Source of the DNA: Psammoneis japonica
Taxonomy: Eukaryota
Direction: 5' to 3'
Length of the DNA: 64,000 bases
Assembly: GCA_008632985.1 (NCBI GenBank)
Contig: QPGO01000208.1
Coordinates: forward strand, 1-64,000
Part shown: positions 1-64,000 of the stretch, piece by piece
How the letters are laid out: each line of letters begins with the position of its first letter
How positions within the stretch are numbered: position 1 is the stretch's first letter
Notes under the pieces: model-generated
Told to the model about the DNA's origin: nothing
The model's input: the letters and a program-made list of their open reading frames with translations, nothing else
Databases searched by the model: none
Translations under genes and position numbers: made by a program

Positions 1-550
1 ACGACACTGTGCATAAGAGCAGTCTCTTTCCGCGGTAGCTCCCAATCTGAACGTAGTTCTTTCATTTTCTTCCTAGTTAGTCGCCTCTTCAATGATCGCC
101 GGCTACCTGCCGCGCTTCCCTTGGAACAAACAGATGCGGATTCCGCGTGTTTCTTTCTAGAGAATTTCTTTGTTGCCTTTGGCCTTGAAGGATCCTTATG
201 CGCAGCTACAATTCTCAGTGACGATGGAGTTACCATGAGTTGCCTTCGTTGTGTGGGGAAAACGACCAATGAAGACGTATTTGGATATACCGCTTCAGGT
301 TCTTCGACTTGAGTCGTGGTAGAGTCTCTAAACATTGAAGCCTTATCATACTCAAGTCGTTCCTCCACTGATTCATCTTCCTGGCTGTCATGAGTAGGCC
401 TTTGAGTTATCTCTTCTTCCATAAGGGCTTGTTTCCGCAGGGCTAAATACTCCGTCTTTGAAATATGACCTTCTGGTAAAGATTCACCACCCGATCCACA
501 GCGGCGCGAGAACCTTGACTTCTTTGCGCATCCCCGACGCCGCGTTGAGC
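1..550 (-). CDS. Probable C-terminal continuation of the 443-2824 gene, truncated by the window edge
   Basis: Manually translated stop-free frame of ~180 codons with the same composition as the upstream ORF. Confidence 0.5.
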
Positions 551-2824
551 TTCAAACACGAGCTGAGAAGATTTTACAATACCAAGTTTTTGCAAAGCCG
601 CTACAACATTGGAAGGGATGGTGTGTTCCGTAGCTTCCTTTTCACGTTTTGGTGTCTGATTGCATGAACTTGTATTCGTAGCAGATTGGTTTGATGGTGA
701 ACCCCTCAGGTTGGAATTCTTTACCGCAGATTCAGGTGCCGAAGGTAATGTGGGGGTTGGGTAGCTCGGTGTCGATACTCGTATTGGCTGCTTGATCGCT
801 CCCATAGTACGATGAACATACTGTACAGGACTCACATCACCTTCATCACTGTCCCAACGTGACTGTGGCGGCGGTAGAATCTTGCTGCCATCAAGCTTGC
901 CAATGAATTGTTCCAATGGAATATGTAGTTCTTCAGAATCGTGTTCGGTGGCTGGGCGATCACTCCCCTTAGTTTCTTTGTTGTCATTATGCTCATCAAC
1001 ATCTTGCTGTATCGGTGCCTCCTGGATAGGGCCGGTCATGATGGAGCTCTGAAAGTCTTCCAGTTCGTCGCAAGAAGATCCACTGTCGTCATCGCTCTCA
1101 TCAGTCAATCTGGACACCTCCTCGTCAGGAATCTCGAGTGTCGACGACAAAGTTGAGCGTACTGTGCTTTGCTCTTTGCACCCTTCTTGATCCTTTGTCA
1201 TACCTTTGAAAATCCCCAGCTTGTGCAAAGCTGTTGTAACCTCGGGAGACACACGAGTCGACACATCATAGCTGGGAGGCCTCGCGTCGTCGGCGGCGGA
1301 TCGCAAATGGACATTCTCCGCGGCATCTTCGTTGGTCACTCTCACGTCATCGAGAAGCGTTTGTTCTGTGTCATTCTTATTTTCCACCATTTCTTCTACT
1401 AAAGCCGCGACAGACGTGGATGTGTCGTCGTTTTCACTGTCTAGAAATCCGATTTCGTCGTTGCTTCTTGACAGGTACATGAGATGTTCAATAACGCTGT
1501 TGCTTGCCACTTGTTTCTCTTGAGGAGACTCGGACGTATCGCCTGTAGTATTCTTTTGTTCAACGTTTGCTTCGACCGCCGATGTACGCATTTCCTCATC
1601 GTCGTTCTTGTCAATAGATTGGATCGACCCGTCGTCGGGATCAGCATTATTCTTTTGTTCAAAGCTTGCTTCGACCGTCGACGTGTGCATTTCCTGGTCG
1701 TCGTTCTTGCCAATAGAGTGGATCGACACGTCGTCGGGATCAGCATTATTCTTTTGTTCAAAGTTTGCTTCGACCGTCGACGTGTGCGTTTCCTGATCGT
1801 CGTTCTCGCCAATAGAGTGGATCGACTCGTCGTCGGGATCAGCATTATTCTTTTGTTCAAAGTTTGCATCGACCGTCGACGTGTGCATTTCCTGATCTTC
1901 GTTCTTACCAATAGAGTGGATCGACTCGTCGCCGGGATCAGCATTATTCTTTTGTTCAAAGTTCGCTTCGACCGTCGACGTGTGCATTTCCTGATCGTCG
2001 TTCTCGCCAATAGAGTGACTCGACTCGTGGTCGAGATCAGCGTCCAAACCCACAACCTTCAAATTGCTTGGCGGGTCTCGAGGTAGTTCAGACGCCAGCT
2101 GCTTGTTTGGCTGACCACTAATAGTTTGAACTTGGTTCTGGTTAGGGTTCAAATGTGCTGGTTCGCCTACTAATCCCATTCTCTGCATATCATCTGAAAC
2201 TTTCTTTGCAAGTTTTCGCTTGTGTTTGGATGCACTCTTCCCAGAACTCTTGCTACTGTCACGGCTCGCACTACGAGAAAAGAAGCTACCCCATCCACTT
2301 GTCGGAGAAAGAGACGCCTTTCGCTTCGGCGCAATGGTGTTTCGCTTTGTTTCGACACTCCTGCAACGTCGGCTCCATCTGGGTCGGATTGAGTCCGAGT
2401 GTAAGGCCGGAGGGTCGAATTTCTGCACTTCATCCTGATCCTTCTTCTCTTCTTTAAACGACGCAATATTCTGGGCATCAATCTCCTTCGGAGTGGGAGA
2501 CTCAGCTCGATTCTTCCAGACTTTTCTGCCGGGCACTTGTCTCTGCTTTTCAGCGGGTTTCAGTCCTTCTTCAATTCGGTTCAAGTTTGAACTGTTGCGC
2601 ATCAGGTGAGCATCCAGCGGACCCTGTTTTTTCTGCTGCTGCCCATGCTGCTCCTGCTGCTCCCGAACCAGCTCGTCCGCTGCGCTACGAAAGGCACTCA
2701 CTCCACTGCTGGTGCTGCCATTGCTAACGGACCAGTCATCGGCTGCTGACCCGCCACTTCTGCTACCAGACCCGCGAGAACCTCCTCGGGGTTTGGCACG
2801 GGGTTTGACACGAAAAGTTCCCAT
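443..2824 (-). CDS. Large low-complexity/disordered hypothetical protein (793 aa ORF) with 33-aa tandem repeats; probably continues off the left edge in another frame
   Basis: Long ORF from ATG 2824, S/E/D/K/R-rich, no recognisable domain. A second minus-strand frame (…LPEGHISKTEYLALRKQALMEEE…) is open from ~550 to base 1, implying a frameshift or unresolved intron near 450-590. Confidence 0.7.
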   Translation of the reverse strand: MGTFRVKPRAKPRGGSRGSGSRSGGSAADDWSVSNGSTSSGVSAFRSAADELVREQQEQHGQQQKKQGPLDAHLMRNSSNLNRIEEGLKPAEKQRQVPGRKVWKNRAESPTPKEIDAQNIASFKEEKKDQDEVQKFDPPALHSDSIRPRWSRRCRSVETKRNTIAPKRKASLSPTSGWGSFFSRSASRDSSKSSGKSASKHKRKLAKKVSDDMQRMGLVGEPAHLNPNQNQVQTISGQPNKQLASELPRDPPSNLKVVGLDADLDHESSHSIGENDDQEMHTSTVEANFEQKNNADPGDESIHSIGKNEDQEMHTSTVDANFEQKNNADPDDESIHSIGENDDQETHTSTVEANFEQKNNADPDDVSIHSIGKNDDQEMHTSTVEASFEQKNNADPDDGSIQSIDKNDDEEMRTSAVEANVEQKNTTGDTSESPQEKQVASNSVIEHLMYLSRSNDEIGFLDSENDDTSTSVAALVEEMVENKNDTEQTLLDDVRVTNEDAAENVHLRSAADDARPPSYDVSTRVSPEVTTALHKLGIFKGMTKDQEGCKEQSTVRSTLSSTLEIPDEEVSRLTDESDDDSGSSCDELEDFQSSIMTGPIQEAPIQQDVDEHNDNKETKGSDRPATEHDSEELHIPLEQFIGKLDGSKILPPPQSRWDSDEGDVSPVQYVHRTMGAIKQPIRVSTPSYPTPTLPSAPESAVKNSNLRGSPSNQSATNTSSCNQTPKREKEATEHTIPSNVVAALQKLGIVKSSQLVFEAQRGVGDAQRSQGSRAAVDRVVNLYQKVIFQRRSI
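1548..2025 (-). repeat. Coding tandem repeat, 99-bp unit (ESIHSIGENDDQEMHTSTVEANFEQKNNADPDD), ~5 copies
   Basis: CGGGATCAGCATTATT recurs at ~1636, 1735, 1834 and 1933 (99-bp period). Confidence 0.95.
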
Positions 2825-3552
2825 GGTATGTTGACGTGATGATATTGACTATTGGGAGAGAAGCAGAAAGAACCTTAGGCTTGCGTTCTTTCTTCGAGGG
2901 ATCGAGTGGTGGTGTCTTGGATAGTCGGAATTCAACAAAGGGGTGACGTTTTCAGTCGCAATCACGCGCAGGACCATTGCGAAACTGGGAACAGGGAGGC
3001 AAACGCGGTTTCGTCTCGATTGCCTGCGACTCGTGTTTCGTGTTTGTACAGTAGCTTTTTGTCTGATACTCGCAAATGACTGTGACCTCGACAATTGATG
3101 ACTTATGGAACTCTCAACGGTTCAGATATCTTGTTAGCTGATGGAACTAATGAGCTCCAGTAACGTATGCACTATAGAACCATTTCTTACATAAAAGCCG
3201 ATACAAACTAATTCGAGGGAAATTATGGGTATACAGTCTTTGTAATAACCCAAAAGAATGAGATCTAAGCAAATATCATGTGTTTCTGATTATTTGATTC
3301 TCAGATCCATAGCTTGTTTATTGAATTTTTAAATTCGGGACTGACGCAAGAGAACAAAAAACTGTTCCCGCCAGCGCCTGACGTCTGAACTCCATTTTCG
3401 ACTCCATCGACTCACTTCGGAGGTCATTGGAAGACGTGCGACGAACAGAGAATTATGACCCATCGGTGACCCTGTGACCCCGCCACAACTTCTTCGCTCA
3501 TTTTTTTATCCCAACGTACCGGTACGCACGTCTACCTTTTATCGACATTACA

Positions 3553-4038
3553 ATGTTCAAAATGTTTGGCCGGCTCTTCCTATATGCACTCTTGCTATTT
3601 TTCTTGGTTGTATCAGTAACTGCTGAAGCTGATGACAAAGTCGTCGTGGAATTGATTAGAGATTCGGACGGTGAGTTAGTTAATTCCGACCATCGATACC
3701 AAGCCATGGTGACGCTCTACATTGCCAACGCTGACGGCACTCGAACTCCTTCGGGCTGGTCCACTCGGGTGGAAGACGGAGCAGCCGTTGACAAGCCTTT
3801 CGAGTTTCATCCCGGTATAAATCTTATTCCTGGATGGACAGAGGGAGTTCTTCAAATGAAAGAGGGACAACGCGCTCTCCTCCATGTGCCAGCAAGCAAA
3901 GGTTATGGCGAGAAACAAATGGGAAAAAAATATGGCGGAGGCTTTTACATCCCGGCGAATAGCAACTTGGTGTTTGACATTGAAGTCTTGAAACGAACGA
4001 CTCCAGATCTGCCACCACGAGAAGTCCCCGACTTGTAG
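3553..4038 (+). CDS. FKBP-type peptidyl-prolyl cis-trans isomerase with signal peptide
   Basis: Hydrophobic N-terminus; FKBP motifs PFEF.PG..LIPGWTEGVLQMKEGQRALLHVP..KGYG and IPANSNLVFDIEVL. Confidence 0.93.
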   Translation: MFKMFGRLFLYALLLFFLVVSVTAEADDKVVVELIRDSDGELVNSDHRYQAMVTLYIANADGTRTPSGWSTRVEDGAAVDKPFEFHPGINLIPGWTEGVLQMKEGQRALLHVPASKGYGEKQMGKKYGGGFYIPANSNLVFDIEVLKRTTPDLPPREVPDL

Positions 4039-4154
4039 ACTATCGGCTTTCACGGTGTGCGTGACACATGCTTCGCTTGGAATAGTAGCCTAGAGGGTGA
4101 GTCGCGATACTCTAAAGGAGTGAAACTAGTGTTTAGCAGCAATTCTCGTGATTA

Positions 4155-6502
4155 CTACTTTGCCTTTAAACAAATCTTGAATTCAAACTTTTTGCCGGCA
4201 TTAGTCTTTTCGACCCCAAACTCTTCGTCTCGACATCTAACAAAAGACGCCAAACTCCCGTACTCCTCCTTGAGCTCTGTCAATGCCGATACTTCTTGAC
4301 GGTCAGATGTTCCACTATTGGCCGCCAAGTACCGTCCAACATCTCGAGAGCTAGCCGCTCCACCACTGGCGTGCAGATACTCTTCAATCAAGGACGTTAC
4401 GTGATTGGAAATGGCCGGATCACCCGTGTCGCCTGTCTCACATTGTCGCTGCAAAATCTTGTTTTGTCTATCTTCCTCCTGTCGCGCCTTCCAAGCCTCG
4501 GTCTGCAAATCTATAAAGGTTTGGATTCGTTCCAACAAGACAGGCTTAGTTCCTGATACCATCAAACCAAACTCTCGCAAATGTTCTTTTAGCTGCACAA
4601 CAGTCATCGCAGAATAGTCCCGTGTCAACTCGGGTGGCATTTCTTCTTCCTCCTCCTCCTCCTCCTCTTCTTCTTCCTCCTCCTCCTCCTCGACTGGACT
4701 TTCCATGTCATGATATCCTCTAGATGAAAGAGACGGATCCGGATTAAGAGAGTGAAAGTACCACTTTTCTCGCGGTTCGTCATCCAATTCTTGAAGAGAA
4801 TAGGACTCAAAGAATGCTCGTTCATCCTTTGAAAACTTTGTTCGCTTGGCAAGCTCCATCAAGTAGAGTTTGCATTCGCTGCTCAATGAGATCCTAAAAT
4901 CACGATGGAACATGACGGGTAAGTCAAACACACAAGACGACATTGCAACGGCAATACACCTCACAACGAAACGAGCGCTCACCAAAAGACACGGTCCCGT
5001 GGATCCTTTGACTGTGGCCGGATATGGGCATCAAAGCATTCACTCTGACTCACAAACTGAAAGAGTCCCCCGTATCCCATCTTGACCGCTTCTGACACAC
5101 TGGTATCTCCAATCGTGACGTGTTTGAGATAACGCCCCACATCTCTCGAATTGACTTCTTCCAAGTTTGATTTTCTCAAAAAGTCCGCCAACACCTTGAC
5201 GACCGTAAACCGCGACACGGCTTCATGAACAACCGTTCGTTCCTTTTTCTTGACCAACAATTCCTCCAAATGGTCCTCTAGATAAATGATATCAAAATCC
5301 TTGACATTGGGTGTTTCCTCCAGAGCCCGGTTACAACCGGCTCTCATGCTGACAATGCCGACTTGTCGTCCCTTTTGTCTTGTTCGGAGCAGCGCCGGCA
5401 AAAAGTCCTTGTCTCCACTCAACAAAATTGCTACATCGTACGCATTGGGAACCGTGGCATAATGCAACATTTCCACCGCCAATTGGATATCGACACACTT
5501 TTCTCCCGGTCCGACCGTGGTCATGCAAAAGACATCGTAATTGGCATTGCGCAAATCTTCATAGAGCCGTACTCGATACGAATGTTTGGCGGTATCGTTC
5601 TTCATGCTGGTAAAGACGGAAGCACGAACAATTTCCATGGGTCTCAAGGCCGATCCCCAATTTTGTGCCTTGAGCATGCCTGACAATTCGCGACAAACAA
5701 TACGGGGTAATTGTGCCCAATCAATTTCATACCGCGTTTGCCATTTCTTTCCGTATTTTTGTGTAATTGCACATTCTGACTCACGCCGTCCGTAAATGGA
5801 ATAATACAACCAAGTGCCATCAATAAACATCATGACCTTGAGGGGTGCCAAAACATTTGTAGTAGTAGTAGTTGCGGATGCTGTAGTAGTGGGAGTTTGT
5901 TGTGAGAAGAGTGTTTGTGGTGGTGACGACATGGGTGGTGACATGGTTTCCGTTTCTTCTTCTTGCGGTTGAAACTGTAATTGTTGATGTTGCTGCTGTG
6001 AGTTGGACTGCGATTGAACCATTTTCATGAGTAAATCAATTTGTGCTTGCTGTTGTTCTATTCGACGTTGAGTTTCATCCCTATTGTTGTTCTCGCTGCT
6101 ACTGCTTGCCGCAGATGATTCGGCATCACTCATACGTTCCAACAGCGGAGTTAATTCATCTGAATCTTTACTGGTTTTTGAACCATCATTGGCGAGCTGA
6201 AACTTTTCAAAATCAATATCTTCTTCGTCTTCTTGATCGTCATACAACATGTCGTCGTCGTCGTCGTTGTTTTGTTTGGCTGAAATCGATAATCTTGGTG
6301 ACTTTTCGTTTTGTTGTTGTTGTGTAGTTTGTACCAATCTTGGAAACAGAGTCGAACCAGTAGTACTAAAACCATGAACATGATGATTGAATCGTGTGCT
6401 GGATACAGTAATGCCGAGTAGGAACAAAACATACTGCCTGTTATTCCGTGCTGCTGTTCTTTTTTGGCGGACTTGCTGTCTTGGGCGTCTTGTCGTCGTC
6501 AT
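4155..6502 (-). CDS. NYN-domain (PIN-like) ribonuclease with two LOTUS/OST-HTH-like repeats and a SAP domain, probably plastid-targeted; exons 6502-4983 and 4893-4155
   Basis: NYN motifs MFIDGTWL, EKCVDIQLAVEML and LLSGDKDFLPAL; two SRDVGRYL…YG.L..FV repeats; SAP motif YSAMTVVQLKEHLREFGLMVSGTKPVLLERI. An 89-nt GTGAGC…TTTTAG intron joins the two ORFs in frame. Hydrophobic segment followed by VHG-FST. Confidence 0.85.
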
Positions 6503-6899
6503 TATGATTTATGATGTAAATGTAATTATAGTAAGAGGCATAGATCTATCACACATTGCGCATGTATATCATAGAGCAGTGTCTCGTTGTTGTGAATCGC
6601 AGCAACGACAACATTCAACGACAGCAATACCGGCGACGGCTCCGATCGATGATGTGTGATGTATGATGTGTGTTATGTTGATGTTCGTTTTTCAATCGAC
6701 GATCGATGTGCTCCACGTGGCAACAGGGTGGAGGGAAGTTTCGACTTTTCAAATCTCTGTAGAATCCTACGAAGATTTGCAGTTGTCGGGGATACTGTAG
6801 ATCCCCCATTGGAGGAGATAAATACTCTTGTGCTGCAAGCAGCTGCAACGCCGAAATTGCCTTTCGTGTGTGGGCCCGAAGCAGAAGGCGCTACTAGAG

Positions 6900-7417
6900 A
6901 GTGCGACATAATGTTTCGCCCGAGCCAATTGCCTTGGCCATTGACGATGGAGCCAACGATGTCGGTTTGATCCGAGAAGCCAACGTGTGCGTGGGAGTGT
7001 CTGGTCTTGTAGGCAAGCAGGCTGTAAATGCGTCTGATTTCCCAGTTCCGGCATCTCGAGGAGCTACTCCTTATCCATGTGCGATGGAACTTTTCCGGAT
7101 GGGCATAGTCGTTCTTTTCTCTTTTCTCTTTCTATAAAAATGCTTTGAGTTCCCGGGCTCTTTTCAGTGGCACTCCGCTGTTCGACGAATGGGTTATCGC
7201 GACGTTGAACTTTGTTGTAGGAGCTCCGATTCTCATTCTGAGAATATCTGACCGACACTTAGAGAAAGATTTCGTCAGGAAGGTATGCTGCTGGACGCAA
7301 CAACGGACGCACGATATACCGTTGGTTGCTGCTTACTCTTTTCTATACTTTTTGTACTCTCTACTCTCTGAACATGCCACCTCAAAGCGGCGATGGTGGA
7401 ATGACCTCTGCATTTAA
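6900..7417 (+). pseudogene. Fragment of a P4-type ATPase (phospholipid flippase), C-terminal part
   Basis: [36 protein letters not shown] (degenerate GDGANDV hinge), then VVLFSF/FYKNA and LFSGTPLFDEWVIATLNFV in shifting frames; no N-terminal half. Confidence 0.85.
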
Positions 7418-7949
7418 AAGAAAGTTGGAAAAATACGGATTTGGAAGATACGCAATTTTGCGAATACTCTCAAACAGCAAAGGCCGTCGGTGTGACAAAC
7501 TTTAAACTTTGATATAACCTAGTAGGCTTTACAATACTGTAATGTGACAATCCTATGAAAATGGCTCTATTGGCGACGAGCTACCATAACCCAGCTGCTG
7601 CTCCAGACAACAGACAATCTACCGTGCGTCACCGTAATTCTCGGGTCAGGATGGACGAGTTACTGAATCCTGTGCCCAGCACAACTGAACTGGAAGGCTC
7701 TGTTTCGACCGGCATATCGAGACTACCATAGACGTACGATAGGATCAACCTATTATTCTAAAATTGCCGCTTGGGAATCAGTGTCCCATCCGGCCAATCA
7801 TGTGGGTCGCAATTTCCAAAGCGTCCATAGTCTCAAGTCGTAACCTTAGTCGTGTCGAAGACACCTCTGACCGACTCCTCCTCGCCAAAGACTTTGTGGC
7901 TTTGAAGGAGGAATCTTGATGCAACATGACGAGCCAACGAAGAAAGTCG

Positions 7950-8205
7950 TGAGCAGATTCCATAAACCCATGAGCAAGACAAAAAAAACATGAGCAGATT
8001 CCAAAAACCCATGAGCAAGACAAAAAAAACATGAGCAGATTCCATAAACCCATGAGCAGATTCCACATTTCCCCCGAAATCTGTGAGCAAATTCCTTTAC
8101 AGTATTGATTCTAAGTAATAGTAAACTCCGTAGAAATTCGGAAAAAGGAATTTGCTCATGCCAAAAATTTGTGGAGATGGAATTTGCTCATGGATGCTCA
8201 TGAGT
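7950..8205. repeat. Convergent array of (CA)TGAGCARATTCC motifs with a perfect 15-bp inverted repeat around a 45-bp AT-rich spacer
   Basis: Direct copies at ~7950, 7990, 8030, 8051 and 8084; inverted copies GGAATTTGCTCATG at ~8147 and ~8179. TGAGCAAATTCCTTT (8084-8098) is the reverse complement of AAAGGAATTTGCTCA (8144-8158). Confidence 0.85.
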
Positions 8206-8460
8206 TTTGTTTTGTCACTTTTCTCACTTTTTGCTCGTGAAAACCGACTGGAACTGAGAACGCTCGCATCAACGCACCGCAATGAACCGCCTTCTTTCGT
8301 CGCAGTCACCTGCCGCCACACTGCTGCCGGCGTGCGTGTGTACCTTCAACCTCCCTACTCGTGCTGAAGAAGACGTCCAACCCTCTCGCTCTTACCAGGC
8401 CCTCATACCTTCTCGCCCGGTGCTAATCTGTCTCCCGGGGTCACCGTACTTTCACGGGAC

Positions 8461-9784
8461 ATGTCGGGTGCTTCGACCTTGACGGCGTACCTTCAGAACA
8501 TCCCTGAAGCAAGAAGGAGAGGTTCTGCCGCCTGCAGTAGCAGACTCGACCGGAGTTTTGGGCGAGGACGACGAAGACGAACCGAGCACACCTCCTACAG
8601 CTGCTGGTTTTGCTGGTGCCCTTGCTTCTTCGTCGAGGCATTTTCGGTGCCACGAGCGCTTTGACGACGTCACTATCTCGTCAGTCTTCAACCTCCGCCG
8701 CCTCCGCCTCCAGCATTGGCCATTCAGGACGGGCAGACAACACGACTGCTACTGTACACTCAGCGCTACCTACTGCTAGGCGCCAGCAATATGACCGACA
8801 GTCTAATGTCAATGAGTTGATGGCCTCGGCGGGTATTGTCCATTCAGGACGGGCAGTCGGCACGACAGCAGTCAGCGCTACTACCCACCAGCAGTTGTAT
8901 GACCTACAGTCCAACAAAAATGAGTTGGTGGCCTCGGCGGGTGACTTCGAAACACTCCTGCAGCTTTCCGTACCCATTGTACGGACGGTTTTTGAAAGCC
9001 TCATCGGCGAGACGCAAGAAACTGCTGCTCATCTTCTCTCCTCGGAAAGGGAGGATAACGAAGCCAAGATTGAAAGCCTTGAATCCCAGATCCATACGAA
9101 GAAGGAAGCCTTCACTGACGCAAACCGGCAGATGCGGATGGCACAAATGGAGGAGACGGCTGCGAGGAATGCTTTGAATGCAAAAGAGAGGATCGTTACT
9201 CAAGCGACATAGCTGTGTGCCGAAGAGAAAGCCACTCTGGATCGACTTGTGTCTCTCCTTTCTTCACGTCTGCAACGAATCGCATTGCTAGAGTACATCA
9301 AGAACCCTCCGGCGGTCGGGTTATACACAGATCTCCCTATACCCGAATCCATATGAAGCTGGACTGTCAAGAAGCATGGGATGATCTTGCAGAACAGAAG
9401 ATCTGCGCCACCGAGAGAAAGTATGCTCAGATGGCCAGCTTGGGGATTGTCGGACACGCGGAGTTTCCCGGGAAAAGTTTCCCGTTTTACAGGAGGAGGA
9501 TCACTGGCGCTGGACAGGAGACCAAAACCCAGTACATTCAAAGGTTGGACTTCTTGAAGTTTCGTGAGGAAACTCAATCGGAGAAAGTAGCACGCCTTGC
9601 GCTGGAGGCTGAGGCGGCGATGGAAAAGCTCCGCGCTGCCCAGCAGCACACCCAGAACGAAGCGGATTCGGCGTCTACCTCCCATGGCGTCATGGAGGGT
9701 GATTCCAACGCCCTCGGCAACGACGCAAGCGCTCCTTTGACGAAGAAGCGGAAGTTCGAAGGCGCTTGTGACGCCGAGCTTTAG
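8461..9784 (+). pseudogene. Disrupted gene for a coiled-coil hypothetical protein
   Basis: Protein-like text runs across 3-4 frames. In-frame TAG at 9210-9212 is followed by plausible coding sequence (LCAEEKATLDRLVSLL…), then a frameshift near 9350. C-terminus has NLS-like TKKRKF. Confidence 0.55.
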
Positions 9785-12239
9785 GGTAAGTATCTACTCT
9801 CTGCTCTAGTAGAGAGAGTAGGAGAGGGCCCTACCACCAGTAGCTAGAACACCAGCATCTATCTAGCCCATGATATTTTCGTTGACCCAAGCAATTACAG
9901 TGTGGCTTCCTCGATTGAAGCTAACCCAGTTCACAGTTTAGTACTCCTATGACGTGCTACGAGCTATTTCACACATGCCGAGAATTGCCGTCGCTAGACA
10001 AGCAGCCAACAGTAGAGATACCATTCAAAAGAGAGTGACGTTGGGTGGAAGTATGATGTATGTTGTTCCAAATGGCGGCTTGTTTTAGTCGTACAGTACG
10101 TATCCTAGATTGCCCACACGTAGAACCGTACGTTTTCAGCGATTTTCAACGCGATTTTTTGGCGATCTTTGGCGAGCTGCGACGAAGACACCTTTTGATT
10201 GTTTAACGAGTTGTGACCTACAGGCCCGTTCATTACAAGACAATTGATCGTAGATGGGTGATGGAGAAGTGTCAAATGACCGGGACTGTTAACATCTAAA
10301 AGAAGGTGAAATCCTTGTTGCATTTTTTGTCAACTGGGAAGCGTGCCCTGGGGATGTGAGTGAGTGGATTGCAGGTTGCCTTTTAGACCTGGCAATTGTG
10401 CGACTTTGTTGGCAAGCGGCTCCCATCAAACTATGGTCACCCCCCTTTGATTGCCCCGGTTCGGATCACCGTGCACCCGTGAAGAGCCTGGCATTTCCTA
10501 AATCTGCGACAGCATGTGAGTTTCCCATTTGACTTTTACATTCAGAGCTCTTCCTTGCCCAAAAATGTTTTTGGCCTCCTCCAGCCAGTGCATCACCGTG
10601 GAATTTTCAGCTTTCTGTTGCTGCAGTTTTCCATGTTTGTGGTTGTCATGCTGGGCTCACAGCCGCCTTTTTTCTTGTCGCAGGGTCGCAGGCATGGTGG
10701 CAAAATGCAACTTGCAAATTTTTTGGGTTCCATTTGGGGCTGACATGAAAAACAAACAAGTCAGCTGTGCTGGCATCTGTGCATCAAGAATTAAAGTTAA
10801 TTTGACTTTCTCAATGCACAGCTGCTTGGCTGCAAACAACTCCACAACAAGCACAGCACCTGGCGACATTGTTTTTGAGCACAACAAGAAAAGCTTTGGC
10901 GGGCAAAAGCCATGTGGAGGTTGGTGCAGTTTTGCTGTGCAGCAGCCCTCTGGTGCTCTTCTTTTTGAAGCAGCAGCACTCTCACCAAAAAGAAGATCCT
11001 CCATGCCTAAATGACCAATCAAGAAAGATGATTCCATCTGGACAGCAATCTTTGCAAGTGATGCCAACAAACAACAAGCCACATGGAAAAGAGGCGTGCA
11101 AATGAGAGCAAGTGCTGATGCTTGAGGCCTGAGCCAACATCTTTTAAAAAGGGACAAACCATTCACAATGGCTGGGGTTGTTGTGTCAGGTGCGTGTCAT
11201 GGTTTGATCAGGGTCAAGAGAGAAGCCTGGGCTTGACTTGACTTGAAACTTCACTTCAGTCTTGGTGCTTGACAGCTTGAACTGTGCTGTGAGTCAGAAG
11301 CTGCTGGGCTGTGCTCTGCCCCCCAGCATGCATGGCCAAGTGCCAAAAGCCTCCTGTCCAGTCTACAGGGAGCTCTTGTGCTGGCACACCCATTTTGTCC
11401 ATGCAGCTGGCAGCACTTTGGTGGGTTGCTTGTGAGCAGAGCAACAAGTTGCAAGTCCCTGCAAGCAAGCCAAAAGAGGCAGGCATGTTCCCCCAAACCT
11501 TTCTCATTTTCTGCTCTGGCTGGATGACCCAGTCAGACAAAAGGGAAGAGAACAAACAAACAAGAAAAATGTGCTCTCAAACCCCAGTTTGGGCTGCAAT
11601 CATGATTGCCTCCCCTCACAGTTGCCCCCACAAACCTTGTTGAGCTGCAGAAGACCAGCAGTCTGGGGAACAGATGTGGAGCAGAGGTTGCAGCATGGAC
11701 TCAACATGGACTCAGCATGCAGCAAAAGCAGCAAGGCTGAAGTCCACATGATGTGTTGCAGCATGACAGGGGGCATGAAACACAGTCCTTGTGTGACACG
11801 GAGTGGGAGTGTGCAAAGCACAGCAAGGCCCACCTCAAATGTCAGACCACCTGACATGGATCATGAAGCACAGGGGTCTGTGTTGAGCATCAGACACCAT
11901 CTGTGGTGGGTCCATCACAGGGCCCTAAATCACCCTGTGTCTGGTCACCAGATGTGCGGCAGCTGAGGTCTGTCACAAGCCCATCACACTCAATTCACAC
12001 AAAGATCATCCAGCCACAACATGTGTCCTGTTGTCAGACATCTTGTGACCAAGGTCTGTCACAATTTCATGTCAAGTTGCTGGGGGTCATCCTGCTGCAC
12101 AAACCATCCTGTGTGAGACAGGACAACCAGTTGTTGCCAGTTCTTGAACACTTGGCTGGATGGAACCTGGAGCTCACAGTGGGTTCACAAAGATCCAAAA
12201 AACATGTGTGCATGTCAACAGCTTCAGCTGAGAGATAAA

Positions 12240-14790
12240 TGGATGAATTTCCACCAGTGTGGCACACATGTTGACTGGAAGAAGATGATGGTGACTGCTC
12301 CTGAGTGCTCTGCAGAACAATGATGTGGTTGAGACCACATTGATCTGACAAGGGCCGGGTGACAATTTCATGGAGAGATGCAGCACACCACTTTTGCTTT
12401 GCTGCTGTTGAGTTGTGGGTGATTTCCTGGGTCAGGAACCACTGCAGGAGCAAACAAATGAAAGTCGTTAATGATGACACAAGTCAGGTGCACAATGCAT
12501 GCAGTTGCTTGCCAGTTGGAGCTGGGTCTTGTGCAGCATGATGTGCACTGCCTTGGTCAATTTGAGTGCTGTCACCAACCAAGACAATCTGAGCCTGATC
12601 TCAAGACAGAAACTGCCACTGAAACAACACACACTTTGTTTGGTGTCTCCACTTTCCACATGCTCTCAAGCTCTCTTTTGTGGGTTGCCATTCACTGCTC
12701 TCACCTTCAAGTCTGCTGTCAATTGCAGCATTTCCAAATGAAATGATTGCTGGCCAGTGTGCCAAGCCTTGCACCATGCCGTGCTGCTGAGGCTCAGAAG
12801 AAAACTGCTGCCTCTTGGCACAGTCAATGATGGTGCATTGAAGGCTGGCCATCTGTGCCTTGGTCAGTCTGTTGGCATGGACCACTTCAGTCATTCAATT
12901 GGCAACAACAGCAGTGCATTGTGGCTGTGTTTTTGTCAACCACCACATGCCTCTGCCCCTGAGCTCATCTGCACCAGGCACTGAGTTGGCTTCTCTGCAG
13001 TTGAGACAATGTGGGAAAAACAAGCATTTTGGAGCAGATGGCCGGTGGTCATGGCATCATCACGCACAGGAGCTTTTCACCAAAAACAGGTCATTCAAGA
13101 ACACAACCAGCTCATTTCTCACACATCTGGAAACACTCAGCAAGCACACCCGCCATTGTGGTGTCAATGCCCACCATCAGACTGGTGTGTCTGAGCACTC
13201 CATTTGGACACCAACGTGGCACACAACGATCCTTCACACATCCATGCATTGGTGCAGAGGCGTCGACAGCTTGCGGTGGCCTGTGGCAGTCAACTGTGCC
13301 ACCCAAATTTTCGACAATGCTCTGGTGTCAAATGGTCATCTCTGTCCTGCTGCTGACTTTTACACCATCCCATGCTGCTGTTTGCAGGGCTCGCATGCTT
13401 GGGACTGTCCAGTCTGTGTTTGGGTGCCCCAAGTTGCAACAGGGTCAGAAGCCACCATGCTGGCAGCCAAGACCCAAAGCATGGGCTTTTCCTTGCTTGG
13501 CCTCAGCCCAGTTCAATCCAGCAAGGTCCTGCCACTCCTCAACTTGAGCACTGGAGGGTCTGTCACTCTCCTCAGTTCCATGTGGTGTTTGAGCAACAAT
13601 CTCTTCTCTCAACAGTCACATCAATCAAGAGCAGGAAGAGTGAACCACCTGCACTCTGGGAAAAGATCTCTGTTTGGAGAGTGCCGCTCAGAGGCCATCA
13701 GATTTGCTGAAACTGTTCCTTTAAGATGGTTGGCTCACACCTGTGGATTTCAAGCAGAAAGAGCAACATGAGGAGTGGGAGCAATGCAAGACAGCAACCT
13801 GATCATGCACTCACATCCTCCATGTCACCAGCCCACAAATGCCAGCAGTGGGGGCAAGGCTGTCCACAGGTCAACCTGCATTCATGCCATCAACTGCCAG
13901 CAACTTGCCATTGATGCCACCTCAGGAACCACCATTTTGGCCTCCTCAAATCTCCAGCATCATGAGCAAATTGGCTGTTGACACTCCCATCATCCACCAT
14001 TTGCTGTGTGTCTGCAACCTCCTTCAGGCAAAGAAAGAGCAAGGCTCAGGAGACACTTTAGTCCCAAGCCCCACTGTCCCAGTGAGAGCCCCACCTGTGG
14101 CTGCAAACAGCCCATGTGTTGCTCACAAACAGAGGGCAAGGGAACATGCACATCAACCCATTTTGCAGACGAAGCCCATCTGTCCTCAGTTGAGGAGCTG
14201 CCCAGTGCTGCTGAAGGACAAAATGCCCTGCTTGCTCACCTTGCTGAGAACCAGACCTGCCATGACAGTGGTGTGTTGGACACCGAAGCTTCTCACATCT
14301 CTGAGCTGCCAAAAGACCAAGAACAATGGCAACATGCCAAAACCATGCAAGAAGCTCTCATGGGCAAGTTTGCAGAGCAGTGCTTGGGGGACAAAGACAG
14401 AGATTTCTGCACACTGAGTGCTGGCTTCGAGAAGGTTGGACAACTTGCCAAGTTGATGCCATTCAAGTGCTTTTGCACTGGCCAAGATCACCAAAGATGT
14501 CAGTGCAGACAATCCAAAGTCTTTTGGCCCCAGCTCTCTGGTTCCAACATGCTGCACTCAAGCTGCTCAAGACCATCTGTTTGTTGAAACAATCCCTAAA
14601 ATGCATCTTAGAGAAGCTGTGCAATGTGGGCTTGAGCAAGGCTGAGAGACTCAGTCCAAAGCAGGCCATTGCATTTGTTCTTCAACAAGGATGGCATGAT
14701 TTGTGCTGTGTGTGTTGATGACACTGTTCTTGCTGGCAAGGATGGAGATGCTCCAGAGTGCAACATTCAAGCTCTGGGAACACAAAGTTC
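12240..14790 (+). mobile_element. Ty1/copia LTR-retrotransposon pol relic, copy A (integrase + partial RT)
   Basis: Degenerate motifs in copia order: GQSVGMDHF, CGCVFVNH, HCGVNAHHQTGVSEHSIWT, HAWDCPVCV..PKLQQGQKPPCWQPR, GLSPVQSSKVLPLLNLSTG, WTTCQVD, KLLKTICLLKQS, MICAVCVDDT (=YVDD). Many frameshifts. Confidence 0.9.
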
Positions 14791-14794
14791 AACA

Positions 14795-15078
14795 TGTTCT
14801 CTGTGCTCATCCAGAAGTGGTGGTTTGACCAAAGGCCCAAAGCAAAAAAGTGAGGCACGGCAGCTGGCTCCAGCTCTGTGTGTGAAAACAACAATTGCAC
14901 ACCTTGTGTGACACTTGAAAATTGAAATTTGAAATGAATGTTTTCAACCAAGGAAAGTGCAGTGAAAATTTGTTGTGCTGCCACTCCTCTGTGGTGCACA
15001 CACTTGTTGCTTTTGTTGAATTTCTCAATTGAAGGACCAGTTTGTAAAGATTTGAATTTTCAAATGTTAAAAAGCAGA
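14795..15078 (+). repeat. Dispersed repeat; diverged second copy at ~24055-24305
   Basis: Shared colinear blocks GGTGGTTTGACC…CAGCTGG…CTTGTGTGA…TGAAAATTGA…CTTGTTGCTTTTGTTGAA…GGACCAGTTTG…AATTTTCAAATGTT. Confidence 0.75.
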
Positions 15079-15299
15079 GGTGTCATGTGCCACAGAGTTG
15101 AGAAGCTTGATGTTGGCTTTGCCATGGCTGGCCAGCAGTGCCCTGGTGCAAAGCTGTCAACCACGATGGCTCATGAAGACATGCTGCTGAGCTGACAGCT
15201 TTGCTCAATGACAAGAGAGAAGTTTCACCAAGGCAAAAGTGATGAGGTCCACAGCCAAGTGCCAAGCTTTCTGCCCAGTTCACAGAGTTGTGCCAGCAT

Positions 15300-17960
15300 G
15301 CCCAATGCCCCCACACAGCTGGTGGCACTTTGGCTGACAAGAGTTGGGCAACATTTTGGTGAAGAGATGCACAGCACACCTTGCTGTGCTGTCTCAAGTG
15401 GCAGGCAACTGAGCTCTAGAGAGTCAACAACCATCTCAGGAGCAAACAAATGAAAGTTGTTGACATCCCAAGTTAGATGCAACAAATGCAGTCACTGGCC
15501 AGTTGGTGCTCTGCCCAGGCCCATTTTTGAGTCTTGTCTCCAACCCAGACAATCTGAGAAGAACTTGACCTCAGGATGGAAACTGCCATTGGAGCGGCAT
15601 GCTTGGTTTGGGCATTTCCACTTTCAACACATTCAAGCTCTCCTTCATGAGTTGATGCCACCACCCACTGTTCTCAAGTTCAACTCTGCCACCAAATGTG
15701 CAAGCAACACCCCCAAATTCATTGCCTCAGAGTGCACCAAGCCTTGTCACCATTCTGCCAAGGCTGAGAAGAAGACTGCTGCCCCTGAGTGCAGTCAATG
15801 ATGGTGCATTGAAGGCTGGCCACATGTGCCTTGGCCAGTCTCTTGGCATGCATGGATCACCTCAAATTGCGCCTCTGAAGGGTTGCACATCTGTCATTGA
15901 GTTTGCAAAAACAGCAGTGCATTGTGGCTGTGTTTTTGTCAACCACCGCGTGCCTTTGTCTGAGCTCTCATCTGCATCAGGCATCAAGTTGGCTTCTCTG
16001 CAGTTGAGACAATGTGGGCAAGACAAGCATTTTTGAGCAGATGGTCAGACTCACAGCATCATCATGCAGGAGCACCTCACCAAAAATGGGTCAGCCAAGG
16101 AGACAGTCAGTTCATTTCCCACATCTGGAACACTCAGCAGCACACCCACCATTGTGGTGTTGATGTCCACCATCAGAATGGCGAGACTGAGGGCTCTGTT
16201 TGGCCCATCTCTCATGTGGCATGTCCTTCACACATCCCTTTGTTGGTGCAGAGGCATCAGAAGCATCTTGTTCTGGCCTGCCTGTGGCCTGTGTCAGTCT
16301 GCTGTGCTGCCACCCAAATTCACAACAATGCTCCAGGGTCAAATGGTTGTCGCCCCATCATGCTGCTGACATTTGTGCTGGATCTGCCATCCCATGCTGC
16401 TGCTTGCAAGATTTGCCTGCTGCTTGGGGCTGTCCAGCCTGTGTTTGGATCCCAAGTTGCAACAGGGTCAGAAGCTGCCACAAGTTGACAGACAACATGA
16501 AGGCACAAGTTTTGCTGGGCTTCAGCTCAGCTCATTCTAGCAAGGTCCCACTGGCCCTGAACTTGAGCACTGGGTCCACAGCTCTCCAGCTCCATGTGGT
16601 GTTTGATGATTCATCTCAACAGCCACACTGGTTGAGAGGGACAGGCAGGGAGCTGCTTTCAGCAGCACATGGGGAAGATCTCAGTTTGGAGATTGCCGCT
16701 CAGATGCCATCAGATTTGAGCAACAAGCAAACTCTTCCTCCAAGATGATTGACTTGCCCCTGTGGAACTCAAAAAGAGTGGCAGCAACATGAGAGAATGG
16801 AAGCACCACATTGGAGATGCAAGGCAGCAACCTCTGACTGTGCACCCTTTTTCCTCCACATCACAAAATCCAGCAGCAGGGCCAAGGCCATCCACATGTC
16901 AACCTGCATCTGTGCATCAACTGCTGCCAGCAACTTGCCATTGACACTGCCTCAGGAACTGCTGTCACAGTCTCCTCAAACCTCCAGTCCATCAACAAGT
17001 GAGCTGGCTCTTGACACTCCATCATCTTCCACCTCCTCCTTCAAGTGGAGAGGCCCAGGACACTTCAGTCCTGTGCCCCACTGTGCCAGTGAGTCCGCCA
17101 CCTGTGCGGGTGAACAACAGCCTGTGCACTGCTCACAAACAAAGGTCAAGGGATCACACACATCAGCTCATTTGCAGATGAAGCTCATTTGTCCCCTCAG
17201 CTGAGCTGTCTCATGCCAGAGGACAAAAAATGCCCACCTTGCTGAGATCCAGAGCTGCCATGACAGTGGTGTGTTGTGGACATTCAAGACTCTCATGTCT
17301 GAGCTGCCAAAACCAAGAACAATCATGATGACATGACAAACATGCAAGAAGCTCTAAGGGCAAGTTTGCAGAGCAATGCACTGGGGCCATGAAGACAGAG
17401 GTTTTTGCATTGGTGGTCCATTGCCAAACATGGCCATGCAACAAGTCCATGAATGTGCTGTGAAATTAATGTGGGCTTTCAAGTTGAAGCATCTGCCTGA
17501 CAGAACTTGGCTGAAATTTGACAAGGCACAATTTTTTTTTGCGATGAGAGGGGGTCAATTGCTTCAAGGCTTGTGCTGCAGCAGTCCAGTGGCTGACCAT
17601 TTGTCTGTTGTTTTGAGAGAGCCATGCTTTGAGCTTCAAGAATGTTGGATGACTTGCCAAGTTGACCATCCAAACACTTTTGCACAAGCCAAAAACACCA
17701 AAGAGATGTCCACACAGACCCTCCAAAGTGTTTTGGCCCCAGCTCTCTGGCTTTAACACACACTCTCAAGCTGCTCAAAACTCTCTGTGAGTTGTTGAAA
17801 AGCACAGCTGTCATGCTTGTTGTGTGCCATGTAGTTGAGAGGCTTGAGCATGGCTTTGCCCAGCATCACCCTCCAAAGCTGTCAACCCTCTTGTGTCACA
17901 ATGACATGAGCTGAAGACTTTGCTTGATGTGAGAAGTTTGACCATGAGGCAAAGTGATTG
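15300..17960 (+). mobile_element. Ty1/copia pol relic, copy B, tandem to and homologous with copy A
   Basis: GAG-pre-integrase-like NLTSGWKLPLERHAWFGHFHFQHIQALL, HCGVDVHHQNGETE, LGFSSAHSSKVPLALNLSTGS…HVVFDD, WAFKLKHLPDRT, QVDHPNTFAQA, KLLKTLC. DNA similarity to copy A (CAGTCAATGATGGTGCATTGAAGGCTGGCCA at ~12821 and ~15792). Confidence 0.9.
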
Positions 17961-18089
17961 GATCACTAAAAGCAGTGCATTGAGGCTTTGACAATCCCAA
18001 GCTTGCAAGGGCAAGGGCAAATGCCATGGAAAAAGGGAGTGATCACACTGCTTTCCCCAGATTGCCTTGTCCTTCTCCAACACTGTGTC

Positions 18090-18420
18090 TCCCAAGGATG
18101 CTCCAGCTCCACTGCTTGCTCTCCCATCCTAAAAACACCAATGCCTGCACCTCAGGTCCAAACATTTTTCCAGTGCACTCACCAATCTTCTTCATGGTTT
18201 CTGTGCAACCATTTGCCTGTTGTCCCAACTCAGCAATGGCAGCATGCACCCACTCCTTCAACTCTTTTGCACCCCTGTGCTCAGCCACATCTTTGCCCAT
18301 TGTGCTGACCCAACACAACCTAAACTGCACCCTCCTTTTGCAGACCCTTGTGAGCACACTGCAACAAGGTCCCTGGAAATTGTTTGCACCACTCTTTCCA
18401 TGAAACCTCCAGCTGCACTG
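18090..18420 (-). mobile_element. Possible copia gag N-terminal relic
   Basis: NNFQG…QQANGCTETMKKIGECTGKMFG resembles, from memory, the diatom copia gag pattern QA..YT.T.K.I.EY.G if Cys is read back to Tyr. Confidence 0.3.
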
Positions 18421-20623
18421 CAACAAGGCTCTCCAGAGACTTTTCTGCCACCACACTTTCAGTGGACCCTCCAGCTGCACTGTGCTCTTTTTGGTGATGT
18501 CCACTGCTTGCCAATGGAGTGATGTCTCGCCAAACCCCTCAAGTGTCATGCCAGAACTTTTCAACTTCTGTTTTGGAGCTTGACAGCTTGCTGACAGGCT
18601 GACATTTGGTCTTGCTGAACTCCCAACTCACTGCATGGCTTGCAAGCATGTTGCCATTGCCGTTGTTGCCACAACTGCCATGCTGACCACCAGGTGCAGA
18701 AGCCCAAGAGTGGGAACAAGACCTGCCATTCATCAGAAGGAATGAACACATCTTTGCCATGTCATTTGCCTCTGTCAGCACATCCAACACTGCAGCACAG
18801 TCTGTCTGTTCTTGCAAAATTGCCTCTGACCCTGACGTTCCAACACAAATCCTTTAAGAGGGCATTGTGTGGCAGTGTCCACTGTCAAAAAATTGTTTTG
18901 TTGCACCCAGTCCTGCAGAGAGAAAGTGACAAATGTGTCAACAAGTTGCAGGTGTGGTGCTGTTGTCATCTCTTGCTGCTGGCACCAGATGCTGTGATGA
19001 ACTCAGCTTGGCAGAATGAGACTAACACTGAGGGGGTTTGCACACACAAGTTGTTGACACACAATGGCATTGCTGGCGAAAACAAGAAAGGAAGACCCTG
19101 AGATGCAGCAATCAAAATGACAAATGTCAGCAGCCCAGTCAGAAGCCTTGTGTCCAGTTTGGAAACAATCAACCTTTGGCTCACTCAATTGTGAGGCACT
19201 GTCGTTCTCATGGGATGCACAGCAGAACATGAGAAAATGCAACATCAGCAAAAAGAGTGAACCCAGTCAGCACATGAGTGGTCTGGCTGTGGCTTGCCAG
19301 AATCAGCGTGCTGCAATTTCTTGTCCACCACTGACCTCTCAACAGAGAGCCCTTGATTTCAGACACATGACAAACAATGAGCTTTGTTGGAAGCTGCTGT
19401 GCATCTGCAAAAACACCAGTTTTTTGCCAAAAGCAACATGCACTGCAGGACACACAACCACAACACTGTTGACCACATGGCTCTCCAGGTGTGTTCTCTG
19501 CTGAAAGCACATGGCCAACGGGCCAATGTGGTGTTTTTTAGTGCTCTGCCCCATGCACCACAAGCAAGAAGTGCAATGAGAAAGTCAACCAAGAAGGGAC
19601 TTGACACAAGCTTGTCACCGAAGTCACACTTTTGCAAAAAACACCAGCTGTTTTTTTGCACATTGCGAGAACAATTGCACCCAAGAGAGAAGAGGCACAA
19701 AATAAAGACAAGTGGCAGCTTCACTGTGTTGTTCTGAGCCAGTTTGAATTGCAGTGGAATTGCAAGATAGAAAGCCAGTGAAATGTGCCCATCTTGGGAG
19801 GTGAGATGTGTGTTGCATCAAATTGGCATGCCAGGGCACACACAGCAGACAAACTGGAGAACAGAATCATCTTCATGTGTTGAAGCTTGCTGCAAAAATG
19901 GACCTGGCCAGTTGGTTTTATTTGGAGCAGATGTTGCACCAAAAATCTTCACATGGTGGGCAGAGGCATTGTTTTTGAGCTCAATCAATGCCCACAAGGC
20001 ACTCTGCTCAACATGGTCCAGATCGGGTCACATCACACTTCTGATTGCCAAAAAAGCTTCGCCCACCTTGTCATCCCCTCAAGCAGATGCAACAATGTCC
20101 TCTGCATGTTGTTGTGAACAAAGAAAGGCTTGGTGTGGAGTGCAGTTGAGTTAAAGGAAAGAGCCTTTCCCAATGCCATCCTGACAGACGAGGTGTTCCA
20201 TGCCAAAGAGATGCAGCAGGACACATCCACCCACCACAGAAATGCATCAAATGATGAACTGCTGCACATGTGGACAACATCCAAGTCACGTGGCACACAC
20301 ACACCCATGGGCTGGTTCAGGCATGTGTGCACCTGTGAGGTGCAAGCAGAAAACATGTAAAATCACTGCTGAGTTGGCTCAACAGGCAGCAGATTTTTTC
20401 TCAAACACAGAATCACGCAAGTTCCTGAGGCTTTCACATGTCATATTCAAAAATGTGTACTATAATTTTTATAAGAATACAACAAAAGAATGAACGGGAT
20501 TTTGGAGGAGAATGGTTGTACTGTAACTTGCAGAATCGAAGAAGATAGATGTGTACCGTACTGTACGTAGAGAATGGAGAGCACGAAGTGGGCAGGAATC
20601 CGATGTATCTACCGACGCATGTT

Positions 20624-22639
20624 TCAAGACCAGAAACCGACAGGGAAATTGAAGCTATTGGCGGTGGAAGGTGCACAGTCTGTCATGTAGATGTCGCGAG
20701 CCGCCGGGTTGTAAAACATGCACCACGCAGTGCTAAGTTCGGATTTGACCTGCTTTGTGGATGGGATGTAACTCCATTGCTGTTTGTTTGTTAAGCCGCC
20801 ACAGTCTGCCATCTCAACGTTATTCACTCTGCTATTGTTCTCATCGCCCCAGAACAGGTCTATAAACAAAAATCGGTTGGCGAGGGAATCGGCGCAATCT
20901 GTCATGTAGACGTTGCCATGGGAAGGGTTGTAGTAGAGACACCAATTACTGTGGTGCTTGGACTTGACTTTGTCGCTTGGTCGGTCGTAATACCATTGCT
21001 GCTTGTCTAAACCACTGACGCAGGGCTTCATACGTACATCATTTTCCGCCCCAGTATCCCATTGAAGGCAGTAATCCTCCATCGATCTGCTCCTGATTTG
21101 CTGTGTCGGGGGAAGGAAGTAAAAGTTTTGGCTACCGAAACCATTTTGACATTCACCCATAAAAATATTCTTGTTGTCTGTATCGATTTCCATGCATTTA
21201 CTGTAATCATACTCAACGCGAATGCTACCAATAGCGTATCGATTGCTCCAGAATAGGACATGCGACCAGTGGTAGTCCCTGAGCAAGTTTGCGAAGTTTC
21301 TCACAAAGAACTGATAGTAATTGACACCCAAAACGTAAGCGAACATGTCCAAAAGAGCCCCGCCTGATGTGCCTGGTGTAAGGTCGCATTTGTAGCCCAC
21401 TGCAGTACCAATTTCAGGGTTGTAGGTTAAAGGACAGGTGCCCGATGACCACATCTCGGCCAGTTCATTAGCATCGACGTCAATTTTGTCTCCCGGATAA
21501 CCCGTAACGGAAGAAGTCTGCAACAAGGGTGTATTGACGGTGGTATAGCGTAAACCTGCGTATCCGAGGTCATCACCAATGTTCCGACCACCCTTTGGCT
21601 TTAGCGTAATCACGGCCATATCCCATATCCCTCCAAACGGCTCCTCAGAATTGACCCATTGGGGGTATGTATCAATGTAGTCTGCCTCATACATCCCAAA
21701 CGGCTTATAGGCTGCTCCATTGTCTTCTTGAGTGAGGCCCGGAAAAAATCCATTAACTTTGCGATACTCATTGAGTTTTGTATCATAAATACAATGTGCG
21801 GCAGTGAGAACGGAGGTCGGCGACACGATGGTACCGGTGCAAAAACAGTTTGCTTGCCCATTTTGACATTCTGTGTCGATAAATCCGATGATACTGTAGG
21901 GCCAAGTGGTCGTGGAGGGAATCTTGAACCTGTCGTCGTTCCCGAAAATAAGGAGGCTTCGCTCATCGTTTCCTGCATCTGCATTATCGCCCACCAATCT
22001 GCGACCTAATGAGCGACCTTCGGGGACGAACATTCTGAATTCGAGTGGAGACGTACTCGTCACCTGCACTTGTAATGCGAATAGCTCCCACCGGTTCACG
22101 GTCTCGGTTTGTGCGAAACTCAGGCTCGTCGCCAAAATCCGGCTCTCTAGCCGCTGCGTTCGAAAAGGCACGCCTCCCCACGTATTTGAAGTTTTGGTCC
22201 TTGAACCGATTCATCACATCCTTGGAGACCATGCCGCTGCCTACAAAGGGAGTCTTGCGATAACCAGTGCACACGCCAGAGTCTTTTATACTGACACCTT
22301 GGCATTCGGCAAGGCATCTGTTTGCGTACGTGGTTTCATCATTTCCGCACACCGGTGCACCGCTCCGAGCCACGTCCAAATCACAGCCCTGCTGGCAGTT
22401 AAAGTTGGACAATCTTCGCTGTACGTCTCCGTCGGCATTGCTCTGATTGCAGGAGTATGAAAAAGCAGAGAGAACGTTTATTGAGAAAAGGCGTGTGAGG
22501 CAAAAACCAAAAGTAAAGAGCCACAAAAACTCACGCCTCGAATCATTTCCGCCGCTGATATACTGCCGACAACAAACACCACATCCAAAAGTACGGTTGT
22601 GGTGTAGCCCACAAGCAATGCTGAAGAAACACACTTCAT
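20624..22639 (-). CDS. Secreted Kazal + trypsin-like (glutamyl-endopeptidase-type) serine protease + ricin-B lectin repeats
   Basis: Exon 1 22639-22535 (signal peptide), GTGAGT…ATCAG intron 22534-22443; Kazal [18 protein letters not shown]; catalytic triad TAAHC / WDMAV / PGTSGG; ricin repeats C…KQQWYY. A frame change near 22000-22056 needs a 1-nt frameshift or a 58-nt GTACGT…GCAG intron (22056-21999). Confidence 0.85.
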
Positions 22640-22721
22640 TTCGCTGCTTTGAAAATTGTGGAAGCCTCGACGAGTTATAGCACAAGAGAGCAACGAAACG
22701 CCCATGCTCTGGTGACAACAT

Positions 22722-22965
22722 TCCCGCAACAGATCAATCGTATTCGTGACAGAAACGTCCATCAGCAAATCACATTTTAGCAGACATGAGAGCTGACCAA
22801 TCAGTTTCATTTTTTTCGCAACAGTTCAATCGCGTTCGTGACAAAAACGTCCATCAGCAAATCACATCGTAGCAGATATGAGAGCTGACCAATCAGTTTC
22901 ATTTTTCCCCGCAACCGAGTCAATCGCATTCGTGACAGAAACGCCGCCGTCAGAAAATCAGTTTC
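22722..22965 (+). repeat. ~93-bp tandem repeat (2.5 copies) upstream of the protease gene; each full copy has a CCAAT-box-like TGACCAATCAG
   Basis: CAATCG.. TTCGTGACA at 22735, 22827 and 22921; TGACCAATCAG at ~22794 and ~22886. Confidence 0.85.
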
Positions 22966-24900
22966 AAGTTCCTTGCCACCAGCTATGGCAGCTTGCAGCT
23001 AAAGCAGTCTCTGATGCGGCCGGCATGCGGGCGGGAGCTGTCTTCATTTTTTCCGCAACCTGTCGCCTGTCGCGCGTCCGCGGAGAGCGCTCAGCTAAAG
23101 AACAGGAGAGCGGAAGTGGTCCAAAGTTGTTTTGCAGGGCACTGCATGTGGCAGGCAGGCATGACAACACGCTCCTGACAGAAGATCAAATTGAAAGATC
23201 CAGCGGGCAAGCTCTCAAGCAAGGAAACAGCATCATGCATCATCAGTGGGACACACATCATTGCAAACAAGATGTGATTGTTCTGAAAACCAGAGCTCGC
23301 CTTCCTCAAACTCTTTGTGTTGCAGTTGGTTGCAAATCACGTGACGGTGGCGCAACACAGGAAATCAGAGTGGTGGCTCACCATTCCAATCAGCCGTGGT
23401 CAATGGTGCATGTTCCACCCACATGCATCTTGGGGGCAAACTTGTTGAAGATCATTGCCAGCGGTGCTTGTCAAGTTGAGAGAGTGTCATCTCTTTGAGA
23501 GTGTGGCTGGCAACATGGCACGGTCCAGCCAGATTTCAGCATGTCTTTGTGTGGCCAATGTTGACGATCTTTCTCTGATGGGGAGGTGAAGGGCATGGCA
23601 TTGTGCTGCCAGCCAGTGCAAGTGTGTTGTGCCTTCGAGACCCCAGGTTTCTGCTGGAGACAGCAGCCCAAGCTCGTGATGCACAGCAAACACACAAGAG
23701 TGGGCCATTGCACCAATCTCACAGCCAAATTCTGTTACAACAACAACATGGCACAACCGTTCAAAAAGTTTTGGTGTGCAAATGTGAAAAAGTTGCTCAA
23801 TCTGAGTGACTGTGATTTGTTCAGAACAAAAACAACAGCCCGCACACCTCCTTTGAATGCCACAATTTTCCAAACTGCTCATCAGTCGTTGGGGCAATTG
23901 TCTGTGGAGCATGGCAGTGATCTTCAAGATTTGTTGGTCAACTCAAGCTTGGCAGGGATGCAAGGGCCTCCTCTCTGGCAAATGGAAGGATCCAGTTTGG
24001 TGGTGGTTTGTCGGCGGTGTGTGAGCGATTCAGCTCCACAACTGACTCTCTGCACTTTCATCAAGAATGGCGGTGGTTTGACCACAGCAATGGCAGGGCA
24101 TGGCAGCTGGTTCCAAATTCACATGAACCAACATTGTGCAACTTGTGTGATGTTGTTTGAAAATTGACATCTTTTTCAAACACCGCAGCAAAAAATCTTT
24201 GTGTCACTCTGCAGGAGTGCACGCAGCTTGTTGCTTTTGTTGAACTTCTTGTCATTGGAGGACCAGTTTGCAGAAAATGTCAATTTTCAAATGTTGAAAA
24301 GTGCAACTGTCATGGCTGCATTTCAAGCGCCACATGGCTGACAAGCTTGAAGAAGCTGTTGGCTTTGTGTTTTGCGCACACATCGTTGACAGAGACACCA
24401 AAAGCAAACACTGGTGGACATTTTGGCACACTGGAGAAGATGCATTTGTGATGCAGCAGTGCAGTCAAGAGAGTGTTTGGGCAAATTTCTTGTTGGTGTG
24501 AGGCTCATCTCCAGCGGCGCTCTCATGGAGCAGAAATCCTTTGCACAGCTTGAGCGAGAGAGGTTTTGTTCTCTGTGGGAGCTCTCACACACTGCTTCTG
24601 TTGTCCAAGGAGACAATTTTGAATGTGATCAACTCATTTTCCTGCTGTGTTCCCACTTTCTAAGATGTCATGATGTTGCTCATGCTTGGTGGCTGCCTGG
24701 CGGGGGTTTCCCGGCTCCCTTCTTTTGCACCCCGTGTGTGCCACAGACTGTCGCTTCATCAACTGCTTGCTTTCAACTTGTCCTCTGCAATTGTTTTGAA
24801 ACCGATGCTTTTTAACATTTAACACACTGCAACACATGTTTCTCTCATGCGTCTCTCTGTCTCTTGCTGCACTGAGCCTCCTCGCATCTCCATAAAACAC
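22900..24900. other. Hypermutated block 2 (TpA-depleted throughout, CpG-depleted in the core)
   Basis: Same dinucleotide signature; contains the dispersed repeat shared with 14.8-15.1 kb. Confidence 0.8.
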
Positions 24901-26525
24901 AGAACAGCGCTTTGCTGCTGTGCGAGCAGGCGCGGCGAGGCATTCTTGTTTGATTTCGTCCATCAGTTCTCTCCGAGATGTCTTATGTGGTCACAGATAT
25001 TGAAATGACTCGACATTTCTCCCCTGCGTGCGTGCGATTAGCATAAGTTTTTCGAAAAGACATGTCATAAATAATGAAGAATGCATTGTTCGGTTTCTTC
25101 TCCAGTGCTTCTCTTCTCTCCAAGATATCCGTTGTGGCTGTTTGACAGTCAAACCCATAGATATTATAATGAAATGACTCGTTCGTTTGCTGCGCAAAAA
25201 GACACAACTCTAATAAATAATTAGGTGTTCTAAAAGCCATTATGTAAAGACTTTACGTTCAATTAAAGTGCCTTTGATTCAGTCATAAGTAGAAACGAAA
25301 TCAACTTCATAGCGTAAATAACATTTGAAGTTCGATTGTCGACAAAAGGCGTTCTCTCCATTTTCACCTCAGCGGAGGCAAGCATCTCAAACGCAACTCT
25401 TCTCATTCCGCTTTTTCTCATGGCCGCAAGGTAGTACGACTATTCTGGTTGTGTCGAGAGCACAAGAAGTGAGCAGTTTAATTTCTGACATGGATTTGTT
25501 TGTGCTGTGCAACTCGACAAAGTGATGTTCTCTTGTCATTCCTGCCAGTGTTTCACATGCAACTCTTGCCACTCCATCTCATTTTCGTTTTCTTCCTCTC
25601 ATGACACCTACTAGCCTGACAACTGACAAAGAGCCAAGAGCTCTTGCATGGTGAGCACGAAAGTGAACCACAATAATTGCACTGTTCTGTGACATAATTT
25701 GGTGATTAGCAGCAAGCTCCAATTTCGGAGGATAGAGTAGAGTGATCGAATCGTTCGTTCGAGATGGACGTTGTCATCGTCTTCTTGGTCGTGACACCTT
25801 TTGATAACACTGCCACATTTTTCGTCGTCGATTGTTATTCTGCGATCGAGGGACCGACAGACTGACAGACGACCGCGTCACTTCACCCCGCCCGCGCCGC
25901 CGCGCGGGCGCTCGAACTTCTGCCGCGTCTTTTTTTTGTGGATTTTGCGTTGTCGCTCATCTCAAATTCGAAAATCTGAAAGCAAAGATGATGCCGATTC
26001 AACGAGGCCACCATAGAATATACTGCCGGCACATCCAGCGACTTTTGGCCGATGCATGATGCCACCTCTAATGCCAATCACAATGGCTGCACTATTTCAT
26101 CATCGGGTCATGTCCTCCGGTCACAGTCCTCCGAAAACAATCCGTCACCGGATCCGACGACGACGACGCTTTGTGCGCCAGCGACTGCTTGTAAACTGTG
26201 AGATTCTTGAATGTTAGATTTTTTTCGTTCAGCATGTTTCTTTGCTGTGTGTCAAAACAACTCGTGCTCTGTCTGCAATACGCCTGTACTGCACACGATA
26301 CATAGGTACCATTGACTTGATTAGCTGTCCTCACGCTGCCATTTAATACTCACTTTTTTCTTAACAGGTCTACGTTTAGCAACTTTCACTAGAAGATAAT
26401 CGAAAACTCTTGCGGTAAGCATACATGTATACGATACATGATGTGATGTCTAGCGTTTTTTTGTGGGTTGATGCGCTCAAGTTGTTCTCTCACCTTTGTG
26501 TGTGGCGCTCATATAGTATAGTCGG

Positions 26526-29500
26526 ATGAAAGTTAGCAGCACGTTTCTTCTTCTCGTGGGTTTGGCGGCAAATAGCGTATCCGCCAATGCCTCGACCGGG
26601 CGTGAGTACAAACCACACCTTCGTTCTTCATCATCATGGCTCCCCCAGAGCAGCATGGTTGATGTCACGAGGCTCAACACCGTGACGACTACAACAAGTT
26701 GGTTGCCTTTCGTAAAGGAAGATACTCTTGTTGCAAACAACCACCCTCATGTCGATCGTGGGGGGTTCTTTGACGCGGAAGGCCATCCACACATGACGCT
26801 CGCACAAGGCGATGATGAAAAGATTCATGGTTCTCTCCGCGGTCCTATGCACCACATTCTGGGTGATGAGCGAAGGCTATCAGTTCCATCATGGGTTCAG
26901 TTTGGTCAGGATATTGATGGTGAGGCGATCAATGACCGGTCGGGAAACTCCGTGTCCATGTCGTCGGATGGCACCCGGGTGGCGGTTGGTGCCTTTTTCA
27001 ACGACGGAAATGGTTCTGACTCGGGGCACGTTCGAGTTTACGAACACAATGGATCCATGTGGGTCCAACTTGGTCTGGATATTGACGGTAAGGTGGCGGG
27101 TGACATTTCGGGATTATCCGTGTCCATGTCTTCGGATGGCACCCGGGTGGCGATCGGTGCCCCGGAAAACGATTCAAATGGATCTGGCTCGGGGCACTTT
27201 CGAGTGTATGAATATAATGGATCTATGTGGTCTCAACTTGGTCAAGATGTTAACGGACAATTTGCTGGTGATAATTTGGGGTACAGCGTGTCCATATCGT
27301 CGGATGGCACCAGGGTGGCAGTAGGGGCGCCCTTTAGTGATGGAAATGGTGCCAACTCTGGACGTTCTCGAGTGTATCAATTTGATGGATCCATTTGGGC
27401 TCAGCTGGGACAAGACATTGACGGTGAGGTGGCAGGTGATCAGTCGGGATTCTCTGTTTCCTTGTCGTCGGATGGCTCTAGGGTGGCAATTGGCGCTCCA
27501 TTAAACAGTGCAAATGGTTCTACCTCAGGGCACACTCGCGTATATGAATTCAATGGATCTATGTGGGTCCAGCTTGGTCAAGATATGGATGGAGAGGCGG
27601 CTGGGGATTTTTCGGGACACGCTGTGTCCATGTCGTCGGATGGCATGAGGGTGGCTATTGGTGCTTACGGCAATGATGGAAACGGTTCTGATTCAGGTCA
27701 CGTTCGGGTGTATGAATATAATGGGTCTATGTGGGCCCAGCTTGGTCAGGATATTGAAGGAGAGGCAGCTTCTGATCAGTCGGGCTTGTCTGGTTTATCC
27801 TTGTCGTCTGATGGCTCAAGGGTGGCGATTGGCGCCTATCAAAATGATGGAAATGGTCCCGACTCGGGGCACGTTCGATTGTATGAATATGATGTATCTA
27901 CAACTTCCTGGGTTCAGCTTGGTCAAGATATTGATGGCGAGGCGGTAGATGATCAGTCGGGTATCTCTGTTGCCATGTCGGCGGATGGCTCCAGGGTATC
28001 TGTCGGTGCTCCTTTTAACGATGGAAATGGCTCGAGCTCCGGTCACGTTCGAGTGTACGAATATCAATCTACACCATGTCCAACGCCGTCACCTACAATA
28101 TCTCTATGTACACCGTGGGACCAGCTGGGACAAGATCTTGACGGCGAGGCGGCCGAGGATCTGTCAGGGTTCTCTGTGTCCATGTCGTCGGATGGCTCCA
28201 GAGTAGCTATTGGTGGCTATCTCAATGACGGAAATGGTTCTGGCTCAGGGCACGTCCGAGTTCATGATTATGATGGATCCATGTGGAACCAGCTTGGTCA
28301 GGATATTGACGGTGAGGCGCTTGGTGACCGGTCGGGATTCTCTGTGTCCTTGTCGTCGGATGGCTCAAGGGTGGCTATTGGTGCCTATCTGAATGACGAA
28401 AATGGTTCTAGCTCAGGACACGTTCGCATTTATGATTATGATGGATATATGTGGGTGCAGCTGGGACAAGATATTAACGGGGAGGCGGCTGGGGATTTTT
28501 CGGGTGTCGCTTTGTCCCTGTCATCGGATGGCTCCAGGGTGGCAGTTGGTGCCCCTTTTAATGATGGAAATGGTTTTGAGTCGGGGCACGTTCGAGTGTA
28601 TGAATATAATGGATCTATCTGGGTGAAAATTGGTCAGGATATTGACGGCGAGGCTTTAGGTGATCGGTTGGGAACCTCCGTGTCCATGTCGTCGGATGGC
28701 TCAAGGGTGGCAATTGGTGCCTTCCTAAATGATGGAAATGGTACCAACGCAGGGCACGTTCGATTGGATCCATGTGGGTGCAACTTGCGCATGATATTAA
28801 TGGGGAGGCTGCTTTTGATATTTCGGGAACATCAGTGTCGTTGTCGTCGGATGGCACCAGGGTGGCTATTGGTGCCCCGGAAAACGATGAAAATGGATCA
28901 AACTCGGGGCACATTCGAGTGTATGAATATGATGGATCCACTACATTGCTTCAGCTCGGTCAAGATATTGACGGACAATTTGCTGGTGATAATTTTGGAC
29001 ACAGTGTGTCCATGTCGTCGAATGGCATGAGGTTGGCAATTGGTGCCCCTTTCAATGATGGAAATGGAGCCAACGCAGGGCGTGCACGAGTGTATCAATA
29101 TGATGGAACCATGTGGGCGAAAGTCGGACAGGATATTGAAGGCGAGGCTGCTGGAGATCAGTCGGGATACTCTGTTTCCATGTCTTCAGATGGCACTAGG
29201 GTGGCAATTGGTGCCAATCACAATTCAGGAAATGGTTTCAGGTCGGGGCACGTTCGAGTGTATGATGGATCGTGCACAACACCGTTGCCTACACCAACTC
29301 CAACGCCGAGTCCAACTCCAGCACCCACGCCATCCCCTACACCAGCGCCGACGCCGAGTCCAACACCGTTACCGACTCCTTCTCCCACACTGAGTCCTAC
29401 TTCAAGCCCTACTGCTGCTCCGACGCCGTCACCTACGCCAGCGCCAACGCCGAGTCCGACACCGAGTCCAACACCTGCTCCAACGCAGTCACCGACTCCT

Positions 29501-32500
29501 TCTCCAACACCTGCTCCAACTCCAAGCCCTACTGCTGCTCCGACACCGTCACCTACTCCAGCGCCAACACCGAGTCCGACACCTGCACCGACACCGAGTC
29601 CAACACCTGCTCCAACGCCATCACCGACTCCTTCTCCCACACTGAGTCCTACTTCAAGCCCTACTGCTGCTCCGACGCCGTCACCTACGCCAGCACCAAC
29701 GCCAAGTCCGACACCTGCTCCGACACCGAGTCCAACACCTGCTCCAACGCCGTCACCGACTCCTTCTCCTACACCAACTCCAACTCCAAGCCCTACACCT
29801 GCTCCGACGCCGTCACCCACTCCAGCGCCAACGCCGAGTCCGACACCTGCACCGACACCGAGTCCGACACCTGCTCCAACGCCATCACCGACTCCTACTC
29901 CTACACCTGCTCCAACTGCAAGCCCTACACCTGCTCCGACGCCGTCACCTACTCCATCGCCAACACCGAGTCCGACACCGAGTCCAACACCTGCTCCAAC
30001 GCCATCACCGACTCCTACTCCTACACCTGCTCCAACGCCGTCACCGACTCCTTCTCCTACACCAGCTCCAACTCCAAGCCCTACACCTGCTCCGACGCCG
30101 TCACCTACTCCATCGCCAACACCGAGTCCGACACCGAGTCCAACACCTGCTCCAACGCCATCACCGACTCCTACTCCTACACCTGCTCCAACGCCGTCAC
30201 CGACTCCTTCTCCTACACCAGCTCCAACTCCAAGCCCTACACCTGCTCCGACGCCGTCACCCACTCCAGCGCCAACGCCGAGTCCGACACCTGCACCGAC
30301 ACCGAGTCCAACACCTGCTCCAACGCCGTCACCGACTCCTTCTCCTACACCAGCTCCAACTGCAAGCCCTACACCTGCTCCGACGCCGTCACCTACTCCA
30401 TCGCCAACACCGAGTCCGACATCTACACCGACACCGAGTCCAACACCTACACCAACGCCGTCACCGACTCCTTCTCCTACACCAGCTCCGTCTCCAAGCC
30501 CTACACCTGCTCCGACGCCGTCACCCACTCCAGCGCCAACGCCGAGTCCGACACCTGCACCGACACCGAGTCCAACACCTGCTCCAACGCCGTCACCGAC
30601 TCCTTCTCCTACACCAGCTCCAACTGCAAGCCCTACACCTGCTCCGACGCCGTCACCTACTCCATCGCCAACACCGAGTCCGACACCGAGTCCAACACCT
30701 GCTCCAACGCCATCACCGACTCCTACTCCTACACCTGCTCCAACGCCGTCACCGACTCCTTCTCCTACACCAGCTCCAACTCCAAGCCCTACACCTGCTC
30801 CGACGCCGTCACCTACTCCACCGCCAACACCTGCTCCAACACCGAGTCCAACACCTGCTCCAACGCAGTCACCGACTCCTTCTCCAACACCTGCTCCAAC
30901 TCCAAGCCCTACTGCTGCTCCGACACCGTCACCTACTCCAGCGCCAACACCGAGTCCGACACCTGCACCGACACCGAGTCCAACACCTCCTCCAACGCCA
31001 TCACCGACTCCTATTCCTACACCAGCCCCAACTCCAAGCCCTACACCTGCTCCTACGCCGTCACCTACTCCAGCGCCAACGCCATCACCGAGTCCTTCTC
31101 CGACACCGAGTCCTACTCCAAGCCCTACTCCTGCACCTACACCTGCTCCGACGCCGTCACCTACTCCAGCGCCAACGCCGAGTCCGACGCCTGCTCCAAC
31201 GCCATCACCGACTCCTTCTCCGACACTGAGTCCTACTCCAAGCCTTACTCTTGCCCCTACACCTGCTCCGACGCCGTCACCTACTCCAGTGCCAACGCCG
31301 AGTCCGACGCCTGCACCAACGCCGAGTCCAACGCCTGCCCCAACGCCGTCACCGACTCCTTCTCCTACACCAGCCCCAACTCCAAGCCCTACGCCGTCAT
31401 CGACTCCTTCTCCAACACCGAGTCCTACTCCTGCACCAACACCTGCTCCGACATCGTCACCTACTCAAGCTCCAACGCCGAGTCCGTCACCTGCCCCGAC
31501 TACTTCTCCTACACCAAGTCCGACGCCGTCACCAACTCCTTCTGATACACCGAGTACCGCTTCAAACCCTGCTCCTGCAGCTGCACCCGATCCTACGCCG
31601 TCACCTGCTCCAACGCCGAGTCCAACTGCTGCGCCCACACCTGCTCCGACGCTGTCACCGACTCCAGCACCGACACAGTCACCTACCCCTGCTCCTCCTG
31701 TAAGTTTTAATCGCTGACAACTCGCTGCTGTCAATCAATTTGATAAGACAAATGAAAGTTCTAAACATCACCTGTAATTCCATTCTCTTGCAGCTGGGAG
31801 CTTGCTGTAACATTGAAGCTTGCTCCATTCTCTCTGAGGATGACTGTTTGCGTCAGATACCATCAGCTGGTCGCATTCGGCAACTGGCATTCCGTGCCGA
31901 ATGGAAAGGACCCAGTAGCACCTGCGAAATGGACTGCAAAGGAGCATGTTGCCCAGACCCGGAATCTGAGAAGGTTTGTTTCAAGGGAACTGAAATTGAA
32001 TGCTATGCAAATGGGGGCAAATTTGCAAACTATGGCGTAACGTGTGAGAATGCAAATTGCCCTACCTCGCCTCCCACGACTTCTCCAACCGTGAGCCCTA
32101 CCATGGCTCCAACTACACCGGCTCCGACGAAAGCAGCTTCCACCATTACCCCGGTTCCCACCAAAGCTCCTACTCTCCCACCGTCTCAATTTGATCAAAA
32201 CCCTGGTGCCTGCTGTACCTTGTTTGATGGATGTAAGTTCTATTCGCAGGAGACGTGCGCGTTGGGTGGGGGCGTTTTTCAAGGACCTGGCAAAAAGTGC
32301 AACGACGATTCCGTCGAATGTCCAACCAAAGGAGCTTGCTGCATGGAGGATGGATGCAAGATAGCCTTCAAGAAGCAGTGCAGCAATCATAATGGCATGT
32401 TTCAGGGATTTGGTGTAGATTGTGAACTCGGTTTGTGCCCGACCATACCGCCAACACCTGCTCCTACCACCGCACCGGATACGTCAAAGCCCACCGCTAC

Positions 32501-33539
32501 TCCTCCTGCGACTGGAGCGTGCTGCCATGTCGAGGACGGAAGCTGCAAGGATTCTCCTGAAGAAGACTGCTATACAGGTGTATTTCTCGGACTCGGTTCC
32601 AAGTGCAAGCCGGGCGTATGCCCCACAAGGACGTCCCCTGGCGCTTGTTGCCTTGCCAGCGGGGAGTGTCGATTCTGGTCACAAACGACATGCGCCAACA
32701 ATGGATTGCTTTTTCTTGGTCCTGGTACAAGCTGTAAGAATGCTGTGTGCCCGGTAAAGAATTCAACCCCACCCCCTGCTTTTCAGACGAAACCGCTACT
32801 AGGGGCATGCTGCTTGAACAGTGGTGGACTTTGTCGTAACCTCAGGCCGGGCGTTTGCAGGAAAAAGTATGGCAAGTTTTTGGGTATCGGCACTGAGTGC
32901 AACCCCGATAATACGACGTGTCCTACCGTCAATAAGCCTCCGACGCCGACTCTCGCACCTCGTGCCCACAAGAGAGGGGCTTGTTGTTTCAAGAATGGCA
33001 TAGTTTGTCGTTTCATTGCACCTCGCAGTTGCGAGAAAAGGCACGGCAAATTTGTGGGTCAAGGTGTAAAGTGCGGCCCCAACAACTCGTGTCCAACTGA
33101 TAATCGCTCCGACACGGACAATAATAAGATGGGGTCGTGTTGCTTTTCCAAAAAGGGTATTTGCATAATTCTTGTCGGAAAAACGTGCATCAAAAAGGGA
33201 GGTCACTGGGGCGGTGCTGACACCAGGTGTTCCAGAAAGATATGCCCCGCGGCCTATGGTGGTTGCTGTCTACCAAGTGGACATTGCAAGATTGCTTCCA
33301 CTGCATCTTGCAATAGTAAGAAGGGTCGTTATCAAGGATCGGGAACGAGATGCAACAATAGCGGAGGAGTTAGATGTGCTTTTCCCAATGAGAAGCCTGG
33401 CGCTTGCTGCTGGAAGAATGGCAAGTGTATGATATTGACAAAGTCAAAATGCTTGAAGAGGGGAGGCTTGTTCAAGGGCTCTGGAATGCCCTGCAAGAAA
33501 CGCACCTGCCCCATTGATCCTCGTTATTATAAGAAGTGA
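26526..33539 (+). CDS. Giant secreted protein: signal peptide/RRL propeptide, 2 x 7 FG-GAP-like beta-propeller repeats, ~800-aa Pro/Thr/Ser/Ala stalk, 11 GACC cysteine repeats; frameshift at ~28765; intron 31700-31793
   Basis: 14 [10 protein letters not shown]…[25 protein letters not shown] repeats. The GTAAGT…TTGCAG intron joins the 28772 and 31740 ORFs in phase 0. A ~13-nt loss (CGATT^GGATCC vs CGATTGTATGAATATGATG) shifts the frame between blades 11 and 12. Confidence 0.85.
29278..31699 (+). repeat. Coding minisatellite, (PTPS/PTPA)n mucin/extensin-like stalk
   Basis: 12-nt based repeats with higher-order duplications, read directly from the sequence. Confidence 0.97.
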
Positions 33540-33839
33540 GCGTCGGTTTTTGCGGGGTATAACACAGCAACCCATTTACGTAGACGTCATCAACAAGAAT
33601 GAATAATCTAAGAATAATTATGCGCTGTACATAGTGCTTTCGAATGCATTTTCGTTTCGTCAAAACAGCACACGATATTGTAAAGATGACATGCTGTATG
33701 AGAACCGCCGACTTACTATTTACAAACTACTCTACCTTTGCTCATGGAGCATGGGAGTTTTACTAACGGGTTTCGGACATATACACTGTAGTCGATTGCA
33801 GTTCCTCATTGATTCCATTGCTAGCTACAGTGCTGCAGC

Positions 33840-34742
33840 TTATACAAGACGGGCCTTCTTGCGTGCTTGGCGGAGCTTATCCTCTAGCTCTTCACTGCTC
33901 TTTTCAAGGGTGGCGCGATCCGCTTCACCCTCATCAGCTTCCTCGCCAGATGCCTGAAGCGTAGCAGCCTCGACGGGGGTCTCAGCAATACCAGAGGCAC
34001 CGGACTCGATAAGGTCGAGACAGAGGTAACGAATAATGCGGTCATGAAGATGTCCCAAGCAAGCATCGCCAGTTAAGAACCTCTCGTCACGGAAGTCGGG
34101 ATTAGCGGCGAGACCGTTGTTGTACAGCCTGTAGAGCACAATCAAGCATGCATCAGGCGAAAGAATGAAAACTTCTGCCTTGGTCGTCAAACACATATCA
34201 GTTTGGACAAACGTCATGGAGTTCTTGGCGTACTTCTTCTTCATTGAAACTCTGCGAAACCAGCCAGCCGTTTCGACGATCTTCTGATTTGAGACCATGA
34301 GCGAGTGTTGATCTTGACACTTGCGATACGCTTGAGCTTGAACACCCTTGCAATGCTCATATTCCTCTTCCGCTGCATAGAGCTGTGCTCGAAGCTCGTT
34401 CAACTTCATTGAAGCTACGTTGCACTTCTCCGTGGTTGCTTCAAAGTGCTTGCTCTTGCCTTGCATGTCGATCATGAGATCCGTTTGCTTATCACAAGCG
34501 TTGTCAAAGCATGCACTCAACTCTTCTGGACTAAGTTCCTCGCACTCCTTCTTGAACTCAGGGTGTACTTGATAGTTGCGAGAGATCAGAGTTGGACCAA
34601 AATGCGATCGATGAGCCATGAGACTAGCAGCAAACGCACACATTTCCTCGATTTTGCGCTTCCTCTTGTTCGGCGTTTCGATCGCCGCTACTCCTGCATC
34701 GTCAGAAAAAGCTTTCGCTTTCGCGGCTTGGCTGAAGTACAT
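33840..34742 (-). CDS. Hypothetical coiled-coil protein (~300 aa)
   Basis: Stop-free frame; likely start MYFSQAAK at 34742; NLS-like PNKRKRK; heptad-rich middle and C-terminus. Confidence 0.6.
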   Translation of the reverse strand: MYFSQAAKAKAFSDDAGVAAIETPNKRKRKIEEMCAFAASLMAHRSHFGPTLISRNYQVHPEFKKECEELSPEELSACFDNACDKQTDLMIDMQGKSKHFEATTEKCNVASMKLNELRAQLYAAEEEYEHCKGVQAQAYRKCQDQHSLMVSNQKIVETAGWFRRVSMKKKYAKNSMTFVQTDMCLTTKAEVFILSPDACLIVLYRLYNNGLAANPDFRDERFLTGDACLGHLHDRIIRYLCLDLIESGASGIAETPVEAATLQASGEEADEGEADRATLEKSSEELEDKLRQARKKARLV

Positions 34743-35140
34743 GATGAAGGTTGGAAAAGAGTGGTCGCTGTTGACTGCTTGGTGCTTGGAGGAGACTTGG
34801 ATGACAGATATGCAATGTTCTTGATCAGAGAAATATTGTGAGACTTGCGAAGTTTTGCTCTTTCGTCGTTCCCACAGGCATGACTGCACGTAGGTTTGAT
34901 ACCATCTTCTACGCACGAGTTCCATCGTCAACGGCGAAAGAAGACGAAACGGGCGCGCGAGTGGTAACGGCAGCCTCATTCGCGCACGCGAATCGCGCAA
35001 TTGTTCGGCAATTCTTTCCACGTGGAAGAAACTTCTTCATCCAGCATGCAGCCGCAGGAGGCCGTGGTGTGTGGTGTCAAAATTGAAAGTACCGCGGTGT
35101 CTTGCAAGCTACGGTAGTGTGTTACGAATCAAACTCCACC

Positions 35141-37216
35141 ATGTGCACGTCAAAAAGAGCGATTATTCGTATTGCCACCGCCGCTGCTTTGTGGTTGGCA
35201 AGTGGTGTCGTAGGTTCTTGCAGAGCCTTTATCACGAAGCCAGAAACGCGACGACGAATGTTTTGTTTCTCGAAGATACCACAACATTGTAAGCCACCAT
35301 CACGTCGCTCCCTAGCAACAAAATCACGACTTGAAATGACACCGCCCACTACTACGAATGATTCCAAAAACTTTGCTTCACTTTATGAATTCAATAGAGA
35401 ATTAGATCGATTGGCAGAACTCTGCGGTAACAGCAACAAGCAGAACGAAAACGACAATACGTTTGTGGTGTCGTGTGCCGCCGATTGCGAAGCACTCTAC
35501 CATGAAGCACCGTTGGGGGTGGATGTTGTTTCCTTTAATACAGTACTCAAGGCTTGGAATCGGGTTGCGGGAACCATGCAGGAACAACAACACGCAGCGA
35601 TACGAAACTACCAACAAGAAGAAGATTTTCAAGCCTCTGCGTTGTCCTTGCCCGTGCCGGTGTACACACCGCGAGATGCAGCCGCAAGAGCAACCAAGCT
35701 ATTGGTGGATATGGAAAGTCGAGTAGTATCCCAGAATAATGAAACTAGTCATGGACATCTGGTTGTTCCGGATCGAACGTCGTACAACATTGTGATTGGT
35801 AAGTTTAAGAAAAGTGTGAGATTTGTGATCTGACTGTGGTTGTTGTTGCTGCTGCTGACAAGAGTATACCTTCTAGTATGTTTGCACTGTTTCTCAACCC
35901 GAATTCACACATATTTCTTACACATTAAGTTTATTGTTTGCTCAAATATTGTAGACGCGTGGGCCAAGAGTCACGTGTCGGAAGCCCCACGACAAGCGGA
36001 GAAACTGTTGCAGCAATTGAAGAAACACCAGCAATTACAACCCGACACGCTCAGTTACAACTGTGTTTTGCAAGCATGGGTCGACGCTGCCGCTGATACG
36101 TCTGATGCGCATGCCTTGGATCATATGCAACAACTGTATCAAGAAATGAAAAGCTCGTCCAATTCAAGCGGTGTCAATCCAACTATTCGAACAGTCAATA
36201 CCATGATTCGTGGTTATGCCAAACGCATTGCTCATGTCAAGTACGACAATGATTATTGTCAAGAGCTTGCAGTCAAGGCACATGATTTATTGAATGACAT
36301 GCAAAAGCAATACAATCAAACAGGTGACAGTGCGTACCTTCCAGACGTGTCAACGTACACGTCGGTCATGGATGCTTATGGCAAAGGCGGTACGGTCGCT
36401 GCCACGCTCAAAGCACAAGAGCTCTTGCAAGAATTGGAATTGGCCTACGCCACGACTCAAGACGAACGACTGAAACCAAACTACCGTGCGTATACGGCCA
36501 TGATTGTGGCTTGGTCCAATGTAGCCAAGATTTATCCACAGGCACCACAATTGGGACAAGCGCTCTTGGAAAAAATGGAATTGTTAGGCCAAGATACTAG
36601 CAGCAACGTCAAGCCCAACGCACGATCGTACACTGCTGCCATTCAGTGTTGGGCCAAATCACGAGATCCACTCAAAGCACAACACGCCTTACGGATTTTG
36701 AAGAAAGTACGGGACAATTACAAGGAGAACAATGGAGCAAAACCAAACCTCTTCGTGTATAACGCTGGTACGTATTTACTGATCTGTTTTCGTATGATTA
36801 TGGTAACTTTTGCACTTTAACTCATTATACGTCCTCTACTCAAATCTTCAGCCATGGACTCTTGTGCAAGGTGTCAGGGTACTACGGCGCAACAAACAGA
36901 AGCTTTGAAGATTGCGTTTGCCATGCTCAAATCTCTCGAACTCGAAAAGGATCTCCGTCCCAATCACGTGACGTACGCCATCTTGCTCAAGGCAGTGGCG
37001 TCCTTGTTGCCGAGTGGTCCGGAACGAAATTCGGTCGCCTCTGCTGTTTTTGCCAAGTGTCAAAAGGCCGGCATGGTGGAAGAAAGCACACTCAAATCCT
37101 TGAGAATGGCCATGGACAACCAGGAAATTACAAGCTTGTTCAAGGACTACTACGATGACAAGGGAAAGGTTCAGTTTGAAAAGTTGCCGTGGTCGTGGAA
37201 GAAAAATGTTGTCTAG
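35141..37216 (+). CDS. Pentatricopeptide-repeat (PPR) protein, probably plastid-targeted; exons 35141-35798, 35955-36767, 36852-37216
   Basis: PPR motifs DVVSFNTVLKAW, PDRTSYNIVIDAWAKS, PDTLSYNCVLQAW, PDVSTYTSVMDAYGK, PNARSYTAAIQCWAKS. Two GT-AG introns keep the frame. Signal peptide ends CRA-FIT. Confidence 0.92.
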
Positions 37217-37284
37217 AGTAGTAGTGTAGTAGAGAGAGAGAGCGGAGCTATCACTATTTTTGACTGCTACATTACCAGAGAGAA

Positions 37285-37472
37285 ACCAACATTGTTGCAA
37301 CGTTTACATCCAATAATACGCTGGTGCTATACAAACTTTAATTGTCAAGACATAGAAAACAATCCGACGAACCAACCTCGCTGACTCCGGACCAACATTG
37401 TTGCTACGTTTACATCCGCTACACTGGTGCTATACAAACTATTATCGCTCAAGACATAGAAAACGATCCGAC
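37285..37472 (+). repeat. Tandem duplication (~106-bp period) between convergent gene ends
   Basis: ACCAACATTGTTGC.ACGTTTACATCC…CTGGTGCTATACAAACT…CAAGACATAGAAAAC.ATCCGAC at ~37285 and ~37391. Confidence 0.85.
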
Positions 37473-38683
37473 TAAAGTGCAAGGTCTTGCCGAGATTCCA
37501 GCGAAGCAGCCTCGCTGATTCCGGATATTGATGTTCCGTCTAAGGAGATTTCGTCCTGCGAGGCAGAGAGACGTTCCGTGGTGGACGTTGGGTCCGAGTA
37601 CAAATCGCTCTCTTGTTTTGTTCCCACTGCCTTGCTCTTACTATACTCAGAAGCGTCGTATTGATGACTTGGCAGGTCTGATGACTGAATCATAACTTGG
37701 ATGCACCGTGCCCAATCCAGAAGCGCTCGCCTAGTCCTCAACGAGTCGTCATCGCCCTCTCGAGTTGCTTGTACGTCTCCTACATGAAAGACATCGTCGG
37801 CGCTGTCCATGTCACAATCATCGTCTTTGTTTCGAAAACAATTGTTTGAAAAGGCTTCTGATAGGCCACCCCCCTTGATGTTGTTCCTCTTTGGTGGGCA
37901 GTCTTTCGCGGCGGGAGTCCCTGCTTCAAGATAGATGGGATCCATGTCGAGTGTTCGACGGGGGCTACTAGGCGGCTTTTCTAGGATACCCGCCGTTTTA
38001 GCCGACCCTGGATGTTGGTCTGTAGGAGCACAGCGGCGATCATTGCGTCGAGACTGGCAACGGGGCTGGGAGTGTGCGTCGGGTGGACCTCCGCGAGACC
38101 GCTCCTTGCGGTACAACCGAAACACAACCAGCATGACAAGGACAATTGTCCCGCAAATGATGATGAGAGTAATGTCAAGCTTGTTCAAGTGCTTGCCGGA
38201 CGACGTGTTCCTCTTTTCTGCCTCTGACAACGGTACAACTACCACCGTGGAAATTCCGCTAAAGTCGACTTGGCTCGTTGAATCCAAGAGACGCTTGAAT
38301 CGCTTGACGGACGATAGTGTGGAGAAAGTTTCAAGAATAAACGAGTCCAACAAGGCAGTGTCTTTCTCGTCTTGAAAACTTCCGATGCAGTTAAAGTCTA
38401 CATCGACCGTTTTTGCCGAATTTGACTCCACGCTTTGGGCGCTATCGTCAATGTCCTGGACTTGCGCCTCCATGTGAACGACTGTTTGGTCTGAGGAAGA
38501 TTCTAAAAGGGTTACAGCGATCGATGATTCGATACCCTCAATGGAATTCTGAATGTTTTCCATGGTTGACGGCCCCAATGTCATTTGAAACACCGACGAC
38601 GAAACGAGCTTTCCGGCACGGACCATCGCGATGCATCCGACAAGCAGTATTCGTAAGAATTGACTGCTCTTCCACATGGGCAT
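37472..38683 (-). CDS. Hypothetical type-I membrane protein
   Basis: 403-aa ORF: signal peptide, ~150-aa luminal domain, one TM helix (ITLIIICGTIVLVMLVVF) followed by RLYRKER, disordered tail. Confidence 0.75.
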   Translation of the reverse strand: MPMWKSSQFLRILLVGCIAMVRAGKLVSSSVFQMTLGPSTMENIQNSIEGIESSIAVTLLESSSDQTVVHMEAQVQDIDDSAQSVESNSAKTVDVDFNCIGSFQDEKDTALLDSFILETFSTLSSVKRFKRLLDSTSQVDFSGISTVVVVPLSEAEKRNTSSGKHLNKLDITLIIICGTIVLVMLVVFRLYRKERSRGGPPDAHSQPRCQSRRNDRRCAPTDQHPGSAKTAGILEKPPSSPRRTLDMDPIYLEAGTPAAKDCPPKRNNIKGGGLSEAFSNNCFRNKDDDCDMDSADDVFHVGDVQATREGDDDSLRTRRALLDWARCIQVMIQSSDLPSHQYDASEYSKSKAVGTKQESDLYSDPTSTTERLSASQDEISLDGTSISGISEAASLESRQDLAL

Positions 38684-40170
38684 CGCACTTCTTTTAATGG
38701 GAAGCTACTTCTTGATGTCCTTTTTTTCGTATTGTGTCTGCTCGGTGCGTGAACAACCAAAAAGTGAAGTTTCGGTAGTGCTTCCTCGGGGCGAGGATTA
38801 AAATGTGTCCCGTGTGATTGACACCTCTTTCAGGCTACGACGTTACCGGGAATCATTTTGTATGTGCATCTTACGTGATACACAGATAAAGGCGCTTTCA
38901 TGTGCCATTCTGTGTGTAGAGAGAGCGCGCACACCTTCGCCGAGGGATTAATAATTGAGAGCGATTGGGATTATGTGCGTCCCGCGAGAGCGCCATAAAG
39001 ATCAAAACGAGTCATGCTGAAGTGCTGTAGGGCATAAGAACCCACACCTATGCTTCTGAAGATATGCCTGGACATTTCACGTCATGTGCTGCGATTAGAT
39101 TTTTGATCGACGTCTACCCTGGGAAGGTGCCTAATATTTATTGCTTTTATTCACTGTTTGGTATACACCTGGTAGAGGATTCTTGTGATTGACGAGGACG
39201 GTGTTGTTCAGCAAATCTTGCGATCTGATCCTGACGAGGGTACGGCACCTGAAACCATAACTTACGCGAAACGTGGTTTGTAACGCGGCTACCAAACTCC
39301 CTCAAGCACCAGAAACCAGATGTTACTCTGTTTTGCAACACGTACGGTACGAAAGTCACGGACGAGCAATTCGAGGTGGAAAGAACACTGAAGAAATGTC
39401 ACGAGAGTTACATCACTAAGCTTGACAGTTCACCAAATAATGAAAGTACGGCTGCAGAGAGCCACATTATACGTCAAAGAAGTATGTTCTGAATTCACAC
39501 TTGGCGTGTTTGGGTCAAACGCACTGACTGTCTGTGTTAAGGGCCGCTTTGCTTGTGGAGTACTTGTTTTTTCATTGTGTTGTGTGGCCAGTTAACCAGG
39601 ACTTCTATCTCATTGCGCCCAGAGGGCGCTTCTCTAAATCTTCAGCTGATCCCACGACGACATAGATCACACATCGACGTCGACAGTCACGTAACTTTTG
39701 TGTGCCAAGCGATACCTCAATTTTTTATGCACCTGACGCAGCAGCACCCTCTACCGCTCAGTCCAACTTTTTTCTGGGTGAACATTCTTGGTATGCGGCA
39801 TTCAACCACCCATTCCTGGACGCCTTTCCCATTAAAGGCCTCCTAGGCTGGCGCTTCCTGCAAGCCTTGGGGCTGACTACTACTCTAGTAACTAGCTCTA
39901 CTCTAGTAGATAGCTCTACTCTAGCTAGAGAGTACCGGTAGAGGATCAACAAAAAAAACTTGGAACAGGCTGCGAGCTCGCTAGCGCGAGCGCGCGAATA
40001 GCTCGAACATTGAAGTACAAACACCTATGAAGCATCACGCCAACCAGTTATCGCTTTACTAAAAGAGACAGCTTTCGATCTGGTAACAAATCTGCGTAGC
40101 TTCTACGTAGACAACGTCTCACACAATTCGTCTCCCAACACACTACACACCGCACATACTGAAAAGCACC

Positions 40171-40704
40171 ATGGCGGACGAAAGCAAGGGCAACCCCATG
40201 CGGGAAATCAAGGTTGACAAGCTCATCTTGAACTGCTGCGTCGGAGAGAGTGGTGATAGGTTGACTCGTGCCGCTCGTGTGTTGGAGCAGTTGACAGGAC
40301 AGCAGCCCGTGTACTCCAAGGCTCGGTACACACTCCGTTCCTTTGGAATTCGTAGAAATGAAAAAATCGCGGTTCACGTCACTGTGCGTGGAGAAAAGGC
40401 CTTGGAAATTCTCGAGCGTGGTCTCAAGGTGAAGGAGTACGAGCTGTTGCAGAGGAACTTTAGCGAGACGGGCAACTTTGGCTTTGGTGTTAACGAGCAC
40501 ATTGACTTGGGCATCAAGTATGATCCCACCACCGGAATTTACGGCATGGACTTCTTCGTCTGTCTGACCCGTCCCGGTGCCCGCGTTGCACGAAGGAAGA
40601 TTCGCCAGTCGCGCATCGGACACGGACACAAAATTACCAAGGAAGACTCCATCAAGTGGTTCCAAGACAAGTTTGAGGGTGTTGTTCTAGCAAAGGAAAT
40701 CTAA
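40171..40704 (+). CDS. RPL11: 60S ribosomal protein L11 (uL5)
   Basis: [67 protein letters not shown]…[11 protein letters not shown]. Confidence 0.98.
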
Positions 40705-40957
40705 AGTAGTTTTTACAGAAGCAGTAGCTACTTTGATTTTGCGCGCGTGAGATTACGAGCTCGAGATAAGAGGTGATTATGACAAGAGGACTATACTTTA
40801 TGAACACGATCATCGTCATGATGAACAGATTAGAACTATATGGTTAACTGATAAACGAGTTTCCGGGACCACTCGCTTTGTACCTGCCACGCGAGATATC
40901 TACAAACCGATCCTGACCCACGCCAAACGCATCTGGTCGGTACTAAACAAAGATCCT

Positions 40958-43390
40958 CTACACCAAGCGGTCGTTCGAGAGAACCGCATTTGGATCATTG
41001 TCTGGGACCGGACACAGCTTCTCCACCTTTACAGGCTTGGCACTGCTCTTGATGGAAAGCCAACGCATAGCTCCAGAGAGGCCCTTGAACTTCTTGCGAA
41101 TCTCCTTGATTTCACGGACGCTTTCTGACAACTCGTTGCTCGAGAGAAGTTCATCGTCACGATCAAACCACTTGTTTTGCAAGGCTTGCTCAGCCGTTAA
41201 GCGTTCAAATGGATCCACCACCAAAAGTCCTCGAATAAGCTCCTTGGCATCTGGTGAAATTTCGGACCATTCGTTGTCATGGAACTCAAAAGTGCCCGTT
41301 CGAATCTGTCGAAACAGTTCCGCCTGATTATCCGAAGCAAAAGGTGGGTAGCCTGAGAGCAACACATACGCAATAACACCAATGGACCACATGTCAACTG
41401 CTTGGTCGTGAGGAACGTTCTTCAAAATCTCTGGAGCTACATAGGTTGGAGTGCCACAACGAGTTGTCAGAGATTGAGACATGTGCACCCTCTTGGCAAA
41501 CCCAAAGTCCGCCAATTTGATATCCGCGTCGTCATCGTTGCTCTATGAAACATTAAGTACAAACAATGCATGGCGAGTGAGAAGTGGAGTTGCAACTCAT
41601 ACACGTGTGACATAAGCTCGAACTATTCACCCTCCTCCCGATTTCGACACCTACCTTCAAAAGAATATTCTGCAGATCAAGAATAGATAACAAAAACAAT
41701 AATGAGCACCTCATTATTTTGGTAAAGAAATCACGGCAAAATCGCCCGTGCCATTCGACTTGCCTGGGGTTTCAGATCGCGGTGTGCCACACCGTGACTG
41801 TGGATGAATGCGATCGTCTCCAATAGCGTTTGAATGAGATCTCGAGCGTCCTTCTCGGTGTAGTTCTTACGTTCCACTACTCTATCAAAGACGTCTCCGC
41901 CTTCCATATACTCCATCACCATGTAAAAGTAATCGGGTGCTTCGTAAAAGTCAATCAACTGCACAATGTGATCGTGCTTCAGCGACTGCAAGACTGAAAC
42001 CTCATTCATGACATCCTCATCATCGTGAGGGGTGAGCCCTTCGCGCTTGATAATCTTGACCGCGTAGACCTTCTTGCTTTGACGATGGACGCATTCCCAG
42101 ACAGTGGCCATGCTACCCTTTCGAACCTTTTTCACAAGATCATATACATCCTTGAATTCCGAGCTGATTTTTAAGCTAACTCCTGCCTTAAGGCTGCTCT
42201 GTTTGTTACTCCTGGAGGGGAGGATCTTTGTGAAACTCTTTTTCGAAGCCGGTTCTTCGTCGGAGAAGAGAGCTTCAAACTTGTTGGGGCCACCGGAAAA
42301 CGTCACGGCATCTGAATCCCAGAACTGTGCATTCCTCGCCCAACTGAGAGACACAAAGACATTCAGGGATGAGACCAAATGAAAAAAAATTAATCATAGC
42401 GATATGCATGGCTGTCGGTACTTACTTTACTGCGTGGAAGGCGCCCTTGAGCTTTTGCTGTGGTGACGGGTGTTCGAAAGAAGCCAACATCTTGATGGAA
42501 CCACTCAGGTCGCGAGCGCTTAATTCCTCGCCATCAAGCTTGGTGATCCAGCCGCTCTCCAGCGCTGACTCCACTGTACACCTATAGTGGGCATTGACCG
42601 TCAAGAGTCTCGTAATGAGCCTCTTTGCTTCTACCGAAACTGTCTTCCAGTACTTTTCGTGAAAGGTAAAGTCCGCCGAGCGGATCTTCTGAAACAACTC
42701 ACGATGATGCTTGTCCTGGAAGGGTGCGTATCCTCCCAAAAGCATATAGAGGATCACCCCTACCGACCAACAGTCGACACTCTTTCCATATGGTGAACCC
42801 AAGAGAATTTCAGGGGCGACAAAGGCCGGCGTTCCGCATCGCGTTCGCAAAAGAGACCCGTCCACGGGAAGCTTCTTTGCAAAGCCAAAATCTCCCAGCT
42901 TAATCGCCGTGTCGTCCACAAGATCTCGTAGCAGCAAATTTTCTGGTTTAAGATCACGATGAACAATATCTCTTTCATGCATATACTTGATCGTCTGCAG
43001 CAGGGAAAACGCCAAGTCGCGTGCGTCTTTTTCTGTGTAAGTGGTTCGTTTCCCAAGACGATCAAAGAGGTCTCCGCCTTGTGCCAATTCTAGCACCACA
43101 TGAAAGGTGCCTGGCTGTTCAAAGAAATCCTCCAATCGTATGATTCCTTCACAATCAGTGAGCTCTTTCATGATTCGGACTTCGCGGTATACATTCCGTG
43201 TGTCTTTTTCTGGCTTCTTGAACTTGAGTCGATCCATCACCTTGACGGCATAGTCCCTTTTCGTTGCCTTGTTTGTCGTGACATAAACCGTACCATACGA
43301 GCCCGACTGGAGACGCTTCGACAATACGTACAAATCCTCAAATTTTGCCGGGTTGGCTTTGGGCTTCTCCTCCGCGACCGCCATGGTCAT
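40958..43390 (-). CDS. Ser/Thr kinase with two tandem CaMK-like domains; exons 43390-42426, 42343-41764, 41669-41655, 41542-40958
   Basis: Two full motif sets (YAVK, HRDLKP, DFGFAK, RCGTP..VAPEIL, D.WS.GVI.Y.LL.GY.PF). Splicing reconstructs [26 protein letters not shown]. Confidence 0.92.
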
Positions 43391-44899
43391 AAAGCTCGCG
43401 ACGCGACTCGCCGAGAGTGTGCTTCGTGAGTTTTGGTGTGAGTTCTGCCATGTCGTGCGCGTGTCGCGTCCCGTTCTTTCATTCCAGCATTCAAATCGCA
43501 CATCAGTCGATCGCGCGCAAAAAGAGCAGTCGCGATGACGGCACGCCAACGATCCTCCTCACTCTGTGAGCATCTCCACTGGCAGCAGCTAGCTAGAGGT
43601 TTATCTCCGACTCTTCCACCCTTCCCGATTTACCTCTGGCCAGTGCCTCGGCCCTGCACCAGGTGTTGTCCTTCTTCTTGAGCCTGTCCAACAACCCAAC
43701 TCTCTGCTGAGAGATCACGACCACGGGCCTCTGGTTCCTCGGCCAAGAACCTGCCGGCAGTGCCATCTTTGAGTGCACACAGACTGTCGCCACAAACACA
43801 TGATGTCCAAACCAAGAGCTCCCTGTGTCGGACATGTTCCATCTCCTCTGTCACACATCTCCTTGTCTCTGATGTCTGCCACAACTTTGACCCTGACAAC
43901 CCTGCTCCTGTCATCTCATGGCACACTCCTCCTCCTCTTCGACACAATGCTCACTCAACATCTTGCATCAGCAGACAGGGAGTGGGTGCTGTTCCATCAC
44001 AGCCATCACTGCCCCCCTTTCTTGTCACTGCCCAACTTGCCCACTCTTTCTGTTGCTCCACACATGACTCGTCACTTCTTCTGGTGATTTTCTTTCGAGC
44101 CCTCCATTCTGTGCTCAACCATCTCTGTGCACACTTGTTGGACCACTTCCAGACAATTGATGCACCTCTGTCAGGTCTTCTGTCATTGCAGCGCTGCTCT
44201 TCTGCCCTGTGCCTTGATCCTCTCCTCTCCTCCCTTGCTGCCCCAGCAGTTGAAACCTTTTCTCTCAGCCAAGACCCTGTCCCCACGCCTTTCATCATGC
44301 CCACTTCCAAACAAGAACAACTTCGCCATCTCTGACAGCATGGACCACCACGTGTCACTGCCACCCCCTCTCTTCCATCACCAGCCTTTTGTTGCACTCC
44401 TCCCCTGCCTGCTCCATCCCAAGTCAATGCCCTCCACAAGAGATGTGCCTTCCATGTGATGCTGTTGTGAAAACTGTGCCTCTCCTCCTGGTTTCTGCTG
44501 ACCAACCCAACTCCACCTCTTGCCCCTTCTGCCATGGCACTGCTGACCCCGCTGCAGGAACCAACCCTCTGCAGCCACTCTTTGGGACACAAGATCATCC
44601 CATCCAATGCCTTCTGCAATGGCCTTTCTTTGTGGCGATGCTCCAGATGACAAAATCAGCCCTCACTTTGGCCTCTGTGTTGAATCCTCCACAGTCCACC
44701 ATGAACCTGCAAACCTCATCCCATGCTCACCCTTCAAACAACCTGCCAATGCAGGTGTCAACTTCCCCCCTGACTCCTCCACTGCCTCTTCCCTGGGATG
44801 CAACCATCTTGCAATTGATGTGGGAAGAACTTGCCTGCTGGTGGGACCAGGACTTTGTAAAAGTGCTGCTGACTAGTCCACAACTGTCACTGCAGCAGA

Positions 44900-45375
44900 A
44901 CAAAACATGAAGAATCATTCAGTTTGTCACCAGAACTGGGGAAGCCACAGAGAGTGCAACAATGCGAAATGAAGATCAAAAAAATCAAGACTCATCACTC
45001 GACTGCACCACACGGCAACACCTGGTGCAGCAAGAACATGAAATTGTGTGAGAACCATTTTGTTGCCATGTGAACATGAGCACCATGGCAGAGAGTGTCA
45101 TGATGCAAAGTCAAGATCCTGCATGCGTGCATGGATTTTCCCCCATCTGGATGAGCACTCAGCACTCGACCACTTCGTGCGGCAGTGCCTGGTGCAGCAA
45201 GAATGTGAAACATGAAGATCCATTCTGTTTGTCACGAGAACCAGAGGGCTGTGGTAGAGAGTGTAATGATGCAGAGTCAAAAGATCCTGCATGCGTGCAC
45301 GGATTGTGTCTTTGTCTGGATTGGCACTCGGCACTCGACCATTGTGCGGCAGTGCCTGGCGCAGCAAGAACATTT
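44900..45375 (+). repeat. Diverged ~170-bp tandem repeat, ~3 partial copies
   Basis: CACTCGAC…GGCA..CCTGG.GCAGCAAGAA at ~44996, 45163 and 45332; AAGATCCTGCATGCGTGCA twice. Confidence 0.8.
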
Positions 45376-45429
45376 GTTCTTGCACTTTTATTCAATGAGC
45401 CACACAACAAATTACTCTGTCTAACGTGT

Positions 45430-45960
45430 TGGTTTTCAGTGAACCGATGCGAGCAGACGGATCCAGATTTGAACGCGTTGACATCGCGTCCAATCGCAGC
45501 AACTCCAACCACACTTCCGTCTCCCGACAAGGCTGCGGTGCGTCCAAGTTGATCGAACTGAGCCTCGCCGTTGATGCACTCACCCATTGGAATCCACTTC
45601 ATTGCGTCAGCATTGAACTGAAACATTCCAACTTGACCTGCCCGAGCAATTCCATTGACATCGTGGAAGTGACTTCCAACAGCAACGACGGTCCCATTTC
45701 CACTCAATGAAACCGAATTCCCAAATTCATCGCCTGGCTGTTGTGTGCGCAGAGTTTGACCTTGCTCTGTCCAAGCAGCGTTTTCGCGGTCGTAGACAAA
45801 TACGGAAACCCTCGCTCTCCTTCGTGGAGCACCCATGGCCATGACTGGACCACTGTCATCCAACGAAAGCGAAGTTCCAAACTCGTCACCTTCAACCTCC
45901 CCGATGAGTGGATCACCCATGGGAGCCCAACGACCAACACAAGGAGCGGAACATGGAATG
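45430..45960 (-). pseudogene. FG-GAP-like beta-propeller gene fragment
   Basis: MGDPLIGEVEGDEFGTSLSLDDSG.VMAMGAP; GDEFGNSVSLSGNGTVVAVGS; WIPMGECINGEAQFDQLG…LSGDGSVVGVAA. No recognisable start; lies inside block 3. Confidence 0.8.
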
Positions 45961-45969
45961 TCTCAAGCA

Positions 45970-46360
45970 GGTCGTCGGAATGATGACTCCAGCGTTGACA
46001 AGTCGTCGGAATGATGACTCCAGCGTTGACACTACGCCGTTGACGATGGACAGCGCTGATGGCTGTGCACCAGACACTCCAATGGATGGCGACAGCATTG
46101 AATTTGCAGCACACAAAGGGGCGCCAACGCCTCAGCGATTTATCGCGCGGACGTTGACAATGGATGGAGCTGATGGCTACACACCAGACACTGCAATGGA
46201 TGGCGACAGTGGTGAATTTGCTGAACGCAGGGGGGGGCTCAACAATCCCTCAGCGATTTGTTGCACCGACGTTGACGATGGATGGAGCTGATGGCTGCCA
46301 GGGCCCTGCACACCGGATGCTGCAATGGATGGCGACAGCAGTGAATTTGTCAAACGCAAG
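45970..46360 (+). repeat. ~116-bp tandem repeat x3 preceded by a 30-bp duplication
   Basis: GTTGACRATGGA…GCTGATGGCT…CAATGGATGGCGACAG…TGAATTTG at ~46039, 46153 and 46271; GTCGTCGGAATGATGACTCCAGCGTTGACA twice. Confidence 0.85.
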
Positions 46361-46809
46361 GGAGGGGGGGGGGGGGCAACACGTCATCCATTTGTTGCAC
46401 CGACGGCTCCAAATTCACTCCTTGGCATCCTCGCGCCTGCAGCAGCACACGACACCACAACTGCTTCGCAGGGCAAGCCAGCCGTGATGATTGATTCCAG
46501 CAAGAAACTGACAGGCTTTGATGCCTCAAATGTTGCCAAGAAACAAACAACCCCCCCGATTGCTGAGTCGGCCAAGACACCAACGCCCCCCATTGATGGC
46601 ATTGATGCCTCAATTGTCGACAAGCCATTTGCCGCCCCTGTTGTCACCGCAGCCAAAAAGCGCCTTCACCAGAAAGATGCAGTCACACCACAAGACGCTG
46701 AAATGTGGGAAGACTCTCAGTCACAGACTTCTGTCTGCTGACATTGACAATGCAAACGTTGGAGAAGATCGTGCGGGACAACATTCTTTGGACTAAATGG
46801 GGCAGTCTC

Positions 46810-49450
46810 TGGTCAACGTGAGATGCACCTGATGATTGGACATTGTTGCAAAGCACATTTTGCAATCCTGGCATGGCTTTCCACGAAACTCGAGGGTTGC
46901 GGGAAGTTTTTGGCTTGATTCTCATGGCGAGTGCGGACAAATTCTTCCAAATGGCGTTGTGCGCTGCCAAAGTCACCCGATCGAAACTCCATGGTTCCCA
47001 TGCATTAAAGTGCGGCAGCACCCTTTTCATCATTTCGACCATGAACCATGGTTTGAATTGCAAGCGCCTCCTTGCGCGCTTGCATTGCGGGTTCCATCTC
47101 TTCCATGTCACTGCAAACGTTGCCCATTGCAACCAACGCATCTGCAACCTTCTTGTGACCGTCACCCAACTCGGTTCTTTGAATGCGGAGACATTCTTCA
47201 CAGCATTCGGCGGCCAAATCAAGTTCGCACTTCTCTCTGTGCACGTTTCTGACATTCTTGAGAGTCTCACACACTTTGATGAGATCTTCTTGGAGCTTCT
47301 GGATTCTCAGAGCATCCCAAAGCAATGAGAGCGCATCATCCATTTCTCCACACTTCGCCTGCAGGAAGCCTGTCATGTTCAGCGTGTCACCAACCTCATT
47401 GAGTCTTCGTCAAGTCACAATTTCCGAATGTTCAAAGCCTCCTCAAAGCATTGTGAAGCCCGCTCTGGCTCATCTTGAATGTGCAGCGTGAATCCCACAC
47501 TGTGCAAAGCAGCTGCAACATCCTCAAGCACCTCAGCACAGCATCTCATCGCCTGATCACAATCACCCATGCCATCTGCCAAGTCACCAAGCTCATGCAA
47601 AACAACCCCCACCAGCTCATGATCTTTGCCATGCACGACCAGCTTGCAAATTTGCAGAGCTTCTTGAAAGGCAGTTTCTGCTTTCTGACTGTGCCCTGTG
47701 GCCTTGGAAAGGGCGCCAATCTTTTCATGTGTGAGCACCACCTTCTCACTGTCAGGTGATCGGGGTTGATGGATTTCAAGCTTAGAAAGACTTTGTTTGA
47801 GGGAGGACAAGGCCTTCTTGTGCAGCCACAACAAACTCCACAAAACCCAAGGATGCAGTCAACAAGTTTTGACTGGTTTCCCAGTGCAATTGGCCGAATG
47901 CCATGATCGCTTCTCTGCAAGTGAATGGTCAATCGGGTGCTGCTCATGTCCAGTCTCCAACTGCAAGGCTTGTTCTTCCTCTGCCTTGCACCCACTGTCT
48001 CCAACCACAAGAAAGTCACCCAAGGCCCAGTGCACATGCTCCATGAGCACTCGAGGATGCTTCTTCCTCTTCACTTTTTCTGTCCAATCCTTTGGCAAAT
48101 TGCAGAGCTCTTTGCAGTCAGCAATGTGTTGCCTGGCAGCACATCCCTCCCCATTGTGTCGACATGTGCCTTTACGAACTCCTTGTCCTGCAACAACCCA
48201 GGTGCTTTTTCACACATTTCAGCTCGCAACATGCACAAACCAACAATTTCCATTGTGCAGTCCCTTGATGCATCAAGTGTTTTGATGTCACAGCTGTCCA
48301 ATGATGTCACACGGACGTTGACGAATTCTTGATTCCATCATCACTCTGCATCTTCAGTCAAGCCAAGCAACTCTTCTTCAAATGCCAAGAATTCACCATG
48401 CTCATGCTGCAATTCATGCATGACTTGCAAGAACAGTGTCTGCAACAAACTGTCTGTGGAGCTCTTGTTTGCAGCTTTGTCAAAGCTTTGATCATCGGCA
48501 GAGGATGCAATCACTTTCACAACCCCCAAGGCAGACAATGCTTCTGGAATGAGCATTGTGGCCTCCATTCTTTGTGAGAAGACAAGGCTTCCTTCCTGAA
48601 ACAATTTTTCTTCTTTGCTCTCAAGCAGCATTTCAAACAAAAGCTTCGCCAATGCCACGGGAATCACAGGTTGAACTTCAATTGGCAAGAACAATGAGTG
48701 GTGTTGTTGATTGCAAAATGCAGCACAAAATGTTGAAAAGCAAAACTTGATGGCCAGAGTTGGTTTTCCATTGATGGTGGGGGAAGAAGCCACACTGAGG
48801 ATTTCACACTTTGTGTCATCCATTCTCTGGCCTGCAATGCCATTGATGGCATGTGCTGCTTCACACAAGCCGTGCTGCAAAACTGGCTGAAGTTGTCCAA
48901 AAACTTTTTCTGTGATGGGCGCAACACCAAAAGCAGAGGTGAGAGCATCACACAGACATGACTTTTTCAACAGCTTCTCTGTTGCTCGTGACCCCTGCAA
49001 GCTCCAATTCATTGGAAACTTGCAAGAATGCCTTTGTCAATTTCTTGAAGGCATGTGCCATGCCATGCTCTGCCACTTGACACTTGGTGTCGTCATTTTT
49101 TGTGGCTGAAAGGTTTTCCAATCCAGTCTTCCTGTTGGGGTGCAGCTCTTTGAGCATCTCACTCACACCTGGCTCCAATTCCTGCAAGGCTTCAACTCAT
49201 TCACAACAATGGCTGCGCTCTTCTGTGTCTTCTGAACTCAATTCTTCTTCCTCATCCTCCTCAGAAATGGCAGAAGTGTGGGTGAGAAAGATTGTCTCTT
49301 GACAAACTCTTGCTCCTCTTCTTGACCATCATGGGAAGTGCTCTTGTCCTCTTCTTCACTTGTGCAGTTGCTTGACTCTCTCCCTCCCAACTGTCATCTT
49401 GTGATTCTTCATCTTCTCCATTCCCTGTCACATCATTGGTTGCTGTTGCA
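46810..49450 (-). pseudogene. Relic of a large TPR-repeat (kinesin-light-chain/nephrocystin-3-like) gene
   Basis: TPR text in several frames: GELGDGHKKVADALVAMGNV-like, LAAECCEECLRIQR, AMQARKEALAIQTMVHG, VAAALHSVGFTLH…ASQCFEEALNIRK. Upstream protein-like frames extend to ~49.4 kb; many frameshifts. Confidence 0.8.
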
Positions 49451-52400
49451 TTGTAGACTTGCATTCCTTCACACTCCCATTGTTCAGACCGGGACAAATG
49501 GTCCATTCAATCATCATGCAATGACCCTTGATCATGAAAAATGCTGAACGTTTGTAGAGCTGCAAGATGATGCATTGGCGGCCCTCATCATGGCTCATGG
49601 TGGGTGTTTTTTGTGATGTGTGATGTGCCTGCGCAGTGTGCTGTTGCGCAAAACAAGAGGCTTTCAAAAGGTCCTTGACAACAGCAAGACAGAACTTCCC
49701 TGATTGAGATGCAGACAAGACACAGCTCAACAGATTGCCAGCAACAGAAGGCATTTGCTGGCACCACAAATCTGTGATGGTGTCATTTCACTGGTGCAAC
49801 TCTTGCTGCTGGCACCCATCACCCCCGCATCCATCAGCTGGCATGCCTGCAATGTCAACTCTTGGTGTTTGTCTTGTTCCCAGCCCCCCCTGATGCCGGC
49901 AACAACCACGATGATGTCACAAGCAATGTGGTGTCATTTCACCGGACACTCCATTGCTGCTGGTGCACCTGCAATGTCACTGCTGGTGGTCGCCCATAAT
50001 TTGATGTCTGTGACCAACCTCACACAGCCAATCCTGTTCCCGCTGCACCTGTGACAGTGCCTGGCCACACTGCCATCCACTGTCATCCCCCCCCTGCCAG
50101 CAGCAGTGTGAGTGGCAGCACTCAACTGACAAGAACATGACAACAATGCATGCATTGTTCATTTGTCACTGTGTTGCCACACAAATCACCTCACACCATC
50201 ACTGATGTTTTCAATTTAAAGCTGCCAAGTTCTCACCCATTGCCTTGTGTGGTTTTTCTGCCTGCTCTGCTGTGTCCATTCCCATCACTTTTGTTGGCAG
50301 CAACTGCCTCAGTCATCTCAATCACAGCATCACAGTCTCCCAGCTCATTCATGTTGTCCATCTTCTCCACCGTGCTGCTGTTGGTTTGTGATCCTCTTGG
50401 CAACAAAATGCTGCACAAGATCACATGAGAAACATCAGGCACACATGCCACATGCTCCACCAACTGTGCAGATTCTGTGCTCACCTTCTCCTGGAGCATT
50501 GCCCCTCTTAGAATTGCCTGCATTCTGGGGTTTGCTTCCATGATCAGTGCAAACTCCACAGTGTTGTTCTGCACATGGTGCTGTGCAACAACTTGTCATT
50601 CTACATGGAAGATGACAGTGTGGTGCAACATGACAGAATGTGGGTAAACTCCTGTCATTCTTGGGTGGCAACACTGTGCCATCATGTTTGTGACAACACA
50701 CACAATCACATTGCATGTGTCATGCTCACCTGTTGCGCACTGTCTTGCTTTGCATTGCTCATGCTGCTGTCACTGTCTTTGTGTTGTTGTCATTGTCTCA
50801 TTTGCCAGCAATTTGATGGTGTGACTGTGACCATTTTTTTGTGCGATGTTTGCACGCTGTTGCTGTTTCAGTGCTCTGTGCTCACAGTGCAAGTTCTGTG
50901 TAAAATCAACCAAGCACAAATGTTGTGATGTTCAACTCAGCAGTTGTGCATTTGTCATTCAAAGAAATGCAGTTGTTTGTTGACAAAGTTTCTTGGATGT
51001 TTTTCAAACACATGCTTTCTTCATCAGCTGTGTGGCATTTTTGACATTTTCATTGAAATGTCTCTGTGCTCCAAGCCATCATTTTGACCAGCCAGAATGA
51101 CCAAATGAAAATGATGCAGTCCTGTGCTGACCACATTTGGCAACACATGTCATGGCAGTGCACCTCTGTTCCTGTCCATGATGCAGCCACGGGCAGCAGG
51201 GTTCTCTCCATTGCATGCAACCATCATTTGTGATTGTCTGTTTGTGCTGCCCCACGCATCACTGTCATGCCATTGTCTGGGGCAGAAATCCAGCATGAAT
51301 GCAGAGAGAGACAAAAGCACTGGAGTGTTGTTTTGTGTGGTGGAGATGTGCCTTTTTGCCACAGAGCCAAGCCTGTCAATCTCATGAACATTGTCTGCGT
51401 CATTTTGCAAGTGGCAGTTGTGCAAAAACCACTTTGGTTGTGTCCATTTTTGAAGTTTCAAATCATTTGAGCCAACTTGAAAATGAGTCATTTTGTTCAT
51501 CTTCGCTGCCGATGCAGCACTTTGCTTGTGAGCTTGGAAGAGCTGATGACCATTGAGCATTTTTTCAATGTGATGTGGCACACTTGTTTTTGAGGAAGAT
51601 TGGTGTCTCTCAGGTTGATGATCTTGGCCAGCTCTCATCAAGAATGAAATTTTCACATTTGTGTTTGCTTTTTTGTGTTGTCATTTGGGCTGCTGTTGTG
51701 ACAGATCTTTGCAGCTGTTCCACACATGCACAACAAGAACCTTTGTGGCTGTTGCAACAGTCTCATCAGCATGGTTGAAACTTGCAGGCAGTGGTTCAGA
51801 AGAGGTCACGGAGTTTGTTGCACAACCAGGCTGGTGTTGTGCAGCTCTGGTGCCATCTGTCTTGCATCCTCTGCCTCAGCCACAAGCACACTTCAAACTT
51901 CAAACTCTCAACTCCAGAACAAAAAGACCCTTTGATGGCACCAACCAATGCAACAACAGAATGATGAGGGCATTGGCAGCATCATGTTGATCCCAGGTGA
52001 CACAGCAACAACTGTGGCTGAGCAGTGCAAGGTGCCTGTCATGTGGCTGTGGTCCCAGCATGTCACCTTGGCCCAACAGGAGGAAGAGAGCAGGCTGGAC
52101 AAGCATCTCAACTTGACAGTGAAAGGGCAAAATGGCAGTGCCAACCAACTGGTTGCAAGCTGAGGACACTGGTGGCATCTAACAGACATCAGGCAATGTT
52201 TTGAGAGATGTTGTTGGGCATTGCAACATTGACCTGGCGTTGTTGTTCCTGCTTTCTTGTCCCCAGCAGCAGCAGGCTTGATTGATCTGGTGGCACTGCC
52301 ACCTTCTTGTCCCTTCAACAGGAGCAGTGGGCATGACTTTCCCAACTCCAGAGTGCAAAGATCCCCTGTGACAATGCCAGACAACCTGACAACAGCAAGC

Positions 52401-53084
52401 TGAGGGGGCACTGGTTGTCTCTGGTGGGCTCCAGGCAGGAGAGACTTTGAGAACTGTGGTTTGTGAGCAGCACTTCAAGCTTCATTTTGTGGTGTGTTGT
52501 GCACATCACCTTGTCCAGATGGGAGGAGCAGACTTCTCTTGTGGTCCCCAGGCAAGACTTGGAGAGTTGTGTTTGAGCATTGCAAGGTTGATCTTGTGAT
52601 GTTGTGGCCCCATTGTACATTGTTTCCAACCATGGCAGGTCAGCAGCAGACACCACCCTGCATGATTTTCCAGGTGCAAGAGTGAACAAAAGTTTGATTG
52701 CAACAGAATGGCAGTGTGTGACTGAAACTTCAAAACACAGTGTGCTGGGAACACTGGCAACATGAAACTTGCATTGCTGTTGTTGAGGCTGTCTGCAACT
52801 TTTTTTTTGCTCTTGACAAGAAGAATTCATTGCAAAGCTTCCACAAGTTGTGCGACAACAATTGCGCAAATGTTGACTTTGGTTTTTGTTGTCAAAATCA
52901 AGCTCCAAACAACAACAACAACTTGACTCTCTCCTTGTCACACGTCCAGCATGTCAATTGTCATCTTTTGTTTTCAAAGACAGCTGCACACCAGATGGTG
53001 GCACACTCATGACAGTTTCCATGTTTTGTTGTCAAGATCTTGTTCACAATTGACACACTTGTTTCAAAGCCAGCTCATTCCATG

Positions 53085-54720
53085 GCTCTCTCAACCATGG
53101 CAGCCTTGCACCTCTTGACCATGTCTCTCAAGATGTCACCTGGTGTCAACAAAAGACTGTGTTGGCACCTTTGGACTGCAGTTGTTGGATTGGTTGCTGG
53201 ATGCATGCTGTCCTTCCACTGCAGAGCTGGGATTTTCAGTCTCACCCTTGGCTTTGTGTGAAGTGACATGAGACCAGAGCTGAGCCAGGGTGGCCTTTCA
53301 ACTCTCAGCCATGGCCCTCAAATGCCAAATGGTGTCTGCCAAAGACACTTGATGCCTTGTGGCTGCAGTTGTTGGGTTGGCAGGTGTGCTCACAGTGTCC
53401 CTTCACTGCAGAGTTGAGGCTTCAAGTCTTGCCTTTGGCAAGGTGTGAAGCAGCAACAGGGGCAACAACTGATCCAGGGTTGCCTTGCAACTCTCAACCA
53501 CAGCTCTTAAAGTGTTGCCTGAGGTCCACCAAAGACCCTCAATGCCTTGTGACTGCAGTTGTTGGGTTGGCAGGTGGCCCACCAAAGACCCTCAACACCT
53601 TGTGACTGCAGTTGTTGGGTTGTCAGGTGCACTCATGGTGTCCCTCTTCACTGCAGAGTTGGGATTTCAAGTCTCACTCTTGGTTTTGTGTGAAGTGACA
53701 TGAGGCCACTGCCTGGCCAGGGTGGCCTTGAAACTCTTGACCATGGCTTTGAGTGTTGCCAGGGGTCTGCTGAAGGCCTTCAGCACCTTTGGATGGCAGT
53801 TGTTGGGTTCTCAGGTGCACTCGTGGTGTCCCTTCACTCTGCTGAGTTGGGGCTTCAAGTCTCACCCTTGGTTTTGTGTGAAGTGACATGGGGGACAGCT
53901 GAGCCATGTTGGCCTTGCAGCTCTTGACCGCAGCTCTAAAAGTGTCACCAGGAGTCTGCTGAAGACCCTCAATGCCTTTGGATTGCAAAAGTTGGGCTGT
54001 CAGGTCCACTCATGGTGTCCCCACACTGCAGAGTTGGGATTTCAAGTCTCACCCCTGGCAAGGTGTGAAGTGACATGGGGTGACAACCCACCCAGGGTGG
54101 CCTTGCAACTCTCAACCACAGTCCTTAAAGTGTTGCCTGGGGTTGACCAAAGACCCTCAATGCCTTGTGACTGCAGTTGTTGGGCGGTCAAGGTGTCCCT
54201 TCACTGTGGACTTGGGACTTCAAGTCTCATCTCTTGTGGATTTTTGTGAGGTGACATGAGGCCAGAGTCAAGCCAGGGCAGCCTTTCAAAACTCTCAACC
54301 ATGGCTCTCAAAGTGTTGCCTGGGATCCACCAAAAACCCTTGATGCCTTTGGACTGCAGTTGTTGGGTTGTCAGGGGCATTCATGGTGTCCCTTTGCTGC
54401 AGAACTGGGGCTTCAAGTCTCACCTTTGGCTTTGTGTGAAGTTGCACAAGGCCACAGCTGAGCCAGGGTGGCCTTGAAACTCTTGACCACAGCTCTCAAA
54501 GTGTTGCCAGGGGACTGCAAAAGACCCTCAATGCCTTTGGACTGCAGTTGTTGGGTTGATTCATGGATCCATGGCACCCTTCCACTGCAGAATTGGGTTT
54601 TTAAGTCTCAACTTTGGCTTTGTGCAAAGTGACACGATGCCACAGCTCAGCTGGGGTGGCCTTGCAACTCTTGACCACAGCTCTGAAAAAGTGTCACCTG
54701 GGGTCCACTGCAGAGCTGAC
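53085..54720. repeat. Tandem array, ~188-bp unit, ~8.5 diverged copies
   Basis: GACTGCAGTTGTTGG-like anchor at 53174, 53361, 53551, (53604, a 53-bp internal duplication), 53792, 53981, 54169, 54352 and 54540. Confidence 0.95.
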
Positions 54721-57039
54721 AAGTCTGTTCTCATCATTGCAGCAATGACTTCTGGCACTTTCTTGCAGTTTGGTCTTGATCTTAGAGCCCTGGTTGCTTG
54801 AAAACGTCTCTTTCTAAGGAGACGTGAACAATTGAAGCTGTGCTCTGAATTGATCTGTTGCAGCTGGCAGAGACAACTCCCAGCTGCAACCAGCCATCAA
54901 AAGCACTGGCACACACTGGTTTGTGATGTTGCTCTCATTCAACAAAGCCATTCTCACCATTGCAGTGAGAGCTGCTGGTGCTTTGAGCCTGCAGAGAGAA
55001 CTGCCTGCATGCACACCAAGCTCTGGATCAAACCCACTTTCATGGTTAAATGGCGCCAACTGTGCTTGTTGACTCTCGCTGTTGCTTGCATTCAACATCC
55101 TTCCACACAATGGTCACTTCCTGGACTGTTGCAAGGCATTCAATCTGCACCATTGACAAACTGTGCATCATTTCATGAGTGCCAAATGACAAAAATGGGT
55201 GTCTGACAGAAGGGCTTCATCTCCAGCTGTCATCATTTGCCTGTTGCTGGCAGCATTTCTTTCTGCAGCTTGGCTTCAATCTCAGAGGCAATGGCTGCTT
55301 GAAAATGCCTCTTTCCAGACAATGTGAACAACCCAAGTTGCACTCTGAATCATTTGGCTGGAGCTGTCACATTCACAGGATTTGCAGCCCACCTGCGCTT
55401 GCAGAATTTTTTTGATGCTTGACAGCCACCCAGGATTGTCCCATTCATTCACAGAGGGTGGCATTTGAGCCATTGATTGAAACTTTTGGATGGTTCAACA
55501 CAGACATTGAGTTGACTGACAGTCGCAAACAATCTTGACAAGCAAGGATTGCTGTGCTTGCTTTTGCTTTTGACATGAAGAGCACAGCCAAAGAAAGACC
55601 TCATGCCTTTCTGTGTCATCTTCATTGAGTCCATCATCCAAGTCATGGGTGCCTGCATCATGCGCTCAACATTTGACCTTCAAAACATTTGCTGTCATGT
55701 TGGATGCAGAACAAACAAACAAAAAAATTGAGTGGAAAGTTCAGATGACAATTGAAGGCATTGAATGAAGATGCCATGCCTTGCTTGAGTGCCCACACCT
55801 CATGACATTGAGATTTTAACAAACTCTCCAGGTTTTTCTCACATTTGGAGTCAAACATTGCTGCCGCTGCACCCAATCCCATGGTCAACTTGAGCTGTGT
55901 CCGCGTCTGCATTTTGGAATGACACAGAAGAAAAATTGATTTTGTGGGTCACACGAGAGCACTTTGGTCAAAAGGCCCAAAAGTGTCATGAGTGGGTGTC
56001 ACAGGCAAGGGGAGGGGGTGAGAAAGAAGGTCACAAACTCACAAAAGGTTGGGGGGGGGGGGGGCAACAGGAAGGCTGTGATTCAGATGAGCAGTGCGTT
56101 GCTGGCAGAGGGGAACTGGAGAAAGTTGTTGCTGGCAAGTGGGGTTGAATTTGCCAGCAGTGCACATTGCAGGCAAAATGCCAAAAACAGACAGCACTGT
56201 CCACTGGTCTTTGCTGTCACACACCAGAAACAACTTGTGTTGCTCAACATTTGAAGGCAGTGGCCAGTTGCAAGACAAGAAAAAGGAGCTTCTTCATGTT
56301 GAAGGCAATTGTGGCAGCAACAGGCATCACTCAGGCATTGTCTGGATTGGCTGCAGAAAAGTCCATGGTGGTTGAGAAAGCAAACAATGCAAACCACAGC
56401 CTTCATTCTCACCCCCAAAACAACCCTGACAATCCTGTGTTTTAATGAATTGTGATCATGGTGAGTGATGTTCCGATCAGCCATCATGCTTGGCAACCAC
56501 ACTCAGCAATCATGCTCAGCAACACACCAGGATGTGCAGAATCCACACAAATTCCAAAACAAGGCCCAATTTGATGATTGTTGGGACCAGGTCTTGCAAG
56601 TGCCATGAAAGTGTTGACTCGAGTGACTGAGTTTTCAAACAGCCACATTTTTCAGCCATCCTCAACAACCACCAACCATCCCCTTTGGTTTCTCAATGTT
56701 GCTTTTGCATGTTGAGGGAAGTTTTGTAAGATGAGTTTTTGCATGCGGTCTTTGTGGTGTGTGTTTGAAACCTTCATCATGAACTTGTGATGCACTGGCT
56801 GTGATCTCACAACACAACCATGATGCAGAGCAGACAGCAACACATTTCTCCAGCTCTTGCAGCCTCTGTGGCTGATCAGCTGTGATGCCATCTAAATGGC
56901 ATTGCCATGCCATCCTCCAAGTTGGGTCATGTCAAAGTGCACATTCGCAGAGAGTGAAACAAGGAAAGACAAAAAAAACAGAAAAAGAAAAAATGACAAA
57001 TCTGCTGTGCAAGTCATTCATGATGATGGGTGCAGTGGC

Positions 57040-57990
57040 AAGATCCCTCCCACACAACAAGACCATGATGGCATGGAAGAAGAGCTGGTTGTTGTTGTGG
57101 TCTCAGAGGAAATGCCAAAGAAGAAACAGGAATGGGAGGCAGTGGACAGCTGCAATTCTTGCCTGACATGATTCTGATGATGACAATGACAGCAGCAGAG
57201 GAGATTTGCCACCAAGACAATGAAAGCATTGCAACTCACTGAGTGCATCACCTCCTTGCAGAAAAAGCCATCAGACAGTGACAGCAGTCACAGGCTTGTG
57301 TGCGACATCAGATGGTGAGCATTCTCTTGCAAGAAGATGCTGGAGGCATGATTCAGGTGACAGCTCTCCTCCTCCCAGAAGAAGGCACAGGCATGGTTCT
57401 GACCATGCACAACAATCAGCAGGGATCACATTCAGTGCTTTGTCCTTCCATTGATGTGGAGTCACTTTGTCAACTGCACAGCACAGCAACAAATCGGGCC
57501 AACTTGATTTGCAGTCTTCAAGAGCTCTTTCACAGCCACTTGGCTGGGACCCTGATGATGAGCTTCCTCCCACACAAGAATGTCACAATTTAGAAGAAAA
57601 GCTGGTTGTTGTTGTTGTTGTGGATGCAGAAGACAGAAGAAATGGGAGGCTGTGGACAGCTGTGATTCTCACCCGACACAATGACAGCACAGCAGAGATG
57701 ATTTGCCACCAAGACAAAGAAAGCATCACAACGTGCCAAGTGCATTGCCTTCTCACAGAAAAAGTCATGACTCAGACAGTGGAAGCAGCGTGCAGGCTCA
57801 CAAGTGACACAGACATGACTCAGATGAGAGCAAGGATTCTCCTCCAAGGAGATGCCAGAGATGTGATTCAGATGACAGCTCTTCTCCCTGTGGAAGAAGG
57901 CACAGACATGATTTGGACAATTGAAGTCCATCTCCTCCAAGATGCCACAGACATGACTCTTCTGACAACAGTGGCAGCAGCAATGGTGGA
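57040..57990 (+). repeat. ~520-bp diverged tandem duplication
   Basis: CCTCCCACACAA…GAAGAA.AGCTGGTTGTTGTTGT…AATGGGAGGC.GTGGACAGCTG…GATTTGCCACCAAGACAA at ~57046 and ~57566. Confidence 0.85.
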
Positions 57991-60497
57991 GAGACAATGA
58001 GTTTGGGTCACACACGGCATGTTTTGTGGAATTGAGCAAAATGCAAACAGAGTCCTTTGCACAGAGGGCTGATCATGAGGGCTCAGAAGACATGAGAAAG
58101 AATGAGATTTATGCAGAAGAAACCATGGCTGCACATTCAATGGTGTGAACAGACTGCTGGTGGGGAAAGGTGGACAGCTGGCCATGTGGATTTGGTTTTT
58201 GGATCCAATTCTAAGCTTTGAGAAATTGCTGAGTGCTGTGCCTGTGGCAATTTGCAAAGCGTGTTTGCAAGCAATTTTGCCAAGGCATGGACAAAAATTG
58301 TGAATCTTGATCATTTTGACCAGGCTGTGAATGGCACTTCTGCACCCAAGTTGAAGTCATGCTTCTGGAGCTTGAAAAGCTGTGGCAGGGAGGCAAGACA
58401 TGATCACATGAGTGCTTCATGACAAGCGTCAATTGTGCCCACAAAATTTTCATCCCTGTGTCTCATTGCACTCGCAGCATGGTCATTCACAACAACAATT
58501 GAGACAAGACAAAGAAGCAACACCCTTTCTTGCTGTGATGGCAACAACATCTCTGGTCTTCAAGCAACCATTGGGGTGGACTTTTTGCCTGTGCAGTTTT
58601 GTCAGCAGGGCTGTGCTTGTTGCTTGCGTCACTGAGGTTTGTGCCTTTGCCAGGGGTGTTTTGCACACTGCTTGCATTGCATGGGTTTGCACGTGAGCTG
58701 GGATGCATTGTTGTGGTGAAACCCACCCTCTGCAGTTTGAAGATGCCACATCAATGATCCTTCATTGAGTGCAGAATCTCCAAGTGTGAGTGTGCAAGAA
58801 AGTTGAAGAATCAAAAAGGCAGCAGTGCACAACAAGGCAGACCAAGTTCAACCATGATGTGTGCAAATGGAAGAAACAACAAAGACAGCAGGCCAAGAGA
58901 TGTAAAAGAAGACAAGATGCTGCCAAAACCCTTGAAAAAAAAACTGCCCAGGAAACACTCATGCACTGATTTGAGCTCCAGTGCAAAGAGCAATTCTCTT
59001 GTCAATGGACTGTCAAGAGTGTCTTCATCATGATCAGAGCAGCGTGCACCATGACAAGCCCAGCAGGAGCCGCGATGAATGCATTTTCACAGTCATTTTC
59101 AAAATGACACATTGAGATGCTGACGCCGCACTTGGGGATCCACAAATTGTCAAAGTGACACATTTTGATGCTGACCCCACAATGCTTGGGAATCCCTGTG
59201 CAAGCAAGGGCCAGCCCAGCCCCAAAAGGCACGCCAACTGGTCCAATCCTGAATTGCTTGAGTTTGTCTTTGCTCAACCAACCTGCTGTGGATGACATGT
59301 GTGCAAGGGCAAGGGAAAGACTCAAAAAAGGTGCAACAATGCCACACTGGATGAGAAGAGTGCTTGAGCGGCACAGGCTGCATTGTCTCCTTTGGTGCTG
59401 CATCCCCCCAAGTCCTCTGTTGATGATGTGACATCTGTGCAACTCATGGATGGGAGCATGCCATGCTGAGCAGTGCTCTTCTTTCTTCAAACCATGTCAT
59501 GTGTCATGAAAGATGATCCCAATTGCATTCAATGCAAATGACTCAGCAGCTTTGAGACAACTGCACATGACGCCTTTTGTCCTTGGCAACAAAATGAACT
59601 TGCAGCAGAACAGACAAGATGGCTGAGATTCTCAGCATCCATGCCAAGATCCTCTGGCATCTCAGCAACTCATCACCTTCTCATCCACACAAATGACCTG
59701 CACTGTCCTGGTTGAAGGTGATGAAAAAAGTCGCCGGGCATGCAAGGGGGTGTTGCCCAACAAGGAAAGAATTTGTTCTGGATGCACAGTGCTCCATTTC
59801 CTGGCCTTGCAATGGTTGCAACTGACAGTCCTGACTTTGCAGCCACATGAAGGACCCGCAGCACCGAAGTGGCCTCAAAGAACTTTTTGAGGCACACGGC
59901 GCTGAGAAAGAATGCACGTCAAACATGCCTCAAACAACTCACAATTCGGCGCCACTCCATCAAACTCATGGATCTCACAAGTGTCATCAAATGCATGGGC
60001 TTTCAACAAGACTGATGTAAATGCAGGACTGCATCCTCCCTGAAGCCACCGCCAGCACAGTTTGGTCTAAAGAGGCACAAGCTGAGCGGGCCCCAGCCAA
60101 CTTTTCTTGGCCTCTGTCAGTGAGAATGGATCAGCTCTTGCTTGCAAAACCACAGAAAACCTCTTCACTCCTTCTCCAAATGCTGCTTTGTAAGTCAGGA
60201 GAGGAAAGTGGTGAGCAGAGTCAAACCTCTCAGAGACAGCCTGGCACTCTAGAATTAACATAATGTGCTGGCTGCATGGAATAGCACGATCATCTAAGCT
60301 CGATAGGATCACCAACTGCGCCAAAATAACCATCGCGAAACTTTCTTCGAACTTTAATGCAACGGAGAAACGGCCCACGCCACGTAGATTTCTACGTGTC
60401 TTGTACCACGGACCACGGCGCCTCCATTGCAGACAGAATCTCTTCTCGTTCGAGTGCTCTCACAATTTCTGAATTGCTCGTCAGTTCACAGTCCATC

Positions 60498-61577
60498 ATG
60501 AAAATCATGAACTTTGTCCTTGCCATCATTGCCACCATGAGTGCTGGTGCCATCATTAGCCCTCTCTCTGTCTCGTTTGTTGATACGGCAAAGCGCTGCG
60601 TTAGCGCCTTGTCGATCAAGGCAACCACGGCGACCGATACTATCGCCACGATCAACCAAGAGCTCCTACGCAAGTTTTTGGACAACACCAGATACTCGGA
60701 TATCGATACTTCCTCCAGCTACTACCATAACATCATCTCCAACGCCGCTCCCAGCACTGTTCCCTTCGACAACGCCATCATCATTTCCAGCTTTTGCGTT
60801 TATTTTGACGCCGGCGACAAGTCTCCGAGTCGCGTCCAAGACCTCCTACGCAATACCACGCCAACGATTGTACCAGCAGAAGACGCCAACGAGTATTGTG
60901 TCTATGAATATTTTGTTCAGGACAACAATGGTAACTCCAACGGCAGCCTCCAGCAACTCTTTCACAACACTACTCCCGACAGCACGGTTGAGACCAAGTC
61001 AGTCCCGTTCCAAGATACGTTCACGATATTTTTGGAGATCCAGTCGGCCTTCTTGTCGGACACGTACATCATCTTTTCGGATATCAAGTCGGAAGCGTTT
61101 CAGCTTTGGTGGAAACTTGTAGACGTACTTTCGAACGACGTCATCGCACAAATCCAAACTCAGGCACTCGTTCTTCAGGAACGCGATAATTTTTTGCCGT
61201 TTTTTCGGAACCCAATCTTGTCTGACCATCTCTCTGAGATCAAATCGAGTGTCGGACATTGGGGGAAGAGAGTTTTGGAGTTGTCGACACGCTTGACTAC
61301 GCTAGCAAAGACTCAGACGAACCTTCTTTTCGAAAAGGTCTCGTTTCTGGACCCAATTCTGTCTGACTGTCGCTCTACGATTGAGTGGAAGGCTAAATAT
61401 TGGGAAAAGAAAGTGTTTGATACGTCAATGCATTTGATGAACATTCTTCAAGATTCTCTACCATTTTTGAAACCATGGAAAGAACCCGAGAACGCTGCTG
61501 AGGTGCCCGACCCTGCCATTGGAAGTTGGGTCACGATTTTGAAACAAATCAGGCTCGCCTTTCGAATCATTGTTTAA
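60498..61577 (+). CDS. Hypothetical protein with N-terminal signal peptide (~359 aa)
   Basis: Long ORF with normal dinucleotide content; MKIMNFVLAIIATMSAGA start; no recognised domain. Confidence 0.65.
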   Translation: MKIMNFVLAIIATMSAGAIISPLSVSFVDTAKRCVSALSIKATTATDTIATINQELLRKFLDNTRYSDIDTSSSYYHNIISNAAPSTVPFDNAIIISSFCVYFDAGDKSPSRVQDLLRNTTPTIVPAEDANEYCVYEYFVQDNNGNSNGSLQQLFHNTTPDSTVETKSVPFQDTFTIFLEIQSAFLSDTYIIFSDIKSEAFQLWWKLVDVLSNDVIAQIQTQALVLQERDNFLPFFRNPILSDHLSEIKSSVGHWGKRVLELSTRLTTLAKTQTNLLFEKVSFLDPILSDCRSTIEWKAKYWEKKVFDTSMHLMNILQDSLPFLKPWKEPENAAEVPDPAIGSWVTILKQIRLAFRIIV

Positions 61578-61893
61578 ATACCTGGAAGCATTAGATATCA
61601 GGTGTGAGAGAATGCAATCGAGACGTTAGTGAGTCTTGAATAGCATCGAGGGGATATATGTTATTCGTTAGCTTCGAGCGGAAAGTATAGTACAATATAT
61701 TAATCATGATCGTTCGCTGTCCTAAAGCTCTCTATGTAGTTATGGTTACAGCCCTACTAGAGGGCTGCACTCTATAGTCGTACTGTAGCTATCACAAGAG
61801 TATGGTAGAGCGAACACAGGGACCAGCGTCAAACACGTATCCTAATATAGTTTGAGGAAAGCAACTGAATCGAGCGCGGGAACGAGAGGAGCG

Positions 61894-62690
61894 TCAGGCG
61901 GCGGTTGCGTATTGCGACATGATGTGGTCTCCGGTATCAGAATTGTGGCAACTCATGCCTTCGCCAAAGTAGTCTCGCGCCAACACCTTCACGGTGTAAT
62001 CAACAATGGTGATTTCAACCATAAAGAAGCTGTTCTTCGGGCCACCCCATAAATGAGAATACAGGTGCACATGGTAAACTGCGGCAAGAGTGTACGAGTG
62101 CACCAACAAGGTAACACTTGGGAGGACCCCAAGTCGCACAGTATCGATTCACCACGCAGTAGGACCAAGGATACTCCGGCTTGGGCCGTGGCCACCATGC
62201 TCCGTAACAGGCCTTGGCTGTCTCCAACGAAAAGTTGGAGTTGGCGAAGGACCAAAAGAGTGATACCATAACGGAGCCAAAGGATTCAACGGAGCAATAG
62301 CTGATCCATCCCAACAAGCGAGTCGGGTCGGGTTGTTGGTTGGCCAAACCAATCTCGTCATCCATGAGCAAATATGAAATAAAGAAGAAAGGGCAAAAGT
62401 AGAAGGACCCAAAGACATAAAACATTTTGTGTCGCGCAATGTCCGAGTCGAGTATGTAGTCGATTGTAAATGCTAACCACAACCAACACCACTACAACAG
62501 AAAACATCTTTGCCTTTGGAATCACCGTGACGGGTCCTTGAGACTTCATAGCACCCGATATCCGCCCAACATAAAGAAAAGCGTTGATGCCAGACAGAGA
62601 GTTTTTAGCAATTCCGAGGGAGGCAACTTGTCTCCGTACAAACGTACATAGACCTTGTTGAGGTTGCACAGAAAGGACTTGCACGAACGC
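61894..62690 (-). pseudogene. Nucleotide transporter (NTT / TLC ATP:ADP antiporter family) relic
   Basis: Across several frames: ELLKTLCLASTLFFMLGGY, IPKAKMFSVVVVLVVVSIYNRL, LGWISYCSVESFGSVMVSLFWSFANSNFSLETAKACYG, MVATAQ, FMVEITIVDYTVKVLA. Frameshifts and deletions. Confidence 0.8.
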
Positions 62691-63679
62691 TGTGCCATAG
62701 ATCCATGAAAATCACTCAGTGGCCGATTCATAAATGAGTCCTTACCGATTCATTCCCATCATCATCCAAGTCAGCCTAGTCCTGAACATTCAAGTTCTTC
62801 TTATTGGTCTCGTGACGATGGCATTGTCTTTTTGTAATGCTATGAATACTCAAAATTTCTGATGCAAGATGACTATCGTGCGTTTTGATTCACTGTTTTT
62901 CGTTCGTAAGTCGAGAAAAACGTAGCAATTACAACAACAAGAACGTCAAAGGTACTGTACTCTCGTCCTCGGTCTTGTTGTACTGCAACAAAAAATGGTT
63001 CCTCCATGCCGTCCTCGACACTCTTCAGAATGTTCTTCATAAAGCGGTCCACGACTCCTCGAGTATGTAATACAAAAGTGCAGTAGTTAGAAATGATAAC
63101 ATTGAGTGCAAATCAAACCACACACAACAACGACACCAACAACGCAACCGCATGAAAACTCACTTTATTGACAAGATGCTCGGTGTGTCATTCGTCAATA
63201 ATAAGCAAAGGTATACATACTTCAAAACACACCTGCACTCCACCAATCGTTCATTGGCCAGGATTCGAATAAAGAATTGTTACGAAGAGAGAAATAACAT
63301 GGATTTTGGTTGTCAACGTGTTGCTGAGCTCAGTGGCTTTTCTAATTCCATTGGCAGCTGAACTTCTCGGTTTGTCATACAGTCGTACACCCATAACTTT
63401 CTGGTCGGTCGCATCCACTCCCTTTTATCCTGAAATCGTCCTCAGGGCCAAGTACCATCCGAGATCGGAGGGTTCAACTTCTTTACCACAGTTGTCGTCT
63501 TTCGTCATGGTGATGCCATTTTTCCTCTTTGCTCTATTTTGCTTCTGACGACTGACGATTTTTGTGCTAATCGCGCGCTCGAAATTATCAGTCCGATAAT
63601 AGGTATAACGGTACGGTTATAACTGAATGTATTACCCCGCAGGATTTTCTACACGACGAGCATTTGAAGCTTTTGGGGA

Positions 63680-64000
63680 AAAGTCGATGAAGAGACGTTT
63701 CGAAAATTGAGAGTGCACAGCGCCACAACATCATTTTCAGTTTGCCTGCAATGATGGATGATGGCGTTGCTGAGTCGAAATGACTTTTTTGAATCCGTTG
63801 CAGCTGACAAAAGGCCAGCCAATTCCTGATGTTTTGGTTTCGTCAGCGCAAGAATGTCCCCCAACCTTGTTGTGCATTTTAGCACAACCAGCCAAGGCAT
63901 TGAAAGGGAGCGGGCATGCCCCGCTGCTCTTGTGGACACATTTGCATCCACGCATGCTGGTCTCCAAGCATTGGAGAGCCAGCCCAAATGCCTCATGTGC
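63680..64000. other. Start of a further TpA-depleted block
   Basis: About one TA (TTTAG) in the last ~320 nt, directly after a TA-rich stretch at 63585-63650. Confidence 0.55.

Follow-up and report, generated by a model that had tools for sequence, protein, structure and literature searches.

Three sharply bounded blocks in a 64,000-nucleotide stretch of the Psammoneis japonica genome (contig QPGO01000208.1, positions 1 to 64,000; hereafter the window) have lost nearly all of their TA dinucleotides and are rich in CA and TG. The reading that we favour, with a probability of roughly 70%, is that these blocks are old, dead DNA which has been rewritten in place by transitions specific to TpA and CpG, the TpA part of which would likely be an enzymatic attack. 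To our knowledge, region-specific A:T to G:C mutation directed at TpA had not been described for any eukaryote until a preprint of 2026.

Results

Under a rule of at most three TA per 300 bp the following blocks were delimited:

10401-20461, no strand: block 1, TA-poor throughout, CG-poor in 10681-20521
22881-24981, no strand: block 2, TA observed/expected (o/e) 0.03-0.09, CG o/e 0.44-0.46, about half of CG kept
43601-60241, no strand: block 3, TA depleted along its whole length, with CG-poor stretches at 43761-45121 and 48321 to about 60300

Per kilobase, the o/e ratio of TA is 0.00-0.12 within the blocks vs 0.39-0.82 outside, and that of CA+TG is 1.6-2.2 within and approximately 1.0-1.4 outside, so that the three sharply bounded, TA-poor and CA/TG-rich blocks claimed by the initial annotation are present where it had placed them. 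A core of 21.7 kb, from which CG has also nearly disappeared, holds 63 TA vs 842 expected from the density in the flanks (Poisson log10 P about -269), and the counts for 10521-20461 are 36 TA, 53 CG, 1222 CA, and 1110 TG. The earlier figure of about 25-30 TA for 47.4-60.2 kb was likewise close, as 33 TA are found in 47261-60281 with about 500 predicted (38.8 per kb in the flanks). The edges of the blocks are sharp at 100-bp resolution, TA counts in successive 100-bp bins being 1 then 7 at 20400 and 1 then 5 at 60200, and block 3 starts about 50 bp or less from a kinase ORF (42425-43558, minus strand). The GC content of block 1 (0.49) equals that of the flanks, and a fragment of 98 bp is common to blocks 1 and 2. 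A window test of the type used for Bigelowiella natans picks out, on both of its cut-offs, nine windows in 11001-20000 and sixteen in 44001-60000, with block 2 contributing only two full windows to the test.

Of the 130 ORFs of at least 90 codons, 126 have no convincing Pfam match and only four reach the curated cut-off. The features identified within the blocks are:

12667-13668, plus strand: decayed Ty1/Copia-type integrase remnant, copy A (tblastn with integrase/polyprotein homologues, E down to 2e-29)
15550-16943, plus strand: decayed Ty1/Copia-type integrase remnant, copy B (tblastn; Pfam SH3_retrovirus, E = 1.2e-4, below the Pfam curated cut-off)
12345-14411 and 15334-17409, plus strand: direct copies of about 2 kb, about 70% identical (pair alignment)
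43930-45310, no strand: TA- and CG-poor sub-block at single-copy depth (one 1381-bp contig, 2 differences)
45162-45962, minus strand: dead FG-GAP_2 repeat gene fragment in a TA-poor, CG-retaining zone (Pfam FG-GAP_2, E = 1.2e-9)
46906-49283, minus strand: decayed NB-ARC/TPR (NLR-like) gene (Pfam TPR_12; tblastn of P0121-P0125)
53152-54710, no strand: 188-bp tandem array (about 75% similarity among 8 aligned units)

The blocks had been described as transposon blocks, which is true of the Copia remnants, but they also contain a satellite and dead genes of the FG-GAP and NB-ARC/TPR types. A complete Ty1/Copia element would have an integrase core with an SH3-like domain at its C-terminus, then a reverse transcriptase, between two LTRs. 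Weak RT-like traces lie near copy B at 17448-17693 (tblastn); no LTR pair was found, the Pfam search of block 2 gave no match and no recognisable domain, and no viral genes were seen in the blocks. The FG-GAP_2 fragment shares 36% identity with the intact FG-GAP genes at 26517-31714. The NB-ARC/TPR copy, at 45-65% identity to P0121-P0125, lacks homologue residues from about 430 to 895 and carries a frameshift, stops, and an internal deletion; paralogous contigs match it at 87-93% identity.

Contigs assembled from exact 31-letter words of a public run, whose library type is not on record and which may be the source data of the assembly itself, cover the blocks at a k-mer depth of 51-71 with 1-11 differences per 0.6-1.7 kb. 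Depth in the sub-block 43930-45310 is 61 vs 71 in a flank bin, and many other parts of the blocks are multi-copy, with depths of up to 1356 vs about 60-70. An element of about 30-40 copies at 60343-61676, directly adjoining block 3, is of normal composition, and thus not every repeat has been converted. Long-read base callers err at modified motifs, and modified bases in silenced DNA could have been miscalled so that TA and CG were reported as TG/CA; the unrecorded library type and the possible identity of the run with the assembly's own data lend something to this explanation. Contigs at a depth of about 60 nevertheless reproduce the TA-free sequence, which makes such an artefact of sequencing or assembly very improbable: noisy reads could not yield such a flank-like depth of exact words, a miscall dependent on strand would yield two versions of every site and so fragment the contigs, the enclosed genes are genuinely non-functional (frameshift, stops, deletion), and many transversions and indels separate the copies.

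Pyrimidine-purine steps occur at 243.8 per kb in the flanks (CA+TG 145.8, CG 59.2, TA 38.8) and at 243.5 per kb in the core (CA+TG 234.4, CG 6.2, TA 2.9). As this total is constant, TA and CG have been converted by transitions. The direction is from TA to TG/CA, as polarised by outgroup residues and by paralogous contigs that still bear TA. None of the 15 positions at which the homologue P0121 has Tyr is Tyr in the dead NB-ARC/TPR gene (Cys 6, His 3, Phe 3, Arg 2, Ser 1), vs a conservation of 40-85% for most other residue classes, and the four conserved Tyr of the Copia integrase remnants have become Cys in three cases (TGT in copy A) and Leu in one. At nine of the 28 in-block differences listed, out of about 1,950 found, CA or TG in the window corresponds to TA in the paralogous contig, and at two that contig has CG. 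This evidence for A:T to G:C change at TpA is indirect and does not come from de novo mutations.

The copies have changed independently after duplication. In the pair of ~2-kb copies 57 of the 211 adjacent double substitutions are double flips between TG and CA, the next commonest type being seen six times, and at 18 of the 36 pyrimidine-purine columns of the 188-bp satellite some units have CA and others TG. Transitions per site in the satellite are 0.115 at pyrimidine-purine columns vs 0.088 elsewhere (Fisher p = 0.08), a non-significant difference which indicates that much of the divergence there is ordinary. From the paralogue divergence (179 differences in 1,626 bases), and assuming that flank densities represent those of the ancestor, the excess rate at TA would be some 30-40 fold over other sites, as a rough lower bound.

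Survival of TA depends on its neighbours, being 0.55 in TTAA, 0.37 in CTAA/TTAG, 0.09 in GTAA/TTAC, 0.045 in ATAA/TTAT, and at most 0.065 elsewhere, with ATAC/GTAT retained at 0 of 206 sites. TTAA and YTAA are thus largely spared and ATAC is fully converted, which constitutes a flanking-base rule. The densities of AA, AT, AC, AG, and GA are 0.85-1.14 of those in the flanks (AA 1.06), vs 0.075 for TA. Pol-eta-type mutagenesis (WA to WG), one of the candidates first proposed, would deplete TA and AA alike and was rejected, as the other A:T dinucleotides are not depleted.

No strand bias was detected, CA being equal to TG on each strand in 21 of 21 bins (p > 0.06). Together with the mass balance, the replacement of Tyr by Cys or His, the paralogous contigs, and the TG/CA flips, this symmetry supports the central proposal of the initial annotation, a region-restricted process additional to CpG decay that turns A:T into G:C at TpA in either strand. 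The life cycle of Copia-type elements includes an RNA stage and ADAR favours a 5' U, so the changes could have been made by ADAR-like A-to-I editing before reverse transcription. Alternatively the elements could have been TA- and CG-poor from the outset, like those RNA viruses that shun UpA and CpG, a habit common in viruses (PMC3829696). We give hardly any credence to either version, which the strand symmetry contradicts: DNA other than retroelements is also converted (host-type pseudogenes, satellite, single-copy stretches), copies changed independently after duplication, a TA-free coding element cannot encode Tyr whereas conserved Tyr are now Cys or His, and AA is undepleted. ADAR-type hyperediting, acting on a single strand with a 5' U or A, was rejected on the same equality of CA and TG and on the density of AA.

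The loss of CG follows different boundaries. The claim that the blocks lack CG stands for 10681-20521, 43761-45121, and 48321-60301, the only intervals where it is nearly absent (o/e 0.03-0.28), but fails in block 2 and at 45-48 kb, where CG o/e is 0.48-0.79 although that of TA is already 0.03-0.12; about half to three quarters of CG survive in 22.9-25.0 and 45.1-48.3 kb. The TA-poor, CG-retaining zones, 5.3 kb in all, hold 22 TA vs 206 expected and 200 CG vs 314 expected, i.e., TA is about 90% lost where CG loss is only about 36%. Differing in extent, the two losses are therefore separable, and the process that removes TA would be faster and wider than CG loss. The CG-depleted DNA bears the signature of CpG decay, with a matching gain of TpG/CpA and conserved Arg now read as CAC or TGT; none of eight conserved Arg is kept in the Copia integrase remnants (His 2, as CAC, a reading seen in copy A; Cys 1, as TGT), and two Arg positions of the NB-ARC/TPR homologue are in-frame stops in the window copy.

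Discussion

The TA signature matches the TpA-only hypermutation of B. natans. According to the preprint, of the 231 de novo mutations recorded in two viral regions integrated in the genome of that alga, 230 were A to G or T to C changes, every one of them at TpA, with a rate about 1000 times background and in some lines only; TpA-poor, CpA+TpG-rich window clusters across its genome are enriched for RT and DDE domains, and its authors also liken the process to RIP (bioRxiv 10.64898/2026.01.13.699255). Common to both cases are A:T to G:C change at TpA, yielding TpG/CpA on both strands in discrete regions of non-host or putatively silent DNA, and long-term TpA-poor, CpA+TpG-rich clusters, in which genes for reverse transcriptase and DDE transposase are found in B. 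natans. The differences are several: the host is a diatom-like stramenopile here and a rhizarian (chlorarachniophyte) there, TA o/e is about 0.04 (saturated) vs 0.45 in the B. natans NCLDV region, and the targets are Copia remnants, satellite, and dead host-type genes vs integrated viral regions. CpG is also lost here, whereas the preprint makes no mention of CpG and reports no flanking-base rule such as the sparing of TTAA; the rate in B. natans comes from de novo mutations, and the excess here is estimated from paralogue divergence. The initial annotation knew of no description of the phenomenon in diatoms, and indeed no diatom report was found in the literature searched, but the same signature has been published for B. 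natans (bioRxiv 10.64898/2026.01.13.699255).

Comparison with other systems narrows the possibilities. Ascomycete RIP also makes irreversible, region-limited, dinucleotide-specific transitions in repeats and duplicated genes, with leakage into unique neighbours, but it makes TpA from CpA, whereas here TpA is destroyed and CpA/TpG accumulate. The usual RIP thresholds are TpA/ApT > 0.89 and (CpA+TpG)/(ApC+GpT) < 1.03; our core values of 0.055 and 1.99 (flanks 0.655 and 1.153) run in the opposite direction, and fungal RIP was rejected. GC content is unchanged here. RIP is triggered by duplication; many parts of the blocks are multi-copy, but the single-copy-depth stretch 43930-45310 is equally converted and the ~30-40-copy element at 60343-61676 is normal. 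Diatoms do possess DNMT4 enzymes, whose role is not known and which are relatives of RID, the RIP factor, and Phaeodactylum transposons are described as CG-methylated through DNMT5a (PMC9998398). Decay of methylated CpG would account for the conversion of CpG to TpG/CpA (core CG o/e 0.03-0.2), but is unable to remove TpA, the loss of which spans the 5.3 kb where CG loss is partial. Enzymes of the APOBEC kind (on cDNA), the ADAR kind (on dsRNA), and the ADAT2 kind (on DNA) make neighbour-dependent transitions that are used against selfish elements; APOBEC and ADAR footprints, however, are strand-asymmetric and made before integration, whereas those seen here are symmetric and in situ.

We picture the blocks as tracts of old DNA without function, set in a genome like that of a pennate diatom. 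Their contents, namely Copia-type remnants, the 188-bp satellite, repeats that cannot be identified, and defunct copies of host-type genes, would have been rewritten in situ after insertion or duplication by two context-specific transition processes. The first would convert CpG to TpG/CpA, most simply because 5-methylcytosine deaminates in methylated repeats. The second would convert TpA to TpG/CpA, that is A:T to G:C at the self-complementary TpA step, equally on both strands, within domains with edges of about 100 bp and with TTAA and YTAA largely spared. We take this second process to be directed by an enzyme against silenced or foreign DNA, and deamination of adenine to hypoxanthine at TpA is the leading guess for the candidate activity; we infer an enzyme, its targeting by chromatin or methylation, and a role in defence. 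The DNA-acting ADAT2 of amphioxus deaminates A with a preference for GAA and C with a preference for TCG, not TA, which counts against this guess at the enzyme (PMC10354150).

A chronic bias of repair or replication with no dedicated enzyme, a by-product and not a defence, could drain TA slowly from late-replicating, unselected heterochromatin if mispairs (T:G or A:C) arising at TpA, a weakly stacked step, were resolved in favour of G:C, for instance through an error-prone polymerase or a T:G glycosylase drawn to methylated DNA. The ~2-kb copies are old, with 203 transversions in 2,134 aligned bases and 465 gap columns, so that a slow process would also fit, most blocks retain no domain, the co-occurring CpG decay is itself chronic, and pyrimidine-purine sites of the satellite are not significantly more changed. 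We still think this rather unlikely, as TA is about 90% lost at about 36% CG loss where the paralogue is still 87-93% identical, untouched AA is a misfit with WA targeting, and T:G to C:G repair of the CpG kind would be expected to restore CG from TG and not to remove TA; in addition, the bursts of the signature in some B. natans lines only point to a regulated activity (bioRxiv 10.64898/2026.01.13.699255).

Distinctly improbable, in our view, is a single enzyme or pathway of dual specificity, either a deaminase acting on C in CpG and A in TpA or an oxidase of the TET/JBP type that would oxidise 5mC in CpG and T in TpA, both of them 5-methylpyrimidines, to 5-formyl bases prone to mispairing. 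Both targets are self-complementary pyrimidine-purine steps that end as TG/CA in exact mass balance, and TCG is the most depleted NCG trinucleotide here (0.07 vs 0.10-0.17). Amphioxus ADAT2 indeed deaminates both C, with TCG preferred, and A in DNA (PMC10354150). The oxidase version would require formyl-pyrimidines to be mutagenic, the TCG preference is weak, and easier CpG deamination in AT-rich contexts could explain it equally; the extents of TA and CG loss differ, and G:C to A:T changes in B. natans were only 1 of 211 (bioRxiv 10.64898/2026.01.13.699255).

Returning to enzymatic attack on TpA, the saturated end-state in a diatom-like genome would mean that the process is not peculiar to a single rhizarian alga or to integrated viruses; its targets would include retrotransposon remnants, satellites, and dead host genes, and it would operate side by side with CpG decay. 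The context rule, the strict strand symmetry, and the loss of TA ahead of CG constrain the candidate enzymes, and windows that are TA-poor, CA/TG-rich, and GC-neutral offer a simple screen for any assembly; such blocks conceal transposons from homology-based annotation and distort analyses based on composition. The same signature in a diatom and an unrelated alga suggests, by analogy, that defence by TpA hypermutation may be widespread. More tentatively, and in our view less likely than not, TpA-directed editing could be an ancient and widespread defence of SAR or of eukaryotes more broadly, working with cytosine methylation, in which an enzyme would recognise the symmetric TpA step in marked chromatin and, by hitting RTAY and sparing TTAA, would destroy all Tyr codons and TA signals of transposons, viruses, and duplicated genes, including NLR-like immune genes, where it would possibly contribute diversity.

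Results

Three stretches of the window (blocks 1 to 3; 10401-20461, 22881-24981 and 43601-60241, 28.8 kb in total) are depleted of TA and rich in CA and TG, and per-kb tables together with a sliding rule confirm them as the initial annotation had described them. The observed/expected ratio (o/e) of TA is 0.00-0.12 in the blocks against 0.39-0.82 outside, and that of CA+TG is 1.6-2.2 against about 1.0-1.4, while block GC stays steady at 0.48-0.51 (window 0.49). At a resolution of 100 bp the edges are sharp, and they lie directly against the adjacent ORFs. The same annotation had the blocks lacking CG as well; this holds for 10681-20521, 43761-45121 and 48321-60301, the only places where CG is near zero, but not for block 2 and 45.1-48.3 kb, which retain a CG o/e of 0.44-0.79 with TA already at 0.03-0.12. 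Since their extents differ, TA loss and CG loss are two separable footprints, of which TA loss is the wider. In the 21.7-kb core, poor in both, we counted 63 TA and 134 CG where flank density predicts 842 and 1285, and the TA-only zones (5.3 kb) lack 89% of the TA and 36% of the CG expected. The stretch 43930-45310, which has single-copy read depth, is converted as fully as the repeats.

A sequencing artefact as the source of the missing TA and CG is very improbable. The public run X1 contains 0.68 of the words sampled from 54001-64000, its contigs (exact 31-letter words, depth 51-71) show 1-11 differences from the blocks per 0.6-1.7 kb, and its depth over the blocks equals that over the flanks. 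Error-prone reads would not be expected to give this exact-word depth, and a strand-dependent miscall should break the contigs; on the other side, X1 is possibly the assembly's own data, its library type not being on record. A second run, X2 (30 million letters, its kind guessed), covers the flanking genes and 45.7-49.7 kb but not 43668-45668 and 49671-55006, and a third, X3, covers no part of the window; neither these gaps nor the absence of X3 is evidence of silence.

The window is eukaryotic, and the matches of its kinase (listed below) place its source among the diatoms, as one with no proteome of its own in the database. Ordinary genes surround the blocks (among them FKBP, SAP, NYN, trypsin with ricin lectin, Kazal, FG-GAP repeat proteins, PPR, ribosomal uL5 and kinases). 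The blocks themselves are most likely islands of dead DNA made up of Copia remnants, a satellite, unidentifiable multi-copy DNA with a depth of up to about 20x baseline, and dead copies of host-type genes. The features referred to below are:

12667-13668, first Copia-type integrase remnant
15550-16943, second Copia-type integrase remnant
42425-43558, minus strand, protein kinase, the clearest gene of the window; best identity 53-60% to pennate diatom proteins (Fragilaria, Amphora, Seminavis, Mayamaea)
46906-49283, minus strand, dead NB-ARC/TPR (NLR-like; TPR_12) gene, 45-65% identity to five database proteins
53152-54710, 188-bp satellite, 8 units compared

Among 130 ORFs of at least 90 codons only FG-GAP_2 and TPR matched Pfam above cut-off (3 ORFs), further matches, SH3_retrovirus included, falling below threshold. 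The NB-ARC/TPR gene, which lies in a TA-only zone, carries a frameshift, in-frame stops and an internal deletion. An FG-GAP fragment is 36% identical to its intact paralogues in the window, a distance too great for a spectrum at the nucleotide level. The longest ORF inside a block (12842-13768) had no relative among 5.8 billion proteins (E<=1e-5) and none in metagenome contigs, where an exact 24-base word of the satellite also had 0 matches; the protein and metagenome searches returned no further hypermutated copies. None of the 114 database matches of the integrase ORF was clearly free of Tyr, the minimum being 0.4% Tyr and without an excess of Cys.

Several neighbouring sequences were noted in passing. 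An ORF of 415 codons without Pfam or ESM Atlas match (60330-61574, plus strand) adjoins block 3; contigs over 60343-61676 sum to a depth of about 1900-2460 where the baseline is about 60-70 (some 30-40 copies), and TA and CG content is normal. This un-hypermutated sequence is a high-copy element or else a gene family. The intact FG-GAP_2 gene at 26517-29027 (plus strand) is a tandem array of 168-bp (56-residue) units that resemble each other at about 70%; its TA and CG are normal, and tandem repetition alone thus does not draw editing. In the FG-GAP_2 repeat protein at 28733-31714 (plus strand; GC 0.60, GC skew -0.48, AT o/e down to 0.2) the repeats give way to a low-complexity coding stretch of about 2 kb, rich in Pro/Thr/Ser/Ala and itself repetitive (periods of 18-264 bp), which looks like a mucin-like stalk of a probable surface protein. 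The left edge of block 2 falls exactly on a 92-bp tandem repeat of normal composition (22723-22943; 2.4 copies, 86% matches), and 99-bp tandem repeats about 92% identical occur at 1549-2041 within an 801-codon ORF (446-2848, minus strand) without Pfam match.

The composition of the blocks is the product of conversion and not of odd ancestry. Symmetrised densities per kb in the flanks are 145.8 for CA+TG, 59.2 for CG and 38.8 for TA (sum 243.8), and in the core 234.4, 6.2 and 2.9 (sum 243.5); a CG and TA deficit of 88.9 per kb is thus set against a CA+TG surplus of 88.6. The TA-only zones are balanced likewise, with a pyrimidine-purine sum of 248.5. This is the balance that transitions at two self-complementary pyrimidine-purine steps would give. 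TA density has fallen to 0.075 of that in the flanks, while AA, AT, AC, AG and GA remain at 0.85-1.14; the initial annotation's Pol-eta-like candidate fails, AA being spared.

Tyr codons carry the direction of the change, Tyr to Cys being TAY to TGY and Tyr to His TAY to CAY. At the 15 Tyr positions of P0121, a database homologue of the dead NB-ARC/TPR gene, the window has Cys at six, His at three, Phe at three, Arg at two, Ser at one and Tyr at none; the Tyr positions of each of the other four homologues show 6 to 10 Cys or His and again no Tyr, while most non-Tyr residue classes are 40-85% conserved. In the Copia integrase remnants three of the four homologue-conserved Tyr have become Cys (TGT) and one Leu, and of eight conserved Arg none is retained, two being His (CAC) and one Cys (TGT). 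As an element without TA cannot encode Tyr, the intact ancestors were not TA-free. Contigs from the public runs on 46.3-48.9 kb, at 87-93% identity, represent a paralogous locus, and among the 28 in-block differences listed (40 listed in all, of about 1,950 found) the paralogous contig has TA at nine and CG at two where the window has CA or TG. Mass balance, Tyr replacement and the TA-bearing paralogous contigs all back the original reading of a TpA-directed change of A:T to G:C. With 179 differences in 1,626 bases compared, the paralogue retains about 89% identity, and by subtracting the TA and CG contributions from this divergence we infer, as an assumption-based estimate, that the TpA base changed roughly 30-40x faster than other bases, at the least, because TA is exhausted.

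The change took place in situ, INDEPENDENTLY in each copy, and on both strands. Block 1 holds a pair of 2-kb Copia copies with about 70% identity, and 57 of their 211 adjacent double substitutions are TG-versus-CA differences, the runner-up type numbering 6. Half of the satellite's pyrimidine-purine columns (18 of 36) show a mixture of CA and TG across the 8 units. In each of 21 bins of up to 1.5 kb the numbers of CA and TG were statistically alike (p>0.06 throughout), bearing out the earlier proposal of action on both strands; the strand bias that marks transcription- or replication-coupled editing was found in none of them. In-place, per-copy and symmetric change excludes both transcription-coupled damage and the editing of a single RNA strand ahead of integration. 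One result points the other way: in the satellite, pyrimidine-purine positions carry 0.115 transitions per site, not significantly more than the 0.088 of other positions (p=0.08). The Copia pair also differs by 203 transversions and 465 gap columns; these are old sequences, with ordinary change making up much of their divergence.

TA survival relative to flank density is 0.55 in TTAA, 0.37 in CTAA/TTAG, 0.09 in GTAA/TTAC and 0.045 in ATAA/TTAT, and at most 0.065 in the remaining contexts (ATAC/GTAT 0 of 206). For CG, survival is highest in GC-rich contexts (GCGC and CCGC, about 0.2) and lowest in TCGA (0.036).

Discussion

Two processes would account for the rewriting of these blocks of dead DNA. 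The first, CpG to TpG/CpA, would be the expected decay of methylated repeats; in Phaeodactylum, according to PMC9998398, DNMT5a CG-methylates diatom transposons. The second, TpA to TpG/CpA, has the same signature as a process measured directly, by mutation accumulation, in Bigelowiella natans, where a preprint (bioRxiv 10.64898/2026.01.13.699255) reports that 230 of 231 new mutations in two integrated viral regions were A to G or T to C changes, every one at TpA, at about 6e-7 per site per generation (1000x background) and in some lines only. It also describes 124 genomic clusters of TpA-poor, CpA+TpG-rich windows, with reverse transcriptase and DDE transposase domains enriched among TpA-poor genes. 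Its cut-offs on the dinucleotide o/e measure Rho (TpA <= 0.43, CpA+TpG >= 1.52) take in runs of 9 and 16 consecutive windows here and, given the shared signature, the diatom blocks read by analogy as the saturated end-state of a B. natans-type process. The two cases differ in lineage and in targets (no viral genes were seen in the window), in depth (TA o/e about 0.04 here, 0.45 there) and in the CpG loss that accompanies TA loss here, on which the preprint's available text is silent; the flanking rule (TTAA) is likewise a feature of the window. Our literature searches gave no description of TpA-targeted depletion in diatoms, nor is there mention of diatoms in that text; the same kind of process was, however, described in 2026 in B. 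natans, and we rate the diatom blocks as belonging to a very young kind, first described in that year.

In effect the process resembles fungal repeat-induced point mutation (RIP), being irreversible, confined to regions, specific to dinucleotides and apparently directed at repeats and duplicates. RIP itself is rejected, because its defining indices are reversed in the core (TpA/ApT 0.055, (CpA+TpG)/(ApC+GpT) 1.99). ADAR- or APOBEC-like editing is likewise rejected, the change being symmetric and in situ. By analogy, the TpA process is probably an enzymatic attack on marked chromatin; the symmetry and the dinucleotide palindrome suggest an agent that recognises duplex DNA, and adenine deamination at TpA is the simplest chemistry yielding A to G. 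One DNA-acting ADAT2, from amphioxus, prefers GAA and TCG, not TA (PMC10354150).

The X2 contigs include the flanking genes and a TA-retaining paralogue of the dead NB-ARC/TPR gene, which would be expressed if X2 is a transcriptome. The TA and CG context preferences are new, testable constraints on the agent, and the editing may affect genes of immune-receptor type, as side targets or to their benefit.

What the first reader, a model, noticed from the sequence alone, without database searches (positions are those of the whole stretch)
22735..22930. Three adjacent repeat copies show TA, CG and CA at the same site
Seen: CAATCG-TA-TTCGTGAC (TA at 22741), CAATCG-CG-TTCGTGAC (22833) and CAATCG-CA-TTCGTGAC (22927); also CAGA-CA-TGAG (22785) versus CAGA-TA-TGAG (22877). 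Other CpGs in these copies are mostly intact. Inference: this is the series TA -> CA (one strand hit) -> CG (both strands hit) at the edge of block 2, in a young duplication, so the process may be recent or ongoing. The opposite polarity (CG->CA->TA) cannot be excluded from these copies alone.
Basis: partly seen in the sequence, partly recalled or inferred. Interest (0 to 1): 0.75.

Follow-up and report, generated by a model that had tools for sequence, protein, structure and literature searches.

The report
Half-erased repeat beside TA-free DNA

Summary
The letters are as reported, but three copies alone are weak: a TA/CA/TG/CG triple arises by chance 7-24% of the time. A second allele from reads and a paralogue add states. 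Site 2 reads TA, CA or TG, which points to ancestral TA. The CG of copy 2 is CA in the other allele.

Young Copia copies test the series. In their erased zones 250 of 333 TA sites became TG/CA and 0 became CG, against about 42 expected from independent double hits. CA/TG>CG runs at the background A>G rate. So the direction TA>CA/TG is supported and 'both strands hit gives CG' is refuted.

The process is recent and acts in place: LTR pairs differ by 199 TA-versus-CA/TG changes, and the LTR beside the TA-poorer flank lost more in 13 of 14 informative pairs. The repeat lies in a half-eroded halo of block 2.

A similar signature is reported in Bigelowiella (bioRxiv 2026). This scan found the process many times on other DNA of this genome. 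The enzyme is unknown.

The parts
22723..22814 (.). Repeat copy 1 (92 bp; holds a CCAAT-box-like motif at 22794-22804, motif name recalled)
22815..22906 (.). Repeat copy 2; differs from copy 1 at 9 of 92 positions
22907..22998 (.). Repeat copy 3; a more distant unit type that matches the second unit of the C310 paralogue
23036..23085 (.). Degenerate start of a possible fourth unit, loosely aligned with the third C310 unit; both appear to carry CG at site 1
   Evidence: alignment weak here
22741..22742 (.). Site 1 in copy 1: TA (context GTAT, one of the most erased contexts in the loci held)
22833..22834 (.). Site 1 in copy 2: CG in the window, CA in the second allele
22927..22928 (.). Site 1 in copy 3: CA
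22785..22786 (.). Site 2 in copy 1: CA in the window, TG in the second allele
22877..22878 (.). Site 2 in copy 2: TA (copy 3 also TA, at 22984; both C310 units TG)
22778..22779 (.). Site 3: TA kept in copies 1 and 2 (22870), CA in the C310 unit
22713..22834 (.). Cluster of 9 substitutions and 1 insertion between the window and a second allele; no difference in the other ~2,290 bp of the same X2 contig
   Evidence: X2 record 12; X1 record 7 carries 7 of the 9
22679..23100 (.). Halo of block 2: TA cut to about a third, CpG intact
23001..24812 (.). Block 2: TA-free, CG-poor, CA/TG-rich
23412..24001 (-). Dead copy of a host gene inside block 2; two intact paralogues on G000:C310
20624..22639 (-). 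Host gene region with Kazal, trypsin and ricin-B lectin domains; intron 22443-22534; the spliced contig extends over the repeat to 23009
   Evidence: start codon at 22639 read by eye
10538..20443 (.). Block 1: TA- and CG-free, Copia-derived
43632..60190 (.). Block 3: TA-free; 45126-47487 keeps its CG

Best explanation
The repeat sits in the partly eroded margin of a domain where a regional mutator changes A:T to G:C at TpA. Each TpA is changed once, on one strand or the other, giving TG or CA. That change removes the TpA from both strands, so the site cannot be hit again (shown). Sites 1 and 2 of the repeat were TA. Site 2 went to CA in one allele of copy 1 and to TG in the other; site 1 went to CA in copies 2 and 3 (inferred by parsimony). 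The CG of copy 2 is a later, separate A>G change at background or weak off-target rate (inferred). The mutator works on DNA after insertion, and its reach is set by position: domain edges cut across elements and follow the state of the flank (shown as a correlation). CpG decay follows more slowly in the same domains (shown). I infer that the domains are silent, CG-methylated chromatin. The lesion is most likely adenine deamination preferring T-A-pyrimidine (about 50%), else a thymine modification on the other strand (about 30%), else error-prone repair (about 20%). Sequence alone cannot separate the first two.
For: Local: second allele and paralogue states; block 2 polarised by two intact paralogues; a 94%-identical duplicate of DNA at the left edge of block 1 has TA where the window has CA/TG at 14 sites against 2 the other way, 5 against 0 in the last 340 bp (no outgroup). 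Genome: erased zones TA>TG 165 of 333, TA>CA 85 of 333, TA>CG 0 of 333. Single-copy CA/TG>CG 9 of 1916, AA>AG 7 of 1462, GA>GG 8 of 1957. CG>TG/CA 34 of 808 against 7 of 897 in the same copies' tails. Trio: 96 ancestral TA gave 42 CA, 37 TG, 13 TA, 2 CG, 2 other, with no strand runs, p=0.6. Three more families: TG 775, CA 656, CG 2. LTR asymmetry follows flank state, Spearman -0.69, n=28; 13 of 14 informative pairs. TAY hit 135 times against TAR 46. Non-TpA A>G is 3.3-fold higher in erased zones, p=0.0008; non-CpG C>T is not, p=0.5. TadA prefers U-A-C-G (PMC10586758, passages).
Against: The second allele gains TA at two sites (22730, 22802) where the other units that could be read have C, the reverse direction. 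CG at site 1 also stands in the third C310 unit and perhaps in the fourth window unit, so CG arose at least twice there or is old. All four conversions at site 1 are CA, none TG. The allele differences are packed into 122 bp, which could be unequal exchange between units rather than change in place. Copies 1 and 2 hold equal TA counts, and copy 1, farther from the block, lost site 2 while copy 2 kept it. Copia copies share 4-17 derived non-TA letters, so counts are not fully independent. One pair-informative element goes against the flank rule (L078), and several copies with a TA-free flank are untouched. No methylation or enzyme data.
Confidence: 0.68

Rival explanations
1. One reading: the mutator hits one strand of a TpA (CA) and then the other (CG), so CG is the end product.
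For: The path TA>CA>CG is the most parsimonious history of site 1 in copy 2. Non-TpA A>G is mildly raised in erased zones. A few TA>CG cases exist: 2 of 96, 1 of 16, 2.
Against: 0 CG among 333 sites where marginal rates predict about 42 under independent hits (my arithmetic). CA/TG>CG is no faster than AA>AG or GA>GG, and equal on erased and intact branches, 7 of 355 against 7 of 375. Blocks lose CG.
Confidence: 0.05
2. Opposite polarity: the sites were CG, decayed to CA/TG by methylcytosine deamination, and some went on to TA.
For: CG>CA/TG is real here. CG occurs at site 1 in two or three units. The second allele has two CA>TA gains.
Against: CG>TA was 0 of 808 and 0 of 897, and CA/TG>TA 0 of 1916 in erased zones. 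Neighbouring CpGs in the three copies are intact. Site 2 shows TA, CA and TG but never CG in five units and two alleles. TA at site 1 also stands in an unassembled unit of the other type (inferred from one X1 contig of depth 42.9).
Confidence: 0.08
3. Ordinary divergence and unequal exchange in a small promoter or 5'-UTR tandem repeat, with CA ancestral at site 1; the pattern has nothing to do with the mutator next door.
For: 7-24% chance under a neutral model. CA is the commonest state at site 1. 6 of the 9 differences between copies 1 and 2 lie outside the two reported sites. Allele differences are clustered.
Against: TA density in the halo is a third of that upstream, Poisson p=0.002. CA against TG with TA in the sister unit is the mutator's typical footprint: 197 of 467 such sites. 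Both changed sites are in the two most erased contexts, survival 0.08 and 0.10.
Confidence: 0.19

Closest known systems
TpA hypermutation of integrated viral DNA in Bigelowiella natans (Mettrop et al., bioRxiv 10.64898/2026.01.13.699255; I read parts 1-3 of 5: abstract to conclusion; methods and supplements not seen)
   Same: TpA>TpG and TpA>CpA, confined to regions of foreign or mobile DNA, patchy; an ADAT2-type deaminase is proposed but untested.
   Different: Here it is near-complete, acts on LTR retrotransposons, a dead host gene and DNA next to a live gene, and is coupled with CpG decay. It shows edges inside elements, a T-A-pyrimidine bias and exclusion of TA>CG. The preprint's main text has no occurrence of 'diatom', 'stramenopile' or 'CpG'. 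There the rate was measured; here it is inferred from copies.
Repeat-induced point mutation (RIP) of fungi (features recalled; mentioned in PMC9998398 passages and the preprint)
   Same: Mass transition mutagenesis that ruins repeats on both strands and leaks into flanks.
   Different: Opposite chemistry (A:T>G:C). Not set by homology: 6 of 11 near-identical copies have no erased zone, and zones stop in mid-element.
CG methylation islands on diatom transposons (PMC9998398, passages) and CpG decay
   Same: Isolated TE islands; CG>TG/CA is seen in the same domains.
   Different: Cannot remove TA. TA loss is about 18 times faster than CG loss in young erased zones, 250 of 333 against 34 of 808.
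Polymerase eta WA hotspots in somatic hypermutation (PMC6423074, passages)
   Same: A mutations at TA in a targeted region.
   Different: WA includes AA; here AA>AG is 7 of 1462 against TA>TG 165 of 333.

Membership tests
Bigelowiella-type TpA hypermutation | A>G / T>C almost only at TpA | tested here: met
   250 of 333 TA sites against 24 single events in 5335 other A sites
Bigelowiella-type TpA hypermutation | Both outcomes, TG and CA | tested here: met
   no significant strand bias in symmetric contexts, 41 against 30, p=0.24
Bigelowiella-type TpA hypermutation | Confined to regions of foreign or mobile DNA | tested here: met
   Blocks and Copia families; but a dead host gene and gene-flanking DNA are hit too
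Bigelowiella-type TpA hypermutation | Elevated de novo rate in living lines | not testable with these tools
   Needs mutation-accumulation lines
Bigelowiella-type TpA hypermutation | Acts on integrated giant-virus or virophage DNA | not tested
   No search for such inserts was run
Bigelowiella-type TpA hypermutation | Same enzyme (ADAT2-type candidate) | tested here: inconclusive
   A gene with HAE and PCxxC motifs lies at G000:C26:119851; two A_deamin genes at C40 and C79. Such tRNA editors are common (recalled); activity untested
Fungal RIP | C:G to T:A transitions | tested here: not met
   CA/TG>TA 0 of 1916 in erased zones
Fungal RIP | Triggered by homology along the duplicated length | tested here: not met
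   6 of 11 copies at 95-99% identity have no erased zone; zones end in mid-element; LTR pairs are lopsided
Fungal RIP | Needs the sexual stage and a RID/DNMT4 enzyme | not testable with these tools
   Not examined
5mC-driven CpG decay | CG>TG/CA in silenced domains | tested here: met
   34 of 808 against 7 of 897; 12 of 12 in block 2. It co-occurs but does not explain TA loss
5mC-driven CpG decay | Cytosine methylation present | not testable with these tools
   No bisulfite or long-read modification data
Polymerase eta WA mutagenesis | AA hit along with TA | tested here: not met
   AA>AG 7 of 1462 against TA>TG 165 of 333

The most novel reading that the evidence does not exclude
A chromatin-guided DNA mutator (adenine deaminase or thymine-modifying enzyme) is active now in this alga. 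It spreads from old silent blocks into new insertions and up to the transcribed leader of a live gene, hits each TpA exactly once with a T-A-pyrimidine bias, and has already left different marks (CA against TG) on the two alleles of this repeat. The same signature in a rhizarian would then point to a widespread, undescribed A:T-to-G:C genome defence.
Probability: 0.4. Interest if true: 0.85.

Novelty: new variant of a known kind. Interest (0 to 1): 0.62.

Why it matters
The three copies are a minor footprint, but testing them yields rules for a mutator whose enzyme is unknown. It makes one change per TpA with no CG product, prefers T-A-pyrimidine, acts after insertion, and has edges that follow neighbouring DNA rather than repeat homology. 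These rules narrow the chemistry: a lesion fixed by replication fits, and a double lesion repaired to CG does not. They also give assays: half-erased young Copia copies and block halos are where new mutations should appear in culture. A genome defence that pushes A:T to G:C runs against the usual mutation bias, and the one direct report I found is a preprint on an unrelated alga. Searches found no paper on it in diatoms; the library lacks most subscription journals.

Tried and rejected
(1) A rule that erasure starts at the 5' end of elements. It held in one family, 66 against 2, but failed in three others: 3' LTR 103, 5' LTR 45 in 19 pairs of 20 elements (my sums). Rejected.

(2) A strand bias, 214 TG against 119 CA. 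It is not significant in symmetric contexts, so it is read as a context effect.

(3) Processive single-strand runs: none, 41 runs against 40.4 expected.

(4) TA/CA differences in X1 at 9835-9927 as alleles: they come from a duplicate on C10.

(5) More copies of the repeat: DNA and pattern searches gave only C209 and C310, plus one 1-mismatch hit on C5 that I did not examine.

(6) Segregating TA/CA or TA/TG sites inside blocks 1 and 2: none among the listed full-depth differences. Contigs drop variants, so this is no evidence. Two of the five such differences (25610, 26054) are TA/TG, right of block 2; too few to weigh.

(7) Run search: no RNA holder listed. X2 nonetheless skips two GT-AG introns and looks like a transcript assembly. 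X1-X3 are one sample, possibly the source of the assembly, so they are not independent.

(8) Deaminase survey: no chromatin-reader fusion seen by eye; these ORFs were not scanned against Pfam.

(9) One search was one base out of frame and is not used.

Full report
Observation. They belong to a 92-bp tandem repeat of 2.4 copies at 22723-22943. Copies 1 and 2 differ at 9 of 92 positions; three of these make up the two reported sites. A neutral simulation gives a three-state TA/CA/TG/CG site in 7-24% of runs, so the three copies alone prove nothing.

Setting. The window alternates between normal DNA (37-47 TA/kb) and blocks with 2-3 TA/kb and few CG: 10538-20443, 23001-24812 and 43632-60190. The repeat lies between block 2 and a minus-strand gene region with Kazal, trypsin and ricin-B domains. 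TA density falls from 48.3/kb over the gene to 16.6/kb in 22679-23100 and 0.6/kb in the block core, while CG stays at 73.5/kb in the halo. Block 2 holds a dead copy of a host gene. Of 16 TA sites shared by its two intact paralogues none survives (7 CA, 4 TG, 1 CG, 4 other), and all 12 shared CG sites became TG or CA (well-aligned columns only). The label 'diatom' is my impression and that of earlier scan notes; I did not test it.

More states for the two sites. One paralogous array exists in the assembly, at G000:C310:59428-59635, inside a TA-free block and likewise upstream of a minus-strand reading frame. Contigs of runs X1 and X2 show a second allele. X2 record 12 matches 20505-22442 exactly, skips a GT-AG intron, and carries 9 substitutions and 1 insertion, all in 22713-22834; X1 record 7 carries 7 of them. 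The window's letters are also supported in X1 by summed depth, 84 of 125 at 22785 and 101 of 184 at 22834, though those contigs are not listed. Site 2 reads TA in copies 2 and 3, CA in the window's copy 1, and TG in the second allele and both C310 units. TA is the simplest ancestor, hit on opposite strands in the two alleles. Site 1 reads TA in copy 1 and in an unassembled unit of the other type (inferred from one contig of depth 42.9), CA in copy 3, the second allele of copy 2 and two C310 units, and CG in the window's copy 2 and the third C310 unit. TA is favoured here too, given the rates below, but less firmly. Against a tidy story: the second allele gains two TA steps (22730, 22802), CG appears at site 1 at least twice, and the clustering of allele differences may reflect unequal exchange between units.

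Is CG a product? I tested this on Copia families from the same genome (150 of 804 candidates scored; I used 30 loci, then 35 longer stretches). In a family of 11 copies of a 6.6-kb element, five have an erased zone that ends inside the element. Polarised by the six other copies, erased zones show TA>TG 165 of 333, TA>CA 85 of 333 and TA>CG 0 of 333; independent hits on the two strands would give about 42 CG. Single-copy CA/TG>CG (9 of 1916) matches AA>AG (7 of 1462) and GA>GG (8 of 1957). Pooled, these non-TpA A>G changes are 3.3 times commoner than in the same copies' tails (p=0.0008), while non-CpG C>T is not raised; a weak off-target activity is possible, over 100 times slower than at TpA. 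An older trio gave 42 CA, 37 TG, 13 TA, 2 CG and 2 other from 96 TA. Three more families gave TG 775, CA 656 and CG 2 at sites where at least one copy keeps TA. The reason is simple: once TA is fixed as CA/TG, neither strand holds a TpA. Caveat: copies share some ancestry, so events are not all independent.

Is it recent, and what sets its reach? Two LTRs of one element start identical (established knowledge). Of 31 elements examined, 29 gave a pair; they differ by 199 TA-versus-CA/TG changes, 1 TA-versus-CG site and 109 other letters. L077 has 8 TA losses and 1 other difference, so erasure is fast relative to ordinary mutation and happens after insertion. In 28 pairs with usable flanks (L075 dropped for a short flank), the LTR beside the TA-poorer flank lost more: Spearman -0.69, and 13 of 14 informative pairs. 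This shows a positional domain; it does not show whether the flank was erased first. A 350-bp insertion inside an erased copy keeps its TA. At the left edge of block 1, a young duplicate on C10 has TA where the window has CA/TG at 14 sites against 2 (three alignments; a fourth, overlapping one with 2 against 2 was dropped; no outgroup). Whether the process runs today is not shown.

Context. Where one strand reads T-A-pyrimidine and the other T-A-purine, the former A changed 135 times against 46. In 375 TA-poor against 263 TA-normal 500-bp windows of the loci held (not a random sample), ATAT and ATAC/GTAT survive least (0.08, 0.10) and CTAA/TTAG most (3.16). The repeat fits in part: sites 2 and 1 are ATAT and GTAT, GTAT should lean to CA, and the TA kept in both window copies is in TTAG and GTAG. 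One copy of each susceptible site survives, as expected in a halo.

Mechanism. Shown: one A:T>G:C change per TpA, either strand, in place, by domain, with slower CpG decay. Inferred: the domain is silent methylated chromatin, as diatom TEs form isolated CG-methylated islands (PMC9998398, passages). The lesion may be a deaminated adenine, since TadA-type enzymes read U-A-C (PMC10586758, passages), or equally a modified thymine on the other strand. The genome has seven loci of the cytidine/adenosine deaminase family, one of them ADAT2-like by my reading, and two A_deamin genes; none is implicated. Polymerase eta fits poorly because AA is spared (PMC6423074, passages).

Comparison. Mettrop et al. 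(bioRxiv 10.64898/2026.01.13.699255; parts 1-3 of 5 read; supplements closed, and their mutation table could show whether the T-A-pyrimidine bias is shared) measured TpA>TpG/CpA at about 6e-7 per site per generation in two viral inserts of Bigelowiella natans. The present case works like that one; shared machinery is untested. It is not RIP: the chemistry is reversed and homology does not set the target. Four searches found no report for diatoms. This scan has noted the block-level process many times in this genome, including LTR-pair and half-erased cases. Its look-ups returned nothing for this repeat's sequence or for my two word sets on fronts, edges and alleles, which is weak evidence of absence.

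Verdict. Observation confirmed; interpretation partly supported. The repeat is a probable half-erased halo site of a real, recent mutator. The TA>CA>CG double-hit series is not how that mutator works.

Noticed in passing
window 21984-22442 and 20624-22210: The Kazal domain and the trypsin/ricin-B domains are in different reading frames, and the X2 contig shows no splice between them: frameshift, retained intron or two genes.
   Followed up: no
window 22535-23009: The spliced X2 contig covers all three repeat units, so the repeat may lie in the transcribed leader of the gene. Units 1 and 2 carry a CCAAT-box-like motif (name recalled).
   Followed up: partly
L002:1490-1710 (G000:C310:59428-59635): The only other copy of the repeat also lies between a minus-strand reading frame and a TA-free block, beside an unrelated gene: perhaps a mobile-element end or a moved promoter module.
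   Followed up: partly
L009:1106-1502 (G000:C87): An AT-rich insertion of about 350-400 bp, with what look by eye like inverted ends, keeps normal TA inside a TA-erased Copia copy.
   Followed up: partly
window 45126-47487: Part of block 3 has lost TA but kept CG and contains an FG-GAP gene fragment: TA loss comes before CG loss.
   Followed up: no
window 12345-14411 and 15334-17409: Tandem Copia-derived units in block 1, 70% identical; relatives elsewhere are TA-free but keep CG.
   Followed up: partly
window 7738-10136 and L128 (G000:C10): Young duplicate, 90-94% identical, with TA and CG loss on the window side nearest block 1.
   Followed up: yes
window 10133-10355: Short dispersed repeat of about 220 bp at the left edge of block 1; four other copies at 80-85% identity lie inside TA-free blocks with a few TA retained.
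   Followed up: no
window 25610, 26054, 12212: Full-depth differences between X1 contigs and the window: two TA/TG right of block 2 and one CA/CG inside block 1; alleles or assembly errors.
   Followed up: no
L103/L106 (G000:C40) and L104/L105 (G000:C79): Two separate genes with the A_deamin (ADAT1/ADAR-type) catalytic domain.
   Followed up: no
L094/L095 (G000:C41, C317): A gene with two dCMP-deaminase-type domains is present twice with identical scores.
   Followed up: no
window 26517-33539: Large FG-GAP repeat protein gene with a long Pro/Thr/Ser repeat stalk.
   Followed up: no

Follow-up and report, generated by a model that had tools for sequence, protein, structure and literature searches.

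The window analysed here, a contiguous stretch of 64,000 nucleotides from Psammoneis japonica, contains blocks of DNA from which the dinucleotide TA has almost disappeared. The few TA sites that remain stand in a narrow set of sequence contexts. The question raised by this locus is whether these contexts reflect the composition of the DNA or the preference of whatever process removed the other sites. With a probability of about 0.7, the flank rule is best read as reflecting which substrates a TpA-directed DNA mutator prefers.

The TA-poor blocks

Three TA-poor blocks lie in the window, at approximately 10.3–20.4, 22.9–24.8 and 43.4–60.2 kb. Relative to expectation, TA stands at 0.02–0.09 within them and CG mostly at 0.08–0.4. 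Approximately 93% of block TA steps are gone, replaced by TG or CA, which reach observed/expected (o/e) ratios of 1.4–2.1, compared with 1.14–1.20 outside, where the TA ratio is 0.60. Losses and gains balance: in dinucleotide counts, TA (−995) and CG (−1306) show a joint deficit of 2301, close to the joint surplus of 2294 in TG (+1088) and CA (+1206), on a baseline whose error is large, with other dinucleotides off by up to approximately 400 counts (GC by +413). Of the A/T dinucleotides, TpA alone is lost, and TpG and CpA take its place. AA, TT and AT are undiminished in the blocks (AA o/e 1.07–1.27, against 1.14 outside), CA and GA are not eroded, and GC content is approximately 0.45–0.53, alike inside and outside.

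Block borders are sharp, falling within 100–200 bases in a 100-base profile of TA, CG and TG+CA; partly mutated zones were not found at the block edges, the borders being too sharp for them. The loss of TA sits in repeat-like regions, and the adjoining genes are spared. Intact genes at block edges include a kinase, a trypsin/ricin gene and a 406-codon open reading frame without a Pfam match (60357–61577).

Block 1 (10300–20400; TA o/e 0.05, CG 0.08) shows the same depletion and the same flank rule as the other blocks. It contains a 2-kb duplication, detected by self-BLAST and pair alignment, with both copies on the forward strand (12345–14411 and 15334–17409) and 75.6% identical. Block 2 (22900–24800; TA o/e 0.02, CG 0.42) retains four TA sites and consists of a 735-codon frame interrupted by TGA alone, for which no homologue was found among 5266 candidates. 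Block 3 (43400–60200, edges taken from the 100-base profile) has a main, CpG-poor and TA-poor portion (47400–60250; TA o/e 0.03, CG 0.14, TG 1.86, CA 1.89) and a younger portion (43550–47399), in which TA is gone and CpG is partly retained. At 45000–47400, the o/e ratios are 0.09 for TA and 0.76 for CG; since TA has been erased here where CpG is retained, the loss of TA and the loss of CpG are separable processes.

Contig depth in block 3 climbs from approximately 64 to a maximum of 770, which indicates that parts of it are multi-copy repeats. The block includes a 188-base tandem array on the forward strand (53146–54702; TRF and alignment) and two gene remnants on the reverse strand. One is an FG-GAP pseudogene in the TA-erased zone (45420–45956; Pfam FG-GAP_2, E 9.5e-8), a distant paralogue of the intact FG-GAP gene at 26526–31717 (tblastn E 2e-22, 36% identity to the intact protein). 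It offers two usable tyrosine positions, of which one is kept and one is His. The other is a TPR remnant (TPR_12/TPR_10; 47409–47819; Pfam E 4.4e-13), for which no solved relative was found by sequence.

Transposon signatures in the blocks are only weak, and six-frame Pfam searches found no viral genes. In block 3, 33 six-frame readings with TGA as X yielded the FG-GAP_2 and TPR remnants only and no transposon domain. Blocks 1 and 2, read in 26 frames, gave a single match, to SH3_retrovirus in block 1, and it is weak (E 7e-4, under Pfam's cut-off). A query of phage records with 50000–54000 gave no match. A single public sequencing run, probably the source of the window, contains the stretch, and its contigs differ from the window at 297 places. 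Among the 40 differences listed, the majority set CpG against TpG/CpA and four are TG-versus-CA doublets. Three, too few to test, involve TA (50645 GTAA/GCAA, 51920 ACAA/ATAA and 56040 TCAC/TTAC).

Contexts of the surviving TA sites

A first-pass annotation had described the TA sites left in 47400–60250 as mostly YTAR, with RTAY almost absent, and had extended this to block 1. The nine sites that it named were all located in the sequence: CTTAG at 47781, TTTAA at 50215, TCTAA at 52178, 54813 and 56891, CTTAA at 53506, TGTAC at 52614, TTAAAGTTAA at 10791 and CTAG at 15416.

Across all blocks, 81 TA sites survive: 47 in YTAR, 32 in mixed contexts (RTAR or YTAY) and 2 in RTAY. The numbers expected are 11.5, 45.1 and 24.4 (chi-square p = 7.7e-30), taking the NTAN mix of the window's unmutated parts as baseline, that is, adjoining and mostly coding DNA that may differ from the ancestral contexts of the blocks. 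In 47400–60250, 30 TA are observed where the density outside the blocks would give approximately 497, and the YTAR/mixed/RTAY counts are 17/12/1 against 4.3/16.7/9.1 expected (p = 7.5e-11). The described near-absence of RTAY corresponds to 1 site where 9.1 are expected. Block 1 does follow the same rule, with 23/8/0 among its 31 survivors (10550–20150; p = 6.5e-21). The effect is weaker in the younger portion of block 3, where 18 survivors divide 6/11/1 against 2.6/10.0/5.4 expected (p = 0.015).

The residual contexts also depart from local composition. Uniform survival is still rejected when a first-order (Markov-1) null takes its NT and AN dinucleotides from the blocks themselves (deviance 48.0, 9 df, p = 2.6e-7), which rules out compositional drift. 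Survival is highest in TTAA (0.42), followed by CTAA/TTAG (0.34), CTAG (0.13) and GTAA/TTAC (0.11). It is intermediate in ATAA/TTAT (0.056), CTAC/GTAG (0.042) and ATAG/CTAT (0.017), and lowest in GTAC (0.012), ATAC/GTAT (0.006) and ATAT, with none of 75.5 expected sites remaining. The sample behind the rule is these 81 sites in a single window.

GC-biased gene conversion is likewise ruled out. GC content is equal inside and outside the blocks, only TA and CG are lost, AA, TT and AT stay, and TG+CA are gained one for one. The first-pass annotation had read the context preference as the signature of an enzyme rather than of drift or GC-biased conversion. Both of these alternatives are rejected. 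That an enzyme is the agent of TA loss is an inference, and the neighbour rule is probably its fingerprint.

A half-site model of TA erasure

The survival pattern is described by a model in which every TA is two half-sites, one on each strand, with a rate set by the base that follows the A (+1). With four parameters, the fit has a deviance of 3.7 (6 df, p = 0.72), compared with 118.3 for uniform survival. The rates (95% intervals) are 2.79 for T (2.28–3.50), 2.09 for C (1.72–2.51), 0.94 for G (0.64–1.32) and 0.33 for A (0.10–0.53). Equality is rejected for A and G (p = 7e-4) and for C and T (p = 0.047). The resulting order, TAT > TAC > TAG > TAA, agrees with the erasure order proposed earlier by eye, RTAY > ATA/TAT > GTA/TAC > YTAR. 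Additive and multiplicative versions of the model fit equally well, so independent events on the two strands and recognition of a palindrome predict the same pattern. A steady-state model gives a worse fit than half-site survival, though still an acceptable one (deviance 10.7, p about 0.095).

The position after this base also contributes. At +2, A occurs in 87 of 162 half-sites, compared with 42.9 expected (p = 2e-13), while G (25 vs 36.2), C (26 vs 38.7) and T (24 vs 44.2) all fall below expectation. The excess of A at +2 is present whether +1 is A (46 vs 25.2) or G (24 vs 12.9). At position +4 of the half-sites, no effect was found. The added protection by A at +2 is new to this analysis.

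The proposed explanation is as follows. The blocks would be silenced repeat and pseudogene DNA in a compact eukaryotic genome, in which a region-targeted mutator acting at the DNA level converts TA to TG or CA on both strands, while decay of CpG to TG/CA would run as a separate process. On the strand of the A, half-sites would be converted in the order TAT >= TAC > TAG > TAA, and A at +2 would slow a half-site further. YTAR would then be a poor substrate on both strands and survive, and RTAY would be a good one on both strands and be lost. The chemistry may be adenine deamination, with A turned into hypoxanthine and read as G, and the base that counts would lie 3' of the edited A.

Products, strands and the side of the neighbour

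Across 55 windows of 500 bases, TG and CA stay in local balance (|z| <= 2.3) and no strand bias was found, which indicates that both strands are hit. Flanks and products are associated. RCAR+YTGY exceeds RTGR+YCAY in 26/26 one-kb block windows, with a surplus per kb of 21.3 in the blocks and 3.9 outside (p = 4e-6). When products are predicted over 16 contexts, the summed squared error is lower for a rule that reads the 3' neighbour, T-A*-N (63079), than for a symmetric rule (84201) or for N-T-A* (133437), with a slope of 1.25 +/- 0.56. This suggests that the edited A has a pyrimidine 3' of it, in an asymmetry that is confounded by CpG decay. In six CpG-retaining 500-base windows the asymmetry is weak (28.3 vs 24.2; outside, approximately 19.5 vs 17.6). 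CpG survival also depends on flanks, from 0.12 in TCGA up to 0.42 in GCGC. The product asymmetry is not assignable to TA rather than to CpG decay.

The block-1 duplication bears on the same point. Its aligned copies contain 33 TG-versus-CA doublets, 22 with mixed and 11 with symmetric flanks, a surplus in mixed flanks that argues against a strong choice of strand set by the flanks. They also contain three TA-versus-CA sites, with Y..R flanks in 3/3.

Alternative explanations

The remaining TA sites might not be survivors. After context-blind erasure, they could have been re-created by C-to-T change at Y-C-A, in which case the rule would characterise a process of cytosine deamination instead of the TA eraser. 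The routes would be TCA to TTA and CCA to CTA, mirrored on the other strand, by ordinary or enzyme-driven change. Several observations suit this reading. TTA or TAA is present in 63 of the 81 sites, and at the five surviving YTAR columns for which sister copies exist, all 11 sister cells read CA and none TG, including two TTAA columns of the tandem array (five and three sister copies with CA). Such CA-only sisters suit re-creation from YCA, or shared descent. Rates of re-creation by the base 5' of C would be 0.035 for T, 0.017 for C, 0.003 for G and 0 for A, in an acceptable fit (deviance 10.8, 6 df, p = 0.095), and CpG decay mildly favours a 5' pyrimidine. However, this fit is 7 deviance units worse than survival with an equal number of parameters, the other 18 of the 81 sites have neither TTA nor TAA, and the required preference for T over G is more than 10-fold, while the CpG trend is only approximately 2.4-fold. 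Re-creation should also be rare in the young, CpG-retaining portion of block 3, yet this portion is already poor in RTAY (1 vs 5.4 expected; overall p = 0.015). Lastly, just 81 TA beside 6358 CA+TG sites implies that erasure is recent or ongoing, and in that event re-created TA would be filtered through the eraser's preference regardless. Re-creation is therefore considered rather unlikely.

Slightly less probable again is that the eraser's rule is real and its target is thymine. Oxidised thymine is mutagenic towards C, and TA to CA on one strand is indistinguishable by sequence from TA to TG on the other. In silenced repeats, an oxidation of the TET/JBP type would turn the T of TpA into 5hmU or further oxidised forms that are misread as C, and the rule would read R-T*-A. 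According to the available text of PMC11572971, a dinoflagellate TET/JBP homologue makes 5hmU, a mark enriched on repeats. Against this, change from TC to CC is not apparent in the blocks (TC −263, CC −50), and Mettrop et al., in the part of their preprint available, discuss theirs, the only measured case, as adenine deamination. Inherited composition, with ancestral repeats rich in TTAA/CTAA and poor in RTAY and an erasure blind to context, is very improbable. Non-coding DNA does hold more YTAR than the coding baseline, but uniform survival also fails against the blocks' own first-order composition, as given above. The rule recurs in blocks 1 and 3 and in the young portion derived from genes, which differ in content, and a shortage of RTAY of approximately 12-fold would be demanded in every block. 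The substrate preference of a TpA-directed mutator thus remains the preferred reading.

Candidate chemistries and related systems

Comparison with published contexts, proposed in the first-pass annotation for TadA, ADAR and Pol eta, gave a partial match to TadA/ADAT2 and none to the other two. Pol eta has a WA motif, strikes AA too and produces many transversions; it does not fit, since AA is intact in the blocks at the ratios given above and the losses are fully matched by transition products. ADAR resembles the window's process in its A-to-G result and in favouring U/T before the edited A, but it tolerates other 5' bases, while AA, CA and GA are intact in the blocks. Its hot spot is 5'-UAG (PMC10661471, Table 1), which does not fit, TAG being the second most spared half-site in the blocks (rate 0.94, vs 2.09 for TAC and 2.79 for TAT). 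The blocks hold tandem arrays, gene remnants and contiguous sharp edges, and this points to action on DNA rather than RNA editing.

The A34 targeted by TadA/ADAT2 is preceded by U33. Features of this type in the blocks are the absolute T at −1 and the favoured C at +1, with T no worse, the reading of +1 rather than −2 resting on the confounded product asymmetry. T-A*-C would be a good context in both, and A-to-I chemistry would be shared. Table 1 of PMC10661471 gives C-G after A34, that is, 5'-ACG, as the native target. In the blocks, T does no worse than C at +1, and of the bases at +2 A alone matters, G not being favoured. The substrates also differ: tRNA is the natural one, and that of the window is chromosomal DNA.

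RIP in Neurospora and other ascomycetes is similar as a regional, dinucleotide-specific transition hypermutation of repeats with sharp edges, in which copies are killed. It runs in the opposite direction, from CpA to TpA, so that TA rises, whereas the blocks lose TA and gain CA/TG. The o/e ratios of TA (0.02–0.09) and CA/TG (1.4–2.1) are the reverse of what fungal RIP would give; Mettrop et al. likewise describe RIP as C-to-T in the available part of their preprint (bioRxiv 10.64898/2026.01.13.699255). Dinoflagellate 5hmU, as presented in the available text of PMC11572971, is enriched in repeats and aids transposon silencing, and older work cited there found thymine replaced preferentially in TA and TC. 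It is thus similar as a base modification on transposon-rich DNA with a preference for the T of TA. It differs as an epigenetic mark whose mutagenicity is not shown there, and in its preference for TC as well, since TC to CC change is not seen in the blocks.

The closest parallel is the chlorarachniophyte Bigelowiella natans, of another lineage than the window's source. In the available part of the preprint by Mettrop et al. (bioRxiv 10.64898/2026.01.13.699255), de novo mutation of TpA to TpG/CpA was measured in integrated giant-virus and virophage DNA. As in the window, TpA alone is hit, by A-to-G and T-to-C transitions that yield TpG and CpA, the process is restricted to certain foreign or repeat-like regions, and the genome has TpA-poor, CpA+TpG-rich clusters. 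No flank rule was found in the main text available, from which the words 'context' and 'trinucleotide' are absent. Within the literature that could be searched, no description was found of a TA-erasing process in diatoms or of its flank rule.

Implications

Within the range of the sources available, the only description to date of a natural, region-targeted TA to TG/CA process in chromosomal DNA comes from a single preprint, on one alga and at the dinucleotide level alone. A quantitative flank rule provides a testable fingerprint that could be compared with the approximately 231 de novo TpA mutations of the Bigelowiella lines (Mettrop et al.). It could rank candidate deaminases and thymine oxidases by their preference in vitro, and could separate TA erasure from CpG decay in the dating of repeats. 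A more specific proposal, tentative and with the odds against it, is that a dedicated DNA adenine deaminase, with the preference T-A*-[T>C>G>A] and protection by A at +2, acts on silenced repeats of SAR algae and is the same activity as that in Bigelowiella natans. If true, an adenine deaminase active on duplex chromatin would be of interest to base-editor builders. It would also represent an old and widespread 'reverse-RIP' genome defence, whose enzyme could be searched for by its fingerprint.

Mutated blocks and their surroundings

The TA-poor stretches of the window form three blocks, detected with a 500-base scan and dinucleotide tables for each block. Their edges lie at about 10300 and 20400 (block 1), 22900 and 24800 (block 2), and 43400 and 60200 (block 3), and are sharp within 100–200 bases. 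Inside the blocks, TA is reduced to 0.02–0.09 of expectation and CG to 0.08–0.42 (45000–47400 excepted), while TG and CA reach 1.4–2.1; the values outside are TA 0.60, CG 0.99, CA 1.14, and TG 1.20. G+C content is the same in both. Compared with the density outside, a rough baseline from which the remaining dinucleotides deviate by several hundred counts, the blocks have changed by −995 TA, −1306 CG, +1088 TG, and +1206 CA, a one-for-one match between the losses of TA plus CG and the two transition products. TG and CA are balanced in 55 of 55 windows of 500 bases (absolute z ≤ 2.3), and therefore both strands have been mutated about equally. At 45000–47400, TA o/e is 0.09 although CpG o/e is 0.76, with a like pattern at 22950–23450. 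The loss of TA and the decay of CpG are therefore separable processes, of which the former seems to occur earlier.

The sequence of the window is confirmed by contigs of the single public run that contains the stretch. Parts of block 3 are repeated in the genome, since the summed depth of these contigs climbs there from about 64 to values of up to 770. Doublets that read TG in one source and CA in the other separate the window from short contigs of this run at 49141–49142, 49339–49340, 49961–49962, and 54966–54967, a difference that would arise if one ancestral TA or CG had been resolved independently in different alleles or repeat copies.

Genes outside the blocks are dense, mostly intron-poor, and eukaryotic, with Pfam matches to NYN, SAP, PPR, protein kinase, trypsin plus ricin lectin, and a long FG-GAP repeat protein; a protein-atlas query with the kinase points to Eukaryota and nothing narrower. 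Recognisable content inside is sparse. Pfam identifies an FG-GAP pseudogene (45420–45956) and the remnant of a TPR gene in block 3, plus a single, sub-threshold retroviral SH3-like match in block 1. Block 1 also has a 2-kb duplication, and block 3 a tandem array of 188-base units. Reading frames there are interrupted almost solely by TGA. The TA-free zone of block 3 reaches into an intact kinase gene (42422–43549, minus strand), covering about 150 bases at its 5′ end (43400–43550), and so the mutated domain slightly overlaps a live gene.

The intact FG-GAP gene (26526–31717) is unmutated despite numerous internal repeats of about 70% similarity, whereas its distant pseudogene copy in block 3 is mutated; internal repetition by itself is thus apparently not the trigger. 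The 3′ half of this gene (29200–31700) is a C-rich array of diverged repeats (about 48% C) with 2–5 AT dinucleotides per 500 bases, and TA is not depleted there. Another tandem array, with 99-base units about 92% alike, lies at 1549–2041 within a 793-codon minus-strand ORF that has no Pfam family match.

Context of the surviving TA sites

Within conservative block limits, 81 TA dinucleotides survive, to which blocks 1, 2, and 3 contribute 31, 4, and 46, respectively. YTAR accounts for 47 (11.5 expected), RTAR/YTAY for 32 (45.1), and RTAY for 2 (24.4; p=7.7e-30), with expectations based on how NTAN contexts are distributed in the unmutated sequence of the window. The context rule is real and far beyond chance. 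The first-pass annotation had described survivors at 47400–60250 as mostly YTAR, and the same in block 1. Each TA site it cited was found at its coordinate, and the YTAR/mixed/RTAY counts bear the description out in both places (17/12/1 of 30, p=7.5e-11, and 23/8/0 of 31). The young, CpG-retaining part of block 3 (43550–47399) gives 6/11/1 of 18 survivors (p=0.015). Residual contexts do not simply follow local composition, as uniform survival is rejected also when expectations come from the composition of the blocks themselves (deviance 48.0, 9 df, p=2.6e-7). Only one pair of survivors shares homologous positions, so the sites are nearly independent.

The pattern is described by a model in which log survival is the sum of two half-site terms, one for each strand of the TA, each set by one neighbouring base (written here as the base 3′ of the A, +1). 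Fitted rates (95% intervals) are A 0.33 (0.10–0.53), G 0.94 (0.64–1.32), C 2.09 (1.72–2.51), and T 2.79 (2.28–3.50), with a residual deviance of 3.7 on 6 df. Reducing the model to purine versus pyrimidine significantly worsens the fit (p=7e-4); A and G differ (p=7e-4), and the difference between T and C is marginal (p=0.047). Erasure therefore follows the order TAT ≥ TAC > TAG > TAA on the strand of A, matching the order proposed at first pass (RTAY > ATA/TAT > GTA/TAC > YTAR). A multiplicative version, representing a symmetric dimer that reads the palindrome, fits equally well, making independent strand events and cooperative recognition inseparable.

The next base (+2) is A in 87 of 162 half-sites (42.9 expected, p=2e-13), an excess that persists given A at +1 (46 vs 25.2) or G at +1 (24 vs 12.9), with the other three bases about equally depleted. 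The corresponding position after CAA or TGA in the blocks is not A-rich (0.24–0.28). The effect at +3 is weak, and none is seen at +4 among surviving half-sites.

Survival or re-creation

The surviving TA sites could instead be new. With four parameters each, one-shot survival has a deviance of 3.7, a steady state of uniform re-creation and context-dependent erasure 10.7, and re-creation alone 10.8 or 15.6, depending on whether its rate is set by the base 5′ of the deaminated C or 3′ of CA. The steady state and the 5′-base version escape formal rejection, and re-creation gains support from repeat copies: at the five columns where a YTAR survives in the tandem array or the block-1 duplication, the sister copies have CA in 11 of 11 cells and never TG. 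However, RTAY is already missing in the young part, where new TA should be rare. Context-blind origin from CA/TG, given their flanks in the blocks, predicts about 23% YTAR and 23% RTAY, against 58% and 2.5% observed. Moreover, 6358 CA and TG sites have given just 81 TA. Erasure must therefore be recent or still running, and any new TA would consequently be filtered by the eraser's own preference.

Which flank is read

A decisive base 3′ of the edited A predicts conversion of YTAY to YTGY and of RTAR to RCAR, whereas one located two positions upstream of the A predicts YCAY and RTGR. In all 26 one-kb windows of the blocks, RCAR+YTGY outnumbers RTGR+YCAY; the excess is 21.3 per kb there and 3.9 per kb in 33 windows from outside (p=4e-6). 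This asymmetry is confounded by CpG decay, which yields identical products. When the fitted rates are used to predict 16 contexts, the 3′-base model does best (SSE 63079; symmetric 84201, mirror 133437; slope 1.25 ± 0.56). Surviving CpG shows its own flank trend, with TCGA, CCGA/TCGG, and CCGG least kept (0.12–0.14) and GCGC most (0.42), repeated in CpG-poor parts alone (0.06 to 0.25). This fits faster decay with a pyrimidine 5′ of C, or a mere link to local G+C. In six CpG-keeping 500-base windows the asymmetry is small (28.3 vs 24.2), and TG/CA doublets in the block-1 duplication (22 in mixed flanks, 11 in symmetric) are compatible with only a moderate bias, about 0.7. Given the confounding, the small asymmetry, the doublets, and the rough baseline, a pyrimidine after the edited A is favoured and no more.

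Comparison with known systems

The literature search found one description of TpA-restricted hypermutation, in Bigelowiella natans, and none from a diatom. In two integrated viral regions of that alga, Mettrop et al. (bioRxiv 10.64898/2026.01.13.699255) report de novo transitions from A to G and from T to C, without exception at TpA, and propose an ADAT2-like deaminase; the main text, to which the search was confined, does not contain the words 'context' or 'trinucleotide'. RIP acts in the opposite direction to the TA loss in the window. Among the motifs in Table 1 of PMC10661471, the ADAR hot spot, UAG, is contradicted by the flank rule, and the TadA/ADAT2 target, ACG, overlaps it only partially. 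Pol eta and biased gene conversion were rejected as causes: AA, TT, and AT are intact, and transversion products are absent. Thymine oxidation would be a chemical alternative. In dinoflagellates, 5hmU is placed on repeats by a TET/JBP enzyme, and PMC11572971, which describes this, cites older work reporting a TA and TC preference, but the corresponding change of TC to CC is not seen in the blocks.

The flank order read at first pass as an enzyme signature thus agrees with the fitted rates, while the enzyme, its chemistry, and the flank side that it reads are inferred. Most likely, the flank rule reflects the substrate choice of a DNA mutator that acts at TpA, and a second flanking position (+2) is newly shown to matter.
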